Source: Acidimicrobiia bacterium (GTDB lineage Bacteria > Actinomycetota > Acidimicrobiia > Spongiisociales > ZC4RG35). From it: a DNA stretch of 64,000 nucleotides. Positions 1 to 64,000 of the stretch are shown piece after piece. The translations under genes and the position numbers were made by a program. Each line of letters opens with the position of its first letter. The stretch's first letter is position 1. The notes below the pieces were generated by a model. The model was not told where the DNA came from and made no database searches. It worked only from the letters and a program-made list of their open reading frames with translations. The stretch lies in the NCBI GenBank assembly GCA_035544575.1, contig DATKEC010000117.1:11865-75864 (forward strand), in the 5' to 3' direction.

Positions 1-537
1 GTCGACCTCGGGCGTTCGTCCACCAATCTTGAACTTCATCCCCACCATCCCGTGGCCCACGAAGGCCTCGATCTCCTGCTCGATCGAAGGAAATCCCGGC
101 TCTTCGTAATAGCCGCCGATCCCGATCATGGGGATCGCCGCCCGGAAGCCCCCCCACAATCTGAACAGCGGCTGCCCATGGAACTTTCCGAGCGCGTCCC
201 AAACGGCGGAGTCCACGCATGCGATCGCCTGCATCGCCAGTCTCCGGTCGCGCAGTTGGTCGCGCGTGATCACGCTCATCGCTTCCCAGATCTGCTCATA
301 GTCGAGAATGCTGATTCCGGTGACGAGCGGAATCAGTTCGCGAGAGATTATCTCTAGAACTTCGAGCTGTTCGTCACCGTCGGTATCCGCGTTATAGATC
401 TCGCCCACAACCCCATCGGTCGTACGCAACTTCGTGATGATGGTGCACCGATTCGGCATACTGTAGAAACTCCCCTTATACGTACGATCCAAGGGAACTC
501 GAATAGGTGTGGTCTCAATCGATTCGATCTCGAGCAT
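1..537 (-). CDS. Enolase superfamily (mandelate racemase/muconate lactonizing enzyme family) protein; partial, C-terminus lies beyond the window start.
   Basis: I translated the minus strand myself: ATG at 537..535 preceded by an AGGAGA Shine-Dalgarno. The N-terminus MLEIESIETTPIRVPLDRTY...GIGGYYEEPG...KFKIGG is typical of the MR/MLE N-terminal and barrel start. It is not in the ORF track because no stop falls in the window. Confidence 0.6.
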   Translation of the reverse strand, partial: MLEIESIETTPIRVPLDRTYKGSFYSMPNRCTIITKLRTTDGVVGEIYNADTDGDEQLEVLEIISRELIPLVTGISILDYEQIWEAMSVITRDQLRDRRLAMQAIACVDSAVWDALGKFHGQPLFRLWGGFRAAIPMIGIGGYYEEPGFPSIEQEIEAFVGHGMVGMKFKIGGRTPEVD

Positions 538-606
538 GCTGTCTCCTGGGTGCTTCGGTACTCGTTCACTGGACGGCTCAAGACCGACTCCGTCAGAACC
601 TCGGAT

Positions 607-2901
607 TCACGTTGGCCGGGGGGATTGGGGAAGAAGAAAGGGTTTCGGATCTGCGAATCGCTCGAGGACGTTTTGTGTGACTCGGGCGACATTGTTCTCA
701 TAGCGGTTGTGGGCCAGACTGCCCGACCAGGCGATCGATCCGACGGAGAAGACAGCCCCACCATCGTCGGTCTCGAAGAACACCATGTCCGCTCGGATGC
801 GATCAGGTGCGTCGTGAGCCACCGGCAGTCGGTCCGCTATCGACGTCAATGCGAGGTCGAAGATGTTCGAATGCCCCTCCGACGACGCCAGCACGACGGC
901 GTGTGACGGCGTTCCAAGCCCCGGATCGGCTCGGTCGATCTCATAGCCCGCGGCGCCATTCATCAAAAGGCCGAAGTCACCGATCACATCGTCGGGAACC
1001 CCTTCGAACACGAAGGCGGTACGTTCGTCGCTGTCGCGGCCGTCCCCCGTCCGACGCCGATAGCCGGCCGATTCGTCGAAACCCTGGGTGATGAACCCGA
1101 CGCCCGTGAGAAGATGCGGCGCTCGTCCCAGCCCGCTCCAAGTACCGGCCATCTCGCCCGTGAATGCGAGGTGACCCTGGGCGGCGTCAGCCGCCCAGAG
1201 CATGGGGGCGTCGGGACGCCGCACCTCGACCACGCCATGAATGCCAGGGTGGAATGCGATCCTGGCATAGAACCCGTTACCGCCGATGTACATCAGCCGC
1301 CCACCCGAACGGACGTGTTCGTCCACGGCGTCGAGCATCTTGGTGCTGACGTACTCGGGGTGTGAACCGGTCAGAACGACCCTGTATCCGGCGAGGGCCG
1401 AGATCCCTCCGCGATCGATGTCCTCGTCGGTGACCACGTCGTAGCTGACTCCAGTTTGTTCCAGCCACGCCACGATCAGCATGTCCTGGCAGAACTTGTA
1501 GATGCGACCTTCTGGTCTGAAGTTGGTGACCGGTTGGCGGAGCGTGGCGTGCACCACTGTGCTCCCGTCCGAATGAGTGTCGTACGTCGACAGCCCGAGC
1601 GGTTGGTCGAGCAACAAGAGGTCGGTGTCGTCGAGGACAGTCAGACGTCCCTGCATCAACTCGACGACCTGGGCTGTGACCCGCATCCTGAGGTTGGCGT
1701 AGGCGGCGTAGGTGGCAGTAGGGAGAACGAACACGACCTCGGATCGTGCCGCGGCGGCACGTACGACGAAGGGGACCCAGAACACCGCGTCGCCCGCTGT
1801 GAACCTGCCGGCGTAACAGCCGCTGGGCCAATCCTCGGGCACGACCAGTTCGATGGATGTGTCCCAGTCGGCGTCGAGGAGGTCATCGTCGTGAAAGTGA
1901 ATTGCGCCGTACTCCTCGGATCTGACAGTCCAGTCTGCCGACGCCCCCGACCAGTTGGACCCACCGACCGCGCGGGTCGGGAGATTGCACACTTCGCCGT
2001 GGAGTCCACTGGCAGACGCATCGAACACGGCTTCACCCGAGATACCGTTCGAGAAATCCCAGTCGCCGATCGCGGAGTCAGCATTCCGAGTTGGGCCGAG
2101 CTCGGCCACCGCCTCCACCTCTTCCCGATCGAGGGGCCGTCCGAAGAGACGGGGCCGTTCGATCCTCCCGTTGAAGCAGTCGCGGGGAACCTGGCGACCA
2201 CGCTCGTCGACGACGAGATCGGCAGCCACCACCACCGGGCCCTCACCGAAGCGCAAACCGGCTTGGGAAGGCTGCACCGACCACGCCCAACCGGCCGGCT
2301 CGTAACGCGCAGACGGCATAGTCCACACACCGAATTCGAGCTGGCGGTCGTCACAGCTCACGGACACGAACGACCACCTTCCGGCGGGGACGGCGAGGCC
2401 GCTGTCGACGAGAACGGGCTTTGAGCCGTCCGAGCTGTGGTTGAGCCACAACCGGCCTCCGACCAGCACGAGCCGGCAGTGCCCACCCCCAGCAGACGCA
2501 GTTCCGACGACGGTCTGGACGCTCGCGAGTTCGTGACTGGGATGGAGGGTGACGCCCCACGTGAACGCATCCACGTCGGCGAGAGCCGCCGATGGAGGGA
2601 CGCGGACATAGGAACCCCGGTCGATCGGCTGACGGACTGCGGGATATTCGCCTCCGACAGCCGAATCCAGCACCTCGAAGTCAAAGGCTGGGACGTCCGG
2701 ACCCGGGCCCACGTTTGGAGCTCGCAGGCGACCAACGGCAGCCTCGACCGTCGGAACTCCGTCACAACTGACTTTGAATCCGATGGTCTCGCCCGGGCGG
2801 ACACTCCTCCGATCGGCGTAGGCCATCACGATTGGACTCGTCACGGGTCCTCCAGTTCCACGCCGAAGATCTCTTTCCAGCGCGCCCGGAACACATGCCA
2901 T
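607..2901 (-). CDS. Large-subunit-like protein of an N,N-dimethylformamidase-type two-subunit amidase (DmfA2-like, ThuA/GATase1-like domain). The start may be the internal ATG at 2826 (MAYADRRS...).
   Basis: 764-aa ORF with segments such as VVLTGSHPEYVSTKMLDAVDEHVRSGGRLMYIGGNGFY that match the DMFase beta family as I remember it. It is preceded and translationally coupled by a roughly 110-aa small-subunit-like ORF. Confidence 0.5.
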   Translation of the reverse strand: MACVPGALERDLRRGTGGPVTSPIVMAYADRRSVRPGETIGFKVSCDGVPTVEAAVGRLRAPNVGPGPDVPAFDFEVLDSAVGGEYPAVRQPIDRGSYVRVPPSAALADVDAFTWGVTLHPSHELASVQTVVGTASAGGGHCRLVLVGGRLWLNHSSDGSKPVLVDSGLAVPAGRWSFVSVSCDDRQLEFGVWTMPSARYEPAGWAWSVQPSQAGLRFGEGPVVVAADLVVDERGRQVPRDCFNGRIERPRLFGRPLDREEVEAVAELGPTRNADSAIGDWDFSNGISGEAVFDASASGLHGEVCNLPTRAVGGSNWSGASADWTVRSEEYGAIHFHDDDLLDADWDTSIELVVPEDWPSGCYAGRFTAGDAVFWVPFVVRAAAARSEVVFVLPTATYAAYANLRMRVTAQVVELMQGRLTVLDDTDLLLLDQPLGLSTYDTHSDGSTVVHATLRQPVTNFRPEGRIYKFCQDMLIVAWLEQTGVSYDVVTDEDIDRGGISALAGYRVVLTGSHPEYVSTKMLDAVDEHVRSGGRLMYIGGNGFYARIAFHPGIHGVVEVRRPDAPMLWAADAAQGHLAFTGEMAGTWSGLGRAPHLLTGVGFITQGFDESAGYRRRTGDGRDSDERTAFVFEGVPDDVIGDFGLLMNGAAGYEIDRADPGLGTPSHAVVLASSEGHSNIFDLALTSIADRLPVAHDAPDRIRADMVFFETDDGGAVFSVGSIAWSGSLAHNRYENNVARVTQNVLERFADPKPFLLPQSPRPT

Positions 2902-3182
2902 TCGGCGGCGATGATGTCGTGGAACACGAACTCGTCGAGCCGTTCAGCCCGAAGCGGCTCGGATTCGGTGAATCGGGCAAGGACCCACTTCGTGTGTGGT
3001 TCGACCATCCAAAGGAAGTAGCTTCCGGGGATCGGACCTCCCCGCATGTAGTCGAGGAGTGCCTGCAAATCGGCAGAGTGCCGGCCAAACGGGTGGGACC
3101 GAAACTCCGCAACGAGGTCCTGGCGGCTGCCGTCGACCCCAGCCGGGATGACGCGTAGCGGTGGTCGGTTGTCCGTCGGCAT
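2841..3182 (-). CDS. Small-subunit-like protein (DmfA1-like) of the N,N-dimethylformamidase-type amidase.
   Basis: 113-aa ORF immediately upstream of the large subunit, on the same strand, abutting or overlapping it. Size and position fit the alpha/beta DMFase architecture. I cannot verify the family from sequence alone. Confidence 0.4.
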   Translation of the reverse strand: MPTDNRPPLRVIPAGVDGSRQDLVAEFRSHPFGRHSADLQALLDYMRGGPIPGSYFLWMVEPHTKWVLARFTESEPLRAERLDEFVFHDIIAAEWHVFRARWKEIFGVELEDP

Positions 3183-3284
3183 GCAACCGATTCTAGGCAG
3201 ACTGAGACCGTTCCTGGAAACGTTTTTCGGCTACTCTCACCAACTAGTTTCCAATCCGTCTTCGACGGCCATGGGAGGACTGGC

Positions 3285-4409
3285 ATGAAGATCAAAACGG
3301 TCACACCGATCTCGGTGGCCTACCCGGAGCCAAACGACAACGGAGCCACCCGCTACCTGACGCTGTGCCGGATCGAGGCAGAGGACGGAACCGTGGGGTG
3401 GGGCGAGTCTGTGACGATGTGGCCGGCCGTGTGCAAGGCAGTCGAGGCGCTGATCGACGGCTACGCGGAACTCATCATCGGCGCGGATCCGACCGACAAT
3501 GTCGCGCTGTGGCATGCGATGCGCGACCACGGTTGGTGGTACGGCCATGGAGGCGGATTCGTCTCATTCGCCATAAGCGCCATCGACATCGCACTCTGGG
3601 ATCTGCGGGGCCGAATCACCGGCCAGTCATTGATCTCGATGCTCGGTGGAGCCCGCCAGGAGCGCCTCCCGGTGGCGGCGAGCACTCACGCCTCACGCGG
3701 CGATCTGCACGAGGAGGTGGGTCTCTACGCGAGCTACATCGAGGCTGGATTCCACGGCGTGAAGGTCGGCTTCGGGAAACGAGGCGACGCCAAACTCGGA
3801 TACGAGATCGACCGTGACCTGGAGTTCGCTCGGCTGTACCGGGCAGCGGTCGGCCCGGAGCCATGGCTGATGATCGATCGAGGTCAATCGTTGCATTGGG
3901 ATCTCGACCACGCCGTACGCCTCACCCAGGGCATGGAGGAGTACGGCCTGCGTTGGATGGAGGAGCCCTTCGAACCGCATGAGACGTCGAACTACAGGAC
4001 CTACCGTGAACGCGTCTCGACCATGATCGGCGCGGGCGAGCGAGAGTGGGATGAGCGCGGGTATCGGCGGGTCATCGATTCGGGTCTGGTCGACGTGATT
4101 GGATTCGACCCGGGCAGGGCCCAAGGCGTCACCGGCGGGGTCAACGTGATACGACTCGTCGAGTCGGCAGGACTCTGGTTCAACGCCCACGCCTGGAGCA
4201 GCGCCATCGTCACGAGCGCCAGCGTCGCCCTCTCGGCCTCGACCAATCGGGCACTGCTGCTCGAACTGAAAGCCGAACAAAATCCGATGCAGCACGATCT
4301 CGTCACCAACCCTCTGTCGCACACCGATGGTTGGATCTCGCCATCCGGCGGCCGAGGACTGGGAATCGAGATCGAAGAGGCGATCGTCGAGAAGTACAGA
4401 TTCCGGTGA
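3285..4409 (+). CDS. Enolase superfamily (MR/MLE family) dehydratase/racemase, paralog 1.
   Basis: 374 aa with N-terminus MKIKTVTPISVAYPEPNDNGATRYLTLCRIEAEDGTVGWGES. Clearly paralogous to the gene at 42960..44093. GGAGGA RBS upstream. Confidence 0.8.
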   Translation: MKIKTVTPISVAYPEPNDNGATRYLTLCRIEAEDGTVGWGESVTMWPAVCKAVEALIDGYAELIIGADPTDNVALWHAMRDHGWWYGHGGGFVSFAISAIDIALWDLRGRITGQSLISMLGGARQERLPVAASTHASRGDLHEEVGLYASYIEAGFHGVKVGFGKRGDAKLGYEIDRDLEFARLYRAAVGPEPWLMIDRGQSLHWDLDHAVRLTQGMEEYGLRWMEEPFEPHETSNYRTYRERVSTMIGAGEREWDERGYRRVIDSGLVDVIGFDPGRAQGVTGGVNVIRLVESAGLWFNAHAWSSAIVTSASVALSASTNRALLLELKAEQNPMQHDLVTNPLSHTDGWISPSGGRGLGIEIEEAIVEKYRFR

Positions 4410-4433
4410 GCGCGCCCGTCTCGACGGGGCAGG

Positions 4434-5300
4434 TCACCGCTTGCGCCGATACGGGTTGAGAAGGTCGCTCAGGGTGTCACCGAGCAACGTGAAGATCAGG
4501 ACGGTCACGAATATCGCACTCCCTGCGCCGACCGCAATCCACGGGTTCATCGACAGCAGCGTCTTCCCGGTGCCAAGCATGCGTCCCCATGATGGGGTGG
4601 GCGGCTGAACGCCGAGCCCGAGGAAGCTGAGCGCTGCTTCCGTGAGGACGGCGGTGGCGAACGTCAGCGTGAACTGCACCGTCGTGATCGAGACCAGATT
4701 GGGCAGGAGCGAGCGGGCCATGATGTAAAGATGGCTACCCCCGAGCGCCCGCGCCGCGAGGACGAACTCACTGCTCCGCAAGGACAGGGTCACCCCGCGG
4801 ACGAGGCGGGCGAAGCGGGGAATCTGAACGACCCCGATCGCGATGATCGTGTTCCTCAGGTTCGGCCCGAGTACCGCGACCGTGGCCATCGCCAGGATGA
4901 TGGGGGGGAACGCGAGCAGACCGTCGGTGACACGCATCGTCACGGTATCGACCAGCTTGCCGAAGTAGCCGCTCGCGATCCCCAGCGGAACACCAAACGC
5001 CACCGCAATCGCCGTCGCTCCGAACCCGACGTAGAGCGAGATGCGCGATCCGAAGATCACACGCGAGAAGACATCACGGCCAATCTCGTCGGTACCCAGC
5101 CAAAATTCCGAAGACGGCAGGTCGACAGCGAACCCGACCACGTCGGTGGCACCGTAAGGGGCGAGAGCGTCGGCGAAGACGGCCAGGGCGAGCAGCCCGA
5201 GCGCTGCGACCATCGTGAACAGGTGGAGCTTGTTGCCTACAAGTGCACGCCAGCGCCGGGCGCGGGCGGGCGTTGCGGCGGCGGAGCTACTGAGGGTCAT
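4434..5300 (-). CDS. Dpp/Opp-type ABC transporter permease (DppC-like).
   Basis: The real start is the internal ATG at 5300, which forms an ATGA overlap with the upstream permease stop. The protein has multiple TM-like hydrophobic stretches and the binding-protein-dependent permease signature region. Confidence 0.8.
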   Translation of the reverse strand: MTLSSSAAATPARARRWRALVGNKLHLFTMVAALGLLALAVFADALAPYGATDVVGFAVDLPSSEFWLGTDEIGRDVFSRVIFGSRISLYVGFGATAIAVAFGVPLGIASGYFGKLVDTVTMRVTDGLLAFPPIILAMATVAVLGPNLRNTIIAIGVVQIPRFARLVRGVTLSLRSSEFVLAARALGGSHLYIMARSLLPNLVSITTVQFTLTFATAVLTEAALSFLGLGVQPPTPSWGRMLGTGKTLLSMNPWIAVGAGSAIFVTVLIFTLLGDTLSDLLNPYRRKR

Positions 5301-6244
5301 GAGCGCGCGATCCTTGGATCGAGCCATGAGTAGGCGAGGTCGACGACCAGGTTCACGATGACGAAGGCTGCGGCCGAGACCAGCACCGCGACCTGGACCA
5401 CGTCGAATGCCCGCGTGAGTATCGACTGGATCATCAACCAACCGAGTCCGGGCCAGGTGAAGATCTGTTCGATCACGACCATGCCCCCCACCATGAGGCC
5501 GAAACTCACGCCGACTTCGGTGATTAGGGGAATCGAGGCGTTGCGGAGTGCATGGCGGTAGTTGATCCGGCGCGACTCCAGCCCCTTGGCCCGGGCGGTC
5601 CTGACGTAGTCGGCGTGTAAGACCTCGAGCATGCCCGCCCGCATGAAGCGGGTCAGCCTGGCCGCAGTGACGGTCCCGATCGTGATCACGGGCAGGACGA
5701 GCTGGCTCAGGTGGCGAAACGGATCCTGGGAGAACGGAACGTAACCTCCCGGCGGGAGGATCGGTAGCAGCTCCGCAAAAACGAGCAGCAGCGCGATGCC
5801 CAACACATAGGTCGGCATACTGAAACCGAGGGTGGCCAGCACGCGCGCAACGTGGTCCATCCAGGTGCCTTCACGTATCGCAGAGACCATGCCCAACGGA
5901 ACGGCGATGACCACAGCGAGGACGATCGAGATCACCGCCAGCTCCAGCGTTCGTCCGAGCGCCGGAAATACGAGACCCGCCACTTCGGCTCCACCGTGCG
6001 TGATGGACGTACCCAGGTCCCCGCGCACCAGGTTGCCCATCCAGCGGAAGTATTGCTCGACGAGCGGATCATCCAGGCCAAGCTCCGCCCGCAACGCGGC
6101 GTACGCCTCAGGGGGCGCGTCGAACCCCAACGTCATCGCCGCCGGATCTCCGGGCACGATTCGGAAGATGACGAACACTGCTGTCGCGACTATCCACATC
6201 ACCAGGAGGCCCTGGAGCACCCGGCGGAGTAGGTAGCGGCGCAT
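5297..6244 (-). CDS. Dpp/Opp-type ABC transporter permease (DppB-like).
   Basis: 315 aa starting MRRYLLRRVLQGLLVMWIVATAVFVIFRIVPGDP, a typical DppB N-terminus. Confidence 0.85.
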   Translation of the reverse strand: MRRYLLRRVLQGLLVMWIVATAVFVIFRIVPGDPAAMTLGFDAPPEAYAALRAELGLDDPLVEQYFRWMGNLVRGDLGTSITHGGAEVAGLVFPALGRTLELAVISIVLAVVIAVPLGMVSAIREGTWMDHVARVLATLGFSMPTYVLGIALLLVFAELLPILPPGGYVPFSQDPFRHLSQLVLPVITIGTVTAARLTRFMRAGMLEVLHADYVRTARAKGLESRRINYRHALRNASIPLITEVGVSFGLMVGGMVVIEQIFTWPGLGWLMIQSILTRAFDVVQVAVLVSAAAFVIVNLVVDLAYSWLDPRIARS

Positions 6245-7278
6245 CAGGAGCCAGATCCTGCGTTGGGTGGGAGCGGGCCTCGACGGGTTCCGCGAGCCGC
6301 TTCAGGACCGGGGAAGTGGCAGGCGACTCGTTGGGTCATTCCCTGACCCTGTACAAGGACAGGATCCTCGTCGGCACAAAGATCGACCGCACGCCAGCAC
6401 CTCGTTCTGAAGCGGCAACCGCTGGGTGGTTGCAGCGGATTGGGGAGATCGCCCTCGAGGACTATGCGGGTGCGCTTGCCGCCATCCAACCGGTGCGAGG
6501 GCACTGCGGACAGGAGCGCGTTCGTGTACGGATGCTGCGGGGCCGTGAACACGTCATCCCTCGTGCCGATCTCCACGATCTTGCCGAGGTACATCACCGC
6601 AACCCGGTCGGACACCTGACCAACCACTGACAGGTCATGCGCGATGAACAGATACGCCAAACCGAGCTGGTCCTTGAGATCCGCCAACAGGTTGAGGATC
6701 TGGGCCTGGATCGAGACGTCGAGAGCCGAGACGGGCTCGTCCAGGACGATCAGGGCCGGCTGCAAGGCCAACGCGCGCGCGATCGCGATGCGCTGTCGCT
6801 GTCCGCCCGAGAACTCGTGTGGGTAACGATCCAACGCCGCGAGCGGCAGCTGCACCAAGTCGAGAAGTTCGGGTGCGCGCCGAGCCGCCTCAGCGCGCCC
6901 CAGGCCGTGGATGCGAAACGGCTCGGCGAGGATTGCCCGAACACGAAACCGTGGGTTGAGCGAGGCGTAGGGATCCTGGAACACGATCTGGAAGTCGCGA
7001 CGGACCGGGCGCATGTCCCCGTGATCCAGCTCGGTGATGTCTCGACCTCGAAAGAAGATGCGGCCCGCAGCCGGGTCGACGAGTCGCATGATCGTGCGGC
7101 CCAGCGTCGACTTCCCGCATCCGGACTCACCGACGAGTCCCACTGTCTCACCCTCGGCGATCGTGAGTGAGGCTGAATCGACAGCGGTCAAAACCGCTAC
7201 TCCGTCGCCCCCCTGCCTTCTGACTGTGTAGCGGGTCGTGACTGACTCCACCTCGAGCAGGGCTCGTGACCCGGTCAT
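6244..7278 (-). CDS. Dpp/Opp-type ABC transporter ATP-binding protein (DppF-like).
   Basis: Walker A GESGCGKST and the LSGGQRQR signature are present. A C-terminal oligopeptide-ABC extension is also present. Confidence 0.9.
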   Translation of the reverse strand: MTGSRALLEVESVTTRYTVRRQGGDGVAVLTAVDSASLTIAEGETVGLVGESGCGKSTLGRTIMRLVDPAAGRIFFRGRDITELDHGDMRPVRRDFQIVFQDPYASLNPRFRVRAILAEPFRIHGLGRAEAARRAPELLDLVQLPLAALDRYPHEFSGGQRQRIAIARALALQPALIVLDEPVSALDVSIQAQILNLLADLKDQLGLAYLFIAHDLSVVGQVSDRVAVMYLGKIVEIGTRDDVFTAPQHPYTNALLSAVPSHRLDGGKRTRIVLEGDLPNPLQPPSGCRFRTRCWRAVDLCADEDPVLVQGQGMTQRVACHFPGPEAARGTRRGPLPPNAGSGS

Positions 7279-8315
7279 CGCCCACCACCGGTGGCTGCAC
7301 CCGGGTCACGCAAGCGCTCCCCAGCCCATATGACAGCCTCGGCCACGTAGTGACACTCCGCACGATGTCCGTCCCCCACCGTGTGGAGGTTCGGCGCCTC
7401 TTCGGCGCACAGGGCGCGGTCCGATCCGATCGCACACCGCGGACGGAACGAACATCCCTCGAGCTCGGAGTCGAGCCGGGGCGGCTGTCCGGGAATGGAG
7501 TAGAGACGCCGCTGCCGCCCCTCGATAGATGGGAGCGAGGCGAGCAGACCAATCGTGTAGGGGTGGCTCGGTCGAAGGAAGATGTCCTCGATCGTCCCCT
7601 GTTCGACGATTCGTCCTGCGTACATGACCGCTATGCGATCCGCTACCTGCGCAACGAGGCCGAGATCGTGTGTGATGAGGACGGTGGCTGCTCCGGTCTC
7701 CGCCTTCGCCGCCATGAGCACGTCGAGTACCTGAGCCTGGATCGTCACATCGAGCGCAGTAGTCGGCTCGTCGGCGATGAGCAGCTTCGGTCGGTTGGCA
7801 ATGGCCATCGCGATCATCGCCCGCTGCCGCATTCCGCCCGAGAACTCGTGAGGGAACTGGTGGTAGCGGCGCTCGGGTTGGGGGATCCCGACGAGTGCGA
7901 GTAGCTCGATGGCGCGTGCCCGATGAAGGTCGTCGTCGATATGGCGTGCGTGGGTCCACATGGCCTCGCGCAGCTGCTCACCGACCTTGATCACGGGATT
8001 CAACGACGTCATCGGATCCTGGAACACGACCGCCACGTCGCTTCCGCGGATGGAACGGAGTTGGTCTGCATCGAGAGAGAGCAGGTCGCGGCCCTCGAAC
8101 AGAGCTCGTCCGGAGACGATCCGCGCCGGTGGAGAAGGGACGAGCCCGAGCAGGGAGAGCACGGTCACCGTCTTGCCCGAGCCCGACTCGCCCACGATCC
8201 CGACCATCTCCCCGGGAAAGACCGTGAAGGACACCCCGTTGACGGCGTTGACCGTCCGATTGTCGGACTCGAATCGGACGCGCAGGTCGTCCACTTCAAG
8301 TAGCGGTGTCGTCAT
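7275..8315 (-). CDS. Dpp/Opp-type ABC transporter ATP-binding protein (DppD-like).
   Basis: Walker A GESGSGKT and signature FSGGMRQR. It forms an ATGA overlap with the downstream ATPase. Confidence 0.9.
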
Positions 8316-8361
8316 CGGCTCACAGTCTCCGGCCGTGCTGCGGGTTGGTCATCCGTAGAGT

Positions 8362-8396
8362 CCGGGGTTTGGCACCGATTCGGCGCCAAACCCCGG
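8362..8396. promoter_or_regulatory. Strong GC-rich hairpin (about 16-bp stem, 1 mismatch, 3-nt loop) between the SBP gene and the first ATPase gene of operon 1.
   Basis: The sequence ccggggtttggcaccg att cggcgccaaaccccgg was read directly. No U-tract follows, so this is probably an intra-operon mRNA processing or stabilising element rather than an intrinsic terminator. Confidence 0.55.
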
Positions 8397-8408
8397 ACCC
8401 GGACCGGT

Positions 8409-9977
8409 TCAGCCGGACAACGATACGTTCGTCAGGAACAAATGACCCTGTGTGTGGGCGATGAGTCCCGCAACGGATGCGGCCGTCGTCACCGGCGAGA
8501 GTCGGCCGCCGAGCACGATCTCAGGCTGACCTTCCATCGCCATTGCTTGTAGCTCCAGAATGGCGTTCCGGTAATCCTCGTCGCTCGGCATGGAACGCGC
8601 CTCGGTGAGCAGGTCGTAGAACTCCGGCCGCTGATCGATCCACCCGAGCGCCTCGGTGAACAGTTTGTTGTACGGGTGCGAGAGCAGGTCGTACTCGTCG
8701 GGCTTCGGAACCATGGCGCACAGCGCGAGATCGAAGTTGCCGGCGTCGTCGCCCAACGTGCGTGCCACGTACGTCCCTACATCGAGAACGCTGATCGTGA
8801 TGTCGATCCCGACCTCGGCGAGTTGGCTCTGCACCGCTTGAGCCAGTGTCTCGAACTGGAACCCCAGGCCACACACGATCATCTCGCCGCCTTCGACTCC
8901 ATCGGAGAACCCGGCCTCTGCCACCAGCGCCTGCGCCGTCTCGAGGTCGCGCTCGTTGTAAGAAGCGGCATCGGCGTTGAAGAAGGCCGGGTTGGCCTCC
9001 ATCGGGTTCGACAACACCTGCATGAAGCCGAACAGGCTGCGCGAGAGCGCCTGCCGGTCGAGTGCGTTGCTGACTGCCTGTCGAAGCTCCTGATTGTCCC
9101 ACGGAGCACGACGCGTGTTGATGTGGAAGTGATACAGACCCGAGTTGAACCCCTCCGGAGGCGTCAGAATCTGAAGTCCGGCCTGCTGCAGGGTGGCGAT
9201 CTCTCCGAGCGGCGTGTCCGCCAGCACCTGAACCTCGTTCGTCCGGATCTGCAGGGACTGCACGGTTCCGTCGGGGACCGTGCGATAGATCACGCCGTCC
9301 AGGTATGGGAGGCCATCCTGCCAGTAGTCGGGATTCCGCTCGACTTCGACCTGTTGGTTCCGCTCCCAGGACACGAACTTGAACGGACCGGTGCCCACGG
9401 GTGTCTCGGCGAGGTCGATCGTCGTGTCTTGTGGTGAGATGTAGACGTCCACCATCGTGCTCAGCAGAACCCGATCAGGTTCTGAGAGACGGATCTCCAC
9501 GGTCCGATCGTCGACGGCGACAGTCTCCGTCACACGGGCCAGCAGCGGTGCGGTTCGACCCGCCTCCGGTTCTGTCGCCCGGCCCATCGAAGCCACAACG
9601 TCCTCGGCGTCGAACTCAGACCCATCGTGGAAGACGACGTCATCCCGCAGGTTGAACGTCCACACCAGACCGTCCGCGGATGCGGACCAGTCCGTGGCGA
9701 GGCTTCCCACGATTTCATAGCTCGTGAGATCGAACTCGACGAGGGTGTCGTAGATGTTCGTGATGATGTTCCGGTCGTTCGTCGAACCGAAACGGTTCGG
9801 GTGAAGACCCGTCGGGTCGGCCGACTGGGCGATGACCAGGACGCCACCCGCGGTCGGCTCGGACGGTCCCGATCCGGTCGTGGTGGTGGCATCGTCTTCG
9901 CCACCGACACTGCTGCAAGCAGTGACGATCATCGCCAACGCCAAGAGCAGGGCCATCGAAGCTCGTATCCGCTGCAC
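8409..9977 (-). CDS. ABC transporter substrate-binding lipoprotein, family 5 (DppA/OppA-like).
   Basis: 522 aa with an N-terminal signal peptide and lipobox (MIVTAC). It is the first gene of the operon. Confidence 0.85.
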   Translation of the reverse strand: MQRIRASMALLLALAMIVTACSSVGGEDDATTTTGSGPSEPTAGGVLVIAQSADPTGLHPNRFGSTNDRNIITNIYDTLVEFDLTSYEIVGSLATDWSASADGLVWTFNLRDDVVFHDGSEFDAEDVVASMGRATEPEAGRTAPLLARVTETVAVDDRTVEIRLSEPDRVLLSTMVDVYISPQDTTIDLAETPVGTGPFKFVSWERNQQVEVERNPDYWQDGLPYLDGVIYRTVPDGTVQSLQIRTNEVQVLADTPLGEIATLQQAGLQILTPPEGFNSGLYHFHINTRRAPWDNQELRQAVSNALDRQALSRSLFGFMQVLSNPMEANPAFFNADAASYNERDLETAQALVAEAGFSDGVEGGEMIVCGLGFQFETLAQAVQSQLAEVGIDITISVLDVGTYVARTLGDDAGNFDLALCAMVPKPDEYDLLSHPYNKLFTEALGWIDQRPEFYDLLTEARSMPSDEDYRNAILELQAMAMEGQPEIVLGGRLSPVTTAASVAGLIAHTQGHLFLTNVSLSG

Positions 9978-10066
9978 TAAGTACCTCCTCGGAGTGTCAA
10001 CCTCGGGTGTCGATGTCGGGCGACCGACGGTCAGTTGATGTCAGACCGATCACCCGCTGTGAAATC

Positions 10067-10087
10067 GGAATCGTGGGAAACGATTCC
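10067..10087. promoter_or_regulatory. Candidate operator: GGAATCG-n7-CGATTCC inverted repeat.
   Basis: The sequence ggaatcgtgggaaacgattcc lies in the 316-bp divergent region between the SBP gene and the CoA-transferase gene. Confidence 0.35.
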
Positions 10088-10186
10088 AACCGCGCCGACA
10101 ATAGCGACGCTCCGAGCTGGCCGTCAACACATCGGAGCGAGACACCGCAGACGGACGTCATCCAGCGCCCGTCTGCGCCACTCACT

Positions 10187-10202
10187 CCGGAATCGATTCT
10201 GG
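10187..10202. promoter_or_regulatory. Candidate operator: near-perfect 16-bp palindrome CCGGAATCGATTCTGG.
   Basis: Read directly from the sequence. Same motif family as the other boxes in this window. Confidence 0.4.
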
Positions 10203-10228
10203 CGTTGTCCGTTCGGCGATTGCTGGGA

Positions 10229-10270
10229 CTACGACCTCATCCTAGAAACGTTTCTAGGATGAGGTCGTAG
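10229..10270. promoter_or_regulatory. Perfect 42-bp palindrome (21 + 21) centred on AAACGTTT, ending 24 nt upstream of the CoA-transferase start codon. Probable operator.
   Basis: The sequence ctacgacctcatcctagaaac gtttctaggatgaggtcgtag was verified base by base with no mismatches. It creates two spurious mirror ORFs that both end in YDLILETFLG. Confidence 0.6.
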
Positions 10271-10293
10271 TTCGTACCAAACTGGATGGAGCG

Positions 10294-11556
10294 ATGAACC
10301 CCCCCACCGAGGACACTCGACCCCCTACGAGGCCAGCGCCCCTCTCCGACGTGCGTGTACTTGCAGTCGAACAGTACGGTGCGGGCCCTTTCGGCACTCT
10401 GCAACTCGCCGACCTCGGCGCCGAAGTCATCAAAATCGAGGATCCTCGTTCCGGCGGAGACGTCAGCCGCTACGTCCCGCCATTCCAGGACGGGGAGCAC
10501 AGTCTGTTCTTCGAGTCGTTCAACCGAAACAAGCGGAGCTTGGGCCTCGACATCTCCAACCCCGCCGGGCGCCGGGTGTTCGAAGATCTCGTCGCCGTCT
10601 CCGACGTCGTGTACTCCAACCTTCGCGGCGACGTCCCCGCCCGGCTCCGGCTTCGCTACGCCGACCTGGCGGACGTCAACCCGGCGATCGTCTGCGTCTC
10701 ATTGTCCGGATTCGGCATGACCGGACCCCGCGTGGCCGAACCAGGCTACGACCCGATTCTTCAGGCGCTGGCTGGGTGGATGAGTGTCACGGGCGACCCG
10801 GCCGGGCCGCCCACCAAATCGGGACTGTCGCTAGTTGATTATGCGGGCGGATACGTCGCCGCGATTTCACTACTCGCCGCGCTTCATGCCGCGCGGCGTG
10901 ACGGCATCGGCATGGACTGCGACGTCAGCCTCTACGACACCGCCATCAGCCTTCTCACCTACCCGGCGATCTGGTACCTCAACGGCGGACTCATACCCGA
11001 GCGCAAGGCGAACTCGGCTCATCCCTCCCTCATCCCTTTTCAGGCATTCGAGGCGGCAGACGGATGGCTCACCGTCGCTTGCGCCAAAGAGAAGTTCTGG
11101 CAGCGCCTCGTCGTCGTGCTCGGGCTACCGGAACTCACCACCGATCCCCGGTTTTCCGACTTCGACGCTCGGAGGGAACACGCAGCCAGCCTCGGACCGA
11201 TCCTCGAGGGAGCCTTTCGTACCGACACGGTCGCGGGGTGGGTTGATCGTCTGGCAGACGCCGGAGTACCCACCGCCCCTGTCCAGTCCCTCCCCGAGGC
11301 ACTGACGGACGCCCATACTCTCGCCCGCGACCTCATCGTCGAGACCGACCATCCACTGTTCGGGCCGATCCGCCAGGTCGCCAGTTCGGTCCGGGCAGGT
11401 AACTCGATCACGGATCACCGACCCGGACCCGCGCGCAACGAGGCGTCGGACTACGCCCTGTCCACGATCCTCGGCTATGACCAGCGGACCATCGCCGCGC
11501 TCACCGCGGAAGGAGCGTTCGGCGAGGTTTCCGCTGAGTCCAAAGACTGCCGATGA
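10294..11556 (+). CDS. Family III CoA-transferase (CaiB/BaiF family).
   Basis: 420 aa with N-terminus LSDVRVLAVEQYGAGPFGTLQLADLGAEVIKIE. GGATGGAG RBS upstream. Confidence 0.85.
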   Translation: MNPPTEDTRPPTRPAPLSDVRVLAVEQYGAGPFGTLQLADLGAEVIKIEDPRSGGDVSRYVPPFQDGEHSLFFESFNRNKRSLGLDISNPAGRRVFEDLVAVSDVVYSNLRGDVPARLRLRYADLADVNPAIVCVSLSGFGMTGPRVAEPGYDPILQALAGWMSVTGDPAGPPTKSGLSLVDYAGGYVAAISLLAALHAARRDGIGMDCDVSLYDTAISLLTYPAIWYLNGGLIPERKANSAHPSLIPFQAFEAADGWLTVACAKEKFWQRLVVVLGLPELTTDPRFSDFDARREHAASLGPILEGAFRTDTVAGWVDRLADAGVPTAPVQSLPEALTDAHTLARDLIVETDHPLFGPIRQVASSVRAGNSITDHRPGPARNEASDYALSTILGYDQRTIAALTAEGAFGEVSAESKDCR

Positions 11557-11590
11557 ACCGCCCACGATTACAGGCCCGGTCTGATGTCGG

Positions 11591-11636
11591 CCGTTACGAT
11601 TCCGGGCCACTCCGGAAACGTTGAAGCGTTTTCGGC
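11591..11636. promoter_or_regulatory. Two candidate operator boxes upstream of the LacI-family regulator gene (possible autoregulation).
   Basis: The boxes are ccgttacgattccggg and ccggaaacg ttgaag cgttttcgg. The second is an interrupted palindrome. Confidence 0.4.
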
Positions 11637-11684
11637 CATCCGAGCCCAGGGAGTTGCGTGCACAGCGGAGAAAACAACCCCACG

Positions 11685-12683
11685 ATGAAGGAAGTGGCGT
11701 CTCGCGCTGGCGTCGCGCTCTCCTCCGTCTCCCGAGTTCTCAACCACCATCCCGACGTGAGCGAACGCATGCGCCGGCGAGTTCTGAACGCGGTCGACGA
11801 CCTCGGCTATGAGCCGAACCTTGTCGCGTCGAGCCTGCGCCGCGGGTCGACCCATACGATCGGCTTCGTCGTCTCCGACATCTCCAACCCGCTGTTCGCA
11901 GACTTCACGAAGGGAGCGGGTGACCGGCTCCATGCCGCCGGCTATTCGATGGTGCTCACCAACGCCGGAAGCGACCCGGAACAAGATGAAGCGATGATCC
12001 GCCTCCTCCGCTGGAGGAGGGTGGACGGCCTGATCACGTCGCTCGCAGACGAGTCCCGCCCAGATACGATCGCCGAACTCCAGCGGATAGAAGTCCCCAT
12101 CGTTCTACTCGACCGGTTCGTCGACGAACTTCCGAATGCCTCTGTCATCAGTGCCGAACACGCCTCGGGGATGACAGAGGCGACGGCGCAGTTGCTCGCC
12201 CTCGGCCACCGCCGCATCGCCTTGATCTCCGGATCCCCCCGCATCCGGCCTCCGAACGAGCGGGTGGAGGGCTTCCGACGGGCATTCGACCGCTTCCGTA
12301 TCCCGTACCCATCCGACCTCGTGCGTCTGGGGAGCTTCTCGCCGGAGTTCGGGACACGTTCCACCACTGAATTGCTCGCCTTGCCCGAGCCGCCAACGGC
12401 GATCATCTCTGGTGGCAACTTGTTGCTGACGGGCGTGTTGCGAGCGTTGCGGAGCGCCGCGCTGCATCCGGGTCGGGACATCGCGATAATCTCCTGCGAC
12501 GACGTCGCGCTCGCGGAACTGCACACCCCGCCTATCACTGTGATCGCCCGCGACACGGTCCGAATGGGCGAGTTGGCAGCGGAGTTGATGCTGGAGCGCC
12601 TCGCATCCGAGGATGCTCCGCCCCGCGTCGAACGCGTGCCCACCACCGTCGTGATGCGCGAGTCGACTTTCCCGCTGAGGTAG
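11685..12683 (+). CDS. LacI-family transcriptional regulator. The ORF-track start at GTG 11658 is also possible.
   Basis: N-terminal HTH MKEVASRAGVALSSVSRVLNHHPDVSERMRRRVLNAVDDLGYEPNLVASSLR followed by a periplasmic-binding-fold sugar-binding domain. Confidence 0.85.
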   Translation: MKEVASRAGVALSSVSRVLNHHPDVSERMRRRVLNAVDDLGYEPNLVASSLRRGSTHTIGFVVSDISNPLFADFTKGAGDRLHAAGYSMVLTNAGSDPEQDEAMIRLLRWRRVDGLITSLADESRPDTIAELQRIEVPIVLLDRFVDELPNASVISAEHASGMTEATAQLLALGHRRIALISGSPRIRPPNERVEGFRRAFDRFRIPYPSDLVRLGSFSPEFGTRSTTELLALPEPPTAIISGGNLLLTGVLRALRSAALHPGRDIAIISCDDVALAELHTPPITVIARDTVRMGELAAELMLERLASEDAPPRVERVPTTVVMRESTFPLR

Positions 12684-12693
12684 TCGGCGTCGC

Positions 12694-12933
12694 CTAGGTC
12701 TCTATGACGCAGAGACCGGCCCCGGTGGCTACCTCGTCGCCCTCTGACACCAGCGTCTCGACCAACGTCCCCCCGATCGGCGTGGGCACCTCCATCTCGA
12801 CCTTGTCGGTCTCGACCCGCACGATGGGATCACCGGCCGCCACCGTTCCACCGATTGGAACCAACCAATCCAGCAGCAGGACCTCGTCGACGGTGTCGGC
12901 GACCTTGGGCAGCTTCACGATACTCCGTGGCAC
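12694..12933 (-). CDS. Free-standing lipoyl (biotin/lipoyl attachment) domain protein, 79 aa.
   Basis: Contains the VETDKVEMEV lipoyl-lysine motif. The protein is a single roughly 80-aa hybrid-barrel domain with no E2 catalytic domain. Confidence 0.7.
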   Translation of the reverse strand: MPRSIVKLPKVADTVDEVLLLDWLVPIGGTVAAGDPIVRVETDKVEMEVPTPIGGTLVETLVSEGDEVATGAGLCVIET

Positions 12934-12945
12934 AGCGGCGACCTC

Positions 12946-13929
12946 CTAGGCGTACACATTGCGGAACATCGCGGCGGGCTCGGGGAAGGGTGACTCCTTC
13001 ACCTGAGCTACCAACTCCTCGAGTGCTCCGCCGACCGCTTTCTCGAGTTGCTCTGCGGATTCCGCAGTGAGCACTCCCTCGTCGATCAGTCTGGCGCGGA
13101 ACGTGTTGATCGGATCCCGCTCGTACCACCTCTCGAACTCACCTGGGACCCGATAGGGAGCGGTGTCGGCCCGGGAATGGCCGGCATAGCGGTAGGTCTT
13201 TGCTTCGAGCAGGCTCGGCCCGTCGCCGGCACGCGCCCGGGCGAGGGCTGTGTTCATCGCCTGTTCGACCGCGTCGGGGTCCTGGCCATTCACGATCACA
13301 CCCGGGATGCCGTACGACACCGCTCGGTCGGCGAGATCCTCGATGGGTGTCGTGACATCGATCCGGCTGTATTCGCCGTACTGGTTGTTCTCGCAGACGA
13401 ACACCACAGGGAGCTTCCAGATGGCGGCCAGGTTGATTCCCTCGTGGAATGCACCGATGTTCGAGGCGCCGTCACCGAAGACCGCAATCGCGGCATCGTC
13501 GGTTCCGTTCACCTGAGCAGTCAGCGCGGCGCCCGCGGCCACGGGAATGCCTGCGCCGATGATCGCGAACGTCGGAAGAAGACCCACCTCGGGCTCGCAC
13601 AGATGCATGGAGCCGCCCACACCTCCCACCGATCCACCCACACGACCCATGATCTCGGCGAGGACGCTCTCTCCGGTCACACCCAATGCAAGCGCCACAC
13701 CGTGACCTCGATAGGTACAGGTCACCTGATCGGTGGGCCGAGCGGCCGCGGCGATGCCCACGGCAACCGCCTCCTGACCCTGGCAGGTATGAGTGGTACC
13801 GTGGACGATCCCCTCGGCGAACAGATCCTTGACACGATCCTCGAACGAGCGGATCTCCACCATCCGGCGGAACCGCTCTACGCGATCGGTCTGCAATGCC
13901 CTCCGGCGCTCGAGCGGAACTGAACTCAT
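12946..13929 (-). CDS. TPP-dependent 2-oxoacid/acetoin dehydrogenase E1 component, alpha subunit.
   Basis: TPP-binding motif GDGASNIGAFHEGINLAAIWKLPVVFVCENNQY. The start at 13929 forms an ATGA overlap with the E1-beta stop. Confidence 0.85.
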   Translation of the reverse strand: MSSVPLERRRALQTDRVERFRRMVEIRSFEDRVKDLFAEGIVHGTTHTCQGQEAVAVGIAAAARPTDQVTCTYRGHGVALALGVTGESVLAEIMGRVGGSVGGVGGSMHLCEPEVGLLPTFAIIGAGIPVAAGAALTAQVNGTDDAAIAVFGDGASNIGAFHEGINLAAIWKLPVVFVCENNQYGEYSRIDVTTPIEDLADRAVSYGIPGVIVNGQDPDAVEQAMNTALARARAGDGPSLLEAKTYRYAGHSRADTAPYRVPGEFERWYERDPINTFRARLIDEGVLTAESAEQLEKAVGGALEELVAQVKESPFPEPAAMFRNVYA

Positions 13930-14939
13930 CTCGACTCCTTCTTCTTCCACCACGGAGACGGGAGAGAACCCGTCGCCAGTAGCTCGTCGACCTGGCTCAC
14001 CACGTACTCGGCGGAGGGAAGAAAACGGGCCTCGAGTTCCTTGCCGAACGGGACAGGGACATCTGGACAGGTGATGCGGGTGATCGGCGCCGTGAGATGC
14101 CGGAAGCCCTCACCGGCCAACCGGGCAGCGACCTCGACCCCCCATCCGCCGGTGAAAGGAGACTCTTCCACGAGTACGAGACGGCCTGTGCGCTCCACCG
14201 AGAACAGGACCGCCTCGACGTCCCAGGGCAGGAGAGATCGCAGGTCGATGACGTCTGCCGACCACGACGCCATCGCCGTAGCTTCGAGGACGGTGCGAAC
14301 CATCGCCCCGAGCGTGACGATCGTGACATCGTCTCCTGACTCCGCGAGCTGGGCAGAACCGAGCTGCACGAGTTGGTCATCGCCGGTCTCGACGTCGCCC
14401 CTGGTGGCGTAGAGCACCCGGGGCTCGAGGACGACGACGGGATTGGGATCGCGGATCGCCGACCGGATCAGCCCATAGGCGTTCTGGGGGCTGGAGGCCA
14501 CGGCCAGCTTGAGGCCGGGCGTGGCGAACATCCACGTTTCGAGCGTCTGTGAGTGTTGTGCCCCAAAGCCGAGTCCTGCACCGACCGACGCTCGCACAAC
14601 CATCGGCACGGTCACCTTCCCGCCCGAGAGGTAATGGAACTTGGCCGCCTCGGTCGACACCTGATCGAGGGCGACTCCGAGAAACTCCACGAACATGATC
14701 TCGACCACGGGGCGCAGGCCGGTGCAGGCGGCGCCGACCGCCGCCCCGACGAATCCCATCTCGGAGATCGGAGTGTCGCGTACGCGCAGCGGCCCGAACT
14801 CGTCGAGCAGACCATCCGAGGTCTTGAATGGTCCTCCCGCTGCTGCGACGTCCTCGCCGAGCACGACGACGGACGCGTCGGCCCGCATCTCGTCGGCGAT
14901 ACCCGCCGCAATCGCCTGGTTCATTCGCATCTTGGGCAT
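13926..14939 (-). CDS. 2-oxoacid/acetoin dehydrogenase E1 component, beta subunit.
   Basis: Real start MPKMRMNQAIAAGIADEMRADASVVVLGEDV at 14939. The ORF-track N-terminal extension is Arg/Ser-rich junk. The protein has a transketolase-like fold. Confidence 0.85.
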   Translation of the reverse strand: MPKMRMNQAIAAGIADEMRADASVVVLGEDVAAAGGPFKTSDGLLDEFGPLRVRDTPISEMGFVGAAVGAACTGLRPVVEIMFVEFLGVALDQVSTEAAKFHYLSGGKVTVPMVVRASVGAGLGFGAQHSQTLETWMFATPGLKLAVASSPQNAYGLIRSAIRDPNPVVVLEPRVLYATRGDVETGDDQLVQLGSAQLAESGDDVTIVTLGAMVRTVLEATAMASWSADVIDLRSLLPWDVEAVLFSVERTGRLVLVEESPFTGGWGVEVAARLAGEGFRHLTAPITRITCPDVPVPFGKELEARFLPSAEYVVSQVDELLATGSLPSPWWKKKESR

Positions 14940-14975
14940 GGTTCTCCTCTCGGTGCGGCGACTATAGCGACGGGT

Positions 14976-14991
14976 CCGGAAACGTATCCAT
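14976..14991. promoter_or_regulatory. Candidate operator box tccggaaacgtatcca upstream of the E1-beta/alpha/lipoyl operon.
   Basis: Same GGAAACG-type core as the other boxes. Located in the 103-bp gap 14940-15042. Confidence 0.3.
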
Positions 14992-15042
14992 CCGCCCAAG
15001 AGGTGGGAAACGGAAGACCAAGCCAGCTCCGGGCGGTACCTT

Positions 15043-16341
15043 TCAGCTTGCCGGGACCCCTGCCTGATGGAGGATGAGCTCGGAAACGGGATCATCCTCC
15101 CACCCATCGAATGTACCCATCCGGAGGCGGATTTCGTCCACGTCGAGCGGCCTTCCCGCTCGCACGACGAGGCGGATGTCCCCGAGTGCGAGGATGTCGA
15201 CGAGCGGATCGGCCCGGACGACGACGACGTCGGCGCGGTACCCAGGCGCCAGCGCGCCAACCTGGTCGCCGACCCCAAGCGCGGCGGCGGCGTGCACCGT
15301 GGCAGCGGCGAGGGCTTCGTGCGGTCGCAGACCCGCATCCACCATCAGCGCCAGTTCGTCGTGCAGGCCGAATCCGGGGACGATATTCGGCCACGGTGCG
15401 TCTGAACCGGCGATGACCCGACAGCCTGCCGCATGGAGTGTCTGCAAGATCGACTTCATCGCCACGGCACTCCCTTGTCGGGCGAGGCGTTCTTCGGCAG
15501 ACCCTGTGCGATGGGGGAACCGGGACCAGGCATCGAGGATGCCCGGATGAACCCACTCTCGACGCCTGTCGTTTGCGAACACCATGTCGTTGACCGTCGC
15601 GAGACGGTCCCAGACCACGAGGGTCGGGCACAACGTCGTGCCTGCGGCGAGGAGGCGTTCTGCGATGTCGGCGGTCTCATCCGCCGGAACCGTCGGCCCG
15701 TCGACGTGATGCACACAACCCGACAGATGCTCGAGTTCTGCGACCCCGCCTGCCAGCGCCTCAGCGAGCGATGAGACGCCAAGGTGAGCGAGCACGTCCA
15801 GACCCACGCCGCGAGCGGTCTCGACGGCGGCCGCGATCTGGGCCGGCGTGACGTTCACGTAGAGTTTCACGGCGTCGACACCGGCAGCCGCGAGTTCACG
15901 CACCGACATGCGGATCGCCTCGACGTCGACGTGTGATCGGCCGATCGTGGGCCACCAGGCCTGCTCGCCGTCGAGCAGCGGTCCCGTGCAGAGTATGGTC
16001 GGGCCGGATGTCGGGTCCTCGGTGGTTCGGCGCCGCCGTTCCAGGATCCAGTCGAGGCGGTTGCCCGTGTCGCGTACGGTGGTGACACCTGCCGCCAGCA
16101 GTCCCGGAAGCATCCAATCCGCCAAATGCACGTGAGAGTCGATGAGCCCCGGAACGGCGGTCCCCTGCACCTCCACCCGGCGCACGCCGGACGGGGAACC
16201 CGGTTGAATCGACGTGATTCGGTCCCCGTCGATCATCAACGCATGCCGTTCGATGATCCGATGGCCGTCCCAAATCCTGTCCGGGATCAGGGCCCATCTG
16301 TCCGGGATCAGGGCCCATCGTTCAGGGATGTCGTCGCTCAT
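15043..16341 (-). CDS. Amidohydrolase-family metal-dependent hydrolase. The real start is at 16341 (MSDDIPERW...).
   Basis: Contains the HVH metal-binding motif (GLIDSHVHLADW) and an amidohydrolase-like C-terminus. Strong GGAGGAGGA RBS upstream of 16341. A 21-bp in-frame tandem duplication lies near the N-terminus. Confidence 0.75.
   Translation of the reverse strand: MSDDIPERWALIPDRWALIPDRIWDGHRIIERHALMIDGDRITSIQPGSPSGVRRVEVQGTAVPGLIDSHVHLADWMLPGLLAAGVTTVRDTGNRLDWILERRRRTTEDPTSGPTILCTGPLLDGEQAWWPTIGRSHVDVEAIRMSVRELAAAGVDAVKLYVNVTPAQIAAAVETARGVGLDVLAHLGVSSLAEALAGGVAELEHLSGCVHHVDGPTVPADETADIAERLLAAGTTLCPTLVVWDRLATVNDMVFANDRRREWVHPGILDAWSRFPHRTGSAEERLARQGSAVAMKSILQTLHAAGCRVIAGSDAPWPNIVPGFGLHDELALMVDAGLRPHEALAAATVHAAAALGVGDQVGALAPGYRADVVVVRADPLVDILALGDIRLVVRAGRPLDVDEIRLRMGTFDGWEDDPVSELILHQAGVPAS
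16277..16318. repeat. Perfect 21-bp tandem duplication (2 copies) inside the amidohydrolase coding sequence. It encodes WALIPDR twice.
   Basis: The unit ctgtccgggatcagggcccat is repeated exactly at 16277-16297 and 16298-16318. Confidence 0.9.
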
Positions 16342-16458
16342 CTGCTCCTCCTCCGGGGAACCACGCCTCTCTCGCCCCACAGTCGCTCCGGGCGACGTGG
16401 CAGCGTACGTGCTGGCCGATGCGCTTCGGTCTCGACGAGCGCCGACCACCAACGTGGA

Positions 16459-17817
16459 TCACACCGCGGCAGCCACCTCGGACAGCGTCTCCCGCAGCGC
16501 CCCGACCGCGGCTGCGAGGGTGTCTGCGTCGACGGTGAACGCGGGAACGAAGTTCGTGCAGTCGCCAACGAGGACCCCGGAATGCCGCAGCGTGCGTAGG
16601 AGGAAGCCCCGCCTCCACATCCCATCCCACAGCCGCCGCGGTATGTCGGCTTCGGCCGGAAAGGGCTCCCTGGAGTCCCTGGATCGAACGTATTCGATAC
16701 CGATCAGCAGTCCTTTCCCTCGTACCTCTCCCACTATCGGGGCATCGGCGAGTTCCTGGTCGAGCATCTCCCGAGCGACCTCTCCCATCTTCTTCGCTCG
16801 ATCGAACAGGTTCTCTTCCTCGATGATGTCGAGGACCACGGATCCGACCGCGCACGAGATCGGGTTCCCGGAATACGTGTGGACGGCCGACACGCCGCGC
16901 CCCGCCGCCTCGATCGTGTCCGCCACCGTGCCGCGTACGAGGGTGGCGGCCAGGGGTGCGTAACCCCCGGTGAGCCCCTTGCCGAGGTTGGAGAGGTCGG
17001 CGGTGACTCCGATCTGGTCGAAAGCGAGAAATGTGCCGCACCGCCCGGCACCGGATACGATCTCGTCCGCGATCAGCAGGATGCCGTAGTGATCACAGAT
17101 CCGCCGTACCTCGCGCCAATAGGATGGATCCGGCACGACCATCCCCGCCGACGGCGAGATCGGCTCTGCGATGAACGCTGCCACCGTCTCTGGACCTTCC
17201 GCCTCGATCGCGTCGATCAAGAGAGCCGCCGCACTCTCAGCGGCCTCCTTTGGCTCGAGGTCGCGGAACGGCCCGCGATATGTGACCGGGGGCGGGATGC
17301 TGCCAATCTCGAACAGATAAGGCGCGTAATCATCCGTGATGTCCTTCCGTCCGGTCACAGACAGCGCGCCCGCGGTGGCACCGTGGTAGCTCGGAGCAAG
17401 GGACAGCACTTTCGAGCGGTTTGGTTCGTCCCGAGCGAGGTGATACTGCCGGACGATGCGGAGGGAGAGTTCGTTCGCCTCCGATCCGCCCGAGCTGAAC
17501 ATCACCTTCTCGATGCCAGGGGGCGAGAGCGCCACGTATCGAGCAGCCAGTTCCTCCTGCCTGTCGTTTGTCACCCAGGAGTTGTGGATGAACGCGAGAC
17601 GCTCCGCCTGTTCGGCCATCGCCCGGGCGACACGCGTGCGTCCCTGTCCGATCGAGGCAGTCGTCGAGATACCGCTCGCCAGGTCGATGAGGCGGTGGCC
17701 GGTCTCATCCCAGAGTTCATAGCCTTCACCGCGCACGATGACAGGCAGGGAGTCCCCCGGACTCCGGTAGAAGATGGCAGATGATCGGGTGCTCGTACCG
17801 GACATCACCGGGACCAT
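16459..17817 (-). CDS. Class III PLP-dependent aminotransferase (omega-aminotransferase family).
   Basis: 452 aa with the typical class III fold pattern. Divergent from SBP gene 2. Confidence 0.8.
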   Translation of the reverse strand: MVPVMSGTSTRSSAIFYRSPGDSLPVIVRGEGYELWDETGHRLIDLASGISTTASIGQGRTRVARAMAEQAERLAFIHNSWVTNDRQEELAARYVALSPPGIEKVMFSSGGSEANELSLRIVRQYHLARDEPNRSKVLSLAPSYHGATAGALSVTGRKDITDDYAPYLFEIGSIPPPVTYRGPFRDLEPKEAAESAAALLIDAIEAEGPETVAAFIAEPISPSAGMVVPDPSYWREVRRICDHYGILLIADEIVSGAGRCGTFLAFDQIGVTADLSNLGKGLTGGYAPLAATLVRGTVADTIEAAGRGVSAVHTYSGNPISCAVGSVVLDIIEEENLFDRAKKMGEVAREMLDQELADAPIVGEVRGKGLLIGIEYVRSRDSREPFPAEADIPRRLWDGMWRRGFLLRTLRHSGVLVGDCTNFVPAFTVDADTLAAAVGALRETLSEVAAAV

Positions 17818-17912
17818 AGGACGGACGCCAGTGTCCGTAGCTGCCGAACGTCTGAGGATCTTTTTCCCGAGATCCCGATACAGGGCCCTTCGCGTCGTCT
17901 ACGATCCGAATT

Positions 17913-17928
17913 CGGGAATCGTTACCGG
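17913..17928. promoter_or_regulatory. Candidate operator box cgggaatcgttaccgg in the divergent region between the aminotransferase gene and SBP2.
   Basis: Fits the same motif family. Confidence 0.3.
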
Positions 17929-18011
17929 TGCCGATGGCCGGTCGGAGGTGGCGTTCCCGCGATCCGGCGCACCGCGCCGGGAGACAGGCAAACGATCCAG
18001 AGGAGATAACC

Positions 18012-19607
18012 GTGAGGAACAAGACCCTCGGCCTGCTCCTGGTGCTGGCATTGGTCGCAACTGCGTGCACTCCGGGTGCCGATACAACGACCACAGCGAG
18101 TACCGGGACGACTGCGCCCAGCGAAACCACTACGACAGCCGCGGGGGACACGACCACAACCGCGGCACCCAGTGACCCGACCGGTGGCGCCCTGATCGTC
18201 GCGGAGACCACCCCGCCCGTCACCCTCGATCCAACCCAGTCGGCGCTGATCAAGACATGGCTGCCATGGCAGCTCGTTTTCGACTCCTTGATCCTTCAGC
18301 AGCCCGACGGCTCGTTCGAGCCGCGGCTGGCGACCGATTGGACGATCAGCGACGACGGCCTCACCTACACGTTCAACCTGCGGGAGGGCGTCGTCTTCCA
18401 CAACGGTGAGCCCTTCGAGGCCGACGATGTGGTGTTCACCTTCGAGCGGGCCAAAGAAGTGGGAATCCCGTATGCACTGGCCCGCGTCGGCGTCATCGAG
18501 TCGATCACCGCATTGGACGAACTCACCGTCGAAATCGTGCTCTCTCAGTTCGACTCCGGATTCCTGAACAACCTCGCAAACACGTTCCCGGTGTCGACCG
18601 CCATCCTCAACCGGGAGGCGAGCGCGACGTCCGATCCGGCCCTCTTCATGGTCGGGACCGGGCCATTCAAGATGGTGGCGTATGCCCCGGAACGGGAACT
18701 CGTCCTCGAGAAGAACGCCGAGTATTGGGAGCCCGACCGGCCCAAGGTGGACTCCCTCATCATCCAGTACATCCCCGAACAGCAGGCCCAACTCGCCGCC
18801 CTCCAGGCCGGGGAGATCGACCTGATGTTCCCGACGCCCGAGTCGGCGCTCGTCCTCGCTTCCGACCCGAACATCACTCTGGCGGAGGTGACGTCAGCGA
18901 ACATCGTGCGACTCAACGTCAACAGCAGCCGACCACCGCTCGATGACGTCAACGTTCGCCGGGCGATTGCGCTGGCCATCGACCGCCAAGCGATCGTCGA
19001 CGGAGCACTGCTCGGACAGGGAAAACCCTCCTCCTACATTCCGGAGGCATACGCCTGGGCACCCAGCCTCGAGGAGCAACCGTATTCGTCCCAGGACGTC
19101 GAAGAGGCGCAGCGTCTCCTCGCTGAAGCGGGATATCCGGACGGCGTCGACATCGAACTGATGCACCTGGCAGGTTATGGGACGTATCTGGACCTGTTCG
19201 TCGAGATCCTGGCCGACCAGTTGGCCGACGTCGGTATCCGGGCGAACATCGTCCCCCAGGAGCAGGCGACATGGCTCGACCGGCTACTGAACGCGAACTA
19301 CGACGTCACCGACAACGAGTTCTCGTTCCAGGCCGATCCGTTCCAATACTTGCGCATCCGCCGCGAACGGCAGGGGCCCGCCGATCCCGTCATCGACGAG
19401 CTCGAGGCGGCCGCCCTGGCGGCAGGTCCCGACGACCTGGTGGGCATCCTGGAAGAGCTCGCCCGGACCCATGCCGACCTGGTCTACCCCGATATCCCGA
19501 TCATGGCGCGCACGGCCTTCACGGCCTACCGGAACAACGTGGTGGGGGTGAACCAGGACTTCACGAACAGCTATCGCTTCCTGGTGGACGTCGGCAAGGA
19601 GGGTTGA
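18012..19607 (+). CDS. ABC transporter substrate-binding lipoprotein, family 5 (DppA-like), paralog 2. GTG start.
   Basis: AGGAGA RBS 5 nt before GTG 18012. Signal peptide with lipobox (LVATAC). The mature region is Thr-rich. Confidence 0.85.
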   Translation: MRNKTLGLLLVLALVATACTPGADTTTTASTGTTAPSETTTTAAGDTTTTAAPSDPTGGALIVAETTPPVTLDPTQSALIKTWLPWQLVFDSLILQQPDGSFEPRLATDWTISDDGLTYTFNLREGVVFHNGEPFEADDVVFTFERAKEVGIPYALARVGVIESITALDELTVEIVLSQFDSGFLNNLANTFPVSTAILNREASATSDPALFMVGTGPFKMVAYAPERELVLEKNAEYWEPDRPKVDSLIIQYIPEQQAQLAALQAGEIDLMFPTPESALVLASDPNITLAEVTSANIVRLNVNSSRPPLDDVNVRRAIALAIDRQAIVDGALLGQGKPSSYIPEAYAWAPSLEEQPYSSQDVEEAQRLLAEAGYPDGVDIELMHLAGYGTYLDLFVEILADQLADVGIRANIVPQEQATWLDRLLNANYDVTDNEFSFQADPFQYLRIRRERQGPADPVIDELEAAALAAGPDDLVGILEELARTHADLVYPDIPIMARTAFTAYRNNVVGVNQDFTNSYRFLVDVGKEG

Positions 19608-19615
19608 TCTGGATC

Positions 19616-19648
19616 AGCCGGGCGGGGACTCCTCCTTCCCGCCCGGCT
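19616..19648. promoter_or_regulatory. GC-rich hairpin (11-bp stem) immediately downstream of SBP gene 2.
   Basis: The sequence agccgggcggg gactcctcctt cccgcccggct. No U-tract follows. This mirrors the hairpin after SBP gene 1. Confidence 0.5.
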
Positions 19649-19688
19649 GGCCACTGCCACTCGCAACGAATCGTCGATCGGTGAACAC

Positions 19689-20714
19689 GTGACCTCTCAG
19701 CCGCTACTCCGGGTCAGAGATCTCGAGACGCGCTTCTATGCCGACTTCGGCGTTGTGCGTGCGGTGGACGGCGTCTCCTTCGATGTCCATCCGGGAGAAA
19801 CGCTCGGCCTGGTGGGCGAATCCGGCTCAGGCAAGAGCGTCACCGCCATGTCCATCCTGCGCCTGGTTGGCTCTCCCGGAAGGATCGTGGCGGGCTCCAT
19901 CGAACTCGAAGGCGTCGATCTCCTCGGTCTCGATGCCGAGGAAATGAGGCGCGTGCGAGGCGGACAGATCAGCACGGTGTTCCAGAATCCGATGACTGCC
20001 CTCAATCCTGCGCTCCGCATCGGCTGGCAGCTCGACGAAGCACACCTCGCACACCATCGCGACGGGACGAAGTCCGCGGCCCGGGAAAAGGCGATCGAGA
20101 TGCTGCGATCTGTTGGTATCGCAGAGGCGGAGACGCGAGCCGAGTCCTATCCACACGAGTACTCGGGCGGGATGCGACAGCGGATCGTGATCGCAATGGG
20201 GATGATGAACAACCCGAAGCTGATCATCGCCGACGAACCGACCACTGCGTTAGACGTCACCATTCAGGCACAGGTCATCGACCTGTTGAAGCGGCTGATC
20301 GCCGACCACGACATGGCCCTGATCCTCATCACACACAACATGGGCGTCGTCGCGAACATGTGTGATCGGGTAGCGGTGATGTACGCGGGTCAGATCGTCG
20401 AGGAGGCGCCCGTCGACAAACTCTTCGACGATCCGCGCCACCCGTACACCTGGGCGCTGCTGCGGTCCCTACCAAGCATCGAGACCCGCGGGGAACGACT
20501 GCCGGCCATCCCCGGCTTTCCACCAGACATGACCAACCCGCCGGAAGGCTGTCGGTTCCGGCCCCGCTGTCCGTTTGCCGAGGACGTTTGCGAGGAGCCG
20601 CCTCCGCTCGTGATGCTCGATGACGGGACGAAGTCGCGCTGCTGGATCGCCCAGCGTGGGGAGACCTTCGCCGACCGCGACGACCGACTTCTCCATCGGG
20701 ACAAGCCGGCGTGA
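19689..20714 (+). CDS. Dpp/Opp-type ABC ATP-binding protein (DppD-like), paralog 2.
   Basis: Walker A GESGSGKS and signature YSGGMRQR. Confidence 0.9.
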   Translation: MTSQPLLRVRDLETRFYADFGVVRAVDGVSFDVHPGETLGLVGESGSGKSVTAMSILRLVGSPGRIVAGSIELEGVDLLGLDAEEMRRVRGGQISTVFQNPMTALNPALRIGWQLDEAHLAHHRDGTKSAAREKAIEMLRSVGIAEAETRAESYPHEYSGGMRQRIVIAMGMMNNPKLIIADEPTTALDVTIQAQVIDLLKRLIADHDMALILITHNMGVVANMCDRVAVMYAGQIVEEAPVDKLFDDPRHPYTWALLRSLPSIETRGERLPAIPGFPPDMTNPPEGCRFRPRCPFAEDVCEEPPPLVMLDDGTKSRCWIAQRGETFADRDDRLLHRDKPA

Positions 20715-21772
20715 GCATTTCGGACGCCGGGGCTCCCGTCGATACCGGCGATGGCACGTCCCGCGCGCTGCTGCAGCTGACCGATGTCGTGAAGTACTTC
20801 ACGGTGCGGCAGGGTCTCCTGGCCGCCACTCACACGGTCCACGCGGTCGACGGAATCACGCTCAACATCTTCGAGGGAGAGACACTCGGCGTGGTCGGCG
20901 AGTCGGGCTGCGGTAAGTCGACCCTCGCCCGAGTGGTCGTCGGACTGCTCCGCCCGGATTCGGGATCCGTCGAGTTGGGTGGGACAGACATCCACGCCGG
21001 CGACAGCGACGCAGCGAGTGCACGACGCAAGCTTCAGATGGTGTTCCAGGATCCGGCGGGCTCGCTCAACCCCAGACTCAGCGTTCTCGACAGCGTTGCC
21101 GAACCGCTGCATGCCCGCGGGATGCGCAGGACCGACGACCGCGTGTTCGAGGCACTCGACCTCGTCGGTCTGAAGGCCGAGTACGCGCACCGTCTCCCCC
21201 ATCAACTCTCGGGCGGACAGCAACAGCGTGCCTGTATCGCACGAGCGCTGATCAGTGAGGCGCGTGTGGTGGTGCACGACGAGGCGGTCAGCGCTCTCGA
21301 CATCTCCCTTCAGGCACAGGTGCTGAACCTGTTGCGCGACCTCCAAGACCGACTGGGCCTCACCTACGTCTTCATCTCCCACGACCTCGCCACCGTCCAG
21401 ACGATCAGCACGCGGATCGCGGTGATGTACCTGGGGAAGGTGGTGGAACTGTCCCCCGCCCGCAGATTCCACGAGCGGCCCCTTCATCCCTATTCCGTGG
21501 CCCTGCGTTCGGCGGTACCCGTGCCGCATCCGGCGGTCGAGCGGGCCAGGGCGCGCATCCTCCTGCGAGGCGACGTGCCGAGTCCGCTCGCACCGCCATC
21601 CGGTTGCCGGTTCAATACACGATGCCCGCTCGCCCAGGACATATGCCGCGAAGCGGAACCACCCTTGACTGAACATGCCCCGGGACAATGGGCGGCCTGT
21701 CACTTCGCTGGCAGATTCGACCGCACGCTCAGCGCAATTCGAGAACAGCCCCACGATGGGACTGCATCATGA
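20711..21772 (+). CDS. Dpp/Opp-type ABC ATP-binding protein (DppF-like), paralog 2.
   Basis: Walker A GESGCGKST and signature LSGGQQQR. GTGA overlap with the upstream gene. Confidence 0.9.
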   Translation: MSISDAGAPVDTGDGTSRALLQLTDVVKYFTVRQGLLAATHTVHAVDGITLNIFEGETLGVVGESGCGKSTLARVVVGLLRPDSGSVELGGTDIHAGDSDAASARRKLQMVFQDPAGSLNPRLSVLDSVAEPLHARGMRRTDDRVFEALDLVGLKAEYAHRLPHQLSGGQQQRACIARALISEARVVVHDEAVSALDISLQAQVLNLLRDLQDRLGLTYVFISHDLATVQTISTRIAVMYLGKVVELSPARRFHERPLHPYSVALRSAVPVPHPAVERARARILLRGDVPSPLAPPSGCRFNTRCPLAQDICREAEPPLTEHAPGQWAACHFAGRFDRTLSAIREQPHDGTAS

Positions 21773-22719
21773 TCCGGTTCGCCCTGGAACGGATCATCGG
21801 CCTGATCCTCGTACTGTTCGCCGTCTCCGCCATCGTGTTCGGGCTCGGGTCGCTGATACCCGGAGATCTCGCCACGGTGCTGGTGGGTTCGGAAGGCGCA
21901 ACCCCAGAGCAGTTCGAGAGGGTTCGTGAGGAACTCGGGCTGAACGACCCACTCGTCGTGCAGTACGGCCGCTGGATGGGTGGTGTCGTCCAGGGTGACT
22001 TCGGCGTCTCACCCATCACCGGCCGCTCCGTGAATGGGGAACTCGCCTCTCAGGTGCCCGTGTCCCTCGAACTCACGATCCTCGCACTCGCCGTCTCTAC
22101 GCTCATCGGAATTCCCATGGGAATCCTGGCAGCCGTCCACGCCAACAATGCCTGGGACTTCGTGATTCGTGCCGCTCTCTTGATAGGGTTCTCGGTGCCG
22201 ATCTTCGTCGCCGGGATCCTCCTGCTGTTGTTTGGATCCAAGTATCTGACTCCGCTGTATGCAGCCTCCTACACACCAATCTCGGAGGGCATCGTCGAGA
22301 ATCTGCGGAGCATGGTCTTCCCGGTCATGTCGATCGCTATCCCGGTGGCCGCCATGACGATGCAAATGACGCGGACGAGCATGCTGGAGACTCTCGGACA
22401 GCACTACATCACAATGGCGCGAGCCAAAGGGGCGCGGCGGCCGAACATCCTCTACATCCACGCTCTCAAGAACGCCATGTCACCCGTCCTGACGCTGCTC
22501 GGGTTCCAGTTCGGGATCCTCCTCGGCGGTCTGTTCGTGGTCGAGGCGATCTTCAGCCTCCCTGGCGTCGGACGGGGCCTGCTGGTGGCGATCGGGCAAC
22601 GGGACTACCCGCTCGTGATGGCGATCACCATGGTGATCGCCACCGCATTCGTCGTCGTCAATGTTCTCGTCGACCTGCTGTATCCGATACTCGACCCGCG
22701 ACAGAGAGCTGCACGATGA
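21769..22719 (+). CDS. Dpp/Opp-type ABC permease (DppB-like), paralog 2.
   Basis: Real start is the ATG at 21769 (MIRFALERIIGLILVLF), which forms an ATGA overlap. Confidence 0.85.
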   Translation: MIRFALERIIGLILVLFAVSAIVFGLGSLIPGDLATVLVGSEGATPEQFERVREELGLNDPLVVQYGRWMGGVVQGDFGVSPITGRSVNGELASQVPVSLELTILALAVSTLIGIPMGILAAVHANNAWDFVIRAALLIGFSVPIFVAGILLLLFGSKYLTPLYAASYTPISEGIVENLRSMVFPVMSIAIPVAAMTMQMTRTSMLETLGQHYITMARAKGARRPNILYIHALKNAMSPVLTLLGFQFGILLGGLFVVEAIFSLPGVGRGLLVAIGQRDYPLVMAITMVIATAFVVVNVLVDLLYPILDPRQRAAR

Positions 22720-23606
22720 CTGCCACTCCGTACACATACCGTCCCCGAAGACTCGCACGACTGGTCCGGAACCCGAGCGGGCTGATCGCGACGATCATCG
22801 TCACTCTATTTCTCGTGATGACAGTCGCCGGCCCGTGGATCGCTCCGTACGACCCAAACGAACTCGGCAGCGGGACCCCGCTGCAGGGACCGTCAGCAGA
22901 GCATTGGTTTGGAACAGACGAGCTCGGGCGCGATCAGCTGAGCCGGGTCGTCTCGGCAGCACGGGTGGCAGTGGGAGTGTCGGTCATCTCTGTCACAATC
23001 GCTCTCGTGGTTGGTGGCATCGGGGGCATCGCAGCCGGCTACGCACGAGGCCTGACCGACAAGATCCTCGTGCGGGTGATGGACGTGATGTTCTCTTTCC
23101 CCACGCTTCTCCTGGCGATCGTGATCGTGGCGGTCCTCGGGCCGGGTCTGCTGACCGCCTCGCTCGCGATCGCCATCGTCTACACGCCCCGGTTCGCACG
23201 GGTCGCCCGCGGGGCCGCCCTCGGCATACGCAACGAGTTGTACATCGAGGCTGCTCAACTCGCCGGCGTGCACCCGGTGCGGATCGCCCGCCGTCACGTT
23301 GTCCCGAACATCGCCGCCCCGATGACCGTGCTGGCCGCCCTCTCGATGTCGACGGCGCAGCTCGCATATGCCGCGCTCAGCTTCCTCGGCCTCGGGACAC
23401 TCCCCCCCCAAGCCGACTACGGGAGCATGCTGGCCAGAGCGCGGAACTTCATGACGATCGCACCCTCGATGGTGATCTTCCCTTCGATCGCCCTCGTGCT
23501 CCTGATCGTCGGCTTCAACCTCTTCGGCGATGCATTGCGCGACGTGCTCGACCCGCGAGCACAGCGCGGCAAGGCATCGATCCAGGGGGTCGAAGCGACG
23601 ATCTGA
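22716..23606 (+). CDS. Dpp/Opp-type ABC permease (DppC-like), paralog 2.
   Basis: 296 aa with TM segments. ATGA overlap with the upstream permease gene. Confidence 0.85.
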   Translation: MTATPYTYRPRRLARLVRNPSGLIATIIVTLFLVMTVAGPWIAPYDPNELGSGTPLQGPSAEHWFGTDELGRDQLSRVVSAARVAVGVSVISVTIALVVGGIGGIAAGYARGLTDKILVRVMDVMFSFPTLLLAIVIVAVLGPGLLTASLAIAIVYTPRFARVARGAALGIRNELYIEAAQLAGVHPVRIARRHVVPNIAAPMTVLAALSMSTAQLAYAALSFLGLGTLPPQADYGSMLARARNFMTIAPSMVIFPSIALVLLIVGFNLFGDALRDVLDPRAQRGKASIQGVEATI

Positions 23607-23620
23607 AAGGGGACGCTCCC

Positions 23621-25225
23621 ATGGCGATCGCCGAGTTCCGAATCGACGGCGGGACCATCATCGACGGAACCGGGGAGCCCGGCCGGATCGGACGGGTGGC
23701 GATCCAGGGCGGACGCCTCATCGTCACCGACGATGCCGTCCCCGCCCGTCGCATCATCGACGCCGACGGGGCCATCGTTTCGCCTGGTTTCATCGACCTG
23801 CACACGCACTCGGACTTCACGCTGCCGCTCCACCCTGCTGCACCGGCGATGGTCCACCAGGGTGTCACGACGCAAGTCACCGGAAACTGTGGGTTCTCCC
23901 CGTTCCCCGCGCCGCCGGTACGCGTGAATGAGCTGATGGCACTCACGAAGTTCATCGACAAGGGAATCGATTGGGACCGGTGTGCGACTGCCGACGACTA
24001 CATCCGATACCTCGAAGACACGTCTCCGGCGACGAACGTCGTCCTGCAGGTCGGTCTGGGGACCGTCCGCGTGGCAACGATGGGCTTCGACCGACGCCCT
24101 CCCACTTCCCCGGAGAGGGCCCAGATGGAAAGGGAGATCTCGGCCGCGTTCGACGCTGGCGCCCTCGGAATCTCCAGTGGCCTCGTGTATGCCCCCGGTA
24201 GTTACGCCAGCGCTGACGAGGTCCGCGCGCTCGTTTCCGTCGCGGCAGCCCGGGGCGGGTTCTACTCCACCCACATCAGGAACGAGGGTGCGGAGTTACA
24301 GGCTTCGATCGAAGAGGCACTCGACACCGCGCGATCGGCCGGCGCTCCTCTCCAGATCAGCCATCACAAGGCGATCGGCTCCCCGAACTGGGGCTCGGTG
24401 AACTCCAGCCTCGCCCAGATCGACCGTGCCATCGATCTCGGTCAAGATGTCCTCGCCGATGTGTACCCGTACCGTGCGGGTAGCACCACGCTCACCCAGA
24501 TCCTGCCGACCTGGGCCCTCGAAGGCGGCATCCCAGCCATGCGAAGGAACCTCCAGGATCCGGCCGTGCGCAAGCGGATCGCCCACGAGATGACACGCCC
24601 AGACGCCCTCCGCGACTTCGACCCGAACGCGATCGTGCTCGCCGAGATCCCCCCGGGACCCAACGCGGGACATGAGGGTCGCTCCCTTGCCGAACTCGCC
24701 GCAGATGCCGGCCAGGATCCGATCGACGTTGCGTTCCGGCTACTCGTCGAAGAAGGTGCGGGAATCGTCATGGTGGTGTTCGGCATGGCGGAGGAGGACG
24801 TGAAGCGGGTGATGAGTCACCACGCGGTTGCGATTGCGAGTGATGGCTGGACGCTCGATCCTTCCACAGGCGGTACCCCGCATCCCCGCAGCTATGGGAC
24901 GTTCCCGCGCGTCCTCGGCAAGTATGTGCGGGAGGAAGGAGTGCTGTCACTCGAAGCAGCCGTACACAAGATGACCGGCCTCCCGGCGCGTCGTCTGCGT
25001 GGACTGCAGCGCGGCCACATCGAGTCGGGATTCGTTGCAGACATCGTCGTGTTCGATCCCGCAGCGATTGCCGATGTCGCCACGTATTCAGACCCACATC
25101 GATTCAGTGTCGGGCTGGAACATGTCTTCGTCGGCGGCGTCCCCGTCATCGAGGACCGTCTCGAAACCGGCGCCCGCCCTGGCTCGGTGTTAACCAGAGA
25201 GCGCCGAGCCGATCCAGTCGAGTGA
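23621..25225 (+). CDS. D-aminoacylase (N-acyl-D-amino-acid deacylase) family amidohydrolase.
   Basis: Real start at 23621 (MAIAEFRIDGGTIIDGTG...FIDLHTHSDF) with an AAAGGGGA RBS. Last gene of Dpp operon 2. Confidence 0.75.
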   Translation: MAIAEFRIDGGTIIDGTGEPGRIGRVAIQGGRLIVTDDAVPARRIIDADGAIVSPGFIDLHTHSDFTLPLHPAAPAMVHQGVTTQVTGNCGFSPFPAPPVRVNELMALTKFIDKGIDWDRCATADDYIRYLEDTSPATNVVLQVGLGTVRVATMGFDRRPPTSPERAQMEREISAAFDAGALGISSGLVYAPGSYASADEVRALVSVAAARGGFYSTHIRNEGAELQASIEEALDTARSAGAPLQISHHKAIGSPNWGSVNSSLAQIDRAIDLGQDVLADVYPYRAGSTTLTQILPTWALEGGIPAMRRNLQDPAVRKRIAHEMTRPDALRDFDPNAIVLAEIPPGPNAGHEGRSLAELAADAGQDPIDVAFRLLVEEGAGIVMVVFGMAEEDVKRVMSHHAVAIASDGWTLDPSTGGTPHPRSYGTFPRVLGKYVREEGVLSLEAAVHKMTGLPARRLRGLQRGHIESGFVADIVVFDPAAIADVATYSDPHRFSVGLEHVFVGGVPVIEDRLETGARPGSVLTRERRADPVE

Positions 25226-26428
25226 TCGAGACGGCATCAGTCCGTAGTGGTAGAAGTCAACCCGGGAAGCGCCTGCAGCTCGGGCAACCCGAACCTTGTC
25301 CATCAGGCTGGCCGCGCTGACAGTGTCCGGCCACATCGGGCGCAAGCCCACGCCGAACTCGACATCATCGATCTCGTCGAGATATCCCGCGATGAGGTGC
25401 CGGAGGTCTTCGGCCTCGGCGACATACCCGAGGATCTCGAAATCGTCGACGAGCGATGCAACCCGGGAGAGGTCGACGCCGAGCACCCACGCCTCCATCG
25501 GTGAGTCGCTGCTCCGCGTCGATCCACCCTTGGCCGACCCGCCGTGGGCGCTGTAGGTGAAACGAACACCAGCCGCCCTGGCAGTGTCTGCGACCTCGTC
25601 GACCAGAGTCGACACCGTTTCGAGGCGAGCCGCGACGAAACCGACGAGCTCTTCGCCGATCACGTCGACGAGCGCCTCCTGCGTCAGTGGGTCGTGCCCG
25701 CCGGTTCCCACCTCGAAGACCCCGTCGAGGTACCGGGCCACGTTTGCCTGCAACTGGTCGCCGTCCACGCCGTGGCGCCCGGCCGCTTGGCGGCACGACT
25801 CGCAGAAGCAGAGGCCGAGCAGGAAACGGGCGACAGGCCCCATGTCGACGAATGTGCGCTCGTGGTGATATCCGTGGTCGATGGTCCTGAAGTGAAGGGC
25901 TTCGGCGAAAATCGAGCTGACGGGATAGCGGCATATGTCTCCCGTGAGCGCCACCGCGTAGCGGCGGACCTCTTGGTTCGCCGGACAGAGATCTGTGAGG
26001 TATCGGTCACCGTACGCGTTCCGCGGAGCACACTCGGGGTGCGCTGTCGCGAGCCGCGAATTGTGCAGGTAGACGGTCCAGGCTCGCGTTGTCATGCCCC
26101 GAACGTCAGCAGCCCCGCACAGCATCGCCAGCACGTCCTGTTCGCGCTGCAGCGAGTCCTCCACCGGTACGAGTTTGCCGTACCGAGCAGGCTCCGGCCG
26201 GAAGAGGACCGTCCCGCCGTCGTGGAAATACACCTTGCGCACCGGGTTGTGGGGGAGGACGTCTCTGGCGTTGTGGTAGGCCGTGGCGAGAGACACCCCC
26301 CTCGCCCCTGACCTGTCACGGATCTCGTCCAGCGCACCGGCAAAACCGGTGTCGACCAGGTCGACCGCGAAGACGAACAAGGATGCGTCCACCCGTACCT
26401 CCCATCCTGCGAACCGGGCTTGGCGCAC
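25190..26428 (-). CDS. Hypothetical protein (412 aa, Cys cluster CFCESC). Possibly a TIM-barrel enzyme. Function unknown.
   Basis: Long ORF with coding-like composition and no convincing family match from memory. It overlaps the D-aminoacylase 3' end convergently by 36 nt. Confidence 0.45.
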   Translation of the reverse strand: MRQARFAGWEVRVDASLFVFAVDLVDTGFAGALDEIRDRSGARGVSLATAYHNARDVLPHNPVRKVYFHDGGTVLFRPEPARYGKLVPVEDSLQREQDVLAMLCGAADVRGMTTRAWTVYLHNSRLATAHPECAPRNAYGDRYLTDLCPANQEVRRYAVALTGDICRYPVSSIFAEALHFRTIDHGYHHERTFVDMGPVARFLLGLCFCESCRQAAGRHGVDGDQLQANVARYLDGVFEVGTGGHDPLTQEALVDVIGEELVGFVAARLETVSTLVDEVADTARAAGVRFTYSAHGGSAKGGSTRSSDSPMEAWVLGVDLSRVASLVDDFEILGYVAEAEDLRHLIAGYLDEIDDVEFGVGLRPMWPDTVSAASLMDKVRVARAAGASRVDFYHYGLMPSRSLDWIGSALSG

Positions 26429-26439
26429 GCTAACGCCCG

Positions 26440-26460
26440 CCGGATCGGATACGATTCCGG
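26440..26460. promoter_or_regulatory. Candidate operator ccggatcggatacgattccgg in the divergent region.
   Basis: It shares the GGATACGATTCC core with the direct repeats at 36489-36518. Confidence 0.35.
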
Positions 26461-26493
26461 CGTGCCGAGTCCTCCCTCACCGTCGACCGGTCG

Positions 26494-27765
26494 ATGACGC
26501 GGCTGACCCACCGCGCCGAGATCGCAGGACGTCCGCTCACTGTCCTCGACAAGGGAATACCCGCGGCTCCGCCCGGCGCCACCATCGGATCGATCGGCGA
26601 ACTCGGTTGGAGCGTGCCCGATCTCCTTCCACCTGTGGCGGTGCTCCGGGAGTCTGCACTCGAGCACAACATCGAGATGATGGCCGGGTATTGCCAGGAG
26701 CACGGGTTCCACCTGGCTCCGCACGCCAAGACGACGATGGCGCCCGCTCTCGTCGACCGGCAGCTCGCACATGGCGCTTGGGGGATGACCGTGGGAACGG
26801 CTTTCCAGGCACGCGTTCTGGCCGGGCTGGGAGTCCACAGGATCATCATTGCTCACCAGGTCCATGACCGCGTCGGGATCGCGGAACTCGCGCGGTTGCT
26901 CGTGGAACACCCCGACCTCGAGATCCACGTGCTGGCCGACTCGTTGCAGGGTGTTGCGCTGATGGACGCCGCTCTCGCCGCCCTCGAACCTCACAGGCCG
27001 TTACACGTCCTCGTCGAATTGGGGATGACCGGTGGTCGAACCGGCGCGCGAACGGTCGAAGGGGCTCTCGATGTCGCCCGCGCGGTCAGCCGTGCCCCCA
27101 CGCTCCGGTTCGCGGGCGTCGAGGGCTACGAGGGCCTGGCCGAGCGCGGCGAGCTCGACAGCACGCTGCGGGCCGTCGACCGCTTCCTCGACGAGATGGT
27201 CGGGCTCACCGAAGCCGTCGAACGCGAGCGACTGGCCGACGGAGCGATCATCCTCTCGGCCGGTGGAAGCGCGTACTTCGACCGCGTGGTCGACCGGTTC
27301 GGGACGATCGGTCCGGGCGTGGTCAAGATCCTCCGGTCCGGCTGTTACGTCACCCACGACCACAGCAAGTATCGGCGCTTGTCACCGCTCGACGGACGAT
27401 CGACATCTTCACCCAGGTTGCGGCCGGCGCTCGAGGTGTGGTGCGCCGTCGTCTCGCGGCCCGAACGCGATCTCATCGTCGTGAACGGAGGACGGCGGGA
27501 CATGTCCTTCGATGCCGGGTTGCCGTTGGCATTCGCACTGTGGCACGGCGATGCAGGTGCGGTGGACCTCGAAGAGTGGTGGCCGGTGGAGCGAATGATG
27601 GATCAACACGCGATGCTTCGGATCCCGGCACACGCCGAAGTTGGGCCGGGCGATCTGATCGCGCTCGGCATCTCCCATCCATGCACCACCTTCGACAAGT
27701 GGCGGGTGATGCCGGTAGTCGACGACCGGCATCAGGTCGTCGACGCCGTCGTCACCCACTTCTGA
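26494..27765 (+). CDS. Alanine-racemase-fold PLP enzyme (D-serine dehydratase-like, D-threonine aldolase-like or amino-acid racemase family).
   Basis: 423 aa. The N-terminal TIM-barrel region with the HAKTTMAP-type lysine context and the C-terminal beta domain fit the alanine racemase N-domain family. Confidence 0.55.
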   Translation: MTRLTHRAEIAGRPLTVLDKGIPAAPPGATIGSIGELGWSVPDLLPPVAVLRESALEHNIEMMAGYCQEHGFHLAPHAKTTMAPALVDRQLAHGAWGMTVGTAFQARVLAGLGVHRIIIAHQVHDRVGIAELARLLVEHPDLEIHVLADSLQGVALMDAALAALEPHRPLHVLVELGMTGGRTGARTVEGALDVARAVSRAPTLRFAGVEGYEGLAERGELDSTLRAVDRFLDEMVGLTEAVERERLADGAIILSAGGSAYFDRVVDRFGTIGPGVVKILRSGCYVTHDHSKYRRLSPLDGRSTSSPRLRPALEVWCAVVSRPERDLIVVNGGRRDMSFDAGLPLAFALWHGDAGAVDLEEWWPVERMMDQHAMLRIPAHAEVGPGDLIALGISHPCTTFDKWRVMPVVDDRHQVVDAVVTHF

Positions 27766-27778
27766 GAGGACGCAGATC

Positions 27779-28709
27779 CATGAGCGAACGATCCACCCGC
27801 CCCAGGACGAAGGTGCTCGTCACCGGGGCGGGCGGCTATATGGCGGCCCGACTGCTCCCGGAACTCGCCCGTGACTACGACCTCCGCCTCGTCGACGTGC
27901 GCGACGTGACCGCGGAGTACGACATCGCCGACGTCCACACCGCCGACCTCGCCTCACCGAACCGCGACGGGTACGGCCACCTCTTTGCAGATGTCGAAGT
28001 CGTCGTGCATCTCGGATACATCCGATCCAGCCCCAGAGGCGTCTACGACCAGACCATCCCCCATATCGATCGGTTCGAGGCCGAGATGGCGAACGTGCAG
28101 ATGGCATACAACGTCTACCGGGTCGCGCTCGACGCAGGTGTGCGGAGGGTCGTCGTGGCGAGTTCGAACCATGCCGCCGATTGGTATGAGCATGCACTCG
28201 TCCACTCAGGCCGCCGTGAGAATGTCACACCCTCCGATTTGCCGCTCTCAGACAACTTCTACGGGTGGTCGAAGGCTGCCTACGAACTCATGGCATTCCC
28301 GTTCGCTTGTGGCACCTTCGGCCGTTCACTGGAAGTGGTGCTCCTCCGCATCGGTGCCCCGAGGGACGTGGACGCAGCGGATCACATCGGCCGGGAGACG
28401 GGTACGCAACCGAGCATCCCGGGCGGCGTGGCGGGATTGAAACGCGACCTGGGCGCCTACCTGAGCCGAGCAGACGGAGTGCAGCTGTTCACGCGGGCGA
28501 TCGAGACCGAGGACATCCGCGACGAGCATGGCGTGCCATGGCTCATCGCGTACGGGATCAGCGACAACACACGCGCCTTTTGGTCCTTGGAGACAGCGAA
28601 ACGAGTGCTGGGCTACGAGCCACAGGACGACGGGGACATCAGGTTCGCGGATCAGGTAGGGCGATGGATCACCAACCCCGGCGATCCACGGCCGGGAAAG
28701 CTCGGATGA
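27779..28709 (+). CDS. NAD-dependent epimerase/dehydratase family protein (extended SDR).
   Basis: Real start at 27779 (MSERSTRPRTKVLVTGAGGYMAARL) with a GAGAGGA RBS. The ORF-track N-terminal extension is Arg-rich junk. Confidence 0.75.
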
Positions 28710-28722
28710 CCAAGGAGCATCG

Positions 28723-29469
28723 ATGACCGACACCACAGCCTCGATCGGAATGATCCTCCCGTTCGACTCCGCGCTCGATCGGGAGTTCTGGCAATACGTT
28801 CCCGACGGCGTCGACCTGTTCATGACACGGACGCCCCACGTCGCCGGGCCGCTCGGCGTCCCTCTGATAGCCGCAGTTTCCGAACCTGCAGCGATCCTTT
28901 CCGCCGCCGCCGACATGGCCGTAGCCCTCGATCCCGACGTGGTCGTCTACGCGTGCACGTCGGGGAGCTTCATCCGAGGACTCGACGCGTGCCGCCAACT
29001 CCGCGCAGACATCGAAGCGGCCGGGTGTCGCCGGGGTGGATCCACCAGCGAGTTCTTGCTCGACGCGCTCGAGGTGTTGGGGGCGGGCAGGGTGGCGGTC
29101 GCAGCCCCATATGACGACGAGATGACCGGCCTCCTCCTCGACTTCCTCAAGGAAGCGGGGCACGACCCGGTCTCGTGTGCGAACCTGGGGATGACCGGCG
29201 ACCCCAAGTCAGTCGATTCCCAGGGGGTTCTCGAACTGGCACGGGCGGCGGACTCCCCGTCCGCGGAGGCTCTGATCCTCAGCTGCACCAATCTCCGCAC
29301 GTTCGAACTCGTACCCATGCTCGAGTCGGAATTGGGTAAGCCCGTTGTGACGTCCAACCAGGTTTCGATTTGGGGTGCCCTCGTCCATGTCGGTGCTCCG
29401 ATGCCCGCGATCGATCATGCCCTGTTCAAGCGAGTCTTGGCACAACGTTCGCCGTCACCTACCCGGTAG
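28723..29469 (+). CDS. Asp/Glu/hydantoin racemase superfamily protein (maleate isomerase/arylmalonate decarboxylase-like).
   Basis: 248 aa with the conserved Cys contexts YACTSGS and LSCTNL typical of this superfamily. Confidence 0.65.
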   Translation: MTDTTASIGMILPFDSALDREFWQYVPDGVDLFMTRTPHVAGPLGVPLIAAVSEPAAILSAAADMAVALDPDVVVYACTSGSFIRGLDACRQLRADIEAAGCRRGGSTSEFLLDALEVLGAGRVAVAAPYDDEMTGLLLDFLKEAGHDPVSCANLGMTGDPKSVDSQGVLELARAADSPSAEALILSCTNLRTFELVPMLESELGKPVVTSNQVSIWGALVHVGAPMPAIDHALFKRVLAQRSPSPTR

Positions 29470-29475
29470 GCGTGA

Positions 29476-31122
29476 TCACCAGGCCGCGACGAGTCCATCC
29501 CGACGGGAGTCACTGCCGCCGGTGACAACGCCAGACGCGGCGACCGTCAAGAGCTGCCCGCCGCCGAAAAGGCGTGCCTCGTCGGACGATGCCAGCTCGA
29601 CGGTGTGACCCATGCGCTCGAGGGCAACGGCCGTCTCGGCCGCACCGGCCTCCAACCGGACTCGGTCCCCTTCGACATCGACACTGAACCGCGGAGCGTC
29701 GAGCGCCGCCTGCGGGGCCAACTCCTCGTCGACCAGACGCGAGAGCACCTGGATGTGCGCCTGGGCCTGTTGGAAGCCGCCCACGACGCCGAACACGGCC
29801 CACAGTCGGCCATCACTCAGCGCCATTGCGGGAATGATGGTGTGGAACGGCCGCGCACGCCCACGGAGAGCGGAAGGATGATGAGGATTCATCGAAAACA
29901 AGGATCCGCGGTTGTGCAGGATCACGCCGGTCCCCGGTACGACTAGCCCGGAACCGAAACCATGGAACAGACTGCTGATCATCGAGGCGCCGTTGCCGTG
30001 TTCGTCGACAACGGCAACGTAGGCAGTGTCCCGGGGCGCTCCGAAGGGCACGGTCGGCACCGGAACGACGGCCCGAGCGGGATCGATGCCCGACCGGACA
30101 TCCCGAATCCGATCAGGGTCGAGGCATGCGAGGGCTGCCTCGCGACCGTCGTCCGCCCCCAAGAAGGCGAACGCATCGCTGAGTCCGAGCTTCGTCGCTT
30201 CGACGACGAGGTGCGTCCACTCGGGACTGCCGACAACTCCGAACGGATCGAATCCGTCCAGAATCGCGGCAGCGACAAGTGCGGCTATCCCCTGGCCGTT
30301 CGGTGGGCATTCCATCAACTCGATATGCCGGTAGCTGGTTGAGATCGGGTCTGTCCACTCGCCCCTGTGTTCGCGCAGATCATCGTGGGTCAACCAACCC
30401 CCGAGGCTCGACGAGTACTCGATGATCCGGTCGGCAAGGTCGCCCATGTACACAACGTCGGGCCCACCGGATGCGATGGCCTCGAGCGTGGAGGCCAGTT
30501 GCGGCAATCGAGCGATCTCACCCGCACGGGGTGCCCGCCCCCCTATGAGAAGCCCGGACGCCGGCTCAGGAGAGACCAGCGTCGCTGCGCCCCGCTCCCA
30601 ACTCGCCGCCACTTCCGTTGGGACCGGAAAGCCCCGCGTGGCCAGGTCGATCGCCGGCGCCAGTGCGGCGTCGAGGGTGATCGTCCCGCGAGCGGCCAGG
30701 ATCTCGGCCCACGCGTTCACCGCCCCGGGAACCGTCACCGACAGCACTCCGTCTCGGCCGCTGACCGGCACGGACTGATGGCCCCGCGCGTGGAGGGCAT
30801 CCAGCGAGGCCGCGCGCGCCGAGCGCCCGCTCCCGTCGAAGACATGGGCTTGTCGATCCGAGGCCGACCACAGCATGGCGAACAGGTCCCCGCCGATTCC
30901 CGACATCATCGGTTCGACGACACCCAGCGCGGCCGTGGCAGCGACGGCTGCATCCACGGCGTTGCCGCCCGACTGGAGAATCCGCAATCCCACCTGCGCC
31001 GCCTGCGGGCTGCTGGTGGCGACTGCGCCCCGCGCCGACGACACAGACGAACGCCCCCTCATCCCACCCGCCGGCAACCCGCTCCACCGCCGCCAAGCGC
31101 ATCCAGACGATGCGACAGCCAT
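29476..31122 (-). CDS. Gamma-glutamyltransferase family protein. The start is probably the internal ATG near 31062.
   Basis: N-terminus VATSSPQAAQVGLRILQSGGNAVDAAVAATAALGVVEPMMSGIGGD is typical of GGT. Confidence 0.85.
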   Translation of the reverse strand: MAVASSGCAWRRWSGLPAGGMRGRSSVSSARGAVATSSPQAAQVGLRILQSGGNAVDAAVAATAALGVVEPMMSGIGGDLFAMLWSASDRQAHVFDGSGRSARAASLDALHARGHQSVPVSGRDGVLSVTVPGAVNAWAEILAARGTITLDAALAPAIDLATRGFPVPTEVAASWERGAATLVSPEPASGLLIGGRAPRAGEIARLPQLASTLEAIASGGPDVVYMGDLADRIIEYSSSLGGWLTHDDLREHRGEWTDPISTSYRHIELMECPPNGQGIAALVAAAILDGFDPFGVVGSPEWTHLVVEATKLGLSDAFAFLGADDGREAALACLDPDRIRDVRSGIDPARAVVPVPTVPFGAPRDTAYVAVVDEHGNGASMISSLFHGFGSGLVVPGTGVILHNRGSLFSMNPHHPSALRGRARPFHTIIPAMALSDGRLWAVFGVVGGFQQAQAHIQVLSRLVDEELAPQAALDAPRFSVDVEGDRVRLEAGAAETAVALERMGHTVELASSDEARLFGGGQLLTVAASGVVTGGSDSRRDGLVAAW

Positions 31123-31149
31123 CCCCGAGTAGCGAGCCGGTTCACGCGA

Positions 31150-32121
31150 CTAGAACCAGGCGGCCTTGTCGACCACGTTGAGGAGCGGTTCTCCCGCACC
31201 GAACCGTGAGGCGTTGTCGGCGAGCACGGCGAACCGTCGCTCGTCGACGTACGGCCCAGCAACGGCGACGTGCGGCGTGAGGAGCACATTGGACATGGCC
31301 CACAACGGATGTTCCGTCGGCAGGGGTTCCTCCTCGAATACGTCGAGCCCGGCACCGGCGATCTCTCCCCGCTCGAGCGCCGAGACCAGATCGTCCAGTC
31401 GCACTGTCATGCCTCTACCGATGTTCACGAGATGGGCTGTCGACTTCATCATCGAGAGCCGGCGAGCATTGAACATGCCTTCCGTCTCCGGGGTGTGGGG
31501 CACGGTCAGTACGACAAAGTCTGCCTCGGGGATCAGACGATCGAGCTCGGCCGGCGGCGCCACCTCGTCAACCACGGGTGATCCATCTGTCACTCGGGCG
31601 TCGGTGGCGATCACTCTCGATCCGAACGTCTTCATCATTCTGGCGATCTCCGACCCGATGCCGCCGAGGCCCACCACCAGCACCGTCGCCTCGGGCAAAT
31701 GCACGACACCCTCGGCAGTCCGAATGGGATCCCATCTCCCTCGAGCCTGTTCGAGGACGTAGCGTGGGAACCCTCGTGCCAGCGCCAGCACCATCGCCAC
31801 CGCATGAGTGGCGACATGGTCGTTGTAGATCCCGCGGAAGTTCGTGACGACCACGGGGTGGGCCACCAGCGCATCGAAGAAGAAGCCGGCAGGCGGTGCG
31901 GCGGCCGGAGCCTGCAGCCAGCTCAGCCGCCTCGCCGCTTCGAGCTGAGCCCTCGACAAGGTGCCATAGGCAGCTTCGGCGTCGGCCAGCGCGGCGATCG
32001 CCTCCGCGTCGGACTCGGCTACCACGACCGACACTTCGGGCAGCCCTTCGCTGATCTGTTCCGCCCACCGACGGGTCAGCTCGTCCTGCGGCGGAAGCAT
32101 GACCAGCCGGTAGCCGCTCAC
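31150..32121 (-). CDS. D-isomer-specific 2-hydroxyacid dehydrogenase family protein.
   Basis: NAD-binding and catalytic domains are present. ATGA overlap with the upstream PTE-family gene. Confidence 0.8.
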   Translation of the reverse strand: MSGYRLVMLPPQDELTRRWAEQISEGLPEVSVVVAESDAEAIAALADAEAAYGTLSRAQLEAARRLSWLQAPAAAPPAGFFFDALVAHPVVVTNFRGIYNDHVATHAVAMVLALARGFPRYVLEQARGRWDPIRTAEGVVHLPEATVLVVGLGGIGSEIARMMKTFGSRVIATDARVTDGSPVVDEVAPPAELDRLIPEADFVVLTVPHTPETEGMFNARRLSMMKSTAHLVNIGRGMTVRLDDLVSALERGEIAGAGLDVFEEEPLPTEHPLWAMSNVLLTPHVAVAGPYVDERRFAVLADNASRFGAGEPLLNVVDKAAWF

Positions 32122-33035
32122 GACGGAAAGCTGAACAGCTGTCGCGGATTTTCGATGGTCATCGCGTCGATGTCCTCTCCGCTCAGCCCGCGGTCGCGTA
32201 GCAGTGGAAGGAAGCCGGTGATCACGTGGTCGTATCCCTGTCCTCCGTAGGCACGCAGGGCTCCGCGTTTGCCGACGTCGGTCGACAGGAGGATGCGGTC
32301 ACGGTGGCCTCGTCCGATGAGTTCAACGATCGCATCGGCTCTCTGCTCGTCGGATTGTTTGTCCAGTTGACCGATGGCGTCATACGCGATCCACACACCG
32401 AAACGGACGAGCTCCTCGTGGTAGTCCACATCGGGCGTCGTGTCGACGTGACCGATGACGAGCTTGTCGAGGTCTGCGCCAGCGTCGGCGAACGCCCGCG
32501 CCTGCTCCATGCCGATGCGCGTGAACAGGGCGTGAGTGGAGATCGGGACTTGGGTCTCCCGCTGGGCCGCGGCGCACGCTCGGATGACGCGTGCCTCCGC
32601 CGGCGAGATCGCCCGATGGTGGGTTCCGATCTCCCCGATGATCCCGGCGACCACATCCGTACCTGCGAAGCCCTCGGTGAGGTCGCTCACAAGCAGGCGG
32701 ACGATCTCCGTCTCACTCATGTCCGCTAGCCAAGGCGGATGAAACCGCTCCCAATAGAACCCGGTACCGGCAACGATGTTCACCCCGGCATCTGCCGCCA
32801 CCTCCCGAAGAAGCTCGGGGTCGCCGTTCAGCCCGTGAACGGTCTGATCCACGATCGTCCGCCCGCCCTTCTCTCGGTAGACGGCGAGTTCGTCACGCGC
32901 CACCTGGGCATCGCTCAGGATCATGTGCGAGTTGAGCGTGATGTCGTAGAGGTCGTGGAACACGTGCTCGTGCGGCAGCGTGAAGCCCAATTCAGCGGGA
33001 GCGATCTCCCCCAACACCGTTTGTACGTTTCTCAC
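32118..33035 (-). CDS. Phosphotriesterase-family (PTE-homology) metal-dependent hydrolase, paralog 1.
   Basis: N-terminal LPHEHV motif and a TIM barrel. GAGGAGGGG RBS upstream. Confidence 0.8.
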   Translation of the reverse strand: MRNVQTVLGEIAPAELGFTLPHEHVFHDLYDITLNSHMILSDAQVARDELAVYREKGGRTIVDQTVHGLNGDPELLREVAADAGVNIVAGTGFYWERFHPPWLADMSETEIVRLLVSDLTEGFAGTDVVAGIIGEIGTHHRAISPAEARVIRACAAAQRETQVPISTHALFTRIGMEQARAFADAGADLDKLVIGHVDTTPDVDYHEELVRFGVWIAYDAIGQLDKQSDEQRADAIVELIGRGHRDRILLSTDVGKRGALRAYGGQGYDHVITGFLPLLRDRGLSGEDIDAMTIENPRQLFSFPS

Positions 33036-33068
33036 CAGCTAGCCCCTCCTCTGGGGTCGAGTCCTCGG

Positions 33069-33845
33069 TCAGTACATGACCGACGCACCACTCACATTGA
33101 TCGTCGCTCCGCTGATGAAACTGGCGTGACGGGAGGCGAGAAACACCACGACAGCAGCCACCTCCTCGGGCTGACCGATCCGCCCCAGCGGACAGGCCTG
33201 GATCCCCGCCTCCACCATCTCGGCGGGGTTGTCGACGTGCTGCATCGGCGTGTCGATCTGTCCGGGCGACACGGTGTTCACGAGGATGCCGTGCGGGCCG
33301 AAATGCTTGGCGAATCCCCTCGCCATCGAGACCACGCCTCCTTTGGAAGCAACGTAGGCGTGACTACCGGAGGCGGGTCCGGTCAGCCACGCGCCGGACG
33401 TGAAGTTGATGATTCGTCCGCCGTCGCCGGCCTCCACCATCGCGTTCCCGACCGCCCGGTTCAGGAAGAAGCCCGACTTGAGGTTGACATCGAGTTGCAG
33501 GTCCCAATCATCCTCCGTCACGTCGTCCACGGGCTGGCGGCGTAGGACGGCTGCGACATGGGCGAGCGTCCACAACGACCCAACCGCGTCTTTCGCCTGC
33601 TCGACGAGATGCGGTATCGCCCCGATGTCGCGCAGGTCGAATCCGATGGCTACATGCCGATCGGGCGTGCCGATCTCGGCAATCGTCTGACGGACGCCTT
33701 GCTCGTCGCGATCGACCGCCACCACCCGCGCTCCGGCGCCAGCCATCGCCTTCGCCGTCGCTCGGCCGATCCCGCTGGCCGCTCCCGTGACGATCACCCC
33801 ACGGTCATCGAGACCCGCGCCGAGATTCCATCCACTGTCCGTCAT
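33069..33845 (-). CDS. SDR-family oxidoreductase.
   Basis: Glycine-rich NAD(P)-binding motif TGAASGIGRA. Confidence 0.85.
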   Translation of the reverse strand: MTDSGWNLGAGLDDRGVIVTGAASGIGRATAKAMAGAGARVVAVDRDEQGVRQTIAEIGTPDRHVAIGFDLRDIGAIPHLVEQAKDAVGSLWTLAHVAAVLRRQPVDDVTEDDWDLQLDVNLKSGFFLNRAVGNAMVEAGDGGRIINFTSGAWLTGPASGSHAYVASKGGVVSMARGFAKHFGPHGILVNTVSPGQIDTPMQHVDNPAEMVEAGIQACPLGRIGQPEEVAAVVVFLASRHASFISGATINVSGASVMY

Positions 33846-33869
33846 GCATTTCCCTCCTGAGCCCGGCGA

Positions 33870-34829
33870 TCAGCCGCGACTCACGTATTCGTCCAGTCGC
33901 CTGCCGTCGACCACCCGGTTCACCCAAGGAGTCTCCTCCCCCTGGAACGCGCGCAGGTTCTGTCGAAAGATGCGGGCGAGCCGCTCGCCGTATCGCGGAG
34001 TGTCGCCCGCCGAGTGGGGGGTGATCACGACATTGTTCATGTCCCACAGCGGCGAGTCCGACGGGAGCGGCTCGGTTTCGAAGACGTCGAGTCCCGCACC
34101 TCGCAGCCTTCCTCCCGCCAGAGCGTCGATGAGGGCAGCCTCATCGACAACGCTCCCGCGGCCGACGTTGATCACATAACCGTGACCAAGCGCCTCCAAC
34201 TCCTCCGCGCCGATCAGGTGACGGGTCTCCGACGACCCAGGGATCGTGATCACGAGAATGTCCGACAGCCTGCACATCTCGAGCAGTTCACCGGGCCCGA
34301 ACACCCGGGGAACCACACCGTTGTAATCGTTTGGGTGCCGCTTGAACCCGAGCAGGTCGACATCCCAGCCCTGTGCGCGTCTGGCGAACGCCTCGCCTAT
34401 TGTCCCCAGGCCCACGATCCCGATCGTGCTTCCCGCCAACTCGGGTCCTTCGCGCATGATCCACTCGTGCCGCATCCCGTCCCGGACGGCGTCGGCGATC
34501 CTCCTGGTGAGTGCGAGCAGCAGCCCGAACGCACCCTCCGCCACGCTCACGTGAACACCCGTGGCGGTCGTGAGCGCGACATCTTCTTGCTCGAACAACT
34601 CGAGCGGGTACTGCTCGAATCCGGCGCCCACGCCCTGAATCCAGGCCAGGGAGGGTTTGAGAAAGCGGTCGCGCCAGGTGTAGGTGAGGAGGATCTGGGC
34701 ACCGTCGGCGAGGGCGGCTTCGACTTCATCGTCACTCGACGCCTCGATGAGCTCCACGTCTGGTGTCGCCCTGACTTCTTCAACGAGCCCGGTGACACTC
34801 GCTGGATGTAGCACTGCCCGAATCGTCAT
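33870..34829 (-). CDS. D-isomer-specific 2-hydroxyacid dehydrogenase, second paralog. Real start at 34829 (MTIRAVL...).
   Basis: Motifs GIVGLGTIGEAFARR and VINVGRGSVVDEAALIDAL. GAGGAG RBS before 34829. Confidence 0.8.
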   Translation of the reverse strand: MTIRAVLHPASVTGLVEEVRATPDVELIEASSDDEVEAALADGAQILLTYTWRDRFLKPSLAWIQGVGAGFEQYPLELFEQEDVALTTATGVHVSVAEGAFGLLLALTRRIADAVRDGMRHEWIMREGPELAGSTIGIVGLGTIGEAFARRAQGWDVDLLGFKRHPNDYNGVVPRVFGPGELLEMCRLSDILVITIPGSSETRHLIGAEELEALGHGYVINVGRGSVVDEAALIDALAGGRLRGAGLDVFETEPLPSDSPLWDMNNVVITPHSAGDTPRYGERLARIFRQNLRAFQGEETPWVNRVVDGRRLDEYVSRG

Positions 34830-34884
34830 GCACACTCCTCTGACGCCTATCAGCTCGACGCCGCGGCTGGATCGACCATCGCAG

Positions 34885-34900
34885 CCTAGAATCGATTCCA
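34885..34900. promoter_or_regulatory. Candidate operator cctagaatcgattcca (palindromic GAATCGATTC core) in the divergent region.
   Basis: Read directly from the sequence. It sits between the start of the 2-HADH operon and the cupin gene. Confidence 0.4.
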
Positions 34901-34951
34901 ATATCTCGCCACATGGTTGAATCGCACCACCGAACAACCGAGGAGCAGCTC

Positions 34952-35410
34952 ATGACCACGTCATCGCCCGATGGAGATTCCCTCGCAGGAACCCAAAGTC
35001 GCGGGGAGTATCCGGCCACCAAGATGCACTTCTCGGAACTGACTGCCGAGGTTCTCCATGCGTTGAAACATGGAGACAGCGGCGACGCCCGGGGCCACGA
35101 CGGCCGCGTGATCGCGGTCAAGACCACCCCCGCCCGCGGCACCGCCTCCTCCATCGTCGTGGGGGCGGCGGCGCTCCCTCCCGGTTACAGCACACCCGCG
35201 CACCATCATCTCGCGGAAGAAGTCGCCGTCGTCATGTCGGGCAGCGGACACGTCGAGATCGACGGCGACGTTCACACGGTGACCGAGGGGACCGTTCTGG
35301 TGACTCCCTCAAACTCGACCCACATCACGACTGCGGATGAGTCCGGTCCACTCGTGATCCTGTGGTTCTACTCCCCGCCTGGGAGCGAGACACGCTGGCT
35401 GCGGGACTGA
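34952..35410 (+). CDS. Cupin-domain protein.
   Basis: Real start at 34952 with a GAGGAG RBS. A His-rich cupin motif (PAHHHLAEE ... H) is present. Confidence 0.6.
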   Translation: MTTSSPDGDSLAGTQSRGEYPATKMHFSELTAEVLHALKHGDSGDARGHDGRVIAVKTTPARGTASSIVVGAAALPPGYSTPAHHHLAEEVAVVMSGSGHVEIDGDVHTVTEGTVLVTPSNSTHITTADESGPLVILWFYSPPGSETRWLRD

Positions 35411-35414
35411 GGTC

Positions 35415-36473
35415 TCAGCTCGGTCGGATGAGGTCGGGTGTGATCTCCTCGACCGTCCGTGCGCCACACAGCGCCATGGTCAACTCCAACTCCTCGGCGA
35501 GGTGTCGCAGAACCTGTTCGACACCGGACGCGCCGCCGACAGCCAGTCCCCACATCACCGGCCGACCAACGAGCACGACGTCGGCACCCAGGGCCAGCGC
35601 CTTGAACACGTCCCCACCGCGTCGAACCCCTCCATCCACCATCACCGTTGTGGCGCCTCCGACCGCGTCCCTCACCTCGGGAAGAGCCTCCATCGACGGG
35701 ATCACGGAATCGAGTTGACGCCCACCGTGGTTCGATACGATCACCGCCTCTGCCCCCTCGGCGGCCGCCCGGGCAGCGTCGTCAGCGCGCACGATCCCCT
35801 TCAGCATGAGCGGAAGATCGGTCAGCCCCCGCAGCCAACCAACGTCGTCCCACGTCAGGGACGGGTCCCACAGTTCGGTGGCGCCGGCGCCGGCTGCCGC
35901 CGGCGGTGTGAGGCCGTAGAACGGCTCGTGGCCCGCAGCGAACCACTCCGGACGGACTTCGAATCCGTGACGGCGCTCGGCGATCCGTCCACCCACGACG
36001 GGCGCGTCGACGGTCACCACCAATCCGCTACAGCCCGCCGCCTGAGCTCGGTGGAGCACCTCGGCCGTGCGAACCCGATCCTTCCCTACGTACGCCTGGA
36101 ACCACACCGGACCCGACGCGGCGGCCATCACCTCCTCGACCGGTAGCGACGATCCGAGGCTGAGCACCAGGATCGTGCCCGCCGCCGCGGCTGCGCGGGC
36201 TGTGGCCCGTTCACCGTCGGCGTGCGAGATCCGGTGCATCGCGGTGGGGGCCAGGATCACGGGGAGGTCGATCTCGTGGCCGAGCACCGAGGTCTTCGTC
36301 GACCGGTGAGAAACGTCGACCAGTACCTTCGGGAGCAGCCGAATCGCATCGAACGCGGCGGCATTGGCATCCCGCGTCCTCCCCTCACCGGCGGCGCCTG
36401 AAACGAACGCGGCCCCCGATGGACCAAGGATGTCAACTGCCGCCGCTTCGAAGTCAGCGAGCGTCAGCAGCAT
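35415..36473 (-). CDS. FMN-dependent alpha-hydroxy acid dehydrogenase/oxidase (lactate/glycolate oxidase family).
   Basis: Real start at 36473 (MLLTLADFEAAA...). The ORF-track upstream extension is junk. Family motifs are present. Confidence 0.8.
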   Translation of the reverse strand: MLLTLADFEAAAVDILGPSGAAFVSGAAGEGRTRDANAAAFDAIRLLPKVLVDVSHRSTKTSVLGHEIDLPVILAPTAMHRISHADGERATARAAAAAGTILVLSLGSSLPVEEVMAAASGPVWFQAYVGKDRVRTAEVLHRAQAAGCSGLVVTVDAPVVGGRIAERRHGFEVRPEWFAAGHEPFYGLTPPAAAGAGATELWDPSLTWDDVGWLRGLTDLPLMLKGIVRADDAARAAAEGAEAVIVSNHGGRQLDSVIPSMEALPEVRDAVGGATTVMVDGGVRRGGDVFKALALGADVVLVGRPVMWGLAVGGASGVEQVLRHLAEELELTMALCGARTVEEITPDLIRPS

Positions 36474-36488
36474 TCGCCGATCGTACCT

Positions 36489-36518
36489 GGATACGATTCT
36501 TGGATACGATTCCAATCG
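36489..36518. promoter_or_regulatory. Direct repeat of GGATACGATTC (2 copies) followed by CAATCG. Candidate operator in the divergent region.
   Basis: The sequence ggatacgattc tt ggatacgattc caatcg was read directly. Confidence 0.4.
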
Positions 36519-36678
36519 TCCATGATTGCGCGACCTGACTGTCCAAACGATGTGGTTGGCCCTCGGACCGGGCCAGCCACCTCCGACGCTGTGAGCGAGG
36601 AGCCCCAATGGCACCACCAGAACCACCGACTCCGCCCCTGCGGACGAGAGATCGGGTGGATCTAGGGAGACGACACAG

Positions 36679-37575
36679 GTGAATCGGGGATCCTGGGCGG
36701 CGCTCTGGGCGCTGAGCGTCGGTTGGGGAACTGTCGGCGTGGCAACGCGTGCGGCGCTCGAGAACGGGGTCGGCAGCCTCACCATCGTCGCCGGGCGCCT
36801 CGTCATCGCCACCGCTCTCGTCGCCGCCGCCCAGTTGTTCCTGCGGCGCCGGATGTCGTGGGATCCGACCCTCGTTCGGACGGGGACGGTCATGGCCATC
36901 GTCGGTGTGGCGATGCCGTACGTGCTCTTCAACTACGCCTACAAGTACGCCTCGGCTGGATTCGTTGGACTGATGGCGGCGCTGGCACCGCTGGGCACCG
37001 CCATCTTCGCCCACTTTCTGCTACCCGGTGAGAGGATCGGCCGCCGCCGGCTGTTCGGATTGAGTTTGGCCATCGCCGGCGTTGCCGTGCTGCTCTTGGC
37101 AGGAGACAGTGGGCTGGCGGTCGGCGGTCGGCCATCGCTGGCGATCGCTTGGTCGATACCGGGCGTGGCGGCGTTCTCCTTCTCCACGGTGTACGCCAAG
37201 CGCCAGACCGCGTCACTCGCCGGATTCGACGTGTTGGTCGTCCAGTTCGCGGTGGCGACGGCCCTGATGCTTGCCCCGACCTTCCTGATGGAGGGAGTGC
37301 CTCGCCTCGACGCCGAATCGTGGTGGCTCCTCGTTTACCTGGCGATCGGCTCCACCGTCGTCCCGCTGATGCTGTTCTACTGGGTGCTCCAGCGAAACAC
37401 CGCTGCCCAGACGGCGTTGGTCGGCTTCATCGTTCCACTCGTCGCGGTCATCGCCGGCGTCGTGCTCATGAGCGAGAAGGTCGGAACGGGTCTCATCCTC
37501 GGAGGCGCCGCCATCATCACGGGGGTGATCGTCGCGGACAGAAGCGGGCGTGATGCCACCACCGTCCCAGCTTGA
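36679..37575 (+). CDS. DMT-superfamily (EamA-like) transporter.
   Basis: GTG start with a GGGAGA RBS. About 10 predicted TM helices in two EamA-like halves. Confidence 0.75.
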   Translation: MNRGSWAALWALSVGWGTVGVATRAALENGVGSLTIVAGRLVIATALVAAAQLFLRRRMSWDPTLVRTGTVMAIVGVAMPYVLFNYAYKYASAGFVGLMAALAPLGTAIFAHFLLPGERIGRRRLFGLSLAIAGVAVLLLAGDSGLAVGGRPSLAIAWSIPGVAAFSFSTVYAKRQTASLAGFDVLVVQFAVATALMLAPTFLMEGVPRLDAESWWLLVYLAIGSTVVPLMLFYWVLQRNTAAQTALVGFIVPLVAVIAGVVLMSEKVGTGLILGGAAIITGVIVADRSGRDATTVPA

Positions 37576-37576
37576 T

Positions 37577-38341
37577 TTAGCGGGTGGCGGTCCATCCTCC
37601 GTCGACGTACCACGTCTGACCGGTCACATACCGTGCCCGGTCGGACAGGAGGAAGGTGACGACCTCCGCGATCTCATCAGGTGACGCGAACCGCCCCAGC
37701 GGTGTACGCGCATTGTCGGCATCGACGTCGAGGAGGCCTGCGGCAAGCCACTGGTCGTAAAACTCCGTTCGGGTCTGGCCCGGTCCGACCGCATTCACGC
37801 GCACACCGTGTGGAGCGAGTTCCACCGCCAGCACACGAGTGAGGGCGTTGATTCCTGCCTTGGCGGCCGCATATGCCGGACGGCGAGGAAACACTGTCTC
37901 GGCGGCCATCGACGATATGGACACGATGTCGCCACCGTCGGACGTGGCCATGTGCGCTCCGAACACGGAACTGCACAGGTACGCCGAGAACAGATTGATA
38001 CGGATGGTCCGGTCCCATTCGTCGTCCGTGGACTCGAGCGCCGGCTTGTTCAGCCGCAGACCGGCGTTGTTGACGAGGACGTCGACCCGTCCGAACCGAT
38101 CCAAGGTGGCGTCCAGACAGGCACGGACGCTGTCTTCGTCCCCCACGTCGAGCGGGAATCCCAGCGCAGCGATCCCCGACTCGTCCAAGGAACGAACGGC
38201 CTCGGCGGCCGCGGCATCGTCGATGTCGCCGATGACGACCGCGCCCCCGCGCCCTCCGAACATCCGGGCACAGGCCCGGCCGATTCCTCGACCCCCTCCG
38301 GTGACGAGGGCGACTTTCCCCGTGAACTCCAGGTCGGACAT
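37577..38341 (-). CDS. SDR-family oxidoreductase. Real start at 38341 (MSDLEFTGKVALVTGGGRGIG).
   Basis: TGxxxGIG motif. The upstream ORF-track extension is Arg-rich junk. Confidence 0.85.
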   Translation of the reverse strand: MSDLEFTGKVALVTGGGRGIGRACARMFGGRGGAVVIGDIDDAAAAEAVRSLDESGIAALGFPLDVGDEDSVRACLDATLDRFGRVDVLVNNAGLRLNKPALESTDDEWDRTIRINLFSAYLCSSVFGAHMATSDGGDIVSISSMAAETVFPRRPAYAAAKAGINALTRVLAVELAPHGVRVNAVGPGQTRTEFYDQWLAAGLLDVDADNARTPLGRFASPDEIAEVVTFLLSDRARYVTGQTWYVDGGWTATR

Positions 38342-39027
38342 CACTCGCGTCGCCACCCATGGGCCAGCCAGCCGGCATCCACCGCGAAGACATGACCGGT
38401 GACGGCTCCCAGGTCCGGAGCTGACAGGCTGGCCACGGCGGCGGCTACATCGTCGTCGTCGACCAATCGACCGAGTGGCAACACACCCGGGACTCCGTCG
38501 AGCGACCCACCAGCGGGTTGCCAGGATTCGGTAGGCCCCACCATCACCACGTTCACCCTGACGCCCGCTGCACCCCATTCAGCGGCCAATGCCTTGCTGG
38601 CCGCGACGAGCCCGGCGGAGACACAGGCCTCCATCGCGCGTCCAGGCAACCCGACGCCGGCGGTGGCGGAGACGACGTTGAGGATGTGAAGAGAGCTTCC
38701 GCTTTCGATGGAGACGCGCGCCGCTTCGCGGCATGCAGAGAACGTACTGTTCAGTCCTTCGTCGAGTGCGGCCGCGAAACCGCGCACCCCGGCGACCACC
38801 GGAACCCGTTCGAACTCGCAGAGGTTGTTGACCAGCAACGTCGCGCCGGCGGTGAACGCATCAGTCACGACATCCGAGACGGTGCCGCGTCCGAAGTCTG
38901 TCTGGGCGATCCGACGCACGTCGAATCCGTCGCGTTCGAGCCGGCGACAAATGGCGGGACCCGCGCCCACGTCGGCACGGAGAACTACCGCGCGTTGTCT
39001 GTGCTGAAACCCTCGGTCGTCAGCCAT
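38341..39027 (-). CDS. Atypical SDR-like protein (divergent or absent glycine motif).
   Basis: 228 aa with the SDR C-terminal pattern. Its stop overlaps the downstream SDR start. Confidence 0.5.
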   Translation of the reverse strand: MADDRGFQHRQRAVVLRADVGAGPAICRRLERDGFDVRRIAQTDFGRGTVSDVVTDAFTAGATLLVNNLCEFERVPVVAGVRGFAAALDEGLNSTFSACREAARVSIESGSSLHILNVVSATAGVGLPGRAMEACVSAGLVAASKALAAEWGAAGVRVNVVMVGPTESWQPAGGSLDGVPGVLPLGRLVDDDDVAAAVASLSAPDLGAVTGHVFAVDAGWLAHGWRRE

Positions 39028-39063
39028 TTGCGATCTTCCCCATTGCTACTGGGATTCCGGGTC

Positions 39064-39077
39064 TGGGAACGTTACCA
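39064..39077. promoter_or_regulatory. Candidate operator tgggaacgttacca (near-palindrome) upstream of the SDR/SDR/class IV aminotransferase operon.
   Basis: Its reverse complement tggtaacgttccca matches the box at 46836-46849. Confidence 0.45.
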
Positions 39078-39116
39078 CTGCTAGGGTCAACGGAGCCCGA
39101 ACGCGGGAGGAAATCG

Positions 39117-39860
39117 GTGGGCACACTCGACGATCGCAGGATCCTGGTCATTGGCGGCTCGGCTGGAATGGGTTATGCCATCGCCGAAGCGGCGATCGAT
39201 GAGGGAGCGATTGTCGCAATCGCCGCCCGGAACCCTGACCGTCTCGAGGAGGCTGCTCGGCGACTCGAAGAACGGGGCGATCGACCCGTTCGGCGTGCGT
39301 CGCTCCGAGTCGAGGATCGCGACGCCGTCATGAGATTGATGGAGTCGTTCGCACCATTCGATCACCTCGCGCTGCCGGGTTCGACGGTTGAACCGCGTAC
39401 GTACGACTCGATTGACGACGAGACGGCACGGGCATCCTTCGACAGCAAGTTCTGGGGGCCGTTCTGGACCGTATACGACGCCCGAGTCTTGATGCGGCGC
39501 GGGGGCAGCATCGTGCTCTTCTCTGGTGTCGCCGCCCGCCGGCCGGTGCCCGGCTACGTGATCGGAGCCTGCATCAACGGAGCGCTCGAGGCCGCCACCC
39601 GTTCGCTCGCGCTCGAGCTCGGCAGCCACGGCCTACGGATCAACACGATCGCTCCCGGATTCGTCATGACGCCGCTCTTCGACACGCTCCACGAGGCCGA
39701 AGACGTCGCCCGGCGGGTGGCCGAGGCCGAGTCCAGACTTCCCGTGGGCCGGGTGGGCCGACCCGACGAGGCGGCGTCGGCTGCGCTGTTGTTCATGACG
39801 AATGGGTTCCTCACCGGCCAGGTGCTGGTGCTCGACGGCGGCCTACTGGCGACGAGTTGA
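39117..39860 (+). CDS. SDR-family oxidoreductase. GTG start.
   Basis: GGGAGGA RBS 5 nt before GTG 39117. IGGSAGMG motif. Confidence 0.8.
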   Translation: MGTLDDRRILVIGGSAGMGYAIAEAAIDEGAIVAIAARNPDRLEEAARRLEERGDRPVRRASLRVEDRDAVMRLMESFAPFDHLALPGSTVEPRTYDSIDDETARASFDSKFWGPFWTVYDARVLMRRGGSIVLFSGVAARRPVPGYVIGACINGALEAATRSLALELGSHGLRINTIAPGFVMTPLFDTLHEAEDVARRVAEAESRLPVGRVGRPDEAASAALLFMTNGFLTGQVLVLDGGLLATS

Positions 39861-39871
39861 CGAACCCGGGC

Positions 39872-40600
39872 ATGCCGCTCGAAGGCACGGTGGCAATCGT
39901 GACCGGTGCGGGCTCCGGCATCGGGCGGGCGGTGGCACGCAACTTGGCAGACGCCGGCGCCGCAGTCGCCCTTGCGGCGCGGTCACTGGATCGGCTGGAG
40001 ACCGCCGCGGAAGACATCCGCACCCGCGGGGGCCAGGCGATTGCTGTTCGATGCGACGTCACCTCCGAGTCCCAGGTGCTGGCCATGTTCGACGAAGTCG
40101 AGGCAGAAATGGGACCGGTCGATGTTCTCGTGAACAACGCTGCCACGCTCTCGTCGGCCGCCATCGAAGACACCACGCTGGCGGATTGGCAGCACGTGCT
40201 CGACGTCAACCTGACCGGGGCATTTCTGTGCATGCGGGAGGCGATTCGTCGGATGAAGCCGCGCAGCCGGGGTCGGATTCTCAACATCGGCAGCATCTCG
40301 GCCTCAGTGCCGCGCCCGATGACTGCTTCGTACGCGGCATCGAAGGCGGGTCTGGTCGGGCTCAGCCGGACGGCCGCGATCGAGGCGCGACGCCACGGAA
40401 TCGCGGTCGGGTGCCTGCATCCTGGCAATGTTCGGACGGAGACACGACAAGATATGAGCGATCCGATCAACCGGGAGAACATGATGTCGGTCGACGAGGT
40501 GGCTGAACTCGCCAGAGCCATGCTGTTGGTATCTCAGACCACGGTCGTGTGGGAACTGACGGCGCTGCCGATCGAGCAGGCGTTCCTCGGCCGTGGATGA
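39872..40600 (+). CDS. SDR-family oxidoreductase. A TTG start at 39857 is also possible.
   Basis: MPLEGTVAIVTGAGSGIGRAVA motif. Confidence 0.85.
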   Translation: MPLEGTVAIVTGAGSGIGRAVARNLADAGAAVALAARSLDRLETAAEDIRTRGGQAIAVRCDVTSESQVLAMFDEVEAEMGPVDVLVNNAATLSSAAIEDTTLADWQHVLDVNLTGAFLCMREAIRRMKPRSRGRILNIGSISASVPRPMTASYAASKAGLVGLSRTAAIEARRHGIAVGCLHPGNVRTETRQDMSDPINRENMMSVDEVAELARAMLLVSQTTVVWELTALPIEQAFLGRG

Positions 40601-40638
40601 GTACCGTTTCCAAGGAGTCGAGAGGAGACCCCGACCTG

Positions 40639-41538
40639 ATGGACGAATCGACCGCCTACTTCAACGGTGAGTGGGTACCGCTCTCGCAGGTACGAATCGA
40701 TCCTGCCGATCGGGGGTTCGTCACCGGTGATGCCGTCTTCGATGCAGCTCGCACGTTCGGCGGCGTCGAGTTCCTGCTCGAAGAACACGTCGATCGGCTG
40801 TATCGGTCCCTACACGTCGCCCGGATCGATCCCGGTCTCCCACGCGCTCACATGCTGGGGATCTCACGTGAGGTGATCGACAGGAACCAGCAGCTCATCC
40901 CCGATGTCGGCGATTTCCAGGTCTGGCAGGGTGTGACCCGCGGACCCGGACGATGGGCACATGAGGCCGGTCCACCCACCGTGTACGTGAAGGTGTCGGG
41001 GATCGACTTCGCCAAGTACGCCCACCTGTACGCCACCGGCGCACACGCCATCGTCACCCGGGCATCGTCGCTGCCCTACGGCGCAGCAGATCCCAAGTTG
41101 AAGACACACAGTCGTATGCACTTCAACCTCGCCGAACTCGAGGCCGCGCGATCGGATCGGGCTGGCTGGCCGGTTCTGTGCGACGCCATGGGGAACCTGG
41201 GCGAAGGCAGCGGCTACAACCTCTTCGTCGTGCGAGACGGAGGCGTCTCGACTCCGCCGGCGGGCTCAGTATTGGCAGGGATTTCCCGCGCCTACACGCT
41301 TGAACTCGCTGCCTCGTTGGGAATCAGTACGACCGAAACACTCCTACAGCCGTTCGACCTCTACACCGCCGACGAGGCCTTCTTCACCGGCACGAGCCCG
41401 TGCATCCTGCCTGTCACCCGGGCGGACGGTCTCACCATCGGAAGCGGCCAGCCAGGACCCATCACGTCGATGCTGTTGCACGCGTGGGGAGACAGGGTCG
41501 GCCTCGACATCGCGGCTCAAGCGATCAAGTACGCCTGA
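40639..41538 (+). CDS. Class IV PLP aminotransferase (branched-chain or D-amino-acid aminotransferase family). An alternative start at 40597 forms an ATGA overlap.
   Basis: GAGGAG RBS before 40639. N-terminus MDESTAYFNGEWVPLSQVRIDPADRGFVTGD is typical of fold type IV. Confidence 0.75.
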   Translation: MDESTAYFNGEWVPLSQVRIDPADRGFVTGDAVFDAARTFGGVEFLLEEHVDRLYRSLHVARIDPGLPRAHMLGISREVIDRNQQLIPDVGDFQVWQGVTRGPGRWAHEAGPPTVYVKVSGIDFAKYAHLYATGAHAIVTRASSLPYGAADPKLKTHSRMHFNLAELEAARSDRAGWPVLCDAMGNLGEGSGYNLFVVRDGGVSTPPAGSVLAGISRAYTLELAASLGISTTETLLQPFDLYTADEAFFTGTSPCILPVTRADGLTIGSGQPGPITSMLLHAWGDRVGLDIAAQAIKYA

Positions 41539-41544
41539 GGGCTC

Positions 41545-42810
41545 TCAGCCGAACCGGGCCGCCCGAAACGGCGTCAGGTCGACCCGGGGCGTGCGACGAG
41601 CGAGAAGATCCGCCACCAGGTCCCCGGTGAGCGGGCCCAGCGTGAACCCAATATGGCTGTGCCCATACGCGTGACAGACGTTCCCGAAGTGCGGGTCCCA
41701 TCCGATGGTCGGCAACGAATCGGGCAGGATGGGCCGGTCACCCGCCCACTGCTTGTGTTCGCCCACGACGAGGTCCGGCAGCGCCCGACGGGCGACTGTG
41801 ACCAACGCGTCGGCCCGACGGAAATCTGGCAGAGAATCGACGCCACCGAATTCCGCCGTTCCCGAGAGCCGGACGCCACCACGAAGCGGCGTGACGACGA
41901 CCTTGTACGGTGCGAGCGAGAGAATGCGACGCAACCTGACGCCCGGATCGGGAATGTCGACGTGATATCCGCGCTCGCTCTCGAGGGGCAGGGTGTGACC
42001 CAGGTGAGCCGCCACTCGATGCGACCAGGCTCCTGCTGCGATGACCACCGCGCTCGAAGGCAACACCCCTTGCGTCGTCCGGACGCCTCGCACTGTCGAC
42101 GACTCCTCATCGAATCCGACCACTTCGGTTCGCACGATGAGACCGCCCCCGGACACGAAGGAGGCAGCCATCGAGTCGACCACTGCCATTGGATCCTCGC
42201 ACCACTTGGCCTGACGCTCGAGAACGCCCACGGTGAAATCTGCCGAGAGTGCAGGCTCGTGAGTCCGAAGGGCATCTTCGTCTACCGTCTCGACCTGGAA
42301 ACCCCGTACCCGGCGCATGTCCCACACGAGCCGATCGTGGTCGAGCTGTCGCCTTCCGTGATACACGGTGAGTGAGCCCTCGTGCTTGACCAGCCGAGCG
42401 CTTTCCCCGCCCAGCCTCGCCAACAGGGACTCCCACGATGGCCATGCCTGACTCATGAGAGAAGCGAGAGCGTCACCCAAGCGGCGTACCTCGGTGGGAG
42501 AACTGTGGCGACGGAGCTCGAGGAACCACGGCAACAGCCGTGGCAGATACGGCCAGCGCACAGCCACCGGACCCAACGGATCGAGCAACCAGCGCGGCAG
42601 ACGCCGCACCAGGTCAGGCAATCCCTGTGGACTCACCCAGGTCACTGCGATTCCCCCCGCATGCCCGAACGACGCCCCATGTCCAGGCTGTCCCCTGTCG
42701 ACCAGAAGAACGGAAAGTCCCTCCCGCTGAATTGCGAGCGCCGAACTCAACCCCACGATCCCGGCGCCGATGACAACCACGGGATCGGGCCCGGGAAAGT
42801 CAGCCATCAC
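41545..42810 (-). CDS. FAD-dependent oxidoreductase of the DAO family (D-amino-acid or glycine/sarcosine oxidase-like).
   Basis: N-terminal dinucleotide motif VVVIGAGIVGLSSAL and 421 aa length. Confidence 0.75.
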   Translation of the reverse strand: MMADFPGPDPVVVIGAGIVGLSSALAIQREGLSVLLVDRGQPGHGASFGHAGGIAVTWVSPQGLPDLVRRLPRWLLDPLGPVAVRWPYLPRLLPWFLELRRHSSPTEVRRLGDALASLMSQAWPSWESLLARLGGESARLVKHEGSLTVYHGRRQLDHDRLVWDMRRVRGFQVETVDEDALRTHEPALSADFTVGVLERQAKWCEDPMAVVDSMAASFVSGGGLIVRTEVVGFDEESSTVRGVRTTQGVLPSSAVVIAAGAWSHRVAAHLGHTLPLESERGYHVDIPDPGVRLRRILSLAPYKVVVTPLRGGVRLSGTAEFGGVDSLPDFRRADALVTVARRALPDLVVGEHKQWAGDRPILPDSLPTIGWDPHFGNVCHAYGHSHIGFTLGPLTGDLVADLLARRTPRVDLTPFRAARFG

Positions 42811-42905
42811 GTAAGTCGTTTGTGTCCTCCGCGATCAGTGCCACCACACCTCCTTCGTTTACAAACTGGGCATCGCCGGCCCGGACGCCTACCCGACCCT
42901 CGGGC

Positions 42906-42917
42906 TGGAAACGTTAC
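42906..42917. promoter_or_regulatory. Candidate operator box ggaaacgttact in the divergent region between the DAO gene and enolase-2.
   Basis: Same GGAAACGTT core as the other boxes. Confidence 0.3.
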
Positions 42918-42959
42918 TATCCTCGGTTCAGAACGAGCTTTCCGGTCAGGAGTCCGAGC

Positions 42960-44093
42960 ATGAGCGCAGTGGCGAGCGTCACACCGATTTCCGTCGCATA
43001 TCCCGAGAGCAACGATGCAGGGTTCACGCGATATCTCACGTTGTGTCGAATCGAATCCACGGACGGCGTCGTTGGTTGGGGCGAGTGCATCCCGATGTCG
43101 GGTTCGGGCTTTCCTGAGGCATGCCGCGCCACCGAGGTTCTCATCCAGGGCCTCGCCGACCTCATCATCGGCAGCGATCCCGTCGCCAACCTCGCAACGG
43201 TGGACAAGATCAAGAAACGCACATGGTGGTACGGGCCGGAGGGCATCGCCGCGTTCGCTCTCAGCGCAATCGACATGGCACTCTGGGATCTGAAGGGGAA
43301 GGTGCTCGGCCGCCCTCTCGTCGACCTCCTCGGGGGCGCGGTCCGCAAGGACTTTCCCGCTATTGCAGCCACCCACGCCACCCTTTCGGACATCGAAGCC
43401 GAGGCAGCGAGGCACGGCGACATGATCCGCGCCGGGTTCGCCGGTGTGAAAGTCGGCTTCAGCGAGCGCAGCGGCGGTCTCGGATTCAACGTCGAACGCG
43501 ACATCAACTTCATGCGGCTGCTGAGAGAAGCGTGCGGTCCCGACGCGCAGCTGATGATCGATCGGGGCCAGTCACTTCGCTGGGACGTCTCGTCGGCCAT
43601 CCGGCGCATCAGGGGCTTCGAGGAGTACGGCCTCCTTTGGATCGAGGAGCCCTTGGAGCCGTCTGACATCGAGGGCTTTCGTCGCATCAGACAGACCACG
43701 ACCACGCTCATCGCCACCGGGGAACGGGAGTGGCACATGCGGGGGTACCACCGGTTGCTCGGGGAAGGCGTCGTCGATGTCGTCGGATGCGACCCAGGTC
43801 GGAGTGAGGGCGTCACCGGGTTCCAACAGCTCGTCAAGTTGGTCGAACAGCACAATCTCTGGTTCAACGCGCACTCGTGGAGTAGCGCCATCAACACCGC
43901 GGCGAGTCTCGCCGTCTCAGCGACGTCTCATCGTGCCCTCACCTTCGAGCTGAAGCCGGAGGAGAACCCCATGCAGCACGAGTTGGTGGACACACCCTTC
44001 GAGGCACGCGACGGGGTCGTCCACGCCACCCTCACGAAGCCGGGCCTCGGCATCGAAGTCAACGAGGCCGTGGTCCGGAAGTACGAGTTGTGA
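42960..44093 (+). CDS. Enolase superfamily (MR/MLE family) protein, paralog 2. Real start at 42960.
   Basis: MSAVASVTPISVAYPESNDAGFTRYLTLCRIESTDGVVGWGE closely parallels the N-terminus of the gene at 3285. The ORF-track upstream extension is not protein-like. Confidence 0.8.
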   Translation: MSAVASVTPISVAYPESNDAGFTRYLTLCRIESTDGVVGWGECIPMSGSGFPEACRATEVLIQGLADLIIGSDPVANLATVDKIKKRTWWYGPEGIAAFALSAIDMALWDLKGKVLGRPLVDLLGGAVRKDFPAIAATHATLSDIEAEAARHGDMIRAGFAGVKVGFSERSGGLGFNVERDINFMRLLREACGPDAQLMIDRGQSLRWDVSSAIRRIRGFEEYGLLWIEEPLEPSDIEGFRRIRQTTTTLIATGEREWHMRGYHRLLGEGVVDVVGCDPGRSEGVTGFQQLVKLVEQHNLWFNAHSWSSAINTAASLAVSATSHRALTFELKPEENPMQHELVDTPFEARDGVVHATLTKPGLGIEVNEAVVRKYEL

Positions 44094-44863
44094 CCACCGG
44101 CTCGGGGATCGCAACGTTCGACCTGACCGGGCGGCGGGCGATCGTCACCGGGGGTGGCGGCGGAATCGGAACCGGGCTCGCTGAAGGCCTCCTGGAAGCG
44201 GGAGCGTCGGTGGCGATGATTGCCCGGTCGGATGCCGTGGACGACGCGGCGCGACACCTAGGCGGTCAGCCTGCCGGCGTACACGCCGTGCGGGCGGATC
44301 TCTCAGATCGCGACCAACTCGCAGCAGGATTCGGTCGCGCCAGCGAACTTCTGGGAGGCATCGACATCCTGGTCAACTGCCACGGCACGGTGACCGTCTC
44401 ACCTGCCGAGGACATGCCGATCACCGACTGGGATCGAGTGATCGAGGTGAACCTGACCGCCACGTTCGAACTCTGCCGCCTGGCAGGCATCAGGATGCTC
44501 GCTCAGGGCAGCGGAAAGATCGTGAACATCGCCTCGATGTATGCGTTCTTCGGTGGCCTCAAGGTGGTCGCTTACACCGCGTCGAAGGCGGGGGTCGCAC
44601 AGATGACGAAGGCACTTGCCAACGAGTGGGCGGGAAGGGGCGTGAATGTCAATGCCATCGCGCCCGGGTACGTGAAGACCCAGATGAACCGGCACGTGTG
44701 GGGTGACCCGGTGCGCAACTCCGAGATCGTCGGCCGTCTGCCCGCCGGACGGTGGGGCGAGCCCAGCGACCTCAAGGGTCCGGTCGTCTTCCTGTCGTCG
44801 GCTGCGTCGGACTACCTCCATGGCGTGGTACTTCCCGTCGATGGCGGGTACCTGGGACGGTGA
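44090..44863 (+). CDS. SDR-family oxidoreductase (KduD/gluconate-dehydrogenase-like).
   Basis: GTG start overlapping the upstream stop. IVTGGGGGIG motif. Confidence 0.8.
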   Translation: MTTGSGIATFDLTGRRAIVTGGGGGIGTGLAEGLLEAGASVAMIARSDAVDDAARHLGGQPAGVHAVRADLSDRDQLAAGFGRASELLGGIDILVNCHGTVTVSPAEDMPITDWDRVIEVNLTATFELCRLAGIRMLAQGSGKIVNIASMYAFFGGLKVVAYTASKAGVAQMTKALANEWAGRGVNVNAIAPGYVKTQMNRHVWGDPVRNSEIVGRLPAGRWGEPSDLKGPVVFLSSAASDYLHGVVLPVDGGYLGR

Positions 44864-45741
44864 CGGCGCCCCGCCCGCTCATCGGTATCGACAGCTTCGC
44901 CTACCACCGCTGGTTCGGCGAGCACTCGGAGTGGGAGGATCCCCGTCCCGAGCGATGGGACGTCTTCGACTTCCTGCGGCGCGCCAACGAACACGGCGCA
45001 GACGGCGTGAGTGTGCAGACGGTGTATCTCACACCGGCGCTAGTCGACGCTGTGGCCGCCGACGCCTCGGCGAGACGCCTCGACCTCGTGCTGGCGTGGG
45101 GTCACCGAACTGGATTGGAGGGAGGCAAGAACCCCACCCGACTCGTCGAGGCGCTGCAGTGGCTCGAGTTGGCGGCCGCCACCGGATGTCGACTATTGCG
45201 AGTCGTCTGCGGCGACCAGACGTGGTGGCCTGAGCCTGTCGACGAGAGACTCGATCGGCTCGTCCCGCAAGTAGCCGCTATCGCTACCCGTGCCGCCAGC
45301 CTGGGCGTTGACATCGCCATCGAGAACCATGCCGACCTCACCATCGCCGATTTGATCGAATTGATAGAGCGGGTGGGGTGCGACAACGTCGGCATCTGCT
45401 ACGACCTGGGTAACGCCGTGAGGGTCGGCGACGACGTCGTCGAGGCGGCCCGACGAGCGGCGGCGCTTGTTCGAATGGTTCATGTCAAGGACGTCCGCGT
45501 ACAACCCGACTCGATCGGGGACCCGGCTGCGTGGTGGCCGACCACTCCGTTGGGCCACGGTGATCTGCCGGTCGCGGAGGCACTCCGGGCGACATTGGCG
45601 TCCCCCCATCGACCGCGTTGGTACGTGGAGATGGCGGCCATGCACCCCGACCACCCGGACGAGGATATGGCCGTCGAAGGGAGTCTCGGTGTCCTACGTT
45701 CCCTCCCAGAAGCCCAGAGACACTCTGACCTCAGTCGGTGA
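44860..45741 (+). CDS. Sugar-phosphate isomerase/epimerase (xylose-isomerase-like TIM barrel) family protein.
   Basis: GTGA-overlap start at 44860. Motifs IAIENH and VHVKD are typical of the family. Confidence 0.65.
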   Translation: MTAPRPLIGIDSFAYHRWFGEHSEWEDPRPERWDVFDFLRRANEHGADGVSVQTVYLTPALVDAVAADASARRLDLVLAWGHRTGLEGGKNPTRLVEALQWLELAAATGCRLLRVVCGDQTWWPEPVDERLDRLVPQVAAIATRAASLGVDIAIENHADLTIADLIELIERVGCDNVGICYDLGNAVRVGDDVVEAARRAAALVRMVHVKDVRVQPDSIGDPAAWWPTTPLGHGDLPVAEALRATLASPHRPRWYVEMAAMHPDHPDEDMAVEGSLGVLRSLPEAQRHSDLSR

Positions 45742-46780
45742 GACCTTCGATCGTCAGGAGCCTGGCGGGATTCCCCACCATCAGCTGCTCGCACTCGGCG
45801 TCGCCCCACCCGTTGTCCCGGAACAGCGGGATCACGTGACGCAAAGTGTGGGCATAACCCCAACCACCGTATGCGAGGAGGCGGGTCTTCACACCGCCCA
45901 TGTCCTGGGAGACGAACAACTGTGACAGGTGGCCGCGGCCGGCGAGACGGATCAACCCGAGCACGATGTCGAGATCGCTGGGCGGATATCGTCCGAGGCC
46001 GATCAGGGAGTGGTCGAAACCCATCAGGTCGTATCCGAGGTTGGCGCCGCGCTCGAGCAAGCCCAACTGGTAGTCCTCATTGCCGATGGCTGTGTTCATG
46101 TGCCCGAGGATCACGCGCTCGGACGACACGCCCTCGGACTCCAGCACGTCGAGCACCTTGGCCCCTTCAAAACCCCACGGGTGCAGGTGAACACTGATCG
46201 GAAGATCGGTCTCGAGGTGAGCCAGGGCGACCGCGCGCATCACGCGCTCCTCCTCGGAGTGGAACGGATCTCCTGTGCCCACTTCACCGATGATCCCCGG
46301 TCGGACCGCGGTGTCTCCGACGCCGTGCCGGAACTCGGTGATGAGTTCCTCCGCGATGCTTTCCACCGATCGCTCACTCGTGCCCGCGGGGTGTGCTGAT
46401 GCGAGGTAGTACCCGCCGCCCATCACCACATTGACGCCGGCCCGGTTCGAGATCGATTGGAGAATCTCCGGTGATCGCGACATGTGACTGGGTGTGACCT
46501 CGACGATGGTGCGCCCACCTGCCTCTACGAAAGGCCCGAGTTCGTCGATCACCTGCTGGACATCGGTCTGGTGGTAGTTGTCGGGAAAGCCACCCGGATT
46601 CCAACGAGCTTCGGCGGCCGTCTCGATCGTGAGCGGGGCATCGGAGACCACCGGGTAACCGTGAAGGTCGAGGATCGGTCGGCAGTCCACGTAGAGGTGC
46701 TCATGAACGTGCGTCGGGCCCAACTCCTTCACCGGGAGCGGACCGTTCACAGTCAGCGCCCGCCCATCTCCCACGTCCAT
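45731..46780 (-). CDS. Phosphotriesterase-family (PTE-homology) hydrolase, paralog 2. Real start at 46780.
   Basis: MDVGDGRALTVNGPLPVKELGPTHVHEHLYVDC. GAGGAGGA RBS. The 234-aa ORF-track N-terminal extension is antisense to the MaoC gene and is junk. Confidence 0.8.
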   Translation of the reverse strand: MDVGDGRALTVNGPLPVKELGPTHVHEHLYVDCRPILDLHGYPVVSDAPLTIETAAEARWNPGGFPDNYHQTDVQQVIDELGPFVEAGGRTIVEVTPSHMSRSPEILQSISNRAGVNVVMGGGYYLASAHPAGTSERSVESIAEELITEFRHGVGDTAVRPGIIGEVGTGDPFHSEEERVMRAVALAHLETDLPISVHLHPWGFEGAKVLDVLESEGVSSERVILGHMNTAIGNEDYQLGLLERGANLGYDLMGFDHSLIGLGRYPPSDLDIVLGLIRLAGRGHLSQLFVSQDMGGVKTRLLAYGGWGYAHTLRHVIPLFRDNGWGDAECEQLMVGNPARLLTIEGLTD

Positions 46781-46835
46781 CGTTCGTCGTCCTCCTCGTC
46801 CGTGGAGGGCAGGGTAGCGACCGAAGAACGACCTC

Positions 46836-46849
46836 TGGTAACGTTGCCA
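46836..46849. promoter_or_regulatory. Candidate operator tggtaacgttgcca (14-bp palindrome with 1 mismatch) in the divergent PTE/MaoC region.
   Basis: Read directly from the sequence. Confidence 0.45.
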
Positions 46850-46852
46850 GGG

Positions 46853-47732
46853 ATGACCGGCATCGCCGACGAGGGGATGGATCCACGCCAGCACGAGAGG
46901 TCCGGAACGCGGGCGCTCGACGACTGGACGAAAACCATCGTCGAGGCCCAGGATGTCGTCGCCCCTGATCGAATCGAAAGGCTCGCCCTCGCACTTGGCG
47001 TCGAGCCGCCCGTTCACGAGGAGCCGCTGAGCCCGTTGTGGCACTGGCTGCTGTTCCTGCCAGCCACTGCCCGGACCGAGACCGGTGACGACGGGCATCC
47101 GCGACGCGGTGGGTTCCTCCCGCCACTCCCCCACCGCCGGAGGATGTATGCCGGGGGGCGGCTCGAGTTCCACGCGCCTATCCCCATTGGGGCGAACGTC
47201 ACCCGCCGTGGCGAAATCGTCGACATCACAGAGAAGGCCGGCCGAAGCGGTGACATCGTGCTCGTGTCCGTTCGCTACGAGATCACCTGTGACGGCCGAC
47301 CGGCGATCACAGAACACCAGGAACTGGTCTATACCGACTCTCCGCCGAAACCGGTGGCGGCTGAAGCCGACAAATTGCTCCCCCCGGCCCGATGGGTCGA
47401 CACGGTGGTCACCGACGAGGTCCTGCTCTTCCGCTTTTCCGCACTCACACACAACTCTCACCGGATCCACTACGAACCGCAACTATGCGACCGGGACTGA
47501 GGGTTACCCCGATCTGGTCGTCCACGGTCCACTCACCGCCATCCTGTTGGCCGACCTCGTTCGCCGCAACGACCCCATGACGATCGTGGCATTCAACTTC
47601 TCGTCGCGTGCTCCCCTCTATGTCGGTGAGACGATCCTTCTCCGCGCCGACGGCAACGAAGACAGCGTCACCGCCAGCGCGAATCGGCCGGAAGGCACTG
47701 TGTCGATGGCGGCCGAAATGAGGCTGGCGTGA
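46853..47732 (+). pseudogene. MaoC-like (R)-specific enoyl-CoA hydratase/dehydratase with an apparent +/-1 frameshift near 47474-47486.
   Basis: The N-terminal part (…LSPLWHWLLF…SHRIHYEP) is in frame 2 and ends at 47500. The C-terminal hotdog part (NYATGTEGYPDLVVHGPLTAIL…) is in frame 0. The two parts are contiguous in sequence, consistent with a single-nucleotide indel or sequencing error. Confidence 0.6.
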
Positions 47733-48616
47733 GCGACACGATCGCCTTCGCCGACACGCACATCCATTTCTGGGAGCAACCCCACCCCACCCTGCGCTGG
47801 GATTGGCTGGAGCCGGGGACCACCCATCCGGTGTTCGGCGACATGAGTCCGCTGATCGAATTGAGGACGTACTCGGCCAGAGAGTTCGTCGCGGATATCG
47901 CCGGGTGCGACGTCACGAAGGCGGTCCACGTTCAAGCGGCACTCGGTACTCCCGACCCTGTCGAGGAGAGCCGGTGGCTCGAGGCGATGGCCGAGGACAC
48001 CGGATGGCCCACCGCGATCGTCGCACATGTCTCCCTCCAGGACGCCGACGCAGCAACGACGATCGAGCGTCATCTCCAATACTCGCGAGTGAGAGGCGTG
48101 CGTGATCTCGGCCGAGGCGACTACCTCGTGGACCCCGCATTCGAACACGGGTACGCCATCCTCGAACAGTACGGCCTGGTCTATGACCTCGACGTCAAGT
48201 GGGAAGGCATGGCCGACGCGGCCTCCCTCGCGCGTCGACATCCGGGAACCACGATGGTCGTCGAGCACGCCGGATTTCCCACGACGCGAACCGCCGAGTA
48301 CTTCCATGCATGGCGATCAGCGATGAACGCGTTCGGGCCACTCGAAAACGTGTTCATCAAGATTTCCGGTCTCGGCATGGGCGACCGCGCATTTGGGCGG
48401 GACTGGACGATCGAGACACTGCGGCCGTGGGTCGAGGAGAGCATCGAAATCTTCGGCGTCGAGCGCTCCTTCTTCGGGACGAACTTCCCTGTGGACCGGA
48501 TGTTCTCGACCTATCACGACCTCCTGACCGCGTATCGGGCGCTCGTGGCGGAATTCAGCGAGGACGACCGCCACGCCCTGTTCCATCGCAACGCCGAGCG
48601 CGTGTATCGCATCTGA
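47729..48616 (+). CDS. Amidohydrolase-2 family (PF04909-like) metal-dependent hydrolase.
   Basis: GTGA-overlap start. N-terminus FADTHIHFWE plus TIM-barrel hydrolase pattern. Confidence 0.7.
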   Translation: MSDTIAFADTHIHFWEQPHPTLRWDWLEPGTTHPVFGDMSPLIELRTYSAREFVADIAGCDVTKAVHVQAALGTPDPVEESRWLEAMAEDTGWPTAIVAHVSLQDADAATTIERHLQYSRVRGVRDLGRGDYLVDPAFEHGYAILEQYGLVYDLDVKWEGMADAASLARRHPGTTMVVEHAGFPTTRTAEYFHAWRSAMNAFGPLENVFIKISGLGMGDRAFGRDWTIETLRPWVEESIEIFGVERSFFGTNFPVDRMFSTYHDLLTAYRALVAEFSEDDRHALFHRNAERVYRI

Positions 48617-48620
48617 TCGA

Positions 48621-49826
48621 TCAACCCGAGTCGACCACGAGGCTGGGCACCGTCCGCTCGAACCAGTTGACCACGGGAACCTGCCGCTCCCGCAACCTCG
48701 GTCCGTTCAAGCTCAACAGGAACCGTTCGGTGGCAACCACCGCCTCGACCCGGGCAAGTTGATACCCCATGCAAAAGTGGCTTCCGAGGCCGAAAGCGAG
48801 ATGCCCGGCCACCCCGCCCGCGTGATACCCGGGCTTGCGTTCCGTCCCCATGAGGAGATCCTGGCGGTCCGGGTCGAAGCGCTCGGGTTCGGCAAAAATC
48901 GAGTCGTCATTGTTCGCCGAACCAAGACACACGAGCACGTTGGTGTCCGTCGGCAGTTCTCGCCCGTACCACTCGACAGGGCTGTTGGTTCGTCGGTCCT
49001 CGTAGACGATCGGGCCGTCCCTCCGCAGGGACTCCGAGAATCCGCGCTGGATGCGATCCGGATCTTCCCGGCACCGTTCCAGTTCCTCTGGATGATCCAA
49101 CAATGCCCACCAGAAGTTACGCAGGGCCATGTCCGTCGTTGGACCACCGGCCACGAGCAAGAAGCTGACGAACGAGAAGATCTCCTCATCGGTCAGTCGC
49201 TCGCCGTCGGCTTCACCGTGAACGATTCGAGAGATCAGGTCGTCGGTCGGAGCGACCCGCCGGGCGGCGACGAGCGGCGCGAGATGCCCGGCGAGGCGTC
49301 GATGCGCTCCCCGGCCGCGAGCTCGCAGCTCGGGATCGTCTTCGAGTGCCTCCAGGATCGTGTTCCCCACTTCGAAGACGAGATCGTTGTCGGCCGGGGC
49401 GAATCCGAGCAGCGCGGAGATGACTGTCAACGGAAGGCGGTTCGTCATCACGTCGACCAGGTCGCCTCCTGAAATGTACTCGGCTCCCAACAGATCGACC
49501 GAGGACTCGATGAACGGGCGGTAGGCCTCGAGACTCCGGCCAACGAAGGCTGGTGCGACGATGGTGCGTTCGCGGATGTGGCGTGGTCCGTCCAACTCTG
49601 CCAGCGTGCGTCCGAAGACCGGTCGGAATCGCTCCTGATACGTGCGAGTCGAATAGGTCCCGTGGTCACCCAGCACCGTCACCACGTCCTCGAAGCGCGA
49701 CAGTATCCATCGGTCGGCCGCTTCGTCGTAGAAGAGGGGGTGTTCTTCACGGAGACGACGCCAGGTGGGGAAGGGATTCCGAAGATACTCGTCACTCCGC
49801 AGGGCGTCACCGACTGAGACGGTCAC
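48621..49826 (-). CDS. Cytochrome P450.
   Basis: Heme-binding motif FGLGSHFCMGYQLA. A probable GTG start at 49826 forms a GTGA overlap with the upstream RhaM-like gene. ATG 49853 is the alternative. Confidence 0.85.
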   Translation of the reverse strand: MTVSVGDALRSDEYLRNPFPTWRRLREEHPLFYDEAADRWILSRFEDVVTVLGDHGTYSTRTYQERFRPVFGRTLAELDGPRHIRERTIVAPAFVGRSLEAYRPFIESSVDLLGAEYISGGDLVDVMTNRLPLTVISALLGFAPADNDLVFEVGNTILEALEDDPELRARGRGAHRRLAGHLAPLVAARRVAPTDDLISRIVHGEADGERLTDEEIFSFVSFLLVAGGPTTDMALRNFWWALLDHPEELERCREDPDRIQRGFSESLRRDGPIVYEDRRTNSPVEWYGRELPTDTNVLVCLGSANNDDSIFAEPERFDPDRQDLLMGTERKPGYHAGGVAGHLAFGLGSHFCMGYQLARVEAVVATERFLLSLNGPRLRERQVPVVNWFERTVPSLVVDSG

Positions 49827-50161
49827 GGCTCCACCTCGTCCAGGTGCCAGCATTCGGCATACTCGAAGAGGTTTCCCGATTCGTCGGTCATCCGGGCGAT
49901 GTACGGCTCCATCACGCGGTTCCATCGATCGGTGACCCCCGTATATCTGTCGGCCATTCTCCGACGCACCGTGGCGACGTCCGGGTCACACACGCAGGTG
50001 CAGATCACGTGCGGCCCTCTCCGAAAGAGGGTGTAGTCGCGATATCCCGCGTCGAGGATCGCCGCCGCGAGCTCCGGCCAGATCTCCCGGTGCATCCGGT
50101 CGTACTCCTCCTCGGTCCCGGGGACCAAATCGAAGGTGAAACAGAGCCGCTCCACTGTCAA
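49823..50161 (-). CDS. L-rhamnose mutarotase (RhaM/YiiL) family protein.
   Basis: 112 aa. The segment EEYDRMHREIWPELAAAILDAGYRDYTLF parallels the RhaM segment [30 protein letters not shown]. Confidence 0.65.
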   Translation of the reverse strand: MTVERLCFTFDLVPGTEEEYDRMHREIWPELAAAILDAGYRDYTLFRRGPHVICTCVCDPDVATVRRRMADRYTGVTDRWNRVMEPYIARMTDESGNLFEYAECWHLDEVEP

Positions 50162-51222
50162 ACCACCTCCTCGAACGCGCCGGACGACATGCTCCGGTAG
50201 GCGGCTTCGAGCAGCTCGACGGTTCGGGCGCCGAGTTCAACCGGCGACCGGTTCACCGCCTCAGGGCGGCCCTGGACAAGATCGAGCAGGGTGTCGACCG
50301 GCCCTTTGCAGTGGTACGCACCTGCGTCCGGCGGGAGCTCGATCTCCACGGGTCCGCGGTCGACTGTCCACATCCACAGCCGGTCGCGCTCGAGATCGGC
50401 GTGCATCTGGCCCTCGGAACCGAACACCCGGATCTCGTATTGGTGCCGATCGTTCTGTACGCCGCTGTGGTAGGACGCCCCGCTCACTGCACCTGTCGCA
50501 CCTCCGCGGAAGCGGACGGCGAATGCATCGTGTAACTCGACCGGGGCTCCAGGCGGGGACGAACCAAGCCCGAACACGCCTTCCGCCTTCAGGCCCGTCA
50601 CTCCCAGAGCCCACCCGAGAATGTGGCTCAACTGCGCCTGGGCATAACCTCCCCCGGACATCGTCGGATCGGTCCAGGTCCGCGTGTCGACGACTTCCTC
50701 GGTCGGACCGGCGGAGTGCAGCGAGGAACCCTCGAGCAGCTGACGGGTGCCCGATGCCATGTGCACCTGGAGGTGTTCGATCGTTCCAACGCCTCCGTCC
50801 TCCCAGAGCCGCTGCGCTTCCACGAACGTCGGCAAGTAGTTCCAGCCGAATGACACCACGACATGTCGGCCCACCTCTTCCGCGCGCTGGGCGATGTCCC
50901 ATGCCTCTTCGGGCTTGATCGTGACTGGCTTCTCCAACAACACGTGTGCCCCTGCCTCCAGGGCGGCCATCGCATGCTCATGGTGGAAAGCAGCAGGACT
51001 CGACACCACACAGAGGTCGACACCCGCATCCAACACGTCCGCGTAATCCTCGCTCGCCACTGCGAAACCGAACCGATCGGCGACATGTTGCGCCTCCTCG
51101 AGCCCAAGCCGGCAAACACCCACCAGCTCGATCTCGTCGCTCCTCTCCAGCAATGTGGGAATGTGAGACACCTGCGCCCACACGCCTGCTCCAACCACAC
51201 CGACGCGGACTCTGGAAGTCAT
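50158..51222 (-). CDS. Gfo/Idh/MocA-family NAD(P)-dependent oxidoreductase.
   Basis: N-terminal motifs VRVGVVGAGVWAQVSHIPTL and EKPV. Confidence 0.85.
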   Translation of the reverse strand: MTSRVRVGVVGAGVWAQVSHIPTLLERSDEIELVGVCRLGLEEAQHVADRFGFAVASEDYADVLDAGVDLCVVSSPAAFHHEHAMAALEAGAHVLLEKPVTIKPEEAWDIAQRAEEVGRHVVVSFGWNYLPTFVEAQRLWEDGGVGTIEHLQVHMASGTRQLLEGSSLHSAGPTEEVVDTRTWTDPTMSGGGYAQAQLSHILGWALGVTGLKAEGVFGLGSSPPGAPVELHDAFAVRFRGGATGAVSGASYHSGVQNDRHQYEIRVFGSEGQMHADLERDRLWMWTVDRGPVEIELPPDAGAYHCKGPVDTLLDLVQGRPEAVNRSPVELGARTVELLEAAYRSMSSGAFEEVV

Positions 51223-52070
51223 CGGTCCACCTCACTCAGAATCTCCCGTAGCAACTGGCCGAGCCGGCCACTCTCCGCCACGTTGTCCGTCATGTCGCAT
51301 CCCCACTTCTCCATCCACACGAACTCGCTGGCGAGGTAGCCGGAGTAACCGGACTCGACAAGACCGGTCACGAGGCTGCGAAAATCGATGCGATTCTCCG
51401 GGAGCCTGGTCTGCATCACCCCATGGCCACCCGGCCGCAGCTGCACGTGACGAACGCGGTCAGCGAGTGTCAGCATCGACGCGACGTCTGTGCCCAGAAA
51501 TGCGAAGTGTCCGGGATCAAGCGTGACGGTCAGACCCGGACAGAGGTCCAGCAAATCGCGGGTGGCCTCGGGCGTCTCGATACACGACCCGACGTGCGGT
51601 TCGACCGACACTGCCAGCCCTCGTTCGGCTCCCAGCCCGACCAGGGGTGCGAGGCCCGCAGCCGCGAGGGCGATCGCCATGTGCTGCGACTGGTTGTCGG
51701 AGACCACCCCGGGAAGGAGTGTGATTCCAGGTGCGTTCGTCGCGGAGGCGAACTCGACTGTCGCCGCGAATATCTCTTGTAACTCGGCCTGGTCGCCAGC
51801 GTTGCGGCTGGTCGGCGTCAGTCGTGTCAAATCCAGGCTCGCCGTGAGAAAAACGTCTGCCACCACCAGCCCGTGCTGTTCCACGGACCGACAGAGACTC
51901 TCCGCTCGCCGTTGGGGATTCTCCCGTACCGAAGCGAGGGTGACATGCGTGGCATCGGCGAACAGCCCCACGTCGATGGCGCCGAACCCCAGGTCGGCGA
52001 TGATCGCCATCACCACCGTATGGCTCAACGTCGGCCAGGCATAGTCGTTACAGCTCAGTTGGATCGACAT
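51219..52070 (-). CDS. Sugar-phosphate isomerase/epimerase (xylose-isomerase-like TIM barrel) family protein.
   Basis: 283 aa with the family pattern. ATGA overlap with the downstream gene. Confidence 0.7.
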   Translation of the reverse strand: MSIQLSCNDYAWPTLSHTVVMAIIADLGFGAIDVGLFADATHVTLASVRENPQRRAESLCRSVEQHGLVVADVFLTASLDLTRLTPTSRNAGDQAELQEIFAATVEFASATNAPGITLLPGVVSDNQSQHMAIALAAAGLAPLVGLGAERGLAVSVEPHVGSCIETPEATRDLLDLCPGLTVTLDPGHFAFLGTDVASMLTLADRVRHVQLRPGGHGVMQTRLPENRIDFRSLVTGLVESGYSGYLASEFVWMEKWGCDMTDNVAESGRLGQLLREILSEVDR

Positions 52071-52130
52071 AGGTCCTTCCCTTCGTGCGGATCAGTGGAC
52101 CAGAGGAGGATCGATCGAAACTGCGCGGCG

Positions 52131-54200
52131 TCATCGGTCGCTCACGCCCGTCGCGGCTGCATACAAGCGCGCGGCGTCGTCGGCGAAGTGGCAAGCGACG
52201 GCATGCTTGGCGCCCGGGTCGAGCTCCGGCCGTTCGGTCTCGCAACGGGATTCGGCCAGCGGACAGCGGAGGCGGAACGCGCAGCCGGTCGTCAGCGTCG
52301 AGTGATCCACGTACTCGTCTCGTATGGTCATTCGCCGCCGGCTCCTCTCCAACAGAGGATCCGGGACGGGTACTGCCGCGATGAGCGCCTGGGTGTACGG
52401 ATGGCGCGGCCGGTAGAAGAGGTCGTCCGCCGACGCAGACTCCACGACTCGACCGCCGTACATCACGACGACCCGGTCGCACACGTGCCTCACCATCGAC
52501 AGGTCGTGCGAGATGTAGAGGTACGCGAAGCCGTGCTCCCTCTGTAACGCGCTCAGAAGGTTGAGAATCTGACCACGGGCAGACATGTCGAGCGACGCGA
52601 CCGCCTCGTCGGCGATGATGAGCCTGGGGCGGGTCGCAAGCGCCCGGGCGATCGCCACCCGCTGACGCTGGCCACCCGACAACTCGGCCGGACGCCTCCC
52701 AGACATGTCGGGCTGCAAGCCGACGTCCTCGAGAAGCGCCGCCACCTGCTGACGGTATCGCGACGGTCTCCCGCCGTCACGAAGCACCAGCGGCTCGCTG
52801 ATGATCTCCTCGATGTCCATCAGCGGATTGAGACTGTCACCCGGGTCCTGGAACACGAACTGAGCAAACCCGACCGGCAATGCGTCGACTTCGACCAGAC
52901 CCTCCGGTGAATCGATCGTCGTCCGGCCCTCGGTCGCCTCCTCCAACCCGATGAGTATCCGGGCGAGCGTCGTCTTTCCCGACCCCGACTCACCCACCAC
53001 GCCGACCGACTCGCCTTCACCGATCGTGAGATCGACTCCGCCGACCGCCACTACGTGACCGTGAGCCCAACCGGCCCCGCGGCGTCGGAACTTCTTGACG
53101 ACTCCCTCTATCCGAACGATTGGGTCTCCTGCGCGGCGTACGGCTGACGAGATGTTCACCGACACTGCCCCACGGGCGCTGCCGTCTATGTGTCCTTCGA
53201 GCGGGAAGTGACAGGCAACCAGCCCACCGTCGAAGCTGGCATGCAGCACCGGTGTCTCTCGCCGGCAGATCTCACGTCCCGCCCCGACCGGACAGCGAGG
53301 CTCGAACACGCACCCCTGGCGAGGCTTCGTGAGGTCGGGGAGGGTTCCAGGGATGCTCCCCAATAGTTCCGACCGGTCGTCCCACAGGCTGGGGATCGAT
53401 CCCAACAGTGCCCGGGTGTACGGATGGCGGGCTCTCGAGTACACCTCTTCGACCGGTCCGACCTCCACCACTTCGCCCGCATACAGCACGGTGACGCCGT
53501 CGGCGAAGCGCGCGACGAGGCCGAGGTCGTGGGTGATCAGAAGGGTGCTCATCTCGCCCGTTTCGCCCAGCCGGCCGATCAAGTCGATAACGGTCGCCTG
53601 AGTGGTGACGTCGAGGGCGCTGGTCGGCTCGTCAGCCACCAGCACGGCGGGGTGCCCGGCGAGGGCAGACGCGATCATCGCTCGCTGCCGCATCCCGCCT
53701 GAGAGTTCGTGGGGGTACTGGCGGACGACCAGCTCCGGACGCGGGATCTCGACGTCCCGAAGCAATGCCACGACGTCGTTGCGAATCCGGTCACGGGGGG
53801 ATATCCCGTGTACGCGAAGCACCTCGGCGATTTGGCTTCCCACCGTACGAACCGGATCGAAAGCCGCCTTGGCGTCCTGGAAGACCATCGCCAGTGTCTT
53901 GCCCCTCACCTTCCGCATGCCGGCGCGGTCTTCGAGATTCACCGCCCGTCCGTCGACGGCGACGCGGCGATAGTCGAAGCGACTGTTGCGGGGCAGCAGA
54001 CCGAGAAGCGCCAGCCCTAACGTGCTCTTGCCCGATCCCGACTCGCCCACGATCGCCATGCGGTGGCCTGCGGGAACCGACACCGACACGTCGTCCAGTG
54101 CCCGCAACCATCTTCCGCCGATGTTGTAGGAGACCGAGAGTCCCTCGATCTCCAGGCTGCCGCGCTTCAGCGTGACATCGATCGGAACAGGAAAGGTCAC
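52131..54200 (-). CDS. Fused tandem ABC ATP-binding protein (two NBDs, DppD-DppF fusion type).
   Basis: Two Walker A sites (GESGSGKSTL and [10 protein letters not shown]) and two signature motifs (LSGGMRQR and LSGGQRQR) in 689 aa. Confidence 0.9.
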   Translation of the reverse strand: MTFPVPIDVTLKRGSLEIEGLSVSYNIGGRWLRALDDVSVSVPAGHRMAIVGESGSGKSTLGLALLGLLPRNSRFDYRRVAVDGRAVNLEDRAGMRKVRGKTLAMVFQDAKAAFDPVRTVGSQIAEVLRVHGISPRDRIRNDVVALLRDVEIPRPELVVRQYPHELSGGMRQRAMIASALAGHPAVLVADEPTSALDVTTQATVIDLIGRLGETGEMSTLLITHDLGLVARFADGVTVLYAGEVVEVGPVEEVYSRARHPYTRALLGSIPSLWDDRSELLGSIPGTLPDLTKPRQGCVFEPRCPVGAGREICRRETPVLHASFDGGLVACHFPLEGHIDGSARGAVSVNISSAVRRAGDPIVRIEGVVKKFRRRGAGWAHGHVVAVGGVDLTIGEGESVGVVGESGSGKTTLARILIGLEEATEGRTTIDSPEGLVEVDALPVGFAQFVFQDPGDSLNPLMDIEEIISEPLVLRDGGRPSRYRQQVAALLEDVGLQPDMSGRRPAELSGGQRQRVAIARALATRPRLIIADEAVASLDMSARGQILNLLSALQREHGFAYLYISHDLSMVRHVCDRVVVMYGGRVVESASADDLFYRPRHPYTQALIAAVPVPDPLLERSRRRMTIRDEYVDHSTLTTGCAFRLRCPLAESRCETERPELDPGAKHAVACHFADDAARLYAAATGVSDR

Positions 54201-55060
54201 ATCCCACCCACCGAGCTGTCCAGCCTGCGATCCGTCCCGTAGAGGCGACGCAGACCCTCACCGATCAGGATGTAGCCACCGGCGACGATCGTGATGCAGA
54301 TCCCTGGACCGACCCCGTACAGCGGCGCTTGGTACACCACGCCGTACGCCGACCGCAGCATGTTCCCCCAACTGGGATATGGCGGCTGGGCGCCAAGGCC
54401 GAGGAAGCTGAGCGACGCGGAGATCAGCACGGCCGCCGACGCCAGCACGCTGGCTGCCACGAACAGCGTCGGCAGCGAGTTCGGAAGGATGTGCCGGCGC
54501 AGAATGTGCAGGCGCGACCCGCCCGAGATCCGACTCGCCTCGACGTTGCCACGATTCCGCAGGACGAGCCCCGTACCGCGACTGAAACGGGCCATGGAGG
54601 GCGTCATCACGAGGGCGATAGCCAGGATCTGGACCGCCTGTCCGCGTCCCAGGATCACGATCAAGAAGAGCGCGAGGACGATGGTCGGGAAGGAAAGGAG
54701 CACGTCGACCACACGCATCATCACAGTGTCAGTCCTGCCCCCGGTGTATCCGGCGAACAGTCCGAACGCGGTGCCGACGGTGAATGCCAGGAACGCCGAA
54801 GCGACGCTCACGACGATATCGGTCCTCGCCGCGTACAACGTTCGGCTCAGCAGATCTCGGCCCACCTCGTCGGTCCCGAGCAGGTGCGTCGCTGAAGGAC
54901 CGAGCAGCGGGATCGCCTCGATCGCGAACGGGTCGTAAGGAGCCACGAGACCCGGCACCACCGCCACGACCAGAAACGGCATCAAGAGCAAGGCTCCGAT
55001 GAGCAGCGGCCGGGGGGCCCGACGCAGTAGGCCAAGCAGACGACCGAGACGGGTCGTCAC
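54197..55060 (-). CDS. Dpp/Opp-type ABC permease (DppC-like), operon 3.
   Basis: 287 aa with TM segments. ATGA overlaps on both sides. Confidence 0.85.
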   Translation of the reverse strand: MTTRLGRLLGLLRRAPRPLLIGALLLMPFLVVAVVPGLVAPYDPFAIEAIPLLGPSATHLLGTDEVGRDLLSRTLYAARTDIVVSVASAFLAFTVGTAFGLFAGYTGGRTDTVMMRVVDVLLSFPTIVLALFLIVILGRGQAVQILAIALVMTPSMARFSRGTGLVLRNRGNVEASRISGGSRLHILRRHILPNSLPTLFVAASVLASAAVLISASLSFLGLGAQPPYPSWGNMLRSAYGVVYQAPLYGVGPGICITIVAGGYILIGEGLRRLYGTDRRLDSSVGGM

Positions 55061-56109
55061 GTCGGCCGCCTCGTCCGCGGGTCGAGCAGCTGATAGAGCA
55101 AGTCGACGACGAAAGCCACAACGACGTAGGTGACGGCGGTGAGCAGCACAATGGCGGCGACCGTGTTGTAGTCCTTGACGCGGACGCTGTCCACGAGGAG
55201 CAGTCCGAGCCCAGGCCAGCTGAACACCGATTCGACGATCACCAGACCGCTGATCATCGATCCGACCACCAGACCCACCACTGTGATCGTCGGTAGCACG
55301 GCATTCGGAAGGACGTGACCGTAGACGACGGCGCGTTCGCTCAAACCTCGCGCGTGCGCGGCCGTCACGAACGCCATCGAGGTGGCGTCCTCCAGACCCG
55401 CGTGGAGGTACCGGAAGAACAGCGCCATCTGCGGCAGCGCCAGTGTCACTGCCGGCAGGATGAGGAATCTGAGGTTCCGCGCCGGGTCAAGCTGGGCGGG
55501 CACGTACCCGGCCGACGGAAGCCAGTTGAGCAGGGCGGCCAGCGGTATGACCAGGAGCAGACCGAGCCAGAACGGCGGGATCACCAGGAGCACCGTGGTC
55601 GAGAACTGGATCGCGGCCCGCAGAGGGCGCCAACGGGTCCGATACGCGAGGATCGAAGCCGCCAGCGCGAGAACCACGCCAAGGACGATCGCCACCACCG
55701 AGAGTTGGAGCGTGGCCGGAAGCCGATCTGCGATGACCTGCCCGGTCTCGAGGCCCTGATATGTCAATCCGAAATCGCCGGTGGCGGCGTTCTTGACCCA
55801 CACCGCGTACTGGTACCACAGCGGCTTGTCCAAGCCGAGTTGCCGACTCAGCGTCTCGGTCAGCTCTGCCCGCTGCTCGGGCGAGAAGTTCGGAAGGGGG
55901 CCGATTCGAGCGTCGACGACGCTGCCGGGTAGCGCGTTTAGGAGGAGAAAAGTGAGTACCGAAACCGCCACGAGCACAGCCAGGAGTTGGCCGAGTTGCG
56001 CGGCGACCGCCACGAGTCGCGCCCTCACTCTGGAGGGCGCGACGTCGTTGGCGTCTAGAGGTGGACTCGGTGAGGTGTCAGCGGTCACGCAAAGGCAGCT
56101 CGATGCCAC
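55057..56109 (-). CDS. Dpp/Opp-type ABC permease (DppB-like), operon 3. Start uncertain (GTG 56109 or GTG 56028).
   Basis: Permease core with TM helices. The annotated start overlaps the SBP 3' end by 25 nt. Confidence 0.75.
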   Translation of the reverse strand: MASSCLCVTADTSPSPPLDANDVAPSRVRARLVAVAAQLGQLLAVLVAVSVLTFLLLNALPGSVVDARIGPLPNFSPEQRAELTETLSRQLGLDKPLWYQYAVWVKNAATGDFGLTYQGLETGQVIADRLPATLQLSVVAIVLGVVLALAASILAYRTRWRPLRAAIQFSTTVLLVIPPFWLGLLLVIPLAALLNWLPSAGYVPAQLDPARNLRFLILPAVTLALPQMALFFRYLHAGLEDATSMAFVTAAHARGLSERAVVYGHVLPNAVLPTITVVGLVVGSMISGLVIVESVFSWPGLGLLLVDSVRVKDYNTVAAIVLLTAVTYVVVAFVVDLLYQLLDPRTRRPT

Positions 56110-57713
56110 TCGACGTCACCGAAGCCATTGGCGATGACTCCGCTCAGGTCCTCGGGCAGGACAAGCGACACCGGCGCACCGAAACCGAAGTAGGCGATCA
56201 CGTCTTCGACGATGGTACGTTCCGCTTCGGCCAGCAGACCGTCGATCTCGGGCGCATCGAACGGCGTGGCGTTGATCTCTCGGTAGAGCTCCGCCACGTG
56301 GGGGACGACGTCGCCCTCCGTATACGCGCTGAGGATCGACGACGGGTTCACCAGGTAGTCGAAGAAGTTCTTGCTCGGGAACGGCAGGTTGCCCGCGTTG
56401 AACGTGATTCCCTCCCAGGTCCCGTTGGTGTACGTCCTTTCGAGCCAGTCACCCGCTTCGGCGACCTCGACCTCGCACGTGATCCCCGCCTCCTGGAATC
56501 CCTGCTGCAGCACCTGGGCGGCTGAGATGCCGTCGTCATAGCCGGCGATGCAGAGGATGGGAACCGAAATGTCTGTCCTGCCCAACTCCTCGAGCAGTTC
56601 TCGTGTGCGCGCAGGGTTGTACTCCACGTCGGCGTCGATCCCGGAGTTCTGCGGGTACAGCTTGAACGGGTTCCAGCTGTGGGTTCCCTTCCCGCGGAAC
56701 GAGGCGTTGTTGAGCGCCTCGAGATCGAAACTGTGGCGCAGTGCGGCACGCACGGCCGGATCATCGAGGGGCTCCTTGCCCATCTGAATGATCCACCAAT
56801 AGGCGTAGGTGGCGGCCGTCTCGAGCGTTTTGCCCGGCACGTCGGAGACCGCATCCACGTTCCCCGGCGCGACGTCGTACAGCGCATCGACTTGTCCGCT
56901 GCGCAGACCCGTGCTGGCCGTCGACGGATCCGCGAAGAATGCGAAGCTCAACGTCTCGATTGGTGGTTTGCCGTCCCAGTAGTCGGGGTTGGCGACGGCC
57001 TCGAGCCCGGTACCGCTTGTGAACCTGCCCAGTTTGAATGGTCCGGTGCCCAACACCTCGTTGGCGAAATTGACCCGACCGAACGACTCGTTCGGCACGA
57101 TGAGGACCGGCTGGGGGTTGACGAGGAACTCGACACGCTCGGTCGTGTTCACCTCCACCGTGTACTCATCGACGGCGACCGCCGACACCCACTGGGAAGG
57201 CGTCATGATCGGACGTCCCGCCGTGGAAGCCATCAGGGTCTCGTCGGCGCGGGCTGCGATCGAATACGCCACGTCCTGTGCGGTCAGCGGAGACCCGTCG
57301 TGGAACGTCACACCCTCACGGATCTTCAGGATGGTCTTGGTCGGATCGGACGTGTCCCACTCGGTCGCGATGCAGGGCTGCAAAGTCCCGCTGATGTCCT
57401 TCTTGATGAGCGGGTCGTAAAACACGAAGCCCATCATCTGGGACCACACGTAGCCCTGGATGGCGAACGGTGTGAGCCCGTCGATCACCGAGTTCATCCC
57501 CACAGACAGAGAAGTCTTCGCAGTGCCAGACCCGGAGGTGGTCGAAGTCGTCGTCTCGGCCGACCCTCCGGCAGCGGTGGTCGTCGTCGTCGTCGCTTCG
57601 CCGGTGTCGCCGTCGACTCCGCAGCTCGCTAGGACCAGGCCGCCCATCGACGCGGCCGACAGTCGCAGGAATCCCCTCCGACTCAGGTCGCCCCTCGTAT
57701 CACTCGATTCCAT
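56085..57713 (-). CDS. ABC substrate-binding protein, family 5, with a Tat signal and lipobox.
   Basis: Real start at 57713 with a GGAGG RBS. The signal MESSDTRGDLSRRGFLRLSAASMGGLVLASCG contains a twin-arginine motif SRRGFLRL and a LASC lipobox. Confidence 0.8.
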   Translation of the reverse strand: MESSDTRGDLSRRGFLRLSAASMGGLVLASCGVDGDTGEATTTTTTAAGGSAETTTSTTSGSGTAKTSLSVGMNSVIDGLTPFAIQGYVWSQMMGFVFYDPLIKKDISGTLQPCIATEWDTSDPTKTILKIREGVTFHDGSPLTAQDVAYSIAARADETLMASTAGRPIMTPSQWVSAVAVDEYTVEVNTTERVEFLVNPQPVLIVPNESFGRVNFANEVLGTGPFKLGRFTSGTGLEAVANPDYWDGKPPIETLSFAFFADPSTASTGLRSGQVDALYDVAPGNVDAVSDVPGKTLETAATYAYWWIIQMGKEPLDDPAVRAALRHSFDLEALNNASFRGKGTHSWNPFKLYPQNSGIDADVEYNPARTRELLEELGRTDISVPILCIAGYDDGISAAQVLQQGFQEAGITCEVEVAEAGDWLERTYTNGTWEGITFNAGNLPFPSKNFFDYLVNPSSILSAYTEGDVVPHVAELYREINATPFDAPEIDGLLAEAERTIVEDVIAYFGFGAPVSLVLPEDLSGVIANGFGDVEWHRAAFA

Positions 57714-57750
57714 GTGCCGTAACCTCCAATGCTCCGCTCCGCGACATGAC

Positions 57751-57777
57751 AACGATTCTAGGAACGTTTTCGGAACC
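57751..57777. promoter_or_regulatory. Candidate operator aacgattctaggaacgttttcggaacc upstream of operon 3.
   Basis: It contains both the CGATTCTAGG and GGAACGTTTTCGG elements seen at 3188-3230. Confidence 0.4.
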
Positions 57778-57818
57778 CCGCACCGACCGTCCAGGAATTC
57801 CTGCAGGACTCGCCGCAG

Positions 57819-58775
57819 CTATGACCTAGGCGTGAGAGGACTGGGAAAGGCGGGCGCCAACTCGGCGAGTGTCACCCATCCTGGCCGAGCGGCGAGCACC
57901 CGCTCGACGGAGTTCGCAGTCATGTTCTGCGAACCTGCCTGCGCTTTGACTCCCGGCCGTAGCTTGAGGGACTGGTACGGGCGCCGCTTGTGGGTGAGGT
58001 CGATGTCGTCGGTGGGCTCCCTGCCGATCCGATCGAGCGCGACGTGGCCGTAGAAGTGGGAGATGAACCAGGGCCGGCCCGACACGATGGCGGTGTACGT
58101 CTGGTCGACACCAGCGCTCTCCCCGGCATGCACCGTGAACCGGCCCGGGAGATCGATGTCAGAGTCCGCGTAGACCGCGCCGAGCGACTTGTTGATCGCA
58201 TCGACCTCCAGCCCCAATGCGGCCGCGACGATGGCCATCGACTGGGGAAAGCCGGCGTGGCCGAGAATTCGCCCCTCCGCCACGGCACGGTCGAACTCCT
58301 CGGGTTGGCTGCCCACTCCGATCCGGCGCAACACCGTTGGACCGAACCCGGAGATGTCGACGACGCGGCGCACATGGATGGTGCAGTCACGCGGGGCAGC
58401 TCCCAAGAGCGTGAGTACCAGGCCGTCGAACAGCAGGCCCGGGTTGACACCGGTGCCTGCGATGGAAACGCCGCGCCCGCGAGCCAGGTCGTCGAGTCGA
58501 TCAGCCAGGGCCGTGTCCACCACCCACGGGTAAGCCGCCTCTTCGGCGGAGACCAAAACGTTCGAGCCCGACGAGACCGCCGCCTCGATGTCCGTCGCCA
58601 CATCCGAGAGCCGCGTTGTCGTCGCGATGATCACCGCATCGGCACCACTCTCCAGTGCGATCTCGCGTTCGGAACGGGTGAAGGGTCCGGCCACCTCGTA
58701 CCGGGGATTGACCCGGAGCAGCTCTGCCACTGCGCTTCCGAGCTGACCAGCTCCGTAGATCGATATCGCGACCAT
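57819..58775 (-). CDS. Dihydrodipicolinate-reductase-like NAD(P)-binding protein (amine dehydrogenase/2,4-diaminopentanoate dehydrogenase-like family).
   Basis: Real start at 58775 (MVAISIYGAGQLGSAVAELL, Rossmann motif). The ORF-track upstream extension is junk. Confidence 0.5.
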   Translation of the reverse strand: MVAISIYGAGQLGSAVAELLRVNPRYEVAGPFTRSEREIALESGADAVIIATTTRLSDVATDIEAAVSSGSNVLVSAEEAAYPWVVDTALADRLDDLARGRGVSIAGTGVNPGLLFDGLVLTLLGAAPRDCTIHVRRVVDISGFGPTVLRRIGVGSQPEEFDRAVAEGRILGHAGFPQSMAIVAAALGLEVDAINKSLGAVYADSDIDLPGRFTVHAGESAGVDQTYTAIVSGRPWFISHFYGHVALDRIGREPTDDIDLTHKRRPYQSLKLRPGVKAQAGSQNMTANSVERVLAARPGWVTLAELAPAFPSPLTPRS

Positions 58776-58831
58776 GCTCGGCCGGATCCTAGGGGTTTGG
58801 TGCCACTCGGATGTTCGTGCGTTCTCGAGGT

Positions 58832-59722
58832 TCAGAGTCGCCTCTGCAAGAAGTCGGCCTGCACTCCGCTTGCTTCGTCGAAGAGGACACTCGGGTGATA
58901 TAGAAGACCGAAGTGTCCTCCGTCGATCTCGTGCCACTCGCGCTCGCCGCCCAGGAGGTCGAAGGCCCGGCGGCTCACATCCGGATTGGCGTGAACCATC
59001 TCGTCGCCGGGAGCGACAAGCATCAGAGATGGCACGGACACATGGGGAGCACACAGAAACGGGCTGTAGGGAGCGGTGTGGGAAGGGATCACCCGTGTCA
59101 CGGTGTTCAGCCATCCGCTCGCGGGCCGGCCGCCGTAGTCGATGAACCATCGGAATGCCTGGACGGGTGCGAGCAGCGAGGGAGTCCCCACCTGGTCGTG
59201 TGACACCACGGGTAGGGGTCCCGTCGTGTCGTCGGGGCCACCAGCCACGTCACCACACTCAAACGTCTCACGGATCGCGGTGAAGAGTCGAGGCGATGGA
59301 TACTCCGCCGGCATCACCGCACCGAAGACGGGGCATTGGGCCACGATTGTTTTCACCCGCGGGTCGCAGGCGGCAACCAGATACACCTGGCCGCCGGAAT
59401 ACGAATCGCCCCACAGTCCGATCCGGTTCGAGTCGACGCGGTGGAGCGACGAGGCAAACGTGATCGCGTCGCGGTATCCCCGGGACTGCACCCAAGGGTT
59501 TATCTCCTGGCGCGGTTCGCCCTCACTGATTCCGAAGTTCCGGTGGTCGTAGATGAGCGCAGACACGCCCGCTCGCGCAAACACCTCCGCATAGCGATCC
59601 GCGACCATCGGGATGGTTGCTGTGGTGCCGTGCGCCATGATCACGACAGGAAAGGGCGGCTCTCCCGTCGAGGCTTCGTACAGGAACCCGCGAAGAACGG
59701 CGCCCTCAGACGGGAATTCCAC
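58832..59722 (-). CDS. Alpha/beta-hydrolase fold protein (dienelactone-hydrolase/acyl-CoA thioesterase-like).
   Basis: Nucleophile elbow GDSYSGG. 296 aa. Confidence 0.75.
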   Translation of the reverse strand: MEFPSEGAVLRGFLYEASTGEPPFPVVIMAHGTTATIPMVADRYAEVFARAGVSALIYDHRNFGISEGEPRQEINPWVQSRGYRDAITFASSLHRVDSNRIGLWGDSYSGGQVYLVAACDPRVKTIVAQCPVFGAVMPAEYPSPRLFTAIRETFECGDVAGGPDDTTGPLPVVSHDQVGTPSLLAPVQAFRWFIDYGGRPASGWLNTVTRVIPSHTAPYSPFLCAPHVSVPSLMLVAPGDEMVHANPDVSRRAFDLLGGEREWHEIDGGHFGLLYHPSVLFDEASGVQADFLQRRL

Positions 59723-59782
59723 GGTGATCCGGCGGGTGCGGTCGATGATTCACCCTACCGCCGGCGGGCAGGCTGGACGCCG

Positions 59783-60880
59783 TCAATCCATCGCCGAGGT
59801 GGACTCTTGCTCAGCACCCTCAACCGTCAGAAGCTCGGCGAGTCGGCCGACGTTCGCGTTCAAATCCTTGAAGATGGTCCGGCGCATGAGGCCAAAGAGG
59901 AAGCGCTGGAATCCCTCCAGCCTCTGGACGCGAACCCTTAGTTCGGTGACGTTCGGTCCGACGGGTCTGAACTCGTAGGTCTGAGTCCAACTGCCCATCA
60001 TCGGAATGTCCATCCGTTGGGTGAAGTACTGGAACGGATGCCAGTCGAGGATCTCCTCGGTGATCGCTCCCCGCCCGTGAACGCAGTGATTGGTGGTACC
60101 GGCCCCTCGGCGACCGCTCGGGTTCTTCTCATCGATCCGCGTCAAGTCGGTGAGCCAGAGCAAACGCTTCTGGGGGCTGGTGGTGAACTCCCACACCACG
60201 TCGGCTGTGGCGTGGAACTCGGCTACGAACTCGAACTGGGCGTCGGCTGGAACGACGAACACACGCCGGCGTTCCTGAGCGTGTTGCCAGGCGGCATCGA
60301 GGTCCTGGACATACGCCACGATTTCGCCCACATCGTCATAGCTCTCCCGATGCTCGACCATCCCGAGGATCACCGGGTCCAGCCCGAGCTCGCTGACACA
60401 CGCCGCGGTGAACAGTGAGTAGCCATTCACCCCGAGTTGTTCCCTCACGGTGTTCTTCAGTAGCCGGTGGGCGATGACAACATCGGTGCCGGTGAGCTCC
60501 TCGCTCCCCGCAACCTGGTGGCGGACGAAGCGACCGCTGTGGGAGACGAACTTGAGATCGAGACTGGGAATGAGCCGGCACGCGTTGCATTCGCAGGTCG
60601 TTGCTTGGGTGATGTCGCGCAGCCGCGCCTTGAAGGCAAAGTAGGTCTGTTCGATCGTGTCCAGCAGCATGGACGGTTCGACCTCGGATTGGAGGGTGTA
60701 GGCGAAGGCGGCGTCGCCCTCCAACCGGTTGATCCTCAGGGTGGGTCGGAGTTGAGCGACGACCGTCTCCATCAGGTCGGCGAGTACGTCCTGGGAGTGC
60801 TCGAGTTCGGTGTCGAGGAGATATCGGGTGTACCCGGAGACATCGGCGATGACCATGCACCCGCTCTCGGCGGGGGTCAC
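59783..60880 (-). CDS. Two-domain hypothetical protein. The N-terminus is DUF2652/nucleotidyl-cyclase-like (MVIADVSGYT) and the C-terminus is SRPBCC (Bet v1/polyketide-cyclase-like).
   Basis: 365 aa. Domain calls are from remembered motifs only. Confidence 0.4.
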   Translation of the reverse strand: MTPAESGCMVIADVSGYTRYLLDTELEHSQDVLADLMETVVAQLRPTLRINRLEGDAAFAYTLQSEVEPSMLLDTIEQTYFAFKARLRDITQATTCECNACRLIPSLDLKFVSHSGRFVRHQVAGSEELTGTDVVIAHRLLKNTVREQLGVNGYSLFTAACVSELGLDPVILGMVEHRESYDDVGEIVAYVQDLDAAWQHAQERRRVFVVPADAQFEFVAEFHATADVVWEFTTSPQKRLLWLTDLTRIDEKNPSGRRGAGTTNHCVHGRGAITEEILDWHPFQYFTQRMDIPMMGSWTQTYEFRPVGPNVTELRVRVQRLEGFQRFLFGLMRRTIFKDLNANVGRLAELLTVEGAEQESTSAMD

Positions 60881-61026
60881 GGGATATGCTGTGTCTCGAA
60901 CGGAAAACTCCTCGGCGTGGTCCCGGGAAGGGTACGCGGCCTTCCGTGGCGGTGTAGGCCGCCTCGCGGGGAGAGTGTTCTTCGAGATCCTTGAAAACTG
61001 TCAGTGGCGTCAGGTACAATCGAACG

Positions 61027-62341
61027 TATGTTCGGACTCACGGTTGAAGAATGGGACGCTCAAGAGCGGCTGATCGACGACCTGCTCGCCTCGGGCGCTC
61101 TCGAACCGGATGATGATTCTCCCCTGGTCCTTCCCCCGAACCTCGACGACTGGGAACCGGACCTGCGTCTGGCTGCGGTGTTGTCGTGTGTCGATGTCGA
61201 CACATTGTCCGAAGAGGATCGTGTTCGATACTTGAAGGCGTCGGAACGCCTGAATTCGGCTGGTCAGGCACGAACGTTTCGGGCGATGGCTTCGATCTCT
61301 GACGCGTACACCGACCTGGGTCTGGACATGGCCGAAGCCGAGCGGGGTGCCGCCCTCGAGATCCGGGCGGCCTTGAGGATGACGCCTCGGTCCGCCGAGA
61401 ACGAACTGGCACTGGCCCACGAAGTGCGCTCCAGGATCCCTGCCGTCATGCGGGAGATGATGCTGGGTCGTGTTGACCGTCGCCGCGCCCAGGCCCTCGC
61501 CCGACACACCTCCCATTTGTCCACCGCCTACGCCCGCCTCGTGTGTGAGGACGTCCTGAATGAGGCTCCCATGCTGACGACCGGGCAGCTCACCGAACTC
61601 GTCAGGGCCAAGTGCCTCGCCCTAGCGCCGGAACAGGCGGACCGTCAGCGGAAGATGGCTCACGAAGCCCGTCGAGTTGTGTCCTACCCCAACCCAGACG
61701 GCACCGCCACCCTCGTCATCTACGGACTGGACCCGACCCACTGCCAGGAGATCCTCGACCGTCTGAACCGCCTTGCACGCCGGCACGACCGAGGGTCACG
61801 GACGATGGACCAAACGCGCGCCGACCTCGCCATCGGCGACCTGCGTGGCCACAGCGGGCCGGTTTCGAAGGGATCCGTTCACATCACCGTCGACCTCGCG
61901 ATGCTGGCGCGCCTCGTGGACGAACCGGGTGATCTCGCCGGTTACGGGCCGGTTGTGGCAGACATCGCCCGCCAGGTCACCGCCCAGCTCGGCACCGAGC
62001 CGTGGGAGTGGACCGTCACCGGATCCGGATCGGGCATGCCGATCGCCGACGGCACCACCCGGCGACGGCCCACGGCTTCCCAAGCGCGCCGGGTGAGAGC
62101 CGGCACCCGAACCTGTGCCGCCCCCGGATGCAGACAACCTGCAATCCGCTGTGATCTCGACCACATCCGGCCTTGGGCTGAAACGGGCGCCACGGCCAGC
62201 GATGAACTCGCACCCGGCTGTGAACGCGACCACTGCACACGCCACATGACCGGCTGGACCTACCGGCGCCTCGAAGACGGGGACTATCTGTGGAGAAGCC
62301 CGCTCGGCACGACCTACACCACCAGCGGACGCGACCCGTGA
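61027..62341 (+). CDS. DUF222 domain protein with a C-terminal HNH endonuclease motif (REP13E12-like family, associated with mobile elements). GTG 61004 is an alternative start.
   Basis: C-terminus CAAPGCRQPAIRCDLDHIRPWAETGATASDELAPGCERDHCTRH carries the Cys/His HNH pattern. The N-terminal DUF222-like region is Ala/Arg-rich. Confidence 0.7.
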
Positions 62342-62410
62342 CCGGGGCTTGGTTCCCCGCTCGATTCGTCCGCCCTCTCGTACTGCCGGGCAGATCGTGC
62401 CCGTGGGGTC

Positions 62411-63433
62411 CTAGCCGTCGCCGCGCACCAGCGCCGCCCCGACACCCAGGGCCCGCATCTTGGCTCTCGCCACGTCGCGGCTGAGTGGGACCATCCCACA
62501 GTTGGTGCACGGGAAAACGCGATCGGCCCCGACATGGTCGAGGACCGACGCGATGGTCGATGCCACCTCGTCGGCGGACTCGATCCGGTTGGAGGCCACA
62601 TCGATCACTCCCGCAAGGACAGCTTTGTCCCCGAGCATTTCCAGCAGTTCGAGAGGGACGCGCGAGCCGGCGATCTCGATCGACACCTGATCGATCGTGG
62701 AGGCGGCAAGCACCGGAAAGGTCTGTTCGTACTGGCGCCACTCCTCTCCCAGCGTGGCCTTCCAGTCGATGTTGGCCTTGACACCGTACCCGTAGCAGAT
62801 GTGTACAGCGGTGGTGGCCGACAACCCGGCGGTTGCCACCTCCAGCGCCTCGACTCCCCACCCGCCCACTTGATCCATGAACACGTTGAAGGCGGGCTCA
62901 TCGAACTGGATGACGTCGACGCCCACCGCTTCCAGTTCCCGGGCCTCGGCATTCAGGATCTCCGCGAATACCAGCGCCAGCTCTTGACGATCCCGATAGT
63001 GGTCGTCCTCGAGGGTGTCGACCATCGTCATCGGCCCCGGGAGCTGCCACTTGATCGGGCGGTCGGTGAGCGATCGCAGGAACCGGGCATCCTCGACGTA
63101 GACGGGACGGGTCCGTTCGACCGGGCCGACAACCCGGGGAACCGATGCCTCATATCGCTGACGGATGCGCACGGTGGCCCGGTGCTCGGCATCGACGCCG
63201 TCGAGACCCTCGATGAAGGTCGTCACGAAGTGCTGCCGAGTCTGCTCGCCATCACAGATGATGTCGAGGCCCGCCTCGACCTGATCTGCCACCGCGAGAC
63301 GCACCGCGTCGTGCTTCGCCTCCTCCAGGGTTTCGCCCTCGTGGAGCCAACCCGCCCAGAGCTGGTCTGCGGTTGTGAGCCAGGGAGGCTTCGGAAGGCT
63401 CCCGGCGATCGTGGCGGACAAACGGGAATTCAC
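62411..63433 (-). CDS. Cobalamin-independent methionine synthase (MetE) C-terminal-domain-like / UROD-fold protein.
   Basis: N-terminus MNSRLSATIAGSLPKPPWL and C-terminal VFPCTNCGMVPL are typical of the MetE-like family. Confidence 0.7.
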   Translation of the reverse strand: MNSRLSATIAGSLPKPPWLTTADQLWAGWLHEGETLEEAKHDAVRLAVADQVEAGLDIICDGEQTRQHFVTTFIEGLDGVDAEHRATVRIRQRYEASVPRVVGPVERTRPVYVEDARFLRSLTDRPIKWQLPGPMTMVDTLEDDHYRDRQELALVFAEILNAEARELEAVGVDVIQFDEPAFNVFMDQVGGWGVEALEVATAGLSATTAVHICYGYGVKANIDWKATLGEEWRQYEQTFPVLAASTIDQVSIEIAGSRVPLELLEMLGDKAVLAGVIDVASNRIESADEVASTIASVLDHVGADRVFPCTNCGMVPLSRDVARAKMRALGVGAALVRGDG

Positions 63434-63496
63434 CCAGGGGACACTACGTCGGCGGGCGGCGCCGCGCCCCGGCGAGGACAGGCCCCATGGACGGGG

Positions 63497-63661
63497 CTAC
63501 GAACGTAGCGGGAGTTGTGCCGCGGCCTTTCCAATGTCGATCCCGGCGGCCAATCCGTTCTCGTTGCCGGAGTCGCCGAACATGGCGGTCATGACCTCCG
63601 CCCATGCTCCCGACTGGGTGGAGTGGCCAGAGCTGTATTCGGGGAACGGCGGTGTCGTCAC
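63497..63661 (-). pseudogene. Short fragment resembling the PAP2/vanadium-haloperoxidase motif region (PFPEYSSGHS…). Probably a remnant or a small ORF.
   Basis: A minus-frame ORF is listed up to 63913, but only the 63497-63700 part has coding-like base composition. A plus-strand gene takes over from about 63710. Confidence 0.2.
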
Positions 63662-63709
63662 CAACGAATTCCACGCCTGCGCCCGGGGGGTCTCTACACC
63701 TTCTGGTGG

Positions 63710-64000
63710 GTGATCATCCCCGACGGCGGCACCTTCCCCGAGAACGTCTTCGTCGCCGGCGATGGAGCCCGACTCATCGGACCGGGTGGCCACGCGACCG
63801 CGGTGCTGAAGGCGAAATCGGATGACCCCAGCATTGCCGGCTTCCATGTGCCCTTCAATCCACTGGACTTCGACTTGAGCGCTGCCGAGATTCACGTCGA
63901 GATCGCCTATCACGGGCAGTCCGAGGATGCAGGCTCGAACCCCTCCACGTGGCGGACTGACTTCTGGACGGGCACGGCGTGTCCCGAGTCCTTCGGATTG
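63710..64000 (+). CDS. Hypothetical protein, 3'-partial (continues beyond the window). GTG start overlaps the stop of a possible upstream small ORF at 63534..63713.
   Basis: I translated the frame myself: VIIPDGGTFPENVFVAGDGARLIGPGGHATAVLKAKSDDPSIAGFHVPFNPLDF…. Third-position GC is about 80%, against about 47% for the antisense ORF. It is not in the ORF track because it has no stop. Confidence 0.45.
   Translation, partial: MIIPDGGTFPENVFVAGDGARLIGPGGHATAVLKAKSDDPSIAGFHVPFNPLDFDLSAAEIHVEIAYHGQSEDAGSNPSTWRTDFWTGTACPESFGL

Follow-up and report, generated by a model that had tools for sequence, protein, structure and literature searches.

A 44-bp perfect palindrome around a conserved LacI-type operator-like core in a divergent promoter region of an uncultured Acidimicrobiia genome

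The analysed stretch of DNA, 64 kb in length (hereafter the window), belongs to an Acidimicrobiia genome that was assembled from a metagenome (proteins HVR33656.1 and HVR33657.1). Its minus strand carries a dpp-type ABC operon, which encodes a solute-binding protein (SBP), two ATPases, and two permeases. Divergently from this operon, the plus strand carries the genes of a CoA-transferase and a LacI/GalR-family regulator (Table 1). Past the regulator gene, the minus strand encodes the alpha and beta subunits of a 2-oxoacid dehydrogenase E1, an amidohydrolase, and a class-III aminotransferase. A perfect palindrome lies to the right of the dpp-type operon, in the divergent promoter region between this operon and the CoA-transferase gene, which confirms the location given in an earlier, sequence-only reading of this DNA. 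An exact look-up of the SBP protein returned no record; a different start call for the gene is the probable reason.

Table 1 Features of the palindrome locus in window coordinates
Feature	Position	Strand	Remarks
Family-5 solute-binding protein (SBP) gene	8409-9977	-	Heads the divergent dpp-type ABC operon
Operator-like box O1	10076-10087	none	GGAAACGATTCC; just downstream of the predicted dpp -10
Predicted dpp promoter	10098-10127	-	-35 TTGACG 10127-10122, 18-nt spacer, -10 TATTGT 10103-10098
Operator-like box O2	about 10189-10200	none	GGAATCGATTCT; invariant as CGGAAWCGATTC in six aligned lineages
44-bp palindrome	10228-10271	none	Outer 13 nt of each arm (10228-10240, 10259-10271) lineage-specific
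Operator O3 (predicted)	10241-10258	none	18-bp core CCTAGAAACGTTTCTAGG; even palindrome with central CG
Putative -10 TAGGAT, CoA-transferase/LacI promoter	10255-10260	+	Overlaps the right half of O3
Ribosome-binding region, CoA-transferase	10282-10292	+	Conserved CTGGATGGAGC; island CTGGA.GGAGC invariant in the alignment
Family III (CaiB/BaiF) CoA-transferase gene	10294-11556	+	First gene downstream of the palindrome
LacI/GalR-family regulator gene	11658-12683	+	HTH and periplasmic-binding-protein fold; presumed cognate repressor

The regulator is the single LacI homologue in the 64-kb window. It is a full-length LacI/GalR protein of 341 aa with the domains PF00356 and Peripla_BP, and its nearest types are RbsR, CcpA, and PurR. 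Its alignment with E. coli LacI covers residues 5-330 of 360, and the C-terminal tetramerisation helix of LacI sits past the aligned region. Since the alignment ends at residue 330, the regulator has no room for this helix and, judged from its sequence, looks like a dimer-type member of the LacI family.

The palindrome is observed directly in the sequence. It has no spacer, and its two 22-nt arms, ACTACGACCTCATCCTAGAAAC and GTTTCTAGGATGAGGTCGTAGT, are 100% complementary around the centre AAACGTTT. The sequence-only reading had described a perfect 42-bp palindrome at 10229-10270 with 21 of 21 matching positions, which is correct and one base short on each side (44 bp, 22 of 22). Likewise, its end at 10270 does lie 24 nt before the CoA-transferase ATG at 10294, and the full palindrome ends 23 nt ahead of this codon. 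Scanned exhaustively, the window contains no more than eight perfect palindromes whose arms reach 7 nt, among which the 44-bp palindrome is by far the longest and the runner-up has arms of 12 nt. Given a symmetric functional core of 14-18 bp, the chance of 13-15 additional perfect pairs is approximately 4^-13, and the 44-bp palindrome is not a chance feature. The runner-up, TGGCGATCACCATGGTGATCGCCA (24 bp, window 22619-22642), is located within the reading frames of the second Dpp-type operon or at their junction.

Because the genome was assembled from a metagenome and palindromes confuse assemblers, an assembly artefact was considered together with a remnant of a mobile or repeated element (a MITE, REP-like ends, or a recombination site), for which a transposase gene near the locus in one relative, L082, might speak. 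A contig from a second assembler, Logan contig L001 (SRR8556377), encodes the same CoA-transferase without any difference, and its sequence begins at window 10242. Logan uses k = 31. By our own calculation, a k = 31 unitig that comes from the right must stop at 10220 plus the arm length, since each 31-mer within the palindrome falls on the same graph node as its mirror image. Arms of 22 nt predict a break at 10242, which is exactly the observed start of L001. In the intergenic alignment, both flanks of the palindrome are orthologous to the flanks of its relatives, and the palindrome is therefore not a fold-back misassembly, which would mirror a whole flank rather than 13 bp. Neither the window nor the 180 fetched loci contained a credible second copy of the outer-arm 15-mer (the copy in L001 is the same locus); within the window it has only coding-like matches, one at two and six at three mismatches. 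A megablast search of a plasmid collection also gave no match. The palindrome is not an assembly artefact, and an origin as either an artefact or a mobile-element remnant is, taken as a whole, extremely unlikely.

To place the palindrome in an evolutionary context, 11 syntenic relatives with CoA-transferase identities of 79-92% were compared, with the window as the twelfth lineage. Close relatives were obtained via a protein database search, cluster members, and contig look-ups, and L096 and L097 via protein-anchored scans. CoA-transferase identity to the window is approximately 92% in L082, L096, and L179, 91% in L176/177 and L180, 90% in L083 and L084-86, 88% in L087, 82% in L097, 80% in L088-91, and 79% in L092-95. 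In a neighbour-joining tree of the CoA-transferase gene, the window is sister to the clade of L082, L096, L179, L176, and L180 (200 of 200 bootstraps), followed by L083/L084, then L087, and then the lineages at 79-82%; even the nearest relative is approximately 10.5% diverged in CoA-transferase DNA. Protein-anchored scans of species-genome and JGI collections returned mostly CoA-transferases of at most 68% identity, none with the operator core, and a comparable upstream palindrome is absent from the genome-set CoA-transferase homologues at this level of identity. The gene order SBP, CoA-transferase, and LacI, or a trimmed form of it, is present in all 11 relatives. The LacI gene is linked to the CoA-transferase gene across the relatives, with a gene for an AMP-binding enzyme between them in L084-86 (L084:3585-4538, L085:3600-4553, L086:3816-4769). 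In L082, a DDE_3 transposase gene directly follows the LacI gene (L082:8440-9219), and the spacer between the SBP and CoA-transferase genes is much longer, at 817 nt.

The inner part of the palindrome is conserved. In all 12 lineages, the motif T[A/C]GAAACGTTTCTAG[G/T/A]AT occupies the same place ahead of the CoA-transferase gene. Within it, the 11 aligned lineages (79-92% protein identity) carry T.GAAACGTTTCTAG without change, and the twelfth, L083, has the same core. GAAACGTTTC together with its flanks forms an even palindrome with a central CG, the centre of which lies 44 nt before the ATG. Motifs of LacI-family regulators are even palindromes of 16-22 nt with a central CG, located mostly 30-140 bp upstream of a start codon, and local regulators of this family are mostly autoregulated (PMC4052901). 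The core, O3, resembles LacI/GalR operators in its length and central CG, in its position, in its linkage to a regulator gene, and in its conservation in orthologous promoters. The inner 14-18 bp at the palindrome centre are thus most likely an ordinary LacI-type repressor site that overlaps a promoter.

The overlapping promoter is suggested by a -10-like hexamer, which reads TAGGAT in the majority of lineages, with TAGTAT in L087 and TAGAAT in both L097 and L180, so that only position 4 varies. The left mirror of the hexamer is variable (ATCC, TTCC, CGCC, GGCC, TGGC, AGGT, GCTG, or GCCA), and conservation reaches further out on the right side of the core than on the left. Since the hexamer keeps TA..AT, varies at its fourth base, and is conserved asymmetrically, it behaves like a -10 element rather than like a half of a symmetric operator. 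In Mycobacterium smegmatis, SigA prefers TANNNT as its -10 sequence, and transcription starts follow it at a distance of 6-13 nt (PMC6448022). The hexamer agrees with TANNNT and is asymmetrically conserved in all 12 lineages, although the rule is mycobacterial and is extrapolated here to Acidimicrobiia. From its position, we infer a transcription start near 10267, inside the right arm, and the mRNA would therefore not carry both arms of the palindrome.

Two further operator-like boxes and a promoter are predicted in the same intergenic region. The whole-intergenic alignment comprises six lineages and shows invariant islands in a spacer that otherwise aligns poorly. In this alignment, O1 coincides with an invariant island, GGAAACGATTCCAA (10076-10089). 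The dpp promoter was found by a consensus promoter scan; its -35 region is invariant in relatives as GCCGTCAA (10120-10127), and its -10 remains TANNNT, as TAGTCT or TATTCT. The spacing between O2 and O3 is 18, 19, 23, 31, 42, or 57 nt across lineages, the window having 42 nt. The idea that the 42-nt spacing of the window results from an insertion on the left was dropped, since relatives range from 18 to 57 nt.

Similar boxes recur elsewhere in the window. Allowing at most one mismatch, GGAAWCGWTTCC occurs seven times, compared to 0.63 expected copies, and none of 100 shuffled sequences reached seven. The claim that the inner 18 bp match a recurring box family thus holds for the 12-bp core and not for the full 18-mer, which has one other match in the window at up to three mismatches. 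All seven copies lie at the 5′ edge of reading frames when domain starts are used. The genes concerned encode an enolase-superfamily dehydratase, two Dpp-type systems, the E1 operon, a BhcC-like aldolase, a 2-hydroxyacid dehydrogenase, and an FMN-dependent dehydrogenase. Boxes resembling GGAAWCGWTTCC lie at 3216, 10076, 10189, 10244, 14978, 17915, 26447, 34888, 36489, 36502, and 42907. Some longest-ORF calls are over-extended at the 5′ end (E1 beta, 13926-15338; amidohydrolase, 15043-16452; FMN-dependent dehydrogenase, 35415-36932). Their Pfam domains start at residue 136 (E1 beta), approximately residue 54 (amidohydrolase), and residue 173 (FMN-dependent dehydrogenase), and the E1 beta of relatives has 337 aa. 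With the over-extension taken into account, the boxes at 14978 and 36489-36513 lie upstream of genes rather than inside them. One LacI gene together with many boxes suggests a catabolic island under a single regulator, the substrate of which is probably amino-acid-derived or peptide-like.

In the regulatory scheme that we propose, a repressor dimer on O3 would block RNA polymerase at the overlapping -10 hexamer, and the regulator, encoded two genes downstream, would control its own synthesis via O3. With O2 upstream and O1 just downstream of the dpp promoter, both divergent operons may be placed under the same regulator, and the similar boxes elsewhere in the window may extend this control to a small catabolic regulon.

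In contrast to the inner 14-18 bp, the rest of the palindrome is not shared. None of the 11 related lineages has the 44-bp palindrome, and neither the sequence nor the symmetry of the outer 2 × 13 bp is conserved among them. At a fixed centre, the perfect arm of 22 nt in the window compares with 13 nt in L084-86 (17 of 18 pairs) and 10 nt in L083 (14 of 18), and none of the other nine lineages extends past 9 nt. The arm measures 9 nt in L176 and 8 nt in L082, L096, L179, and L180, so that the whole sister clade lacks the extension, and 5 nt in L087, L088, L097, and L092. Pairing over the helix of 22 pairs was counted in the eleven lineages of alignment A3, from which L083 was left out because its contig ends inside the left arm. 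Family-wide, 58.7% of these positions were paired, compared to 57.3% after shuffling, and 132 of 500 shuffles scored as high; each pair beyond position 9 is unpaired in 7-9 of the 11 lineages. A conserved structure was rejected on this basis, since the covariation test performed no better than shuffles.

The palindrome does fold well in the window itself. The single-stranded DNA gives -22 kcal/mol (z = -8.3 against shuffles), and the RNA of the central 60 nt gives approximately -40 kcal/mol. When only the flanks are shuffled, the z score of the fold is -8.2 in the window, -4.8 in L084, -3.4 in L096, -1.9 in L082, and near 0 in the rest. In L084, which has the extended palindrome of 17 of 18 pairs, none of 300 flank-shuffled sequences folded equally well. 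The signal in L096 and L082 has another source, namely a tandem duplication that adds another half-site and allows a different hairpin, with a shifted centre and a loop of 7 nt. This 13-nt duplication lies inside the operator at L082:5935-5978, L096:2434-2477, and L179:329-372, where the repeats read CTAGAgACGTTgg and CTAGAAACGTT.

Such folding raises the question of whether a very stable hairpin formed by the palindrome in the CoA-transferase 5′-UTR governs mRNA stability or translation. The RNA of 10200-10310 folds at -56 kcal/mol (z = -6.2), and its extended stem reaches the ribosome-binding region, which would favour such a role. On the other hand, TAGNAT at 10255-10260 implies a start near 10267, from which both arms would not be transcribed, and the consensus scan found no rightward promoter-like site upstream of the palindrome. 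The outer stem shows no covariation. The Rfam search returned only generic miRNA-hairpin matches far below the gathering scores, and a known RNA family was therefore rejected. No terminator-like site was found in 9800-10500, and an intrinsic terminator was rejected because the sequence past the stem, TCGTACCAAA, has no T-tract. Given outer arms that are unconserved in relatives and a likely start inside the right arm, we consider a 5′-UTR RNA hairpin, which the sequence-only reading had put forward, very unlikely.

The same reading had also suggested that the long palindrome could bind a higher-order repressor complex, and had named its absence or lack of conservation in close relatives, together with no binding by the local regulator, as what would count against its proposals. 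More generally, the whole 44 bp could be an enlarged protein site, either for a higher-order LacI-family assembly or for a second symmetric regulator, with which the presence of three boxes in one intergenic region and the symmetry of the outer arms are compatible. However, and counter to that reading by its own standard, the 44-bp palindrome is missing in 11 of 11 relatives that keep both the inner 14-18 bp and the same regulator gene nearby. The regulator is of the PurR/RbsR/CcpA type and lacks the LacI tetramerisation tail, LacI-family motifs span 16-22 nt (PMC4052901), and the outer-arm 15-mer lacks a credible second copy. An enlarged site is accordingly highly unlikely.

The right flank reads GGATGAGGTCGTAGT in the window and GGATGCCGGCAGTTC in L179, with agreement at only 3 of the 10 positions past GGATG. 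At most outer positions, each window arm departs from the corresponding flank in its closest relatives, but the two arms pair with each other at 15 of 15. Independent drift of the two flanks is thus ruled out, and either one arm was copied from the other or selection for pairing was very strong. The left arm of the window resembles the left arm of L084, and the last bases of the right arm, AGT, together with the following TC resemble the conserved AGTTC of the relatives. L084-86 and the window share the inner ATCC/GGAT and an AC/GT step, and they differ on both sides at four pairs (columns 2, 5, 6, and 10 of alignment A3).

We consider it fairly probable that the palindrome is an autoregulated LacI operator over a -10 element, the dyad of which has seeded the homogenisation and extension of the arms by template switching. 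The outer 13 bp of each arm would then lie outside the binding site and be the product of concerted arm evolution. During replication, the operator dyad would allow the growing strand to fold onto itself and take the other arm as its template (template switching, or quasi-palindrome correction), so that an imperfect inverted repeat would be homogenised and, solely in this lineage, extended to the perfect 22/22 palindrome. The two arms are exact reverse complements (22 of 22), although each differs from the orthologous flanks of relatives, and the extension is absent from the sister lineages. Template switching at quasi-palindromes is known to convert imperfect repeats into perfect ones, and perfect ones outlast expectation (Ripley 1982 and later E. 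coli work, reviewed in PMC5941160); at yeast promoters, transcription-factor sites have been described as seeds of expanding inverted repeats (PMC13100816).

As the starting point, we infer that the operator was already flanked by an imperfect inverted repeat in the clade of at least 90% identity, as suggested by the 17 of 18 pairs in L084-86. It would have been perfected and lengthened in the window lineage and lost via indels in the sister clade, in which the O2-O3 spacing varies between 18 and 57 nt. The tandem duplication and the varied O2-O3 spacing are a sign that the operator site is prone to small repeat-mediated rearrangements.

The both-side differences in L084-86 are also what selection for pairing would give, and the arms may instead be maintained as a DNA cruciform that is extruded under negative supercoiling and tunes one or both divergent promoters, or renders repression supercoiling-sensitive. 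The stable single-strand hairpin, the extended arms of different sequence in the window and L084-86, and the alternative hairpin with a shifted centre in L096 and L082 are in line with such a cruciform. The extension, however, is missing in the sister clade and in all lineages of no more than 88% identity, which nevertheless keep the operon, the operator, and the promoter, and no family-wide pairing excess was detected. Template-switch homogenisation, moreover, produces the same both-side differences without selection. A selected cruciform is therefore unlikely in our assessment. We are slightly more doubtful of the claim that the arms are under selection and kept paired through compensatory changes in at least two lineages (the window and L084-86), whether for supercoiling-coupled repression or as a mirrored minus-strand -10 for dpp. 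With regard to the latter, the perfect dyad mirrors TAGGAT onto the minus strand (10244-10239), pointing to the dpp operon. This mirror hexamer is present only in the window and L084-86 and may be an accidental second promoter.

The putative operator has parallels among known systems. Like the operators of PurR and RbsR, the cre sites of CcpA, and the symmetric lac operator, O3 is an even palindrome with a central CG that overlaps a promoter, adjoins a LacI-family gene that is probably autoregulated, and is accompanied by extra boxes that would define a local regulon. Unlike in these systems, the 14-18-bp core sits inside a 44-bp perfect palindrome. The associated genes also differ: instead of classical LacI sugar genes, they encode a CoA-transferase, a dpp-type transporter, a 2-oxoacid dehydrogenase E1, an amidohydrolase, and an aminotransferase.

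The outer arms have their parallel in quasi-palindrome correction (Ripley 1982; the E. coli thyA hotspot; PMC5941160), in which arms likewise evolve in concert and in a lineage-specific manner and an imperfect repeat becomes perfect and longer in one step. Perfect inverted repeats are conserved in Proteobacteria (PMC5941160). The present case differs in that the ancestral state is deduced, the organism is an uncultured member of the Acidimicrobiia, and the seed would be a transcription-factor operator. At the yeast GRE2 promoter (PMC13100816), the dyad of a dimeric factor similarly seeded an expanded inverted repeat with a possible effect on expression; that case is eukaryotic and experimentally tested, whereas ours is known from sequence alone.

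For annotation, the locus offers a predicted promoter and operator map with O1, O2, O3, a pair of divergent promoters, and a single LacI-type repressor that is probably autoregulated, and the box motif links eight or more promoters across this catabolic island of an uncultured member of the Acidimicrobiia. The comparison supports a LacI-type box in the divergent promoter and does not support a special significance of the palindrome length. The palindrome may be a natural example of a transcription-factor operator that has seeded a much longer perfect palindrome, and the perfection and length of a palindrome need not signal an extra function. It opens no new mechanism and is an ordinary palindrome of modest evolutionary interest.

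A fragment from a further relative at 91% identity, L178 (L178:189-600, JGI Ga0395772_0022515), joins window position ~3528 to ~10272. In this fragment, the first 81 codons of the enolase-superfamily gene (which begins at window 3285) are joined to TCACACCCAAACCTGGATGGAGC-ATG of the CoA-transferase gene; the fragment retains its own box, CCTGGAAACGTTTTTGG, and lacks the whole dpp operon and O1-O3. L178 is either a deletion of ~6.7 kb that ends at the operator or a chimeric metagenome contig, and its right junction falls at the position of the right end of the palindrome.

Follow-up and report, generated by a model that had tools for sequence, protein, structure and literature searches.

In the textbook 2-oxoacid dehydrogenase, an E2 core with tethered lipoyl domains forms the centre of the complex. 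An operon within 64,000 nucleotides of DNA from an Acidimicrobiia bacterium (the whole analysed stretch, hereafter the window) raises the question of how a TPP-dependent E1 pair might work when it is followed only by a free-standing lipoyl protein of 79 aa. A preliminary description of this DNA had reported an E1 alpha/beta pair, a lone lipoyl protein and then a convergent gene, a layout which our ORF analysis, Pfam searches and 69 related loci bear out. Our analysis indicates that the module is genuine and represents a reduced, previously undescribed form of the 2-oxoacid dehydrogenase complex, with the same module present in about 70 loci.

Layout of the operon and its neighbourhood

The operon lies on the minus strand and begins with a class III (omega-type) aminotransferase (16459–17817; Aminotran_3 PF00202, E = 1.1e-85), followed by an amidohydrolase (15043–16344; Amidohydro_1, start uncertain, with the longest ORF reaching 16452), E1-beta (337 aa, 13926–14939; Transket_pyr PF02779, 1.2e-38, and Transketolase_C PF02780, 4.7e-31), the TPP-binding subunit E1-alpha (327 aa, 12946–13929; E1_dh PF00676, E = 5.6e-82) and, as the last gene, the lipoyl-domain protein (79 aa, 12694–12933; Biotin_lipoyl PF00364, E = 1.4e-16). 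The Pfam hits agree with the earlier placement of the module downstream of an amidohydrolase and a class III aminotransferase. The longest E1-alpha ORF spans 12946–13953, the ATG at 13929 being the likely start because it gives 327 aa, the length of all relatives. E1-beta, E1-alpha and the lipoyl gene are translationally coupled; the E1-beta stop overlaps the E1-alpha start as ATGA, and the lipoyl gene has a GTG start with AGGAGG 8 nt before it. The stop of a convergent LacI-family regulator (11658–12683, plus strand, Pfam) is 10 bp from the lipoyl stop, which leaves no space for an E2 remnant.

An Opp/Dpp-type ABC importer with SBP_bac_5, two ATPases and two permeases (17928–23606, plus strand) diverges from the operon. 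A second Opp/Dpp-type importer (4434–9977, minus strand) flanks the pair formed by the LacI gene and a family III CoA-transferase (10294–11556, plus strand; CoA_transf_3 PF02515, E = 3e-116). Judging by shared motifs, the CoA-transferase seems to have a LacI-type operator in common with the operon and to be co-regulated with it. The LacI-operator-like motif GGAATCGTTAC lies at 17915–17925 (plus strand) in the region of divergent promoters that separates the aminotransferase operon from the importer, with sister sites at 10077–10087, 10189–10199 and 11593–11603, and the window holds seven matches against 0.34 expected. It recurs at the same intergenic positions in the related loci L008 and L009, and upstream of E1-beta in L014, L015, L044 and L058. 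A perfect 44-bp palindrome (10228–10271) with the core TAGAAACGTTTCTA precedes the CoA-transferase start by 22 nt, and the core is kept upstream of the CoA-transferase in L008. The LacI gene itself holds the same position in L008 and L009 and in many loci of the sugar type.

The amidohydrolase (425–427 aa in its L008 and L009 orthologues) is distantly like the cog1228 prolidase / Arg-carboxypeptidase, the CoA-transferase resembles formyl-CoA transferase, SUGCT and YfdE, and the best PDB matches of the aminotransferase are omega-transaminases (6io1, 5lh9). Scores of all three against NCBIfam and PDB were far under family cut-offs and gave no substrate assignment. The usual products of omega-amine:pyruvate transaminases are aldehydes or ketones, not 2-oxo acids. 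The earlier suggestion that the operon processes a 2-oxo acid made from an imported amine or amino acid is plausible, but it is weakened by the omega-type transaminase and by the occurrence of the module in deoxy-sugar-acid clusters as well.

The E1 pair and the 79-aa lipoyl protein

Both E1 subunits have the domains of a heterotetrameric TPP-dependent E1, E1_dh in alpha and Transket_pyr plus Transketolase_C in beta. E1-alpha scored 324.6 bits against TIGR03182 (equivalog, cut-off 393.85) and E1-beta 310.6 bits against PRK09212 (subfamily, cut-off 321), the pair thus failing the NCBIfam cut-offs for pyruvate dehydrogenase E1. The nearest solved structure to E1-alpha is human PDH E1-alpha, and PDB matches of E1-beta were 1ik6 and 1um9_B. 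The GDG...NN TPP motif of E1-alpha (G152-D153-G154...N181-N182) and the YRYxGHS histidine (YRYAGHSRAD, H251) are invariant in nine relatives, and with this motif and histidine the E1 appears to retain the requirements for lipoyl loading.

Both Pfam and the structural model show the 79-aa protein to consist of nothing but a lipoyl domain and to lack a peripheral subunit-binding domain, and Pfam assigned it PF00364 only, with no GCV_H (PF01597). Its AlphaFold model (pLDDT 88) resembles the E2 lipoyl domains 1qjo and 3crk_C (TM 0.85–0.92) and places K44 in the turn between strands 36–42 and 45–50. Motif and model together give the flattened beta-barrel and DK(A/V) hairpin-turn lysine of the lipoyl subtype of PF00364. 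K44 (codon 12802–12804) is the predicted lipoyl-lysine, lying as ETDK44V in an invariant VETDKV motif, and the lipoyl motif occurs only once in the 64-kb window. Of the AcoC model NF011457 only the lipoyl part matches the protein, at 53 bits where the cut-off is 307.

GenBank gives the protein the neutral label ‘biotin/lipoyl-containing protein’ (HVR33658.1), and biotin and lipoyl domain folds are alike, both of which would allow a BCCP for a carboxylase, or a lipoyl relay or donor unrelated to E1. Such a role is very improbable, given that E2 lipoyl models of NCBIfam outscored biotin carriers on this protein (46–62 against 18–28 bits), that a Pfam search of the window found no carboxylase genes, and that the lipoyl gene is always coupled to E1 in the 69 loci. 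The biotin-carrier assignment was rejected on the biotin-model scores (at most 28 bits) and on the motif, which is ETDKV and not (A/V)MKM; a motif scan found no MKM biotinylation motif in the 64-kb window.

A profile search with the lipoyl alignment against 1.84 billion representatives returned longer multi-stretch proteins for all of the best 150 matches (136–920 aa), which we read as probable multi-lipoyl-domain E2s, the size of the free-standing family not being countable in this way. In a plasmid collection, a Mesorhizobium lipoyl query matched only lipoyl domains of full E2/E3 proteins, all at <60% identity.

Absence of a linked E2 and conservation of the module

E2 catalytic domains were sought with a DHRxxDG motif scan and a purpose-built PF00198-type HMM (--max, E<=10), covering all stop-to-stop frames. 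The HMM was built from the catalytic proteins of the split-E2 systems described below. Neither approach found an E2 catalytic domain in any frame of the 64 kb, including the region beyond the convergent gene, where the preliminary description had allowed that one might lie. The HMM likewise found no catalytic-domain-only E2 in the window or the lipoyl-only loci. The CxxxxC disulfide motif of E3 was absent from the window and from 1.68 Mb of loci (window plus L001–L095), and Pfam identified no E2, E3 or lipoate-ligase gene among about 50 window ORFs; LipB and LipA were also not seen in the window. Motif scans, HMM and Pfam hence concur with the earlier statement that no E2 or E3 stands alongside. 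The 64 kb contain no lipoyl-bearing E2 with an acyltransferase domain, as a canonical E1-E2-E3 complex has, and the fused E2 and the E3 of an AcoA/B/C/L gene set are absent from the window.

The arrangement of E1 with a free lipoyl protein is far beyond chance because it was found again in 69 related loci, from Acidimicrobiia, other Actinomycetota, Alphaproteobacteria and others. The beta-alpha-lipoyl order is adjacent in 59 of them, and in an approximate E1-alpha tree (NJ) the lipoyl-only loci group as a single clade. There is also a single E1-alpha–lipoyl fusion protein. No E2 catalytic gene lay within 10 kb in any of the 69 lipoyl-only loci, bar an unrelated housekeeping E2 in three. The E2-like motif in these three (L032, L033, L035) was dismissed as a linked partner, as it lies some 9 kb from the cassette and belongs to a housekeeping E2 with LipB and LipA downstream. 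Unlabelled conserved neighbours were also considered as a possible non-homologous acyltransferase, and no family occurred in more than 10 of the 69 loci. The commonest were permease-like and small RidA-, glyoxalase-, cupin- and MaoC-like proteins, named by eye with the MaoC-like name checked against a database.

That the lipoyl ORF is a decaying E2 remnant, or the module non-functional, is suggested only by the missing E2, and this reading is refuted by conservation. Homologues of the lipoyl protein are uniformly 65–88 aa (32 of 32) with VETDK invariant, and the ORF is kept in 69 loci across several phyla. The gene has a strong Shine-Dalgarno sequence, and neither the 10-bp gap to the convergent stop nor any frame of the window contains E2 sequence; the possibility of a disrupted E2 gene, raised in the preliminary description, falls on the same homologue lengths and gap. 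In L008 the lipoyl gene is intact even though a transposase follows directly.

Two genomic contexts were observed, one of amide/amine catabolism (the window type) and one of rhamnose/fucose-like sugar-acid catabolism, which includes rhaM, GH106, SDR and Gfo/Idh/MocA oxidoreductases. Such enzymes could make CH3-CHOH-CO-R motifs and would suit an acetoin-dehydrogenase-like E1, which cleaves an alpha-hydroxyketone or diketone (e.g. a 4-keto-6-deoxy sugar derivative or an aminoketone-derived product), frees an aldehyde and loads the acyl group on the lipoyl protein. The scores of both subunits under the NCBI pyruvate dehydrogenase cut-offs point the same way, as do the ketones and aldehydes yielded by an omega-type transaminase, and some close homologues (79–85% identity) carry the JGI name acetoin:DCPIP oxidoreductase alpha. 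However, these names are automatic and have no residue-level support, enolase-superfamily sugar-acid dehydratases occur in 40 of the 69 loci, and the window holds several families that typically yield 2-oxo acids (2-hydroxyacid dehydrogenases, an FMN-dependent dehydrogenase, DAO, a class IV aminotransferase and DAP_DH_C). We consider such C-C cleavage unlikely. It concerns the substrate, and would fit either fate of the acyl-lipoyl group.

Fate of the acyl group and relation to known complexes

Relatives of the module retain more of the E2. Sister E1 clades have a full E2 in 13 Chloroflexota loci of similar sugar-acid contexts, likewise without a linked E3, hence E3 is presumably unlinked. The lipoyl ORFs upstream of E1-alpha in these Chloroflexota were considered as lipoyl–E1-beta fusions and rejected, being full E2s with DHRxxDG. 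A split E2 is present in L070 (Solirubrobacterales) and in L096 and L097 (metagenome), where a free lipoyl protein of 79–80 aa is accompanied by a separate catalytic protein of 228–262 aa with PF00198 only and no lipoyl or subunit-binding domain. These three share with the window the E1 family (E1-alpha identity about 53–57%), the free lipoyl protein and a family III CoA-transferase, and also have SDR and a sugar-acid context, but unlike the window and the 69 lipoyl-only loci they encode a catalytic-domain-only E2. Such split-E2 systems are, to our knowledge, themselves undescribed. Since full-E2 and split-E2 sisters exist, an E2 acting on an untethered lipoyl protein is probably a natural design in this E1 family, with acyl-CoA as the expected product. 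Full-E2, split-E2 and lipoyl-only relatives resemble a graded series from an assembled complex to a dissociated system.

The preliminary description had left the choice between an E2/E3 in trans and a stand-alone carrier; the relatives speak rather for an E2 acting in trans, since the E2 of sister systems is either complete or a catalytic-only protein alongside a free lipoyl protein. We therefore favour, at a probability of roughly one half, a dissociated front end of the 2-oxoacid dehydrogenase type with E2 acyltransferase and E3 acting in trans, a scheme in which the lipoylation itself, the nature of the substrate, each of the transfers and which E2 and E3 act in trans are inferred. The amidohydrolase and aminotransferase would turn an imported amide or amine into a carbonyl substrate, and an alpha2beta2 E1 with TPP would decarboxylate or cleave it and reductively acylate the lipoyl-lysine K44. 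The 79-aa protein would then act as a diffusible carrier, like H-protein in glycine cleavage, and pass the acyl group to CoA on an E2 domain encoded elsewhere, either a housekeeping E2 or an unlinked catalytic-domain-only E2. A general cellular E3 would re-oxidise the dihydrolipoyl protein, and the neighbouring family III CoA-transferase could handle the CoA ester.

The coupled, conserved triad and the E2-type ETDK hairpin and predicted fold are consistent with catalysis in trans. So are the enzymes normally active on CoA esters that adjoin the lipoyl gene in L096 and, as a MaoC dehydratase and a CoA-transferase, in loci of the Mesorhizobium type, and the housekeeping E2, LipB and LipA in the cassette genomes L032, L033 and L035. 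Sharing in trans by OdhA/E2p and by human 2-oxoadipate dehydrogenase offers precedents. Several points count against it. Apart from housekeeping genes there is no E2 gene near the 69 loci, so a dedicated partner is never linked; E2 catalytic domains are usually acyl-selective, hence a housekeeping E2 may refuse the product; and, with an aminotransferase of apparently omega type, a 2-oxo acid is not the obvious product. We assume that the source genome encodes E2 and E3, the window search covering 64 kb.

A different fate would be independent of E2, with the free lipoyl protein as terminal acyl and electron acceptor. The thioester would be hydrolysed, or discharged without E2, to the free acid, which a CoA-transferase or ligase re-activates, and only E3 would be borrowed. 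The lack of a linked E2 catalytic domain in all 69 lipoyl-only loci fits this, together with the seemingly co-regulated CoA-transferase and the presence of a family III CoA-transferase or AMP-binding ligase within ~10 kb in 23 of the 69 loci, a set that includes the window, L008 and L009. Yet the remaining 46 loci have no CoA-activating enzyme nearby, and discarding a thioester in order to rebuild it is wasteful. Family III CoA-transferases near the cassette (17 of 69 loci) are also found in all three split-E2 loci that retain the lipoyl gene, and beside the true E2 protein of L070, L096 and L097 the enzyme is not an E2 substitute. We regard this E2-independent fate as somewhat unlikely. A bolder and rather more doubtful idea is an ACP-like platform, in which SDRs, MaoC-type hydratases and CoA-transferase III would process or discharge the E1-loaded lipoyl thioester without E2. 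If true, there would be a lipoyl-carrier-dependent catabolism of deoxy-sugar acids and amine-derived carbonyls, widespread in Acidimicrobiia (including sponge symbionts) and rhizobia.

The trans arrangement can be set against known complexes. Like PDH, BCKDH and AcoABCL, the module combines a PF00676 alpha and a PF02779 plus PF02780 beta subunit with the TPP motif and GHS histidine; its presumed acyl acceptor is likewise a lipoyl domain of the E2 type. In contrast to them, its E2 is cut to the lipoyl domain, without linker, subunit-binding domain or catalytic core, its gene order is beta-alpha rather than alpha-beta, no E3 is linked and the E1 scores fall under cut-offs. According to PMC10415282, the lipoyl groups that actinobacterial OdhA needs come from E2p, and the OdhA/KGD-AceF hybrid of Actinomycetota resembles the module in having lipoyl and E2 catalytic domains on different polypeptides. 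In that hybrid the lipoyl domains remain attached to the E2p core, and the orphan is an E1o-fused catalytic domain, whereas the orphan of the module is the lipoyl domain. In humans, 2-oxoadipate dehydrogenase has subunits in common with the 2-oxoglutarate complex (PMC10415282), and its E1a, DHTKD1, is a dedicated E1 that borrows the E2/E3 of another complex (PMC10415282 and PMC9367764), as proposed for the module, but it supplies no lipoyl domain itself. The glycine cleavage H-protein and the LbpA proteins associated with sHdr are small free lipoyl proteins that shuttle between enzymes (PMC6067878), as the carrier of the module would, but they belong to the GCV_H family (PF01597) and have no E1-type TPP partner, and the resemblance is functional only. 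The lipoyl domains at the N-terminus of alphaproteobacterial PdhB (NF008854) and in Neisseria E3 (1gjx, 5u25) show that the domain is portable outside E2, but these are extra fused copies in complexes that retain a full E2. [quoted passage not shown] This cluster and other archaeal single-domain lipoyl proteins differ from the module in being archaeal and have no comparable function or distribution described. Our literature searches found no described free-standing lipoyl protein with an E1, nor a link to sugar acids.

Thus an E1 clade of about 70 loci in several phyla has an untethered lipoyl protein as its partner and lacks a linked E2. Complete genomes that carry the cassette include OZ253443.1, OY762464.1, OZ241858.1 and Mesorhizobium sp. 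ASY16-5R (NZ_CP197465.1). Cultured carriers include Mesorhizobium spp. and Microlunatus ginsengisoli JCM 16929, so that the module is directly testable. If confirmed, 2-oxoacid dehydrogenase systems could run with a diffusible carrier in a manner like glycine cleavage, and mutual recognition of E1, lipoyl domain and E2 in the untethered state would call for an explanation. It would also reveal an unrecognised step in the deoxy-sugar-acid and amide/amine catabolism of the abundant, little-studied Acidimicrobiia, including sponge symbionts.

The E1 operon and its lipoyl protein

The operon was found on the minus strand in an Acidimicrobiia MAG (public proteins identical to those of the window, HVR33658.1 and HVR33659.1) and comprises a class III aminotransferase (16459–17817), an amidohydrolase (15043 to about 16344), E1-beta (13926–14939), E1-alpha (12946–13929) and, as fifth and last gene, a 79-aa lipoyl-domain protein (12694–12933). 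The E1-beta stop overlaps the E1-alpha start as ATGA, and the lipoyl gene starts with GTG, with AGGAGG 8 nt upstream. Only 10 bp separate its stop from that of a convergent LacI-family gene (11658–12683), itself preceded by a family III CoA-transferase gene (10294–11556), and the region is bracketed by two Opp/Dpp-type ABC importers. ORF and Pfam checks confirmed the positions and domain assignments given in the preliminary description. In locus L008, the closest relative (92–95% identity), an inserted DDE_3 transposase gene (10492–11271 of L008) separates LacI from the lipoyl gene, which is intact; this shows the lipoyl gene to be the last of the operon.

Sequence comparison and structural modelling indicate that the 79-aa protein is a genuine lipoyl-domain protein, predicted to be lipoylated. 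All 32 database homologues are 65–88 aa long, and aligning 24 of these showed VETDK to be invariant. The protein scored 46–62 bits with NCBIfam models of E2 (acyltransferase) lipoyl domains vs ≤28 with those of biotin carriers. AlphaFold models it (pLDDT 88) as a beta-barrel of the lipoyl type, which places K44, the predicted lipoyl-lysine, in the hairpin turn and matches E2 lipoyl domains with TM 0.85–0.92. Public names are generic (‘biotin/lipoyl-containing protein’, ‘lipoyl domain-containing protein’). One database protein, P0146 (406 aa), has E1-alpha (70% identical to that of the window) fused directly to a lipoyl domain; this fusion could be natural or an assembly/frameshift artefact, and carries little weight as it comes from a single short metagenome contig (1992 bp).

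The proposal that the E1 pair is followed by a lone lipoyl protein, with neither E2 nor E3 (dihydrolipoamide dehydrogenase), was upheld across the 64 kb. A six-frame scan of the window detected the ETDK lipoyl motif once (12799–12813) and no E2 DHRxxDG, E3 redox-disulfide or biotin MKM motif, and Pfam searches of about 50 window ORFs found no PF00198, E3 or lipoate ligase/synthase. An HMM built from the E2 catalytic domains retrieved here (unfiltered, E ≤ 10) recovered all known positives among related loci, but had zero matches in any stop-to-stop frame of the window. The two findings named as refuting, an E2 beyond the convergent gene or an E2 remnant, were thus both missing from the window, the 10-bp gap leaving no space for a remnant 3′ of the lipoyl gene.

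Spread of the E1/lipoyl unit and relatives with an E2

Genomic contexts of eight lipoyl homologues all had the order E1-beta, E1-alpha, 78–80-aa lipoyl protein, and neither E2 nor E3 was encoded within 10 kb in any of them (0/8). An E1-alpha alignment, used to scan a single genome of each species, retrieved 80 loci. The majority are from MAGs of Acidimicrobiia, including many sponge symbionts, and the remainder from Mesorhizobium spp., Microlunatus ginsengisoli, Nakamurella, Devosia, Roseiarcus, Acidobacteria, a Spirochaetaceae MAG and, as the least similar group, Chloroflexota. With near-duplicates removed, 69 loci possessed a free-standing lipoyl ORF, directly 3′ of E1-alpha in 59 and elsewhere in the locus in ten (alphaproteobacterial loci and L026). 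It adjoins a CoA-transferase in six alphaproteobacterial loci, with a MaoC-family dehydratase intervening in at least one locus (L067). These lipoyl-only loci form one large clade in an approximate, midpoint-rooted neighbour-joining tree of E1-alpha built without an outgroup. E1 and the lipoyl protein constitute a conserved, co-translated unit, to which E2 and E3 are not linked.

Thirteen Chloroflexota loci (E1-alpha 50–54% identity) encode a normal E2 (408–476 aa, lipoyl domain and DHRxxDG) directly 5′ of E1-alpha and E1-beta. Three further loci keeping a lipoyl gene have a split E2, with a lipoyl protein of 79–80 aa and a catalytic-only E2 of 228–262 aa that lacks lipoyl and subunit-binding domains. 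L070 (Solirubrobacterales; 12023–14284) encodes E1-beta, E1-alpha, an SDR, a 79-aa lipoyl protein, a CoA-transferase and, overlapping its stop, a 262-aa E2 catalytic domain, which on searching retrieved a family of PF00198-only proteins of 218–262 aa (P0153–P0169). Among the contexts of this family, L096 (4353–9690) carries a sugar ABC system, lactonase, enolase-type dehydratase, CoA-transferase, E1-alpha, E1-beta, 79-aa lipoyl protein, MaoC-type hydratase, SDR and catalytic-only E2, and L097 (9001–14207) a catalytic-only E2, CoA-transferase, fragmented E1, LacI, 80-aa lipoyl protein, SDR and Opp-type importer; CoA-transferase III and an SDR are thus common to all three clusters. Relatives therefore pair a free lipoyl protein with an untethered catalytic domain, and this E1 family occurs with a full E2, a split E2 or the lipoyl protein alone.

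Genomic contexts and a putative regulon

Two main contexts surround the module. Type B (including the window, L008, L009 and L016) runs Opp/Dpp-type importer, aminotransferase, Amidohydro_1, module, then the convergent LacI and CoA-transferase genes. A related set of six loci (L010, L043, L053, L056, L061 and L075) carries a dimethylformamidase-like amidase, TauD, an AMP-binding ligase, an SDR and a DAP_DH_C-type amine dehydrogenase, the last directly 5′ of E1-beta. The window also encodes a dimethylformamidase-like large subunit (607–2901; small-subunit-like ORF just upstream, about 2841) and a DAP_DH_C-type dehydrogenase (57819–59150), 10–45 kb from the module rather than adjoining it as in other lineages.

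Type A comprises SDRs, a Gfo/Idh/MocA oxidoreductase, a xylose-isomerase-like TIM barrel, one or two enolase-superfamily dehydratases, rhamnose mutarotase, an Amidohydro_2 lactonase-type protein, a sugar ABC system and, in one case, a GH106 rhamnosidase. By analogy with known L-rhamnose/L-fucose pathways, it looks like a non-phosphorylative 6-deoxyhexose route without the usual last enzymes. Enolase-superfamily genes were present in 40 of the 69 loci and SDRs in 58, and several of the Chloroflexota full-E2 loci have a type-A-like context. A rhamnose/fucose-like set of this kind, without its own E1, occupies 42822–51222 of the window (enolase-superfamily dehydratase, SDR, two xylose-isomerase-like TIM barrels, Amidohydro_2, Gfo/Idh/MocA oxidoreductase) and matches that around the module in other Acidimicrobiia. 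The set also has a possible rhaM-like ORF at about 49.8 kb, labelled so by BLAST only, which overlaps the ORF of a cytochrome P450; the P450 gene and one for a phosphotriesterase-family protein are interleaved with the set. The loci L017–L024 and L068, which belong to a sub-clade from sponge-associated Acidimicrobiia, have an ORF of ~470 aa that follows an SDR and directly precedes E1-beta (about 1.4 kb upstream); its only Pfam match, in the reference homologue in L012, is weak and neutral-ceramidase-like.

The LacI-operator-like motif GGAATCGWWWC occurs seven times in the window vs 0.34 expected (10077–10087, 10189–10199, 11593–11603, 17915–17925, 26448–26458, 34889–34899 and 36503–36513). 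Sites occupy the promoter regions of LacI, the CoA-transferase and the divergently transcribed aminotransferase operon and importer, with others at three more catabolic genes. Positions are conserved in L008 and L009, and the motif lies upstream of E1-beta in other lineages. These putative operators suggest that one LacI-type regulon unites module, CoA-transferase and importers, and may extend beyond the E1 operon to a D-Ser-dehydratase-like gene, a 2-hydroxyacid dehydrogenase and an FMN-dependent dehydrogenase. Adjoining a motif-bearing intergenic region and the D-Ser-dehydratase-like gene is a putative gene of 412 aa (25190–26428, minus strand) with no Pfam match. A perfect 44-bp palindrome (10228–10271; ACTACGACCTCATCCTAGAAACG / CGTTTCTAGGATGAGGTCGTAGT) lies 22 nt 5′ of the CoA-transferase start and may act as an operator or form an RNA hairpin; its core, TAGAAACGTTTCTA, is kept at the equivalent place in L008.

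Substrate and fate of the acyl group

The TPP motif and YRYxGHS histidine of E1-alpha are invariant in nine relatives, and the closest solved structures are human PDH E1-alpha, Pyrobaculum E1-beta and a Thermus 2-oxoacid dehydrogenase E1. Both subunits fall below NCBI PDH cut-offs (alpha 324.6 vs 393.85, beta 310.6 vs 321), and automatic annotation calls some close homologues PDH E1-alpha and others acetoin:DCPIP oxidoreductase alpha. The substrate may accordingly be a 2-oxo acid, which fits the dehydratase-rich contexts, the window encoding several enzyme families typically producing such acids, or an acetoin-like hydroxyketone, which fits the omega-type transaminase.

We propose that E1 would reductively acylate K44, that an E2 catalytic domain encoded elsewhere would pass the acyl group to CoA and that a general E3 would re-oxidise the carrier. 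The trans-E2 step is supported by the relatives with a split E2, the CoA-ester enzymes that surround the lipoyl gene, the housekeeping E2–LipB–LipA locus present in cassette-bearing Acidimicrobiia, and precedents for lipoyl groups or E2/E3 shared between complexes (PMC10415282). The main alternative is that the acyl-lipoyl protein is discharged without E2, a CoA-transferase or ligase then acting, in keeping with the lack of any linked E2 in lipoyl-only loci and a CoA-transferase/ligase in 23 of the 69; however, this alternative is weakened by L070, L096 and L097, in which a real E2 catalytic protein also accompanies the CoA-transferase.

Our literature search found no description of E1 with a free-standing lipoyl protein. 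Among the nearest reports, a Sulfolobus E1 cluster is said to contain a truncated E2. A survey (PMC3904984) mentions single-domain lipoyl proteins in Archaea, which are also close. The component families are already known, and it is their architecture that is new, as far as the literature search shows.

Follow-up and report, generated by a model that had tools for sequence, protein, structure and literature searches.

Results

The genes at positions 23621–44093 of the 64 000-nucleotide stretch studied here (the window), which a first-pass annotation had flagged for their dense co-localization of D-stereochemistry-associated enzyme families, apparently form part of a single LacI-type regulon that spans about 35 kb and comprises at least 10 transcription units. 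In content they resemble a system handling N-acylated amino-sugar acids, together with related sugar acids or hydroxy acids, more than one for D-amino-acid peptides, and we tentatively propose, with chances that we place a little short of even, that the cluster is a new form of amino-sugar-acid and sugar-acid catabolism.

Conservation and regulation of the cluster

At least 10 independent metagenome assemblies share the order of about 30 genes, at about 12.7–45.7 kb, with 50–95% protein identity, and collinear orthologous clusters were found in the loci L001, L003–L007, L011, L012, L091–L093 and L095. A clade of uncultured Acidimicrobiia, with related Actinomycetota, shares the cluster, the window itself deriving from the genome of an uncultured Acidimicrobiia. 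The cluster was missing from all 78 loci having an FMN_dh relative of at most 54% identity, where contexts were unrelated. The E1/lipoyl, EamA and amine-dehydrogenase modules have shifted position between loci, yet are still found in the neighbourhood.

The sole regulator detected in the window is a LacI-family protein (11658–12683, + strand; Pfam LacI and Peripla_BP; top NCBIfam match RbsR at 190 bits, under the cut-off), a candidate repressor of the regulon that probably acts on the palindrome TGGWWWCGWWWCCA. This palindrome, which matches the LacI-family operator pattern with CG at its centre, is present at eight sites in the window against 0.12 expected, with seven of the eight within promoter regions, and most transcription units of the cluster carry it in that position. 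Its density was 36 sites in 187 kb of cluster loci compared with 5 sites in 840 kb of other loci (32-fold enrichment), and the site positions were conserved across related cluster loci. Because gene order is conserved and a LacI-type palindrome is common to the units, the co-localization of the D-stereochemistry genes, as first noted, is more than chance; this synteny, the reshuffled but still nearby modules and the common operator together support a functional linkage of the flagged genes.

Most of the individual sites lie in divergent promoters, namely those between an upstream SBP_bac_5/Opp-type ABC operon (4434–9977) and a CoA-transferase gene (GGGAAACGATTCCA, 10075–10088, with an extra two-mismatch site at 10243), 2-Hacid_dh and cupin (TAGAATCGATTCCA, 34887–34900), FMN_dh and EamA (TGGATACGATTCCA, a perfect match, 36501–36514), two SDRs (TGGGAACGTTACCA, 39064–39077) and DAO and MR_MLE (TGGAAACGTTACTA, 42906–42919). 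Additional sites were found at 14977 near the E1/lipoyl genes, at 43046–43059 inside the 5′ end of the MR_MLE gene and upstream of the second PTE gene (TGGTAACGTTGCCA, 46836–46849). The TAGAATCGATTCCA site was identical and in the same place in L003–L007 and L091–L093; L011 and L012 have it in the opposite orientation. A weaker variant having two mismatches (CGGATACGATTCCG, 26446–26459) lies in the divergent promoter of the GH-like and PLP-enzyme genes; at the equivalent position L092 has a one-mismatch site (AGGAATCGATTCCA), and operators with 0 mismatches were seen in L093 upstream of E1b and in L095 in the E1b/GH-like divergent region.

The importer operon and neighbouring genes

All of the enzyme families listed in the first-pass annotation were found where it had placed them, using ORF-based coordinates with start codons adjusted by orthologue lengths. 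No protein scanned against NCBIfam reached a specific (equivalog) cut-off, and one SDR passed only the broad ‘glucose 1-dehydrogenase’ subfamily cut-off. An Opp/Dpp-type ABC importer (17928–23606, + strand; SBP_bac_5, two ATPases and two permeases) shares its operon with a terminal Amidohydro_3 gene encoding a D-aminoacylase-fold amidohydrolase, a putative N-acyl-(2R)-amino-acid deacylase (23621–25225, + strand), and the two are kept together in L091, L093 and L095. The amidohydrolase retains the full D-aminoacylase catalytic signature (conserved equivalents of HxH, Cys96, His220, His250, Lys252, Tyr283, Ser289, Thr290, Asp366 and Arg377). It scored 311 bits against 1M7J, 298 bits against the N-acyl-D-Glu deacylase 3GIP and 224 bits against the GlcNAc1A deacetylase PpOngB, and at the published specificity positions it is AfDam-like (Val, Ile, Thr), unlike PpOngB (Ala, Ala, Ser); these residues and the 311 versus 224 bits count against an amino-sugar-acid substrate.

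Convergent with the amidohydrolase gene lies that of a Pfam-less protein of 400 aa (25190–26392, − strand), for which a confident structure model (pLDDT 92) gave a glycoside-hydrolase-type (beta/alpha)8 barrel with glycoside hydrolases as fold matches. This GH-like protein, with an invariant C...CxCxxC motif, may thus be a glycosidase, and its pairing with the amidohydrolase is retained down to 45% identity (L094). Divergent from it is the gene of a fold-type III PLP enzyme (26494–27765, + strand; Ala_racemase_N and D-ser_dehydrat) that falls in the ‘cryptic D-serine deaminase’ clade and scored 269 bits against 3GWQ compared with 96 and 92 bits against D-Thr and D-3-hydroxyaspartate aldolases; this DSD-like gene is absent from the L095-lineage cluster. 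The amidohydrolase and the PLP enzyme, as entry enzymes, are genuine members of families whose substrates are (2R)-2-(acyl)amino acids, in keeping with the first-pass annotation.

On the other side, divergent from the ABC operon, is a class III (omega-type) aminotransferase (16459–17817, − strand), with a 70% orthologue in L095 near the ABC operon, one DUF3179 gene between. Beyond it are an Amidohydro_1 protein that matches NagA_N weakly (15043–16452, − strand; top NCBIfam match Xaa-Pro dipeptidase at 100 of 500 bits) and the E1/lipoyl module (12694–15338, − strand), comprising a free-standing lipoyl protein (12694–12933) and the 2-oxoacid dehydrogenase E1 alpha (12946–13953) and E1 beta (13926–14939) proteins, all on the − strand, with neither E2 nor E3 found among these genes. 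Its orthologues (49–68% identity) lie inside the cluster of L093 and L095, at another position.

The core of the cluster

Following the PLP enzyme are an NAD-dependent epimerase/dehydratase-family protein (27780–28709, + strand), kept in L007, L091–L093 and L095, and an Amdase/Asp_Glu_race superfamily protein of two-thiol racemase or isomerase type (28723–29469, + strand), having both catalytic cysteines at positions 74 and 188 as aligned to AMDase. The gamma-glutamyltransferase (GGT; 29476–31122, − strand) is a variable accessory, which in L005 and L091 is either truncated or only 61–69% identical and is replaced by a DAP_DH_C protein in L007, L092, L093 and L095. A four-gene operon (31150–34829, − strand) encodes a 2-Hacid_dh (33870–34829), an SDR (33069–33845), a PTE/PHP-type hydrolase (32118–33035) and a second 2-Hacid_dh (31150–32121), and was collinear in all loci spanning it (L003, L005–L007, L012, L091–L093 and L095), L004 and L011 ending inside this stretch. 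The adjacent small cupin gene (34952–35410, + strand) was kept in every locus covering its position.

The FMN_dh protein (35415–36473, − strand; PF01070, 407 bits) is a putative 2-hydroxyacid oxidase or dehydrogenase; enzymes of this family are L-specific, not D-specific. Next come an EamA-family transporter (36679–37575, + strand), located elsewhere in L093 and absent in L007, and an SDR pair (37577–38344 and 38341–39027, − strand), conserved as a pair, in which the SDR profile match of the latter begins only at about position 95. Two further SDRs (39117–39860 and 39857–40600) form an operon (39117–41538, + strand) with a class IV aminotransferase (Aminotran_4, 40639–41538). Its motifs (TxxxxFDAAR, QVW and TRGPGRWAH) fit none of the canonical BCAT, DAAT or R-amine fingerprints (PMC8401098, Table 1), and the comparison of D-AAT with BCAT residues that had been suggested therefore gave neither answer, the enzyme belonging to an uncharacterised subfamily. 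The DAO-family FAD oxidoreductase (41545–42810, − strand; PF01266) matched the DadA subfamily at 167 of 383 bits and ThiO at 121 bits, with glycine oxidase as top PDB match (73 bits).

The last operon of the core (42960–45741, + strand) encodes an enolase-superfamily (MR_MLE) protein (42960–44093), an SDR (44090–44863) and an AP_endonuc_2 TIM barrel (44860–45741), and was kept in L003 and L005–L007, with L004 stopping within the SDR. The MR_MLE protein had been hinted to be an N-succinyl-amino-acid racemase or dipeptide epimerase; it groups only with acid-sugar dehydratases, which does not support that hint. A second PTE-family hydrolase follows (45731–46780, − strand; unit 45731–46849).

Proposed substrate and pathway

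The functional linkage and the family identities of the first-pass annotation thus stood, as did its emphasis on alpha-carbon chemistry at 2-oxo, 2-hydroxy and 2-amino acids, to which many cluster members belong; its peptide or muropeptide substrate, and the racemase/epimerase hint, were not supported. Catabolism of D-amino-acid peptides or muropeptides is weakly supported: among about 60 proteins scanned we found none of the peptidoglycan-recycling LdcA, MpaA, AmpD, NagZ, MurQ or VanX-type families, GGT is variable, the enolase-superfamily protein is of acid-sugar dehydratase type and the class IV aminotransferase lacks the relevant fingerprints. Several features favour a sugar-derived substrate instead: control of LacI type, the pairing of the D-aminoacylase with a GH-like protein, the lactonase-type, mutarotase, MocA and AP_endonuc_2 genes, and the settings in which the GH-like and deaminase genes occur in other phyla. 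The sugar-type genes of the window include three dehydratase-type MR_MLE paralogues, two PTEs, two AP_endonuc_2 proteins, rhaM (mutarotase), MocA and an Amidohydro_2 protein resembling fuconolactonase.

In Actinomycetota, Rhizobium, Burkholderia and haloarchaea, the GH-like and deaminase partners of the D-aminoacylase occupy sugar-ABC and sugar-acid loci that also encode RidA, a KDG or KDGal kinase and an aldolase. A Nonomuraea operon combines Amidohydro_3, DSD-like, RidA and GH-like genes, while in Rhizobium and Aureimonas the GH-like gene belongs to sugar-ABC loci that also encode a DSD-like enzyme and an Amidohydro_2 protein, the Rhizobium locus additionally having RidA, a non-orthologous deacylase, MocA, LacI and sugar-phosphate isomerase/epimerases (presumably AP_endonuc_2). 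In haloarchaea, a sugar ABC system is accompanied by GH-like, MR_MLE, SDR, RidA and KdgK genes, together with Eda or a DHDPS-type aldolase. In B. pseudomallei, a deaminase 44% identical to the PLP enzyme adjoins D-aminoacylase, RidA, DgoK and DgoA, all five genes sitting within a PL8/GH88 locus. These contexts mirror the characterised ong pathway, where OngB, of D-aminoacylase fold, converts GlcNAc1A to GlcN1A and the fold-type III PLP enzyme OngC converts GlcN1A to KDG (PMC9537276, PMC12017989); by this likeness, the ‘D-amino acid’ here would be a 2-amino-2-deoxy-aldonic acid.

We infer that the regulon would import and oxidatively degrade a sugar-derived compound. Its key intermediate would formally be an N-acyl-D-alpha-amino acid, the likeliest candidates being a 2-acylamino-2-deoxy-aldonic acid and glycosides of such an acid. 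After uptake by the Opp/Dpp-type ABC system, the cytoplasmic GH-like barrel would cleave the glycosidic bond, the amidohydrolase would remove the N-acyl group and the PLP enzyme would eliminate both ammonia and the beta-hydroxyl to yield a 2-keto-3-deoxy acid. PTE-type hydrolases may open lactones, and the MR_MLE dehydratase, SDRs and AP_endonuc_2 may process non-aminated aldonates and keto-deoxy acids, with hydroxy, amino and oxo acids funnelled by the D- and L-specific 2-hydroxyacid dehydrogenases, the DAO protein, the aminotransferases, the amine dehydrogenase, the two-thiol racemase and the E1/lipoyl proteins.

Several findings weigh against this amino-sugar-acid route. RidA, a KDG or KDGal kinase and a KDPG-type aldolase are all absent from the window. 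The importer binding protein matches HbpA, GsiB and DppA best, at about 146 bits, which places it nearest to glutathione and dipeptide binders. Klebsiella has the same PLP family in a plain amino-acid-transporter context, the L095-lineage cluster lacks the DSD-like gene, and glycosidase activity of the barrel is read from fold alone; a simple route of this kind would, furthermore, need neither E1/lipoyl proteins nor so many amine-handling enzymes.

To the right of the core lie a third SBP_bac_5/Opp-type ABC system (52131–57752) and a DAP_DH_C amine dehydrogenase, 2,4-diaminopentanoate-dehydrogenase-like (57819–59150, − strand), external to the core in this window and with paralogues (32–37% identity) within the cluster in L007, L012, L092, L093 and L095. 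The first-pass annotation had passed over the GH-like protein, the NAD-epimerase, a PTE, five SDRs, the cupin and EamA within the flagged span and, just to the right of it, a sixth SDR, AP_endonuc_2 and the second PTE.

Gene content of the region

The window has a uniform G+C content of about 65%. Genes were called from GC3 and ORF length, with starts adjusted by orthologue lengths, and every predicted start was ATG. All of the enzyme families that the first-pass annotation had listed for 23621–44093 could be confirmed using Pfam. This included Amidohydro_3 (23621–25225), a PLP enzyme with Ala_racemase_N and D-ser_dehydrat domains (26494–27765), Amdase/Asp_Glu_race (28723–29469), GGT (29476–31122), two 2-Hacid_dh proteins (31150–32121 and 33870–34829), FMN_dh (35415–36473), Aminotran_4 (40639–41538), DAO (41545–42810) and MR_MLE (42960–44093). 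The importers and amine dehydrogenase that it had placed nearby were also found in the flanks, as three ABC systems of the SBP_bac_5/Opp type and an amine dehydrogenase of the DAP_DH_C family. Further genes in the region, not mentioned there, encode a Pfam-less protein of 400 aa (25190–26392, minus strand; here called GH-like), an NAD-epimerase-family protein, two PTE-family hydrolases, six SDRs, a cupin, an EamA transporter and an AP_endonuc_2 barrel. The wider window adds a LacI regulator, E1 alpha and beta proteins accompanied by a free lipoyl protein, a class III aminotransferase, a P450, Amidohydro_1, Amidohydro_2, rhaM, MocA, a second AP_endonuc_2 and two further MR_MLE paralogues. Among the proteins compared with NCBIfam models, no match to a specific (equivalog) family attained its cut-off; one SDR did exceed a cut-off, but solely that of the broad 'glucose 1-dehydrogenase' subfamily.

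The SDR encoded at 38341–39027 (minus strand), belonging to a conserved SDR pair, matched the SDR profile only from about position 95, and its N-terminal nucleotide-binding part is thus divergent. The same late-starting match was seen in all relatives (217–254 aa), and this SDR may be a non-catalytic partner subunit.

A LacI-type operator and the predicted regulon

The palindrome TGGWWWCGWWWCCA was found at eight sites in the window when allowing at most one mismatch, to be compared with 0.12 expected sites, and eight sites were reached in none of 100 shuffles. It fits the LacI-family pattern, being a 14-bp palindrome with a central CG. Seven of the eight sites were located within promoter-bearing intergenic regions, with sites found in the upstream ABC operon/CoA-transferase, 2HADH/cupin, FMN_dh/EamA, SDR/SDR and DAO/MR_MLE intergenic regions as well as upstream of E1 beta and of the second PTE. 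Variants with two mismatches were found in the promoters between the GH-like and PLP-enzyme genes and between the class III aminotransferase and importer genes. In the 12 related loci bearing the cluster there were 36 sites in 187 kb, as compared with 5 sites in 840 kb for 91 other loci, and single sites recurred at matching intergenic positions in relatives. The sole regulator gene in the window, at 11658–12683 on the edge of the cluster, is of the LacI family, and we infer that its product binds the palindrome. Scans for sigma-70 promoters and intrinsic terminators gave no more sites than in shuffles.

The two features by which LacI regulons are recognized, a central-CG palindrome in several promoters and a LacI-family gene close by, were thereby both found, in similarity to LacI-family sugar regulons having such 14-bp operators in multiple promoter regions. 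The predicted regulon differs from those in its unusual content of aminotransferases, an amine dehydrogenase, the DAO protein and E1/lipoyl proteins. The latter set (12694–14939, minus strand) encodes both E1 subunits (alpha and beta) of a 2-oxoacid dehydrogenase as well as a separate lipoyl protein of about 79 aa, with no E2 catalytic domain or E3 nearby. It is kept as part of the regulon, being found also in two related loci, L093 (7726–9967) and L095 (7609–9859).

Conservation of the cluster

A plasmid megablast of the 20 kb region gave no match, and scanning of GTDB representative genomes with FMN_dh gave at best a 59% partial match and a 32% match, without any close relative. Metagenomes were scanned with an FMN_dh profile, followed by tblastn of the window proteins against 90 loci. 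The cluster was present only at FMN_dh identities of at least 59%, and at identities of 54% or lower all of the loci (78/78) had unrelated contexts. Around aminotransferase orthologues of 92%, 79% and 66% identity the gene order was retained including its strand switches, reading Epimerase, Amdase, (GGT or DAP_DH_C), 2HADH, PTE, SDR, 2HADH, cupin, FMN_dh, (EamA), SDR, SDR, SDR, (SDR), class IV aminotransferase, DAO, MR_MLE, SDR and AP_endonuc_2. Four loci (L091, L092, L093 and L095) shared the left side at 50–94% identity, with the ABC importer, Amidohydro_3, the GH-like protein, the DSD-like PLP enzyme, Epimerase and Amdase. Aminotransferase orthologues of 60% identity or lower stood alone, and since these and the FMN_dh relatives at 54% or lower are found in unrelated contexts, they are unusable for inferring function.

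Within the cluster-bearing loci some modules had moved. The E1 beta, E1 alpha and lipoyl genes are upstream of the importer in the window and, in L093 and L095, between the GH-like gene and the PLP enzyme or epimerase genes. EamA and the amine dehydrogenase also change position, still within the neighbourhood. GGT and one SDR were variable, and so was the DSD-like gene, which L095 lacks. That modules move and yet are retained argues for selection on clustering, beyond shared ancestry alone. In the closest relatives, with 92% identity, extra PTE, SBP_bac_5 and glyoxalase genes are found between DAO and MR_MLE (L003 12280–15665 and L004 8910–12295), and a separate operator copy comes with this insertion (TGGATACGATTCCA, at L003 15067).

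These data bear upon a reading of the region as a patchwork, in which small operons would independently serve the catabolism of different acids, having stayed together through vertical inheritance within one lineage and sharing a general carbon-source regulator, without any single pathway. The numerous strand switches giving at least 10 transcription units, the lack of equivalog matches among the scanned proteins, the limitation of the cluster to one clade, the coming and going of GGT, DSD-like, EamA and one SDR, and the solitary aminotransferase relatives at 60% identity or lower would all agree with such a patchwork. However, the same operator precedes nearly every unit, with its position kept in relatives at about 65% identity, relocated modules remain in the neighbourhood, and subsets of these families recur beside the GH-like gene in other phyla. 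We therefore find the patchwork a distinctly unlikely explanation.

The amidohydrolase and PLP enzyme compared with the ong pathway

The amidohydrolase scored 311 bits to the D-aminoacylase AfDam (1M7J), 298 bits to the N-acyl-D-Glu deacylase BbDam (3GIP) and 224 bits to the GlcNAc1A deacetylase PpOngB. Upon alignment to 1M7J, the metal ligands His67, His69, Cys96, His220 and His250, the catalytic Asp366 and the motifs HTH, NCG, THIR, SHHK and SDG were found to be kept, also in all orthologues. Likewise conserved were all of the residues binding the alpha-carboxylate and acetamido groups, i.e. Tyr192, Lys252, Tyr283, Ser289 and Arg377 (roles from PMC12017989). The predicted deacylase is in these respects like AfDam and BbDam, but has a longer insertion domain and a gene paired with that of the GH-like protein. 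Because of this longer domain the specificity residue of loop 2 (Leu298, Arg295 or Gln298) defied alignment, with a fragment search being of no help. At the published specificity positions the enzyme has Val, Ile and Thr, to be compared with Phe, Met and Thr in AfDam and Ala, Ala and Ser in PpOngB. Of the OngB-type cavity (Ala193, Ala256, Ser292 and Gln298 in PpOngB), the first three residues were thus unmatched and the fourth falls in the unalignable loop. Using Ser or Thr as a discriminator between OngB and D-aminoacylases was considered and rejected as not being general, since a Burkholderia pseudomallei enzyme encoded in a polysaccharide locus retains Thr.

The PLP enzyme scored 269 bits to 3GWQ, as compared with 96 and 92 bits to aldolases, which assigns it to the 'cryptic D-serine deaminase' clade. 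In the alignment to 3GWQ it displayed the DSD1 family features, with the two domains, the HAKTT lysine and the HPC motif. We take its C-terminal His-x-Cys to be a dehydratase-type metal site, as in the structures of chicken D-serine dehydratase and D-threonine aldolase. BhcC of the beta-hydroxyaspartate cycle was rejected as an identity (109 bits with a cut-off of 690). Enzymes of this family also deaminate D-Ser and D-Thr (PMC9537276).

The same two families are used by the ong cluster for catabolism of oxidised chitin (GlcNAc1A) in Pseudoalteromonas prydzensis and other Gamma- and Betaproteobacteria, where OngB (D-aminoacylase fold) and OngC (fold-type III PLP) were shown experimentally to convert GlcNAc1A via GlcN1A to KDG, a route termed by its authors akin to D-amino acid catabolism (PMC9537276, PMC12017989). 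The window is like ong in combining a D-aminoacylase-fold deacylase, a fold-type III PLP 'D-amino acid deaminase', a glycosidase and an importer in a repressor-controlled locus, with the glycosidase and the control here being predicted. It is unlike ong in having a GH-like barrel of another, Pfam-less family in place of the GH20 OngA, an ABC importer and LacI-type control, no TonB receptor, AfDam-like rather than OngB-like residues in the amidohydrolase, about 20 additional redox and amine enzymes, and an actinobacterial host. None of the ong partners GH20 OngA, RidA OngD, KdgK, SSS transporter or RpiR regulator was found among the window's proteins. Judged by Pfam families these proteins also lack the kinase and aldolase of a KDG-type route, and RidA was likewise sought in vain among the small ORFs.

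Our preferred reading, which we hold with somewhat less than even confidence, is that the region is an amino-sugar-acid and sugar-acid regulon having an entry module of importer, GH-like protein, deacylase and deaminase. It is favoured because ong uses the same two families and because, in formal terms, 2-amino-2-deoxy-D-aldonic acids are D-alpha-amino acids carrying a beta-hydroxyl group. This would account for 'D-' families found beside lactonase-type, dehydratase, mutarotase, MocA and AP_endonuc_2 genes and a LacI-type operator. The reading is weakened by the missing RidA, kinase and aldolase, by the AfDam-like pocket and the Dpp-like binding protein, and by the amine-handling enzymes and E1/lipoyl proteins that it leaves unexplained. 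The cluster is best called a repressor-controlled amino-sugar-acid or sugar-acid catabolic locus that does not qualify as ong. At the level of principle it is no surprise.

The GH-like protein and its contexts in other phyla

No family could be detected by sequence for the GH-like protein, which has homologues at 44–94% identity and a family comprising 2324 clusters at 50% identity among 1.84 billion representatives. Its AlphaFold model was confident (pLDDT 92.2, pTM 0.92), with fold matches to Cwp19 (27.4), GH151 (25.8), the GH153 domain of PgaB (24.4) and GH42 (20–24), and this model predicts a glycoside-hydrolase-type barrel. A C...CxCxxC motif was invariant in the family and resembles the zinc site that has a structural role in GH42 enzymes. 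The gene runs convergently to that of the amidohydrolase and divergently from that of the PLP enzyme. The pairing with the amidohydrolase persisted down to 45% identity, in L094 (GCA_041746105.1, JBGTHP010000026.1), there together with SDR, MocA, RidA and a D-ser_dehydrat protein. The Amidohydro_3 partners in L094 and in a Nonomuraea locus (L098) are of a divergent subtype, without the Cys96 ligand (GQDG replacing GNCG) and without the SHHK motif.

The GH-like family also has members in Actinomycetota, Rhizobiaceae and haloarchaea (L094, L096–L098, L101 and L102), where they are encoded in sugar-ABC and sugar-acid loci, usually beside RidA, an MR_MLE dehydratase or a DSD-like PLP enzyme. Nonomuraea has an operon of Amidohydro_3, DSD-like, RidA and GH-like genes, while the Rhizobium context holds LacI, a sugar ABC system, two sugar-phosphate isomerases/epimerases (presumably AP_endonuc_2), two MocA, GH-like, an AstE/AspA-type deacylase, RidA, DSD-like and Amidohydro_2. 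Aureimonas has a sugar ABC system with Amidohydro_2, DSD-like and GH-like genes. In Haloferax and Halomicrobium a sugar ABC system is followed by GH-like, MR_MLE and SDR genes and then by RidA, with Eda and KdgK in the former and with a DHDPS-type aldolase in the latter.

The best plasmid homologue of the window PLP enzyme, with 44% identity, was a B. pseudomallei deaminase encoded together with a D-aminoacylase, RidA, DgoK and DgoA inside a PL8/GH88/KduID locus. It adjoins a D-aminoacylase having the signature of the window enzyme and shares the setting of carbohydrate catabolism, but this locus also has RidA, a finishing kinase and aldolase and polysaccharide lyases, of which the window has none. 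On the plasmid (L100; NZ_CP009155.1, 177137–192423), the genes annotated as amino acid deaminase, D-aminoacylase, RidA, 2-dehydro-3-deoxygalactonokinase and KDPGal aldolase are bordered by GH88/KduI/KduD on one side and by the PL8 lyase on the other. From its annotated genes L100 looks like an ong-like route to KDGal, perhaps from N-acetylgalactosaminate of glycosaminoglycans. A Klebsiella copy of the PLP family is found with RidA and an amino-acid ABC system, which shows that this family works in amino-acid contexts too.

Diagnostic features of the remaining enzymes

The first-pass annotation had proposed that fingerprints of D-amino-acid (DAAT) or branched-chain (BCAT) type in the class IV aminotransferase would tell whether D-amino acids are handled. 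Using the fingerprints of PMC8401098 (Table 1), we found that the enzyme reads TxxxxFDAAR and QVW...WAH. It did not match the BCAT motifs YxxxxF[ED]Gx[KR] and YxR...[LMVI]G[VL], with Gly38, Tyr95 and Arg97 being absent. Of the DAAT motifs FxxxxYxV[IVA][KR] and HxY...[RK]xH only the last two positions of the first were matched, with WAH at the [RK]xH site and an Arg one residue earlier. Of the (R)-amine transaminase motifs HxxxxYD[VT]x[STAHP] and [FY]V[EQAWNS] only the Asp of the first and VW of the second were matched. Since none of these fingerprints fits, the test decides neither way and leaves the proposal neither supported nor refuted. Judged from its sequence the enzyme is instead a member of a populous, uncharacterised class IV subfamily (P0001–P0120), having 1356 proteins at E ≤ 1e-20 in Actinomycetota and Methylomirabilota/Rokubacteria and a fingerprint of its own (xxDxVFD[AV]xR, x[VI]W, TRGxGRW[AT] and [GS]TSPC). 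Genes of the subfamily from outside the cluster-bearing clade stand alone.

A relation of the MR_MLE protein to N-succinyl-amino-acid racemases or dipeptide epimerases, as had been hinted, was not borne out. Its best 60 PDB matches were acid-sugar dehydratases or uncharacterised proteins, apart from a few mandelate racemases and one 3,6-anhydro-L-galactonate cycloisomerase, and its best NCBIfam match was galactonate dehydratase with 164 bits versus 51 bits for OSBS; it thus appears nearest to acid-sugar dehydratases, not to NSAR, OSBS or epimerases. The DAO protein scored 167 bits to the DadA subfamily (cut-off 383) and 121 bits to ThiO, with glycine oxidase as best PDB match at 73 bits. The Amdase-like protein has Cys at both catalytic positions (74 and 188 of AMDase, with ACTS and LSCT aligned), which we take to be two-thiol sites as known from G74C variants of AMDase, and with both cysteines present it would be of racemase/isomerase rather than decarboxylase type. 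Its identification as ectoine EutA or arylmalonate decarboxylase was rejected, with scores far under the cut-offs and both cysteines present. The binding protein of the importer was nearest to glutathione and dipeptide binders, at only about 146 bits.

Peptidoglycan stem peptides had also been suggested as substrates. Stem-peptide recycling (MppA/Opp, LdcA, MpaA, YcjG, AmpD and NagZ) resembles the window in its Opp-type importer and in that the peptidoglycan hydrolase Cwp19 was the best fold match of the GH-like protein. The window has, however, none of its defining enzymes, as no window protein carried the Pfam family of LdcA, MpaA, AmpD, NagZ, a YcjG-type epimerase or a VanX-type dipeptidase, and its enolase-superfamily protein is not of YcjG type. 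This speaks against muropeptides as substrates.

More generally, the region could serve for import of N-acyl-D-amino acids or D-amino-acid-containing peptides, with deacylation or cleavage by the D-aminoacylase. The D-amino acids would then be deaminated, oxidised, transaminated or racemised to give 2-oxo acids, and the 2-hydroxyacid dehydrogenases would balance 2-oxo and 2-hydroxy pools. The amidohydrolase, whose D-aminoacylase signature is canonical and which has the hydrophobic residues Val and Ile as well as Thr290, is encoded at the end of the operon of a Dpp/Gsi-like ABC importer, and this agrees with such a function; its tight pairing with a GH-like protein does not. The D-Ser/D-Thr deamination in the PLP family (PMC9537276) and its amino-acid ABC context in Klebsiella point the same way, as do the two-thiol racemase-type protein, the DadA subfamily as best NCBIfam match of the DAO protein, the presence of GGT, a class IV aminotransferase and E1 proteins, and the absence of RidA, KdgK and Eda from the window. 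On the other hand GGT is variable among relatives, the aminotransferase lacks the DAAT fingerprint, the MR_MLE protein is dehydratase-type, neither NSAR nor dipeptide epimerase, and peptidase and muropeptide-recycling families are absent from the window. The operator and regulator are furthermore LacI-type and hence typically sugar-responsive, and the partner genes sit in sugar-acid loci in other phyla. We consider this D-amino-acid function unlikely.

SBP_bac_5 systems also import opine-like, Amadori-type or gamma-glutamyl compounds, and the substrate could be such a sugar–amino-acid conjugate, with a DAO-type oxidase or dehydrogenase splitting its secondary amine and the sugar and amino-acid halves being degraded separately. 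The SBP_bac_5 matches included the opine/agrocinopine binders AgaA and AccA and CntA-type models, although these similarities were weak and generic. DAO, 2-hydroxyacid dehydrogenases, GGT, lactonase-type PTEs, MocA and AP_endonuc_2 beside amino-acid-type enzymes, as well as LacI-type control, would suit a conjugate. A conjugate would nonetheless not explain why GH-like protein, D-aminoacylase and deaminase form a conserved trio, and no opine or Amadori enzyme was matched at equivalog level; we regard it as the least probable of these explanations.

Implications

Building upon the preferred reading of an amino-sugar-acid and sugar-acid regulon, it is conceivable, though we are doubtful, that uncultured Acidimicrobiia possess an as yet undescribed pathway under LacI control, comprising about 30 genes and acting on oxidised or N-acylated amino sugars or on related glyco-amino acids, and using a GH-like family, a class IV subfamily and an E1/lipoyl-carrier step that are all three undescribed. 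Its substrates would for example be LPMO-oxidised chitin or cell-wall-derived aminoaldonates, and the E1/lipoyl-carrier step would have no counterpart in the proteobacterial ong pathway. Literature searches found no published description of this cluster. A large and slowly degraded share of organic nitrogen in soil and sea consists of D-amino acids and amino sugars, and the mostly uncultured Acidimicrobiia are abundant there. If the reading is true, 'D-amino-acid' annotations in such genomes would often report amino-sugar-acid catabolism rather than the use of D-amino acids, which would change the reading of metagenomes, and ong-type logic would reach beyond Proteobacteria. The cluster would then offer a testable regulon that comprises an operator, about 30 genes and a candidate repressor. 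It would also offer the GH-like barrel and the class IV aminotransferase subfamily, two families of uncharacterised enzymes open to direct expression and assay, making it a good target for pathway discovery.

Outer parts of the window

An N,N-dimethylformamidase-beta-like protein (DMFA2_C, 764 aa) is encoded at 607–2901 (minus strand), flanked by two dehydratase-type MR_MLE paralogues at 1–537 (minus strand) and 3285–4409 (plus strand) and with the third Opp-type ABC operon adjoining. The right flank at 47729–52070 encodes an Amidohydro_2 protein (fuconolactonase-like, 93 bits), the P450, the rhaM mutarotase, MocA and AP_endonuc_2, and is collinear in the related locus L005. As it carries no operator site, it is probably a separate deoxy-sugar module. 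Finally, the genes at 59783–62341, outside the catabolic region, encode a DUF2652 and Polyketide_cyc2 protein and a DUF222 protein, and appear unrelated to the catabolic cluster.
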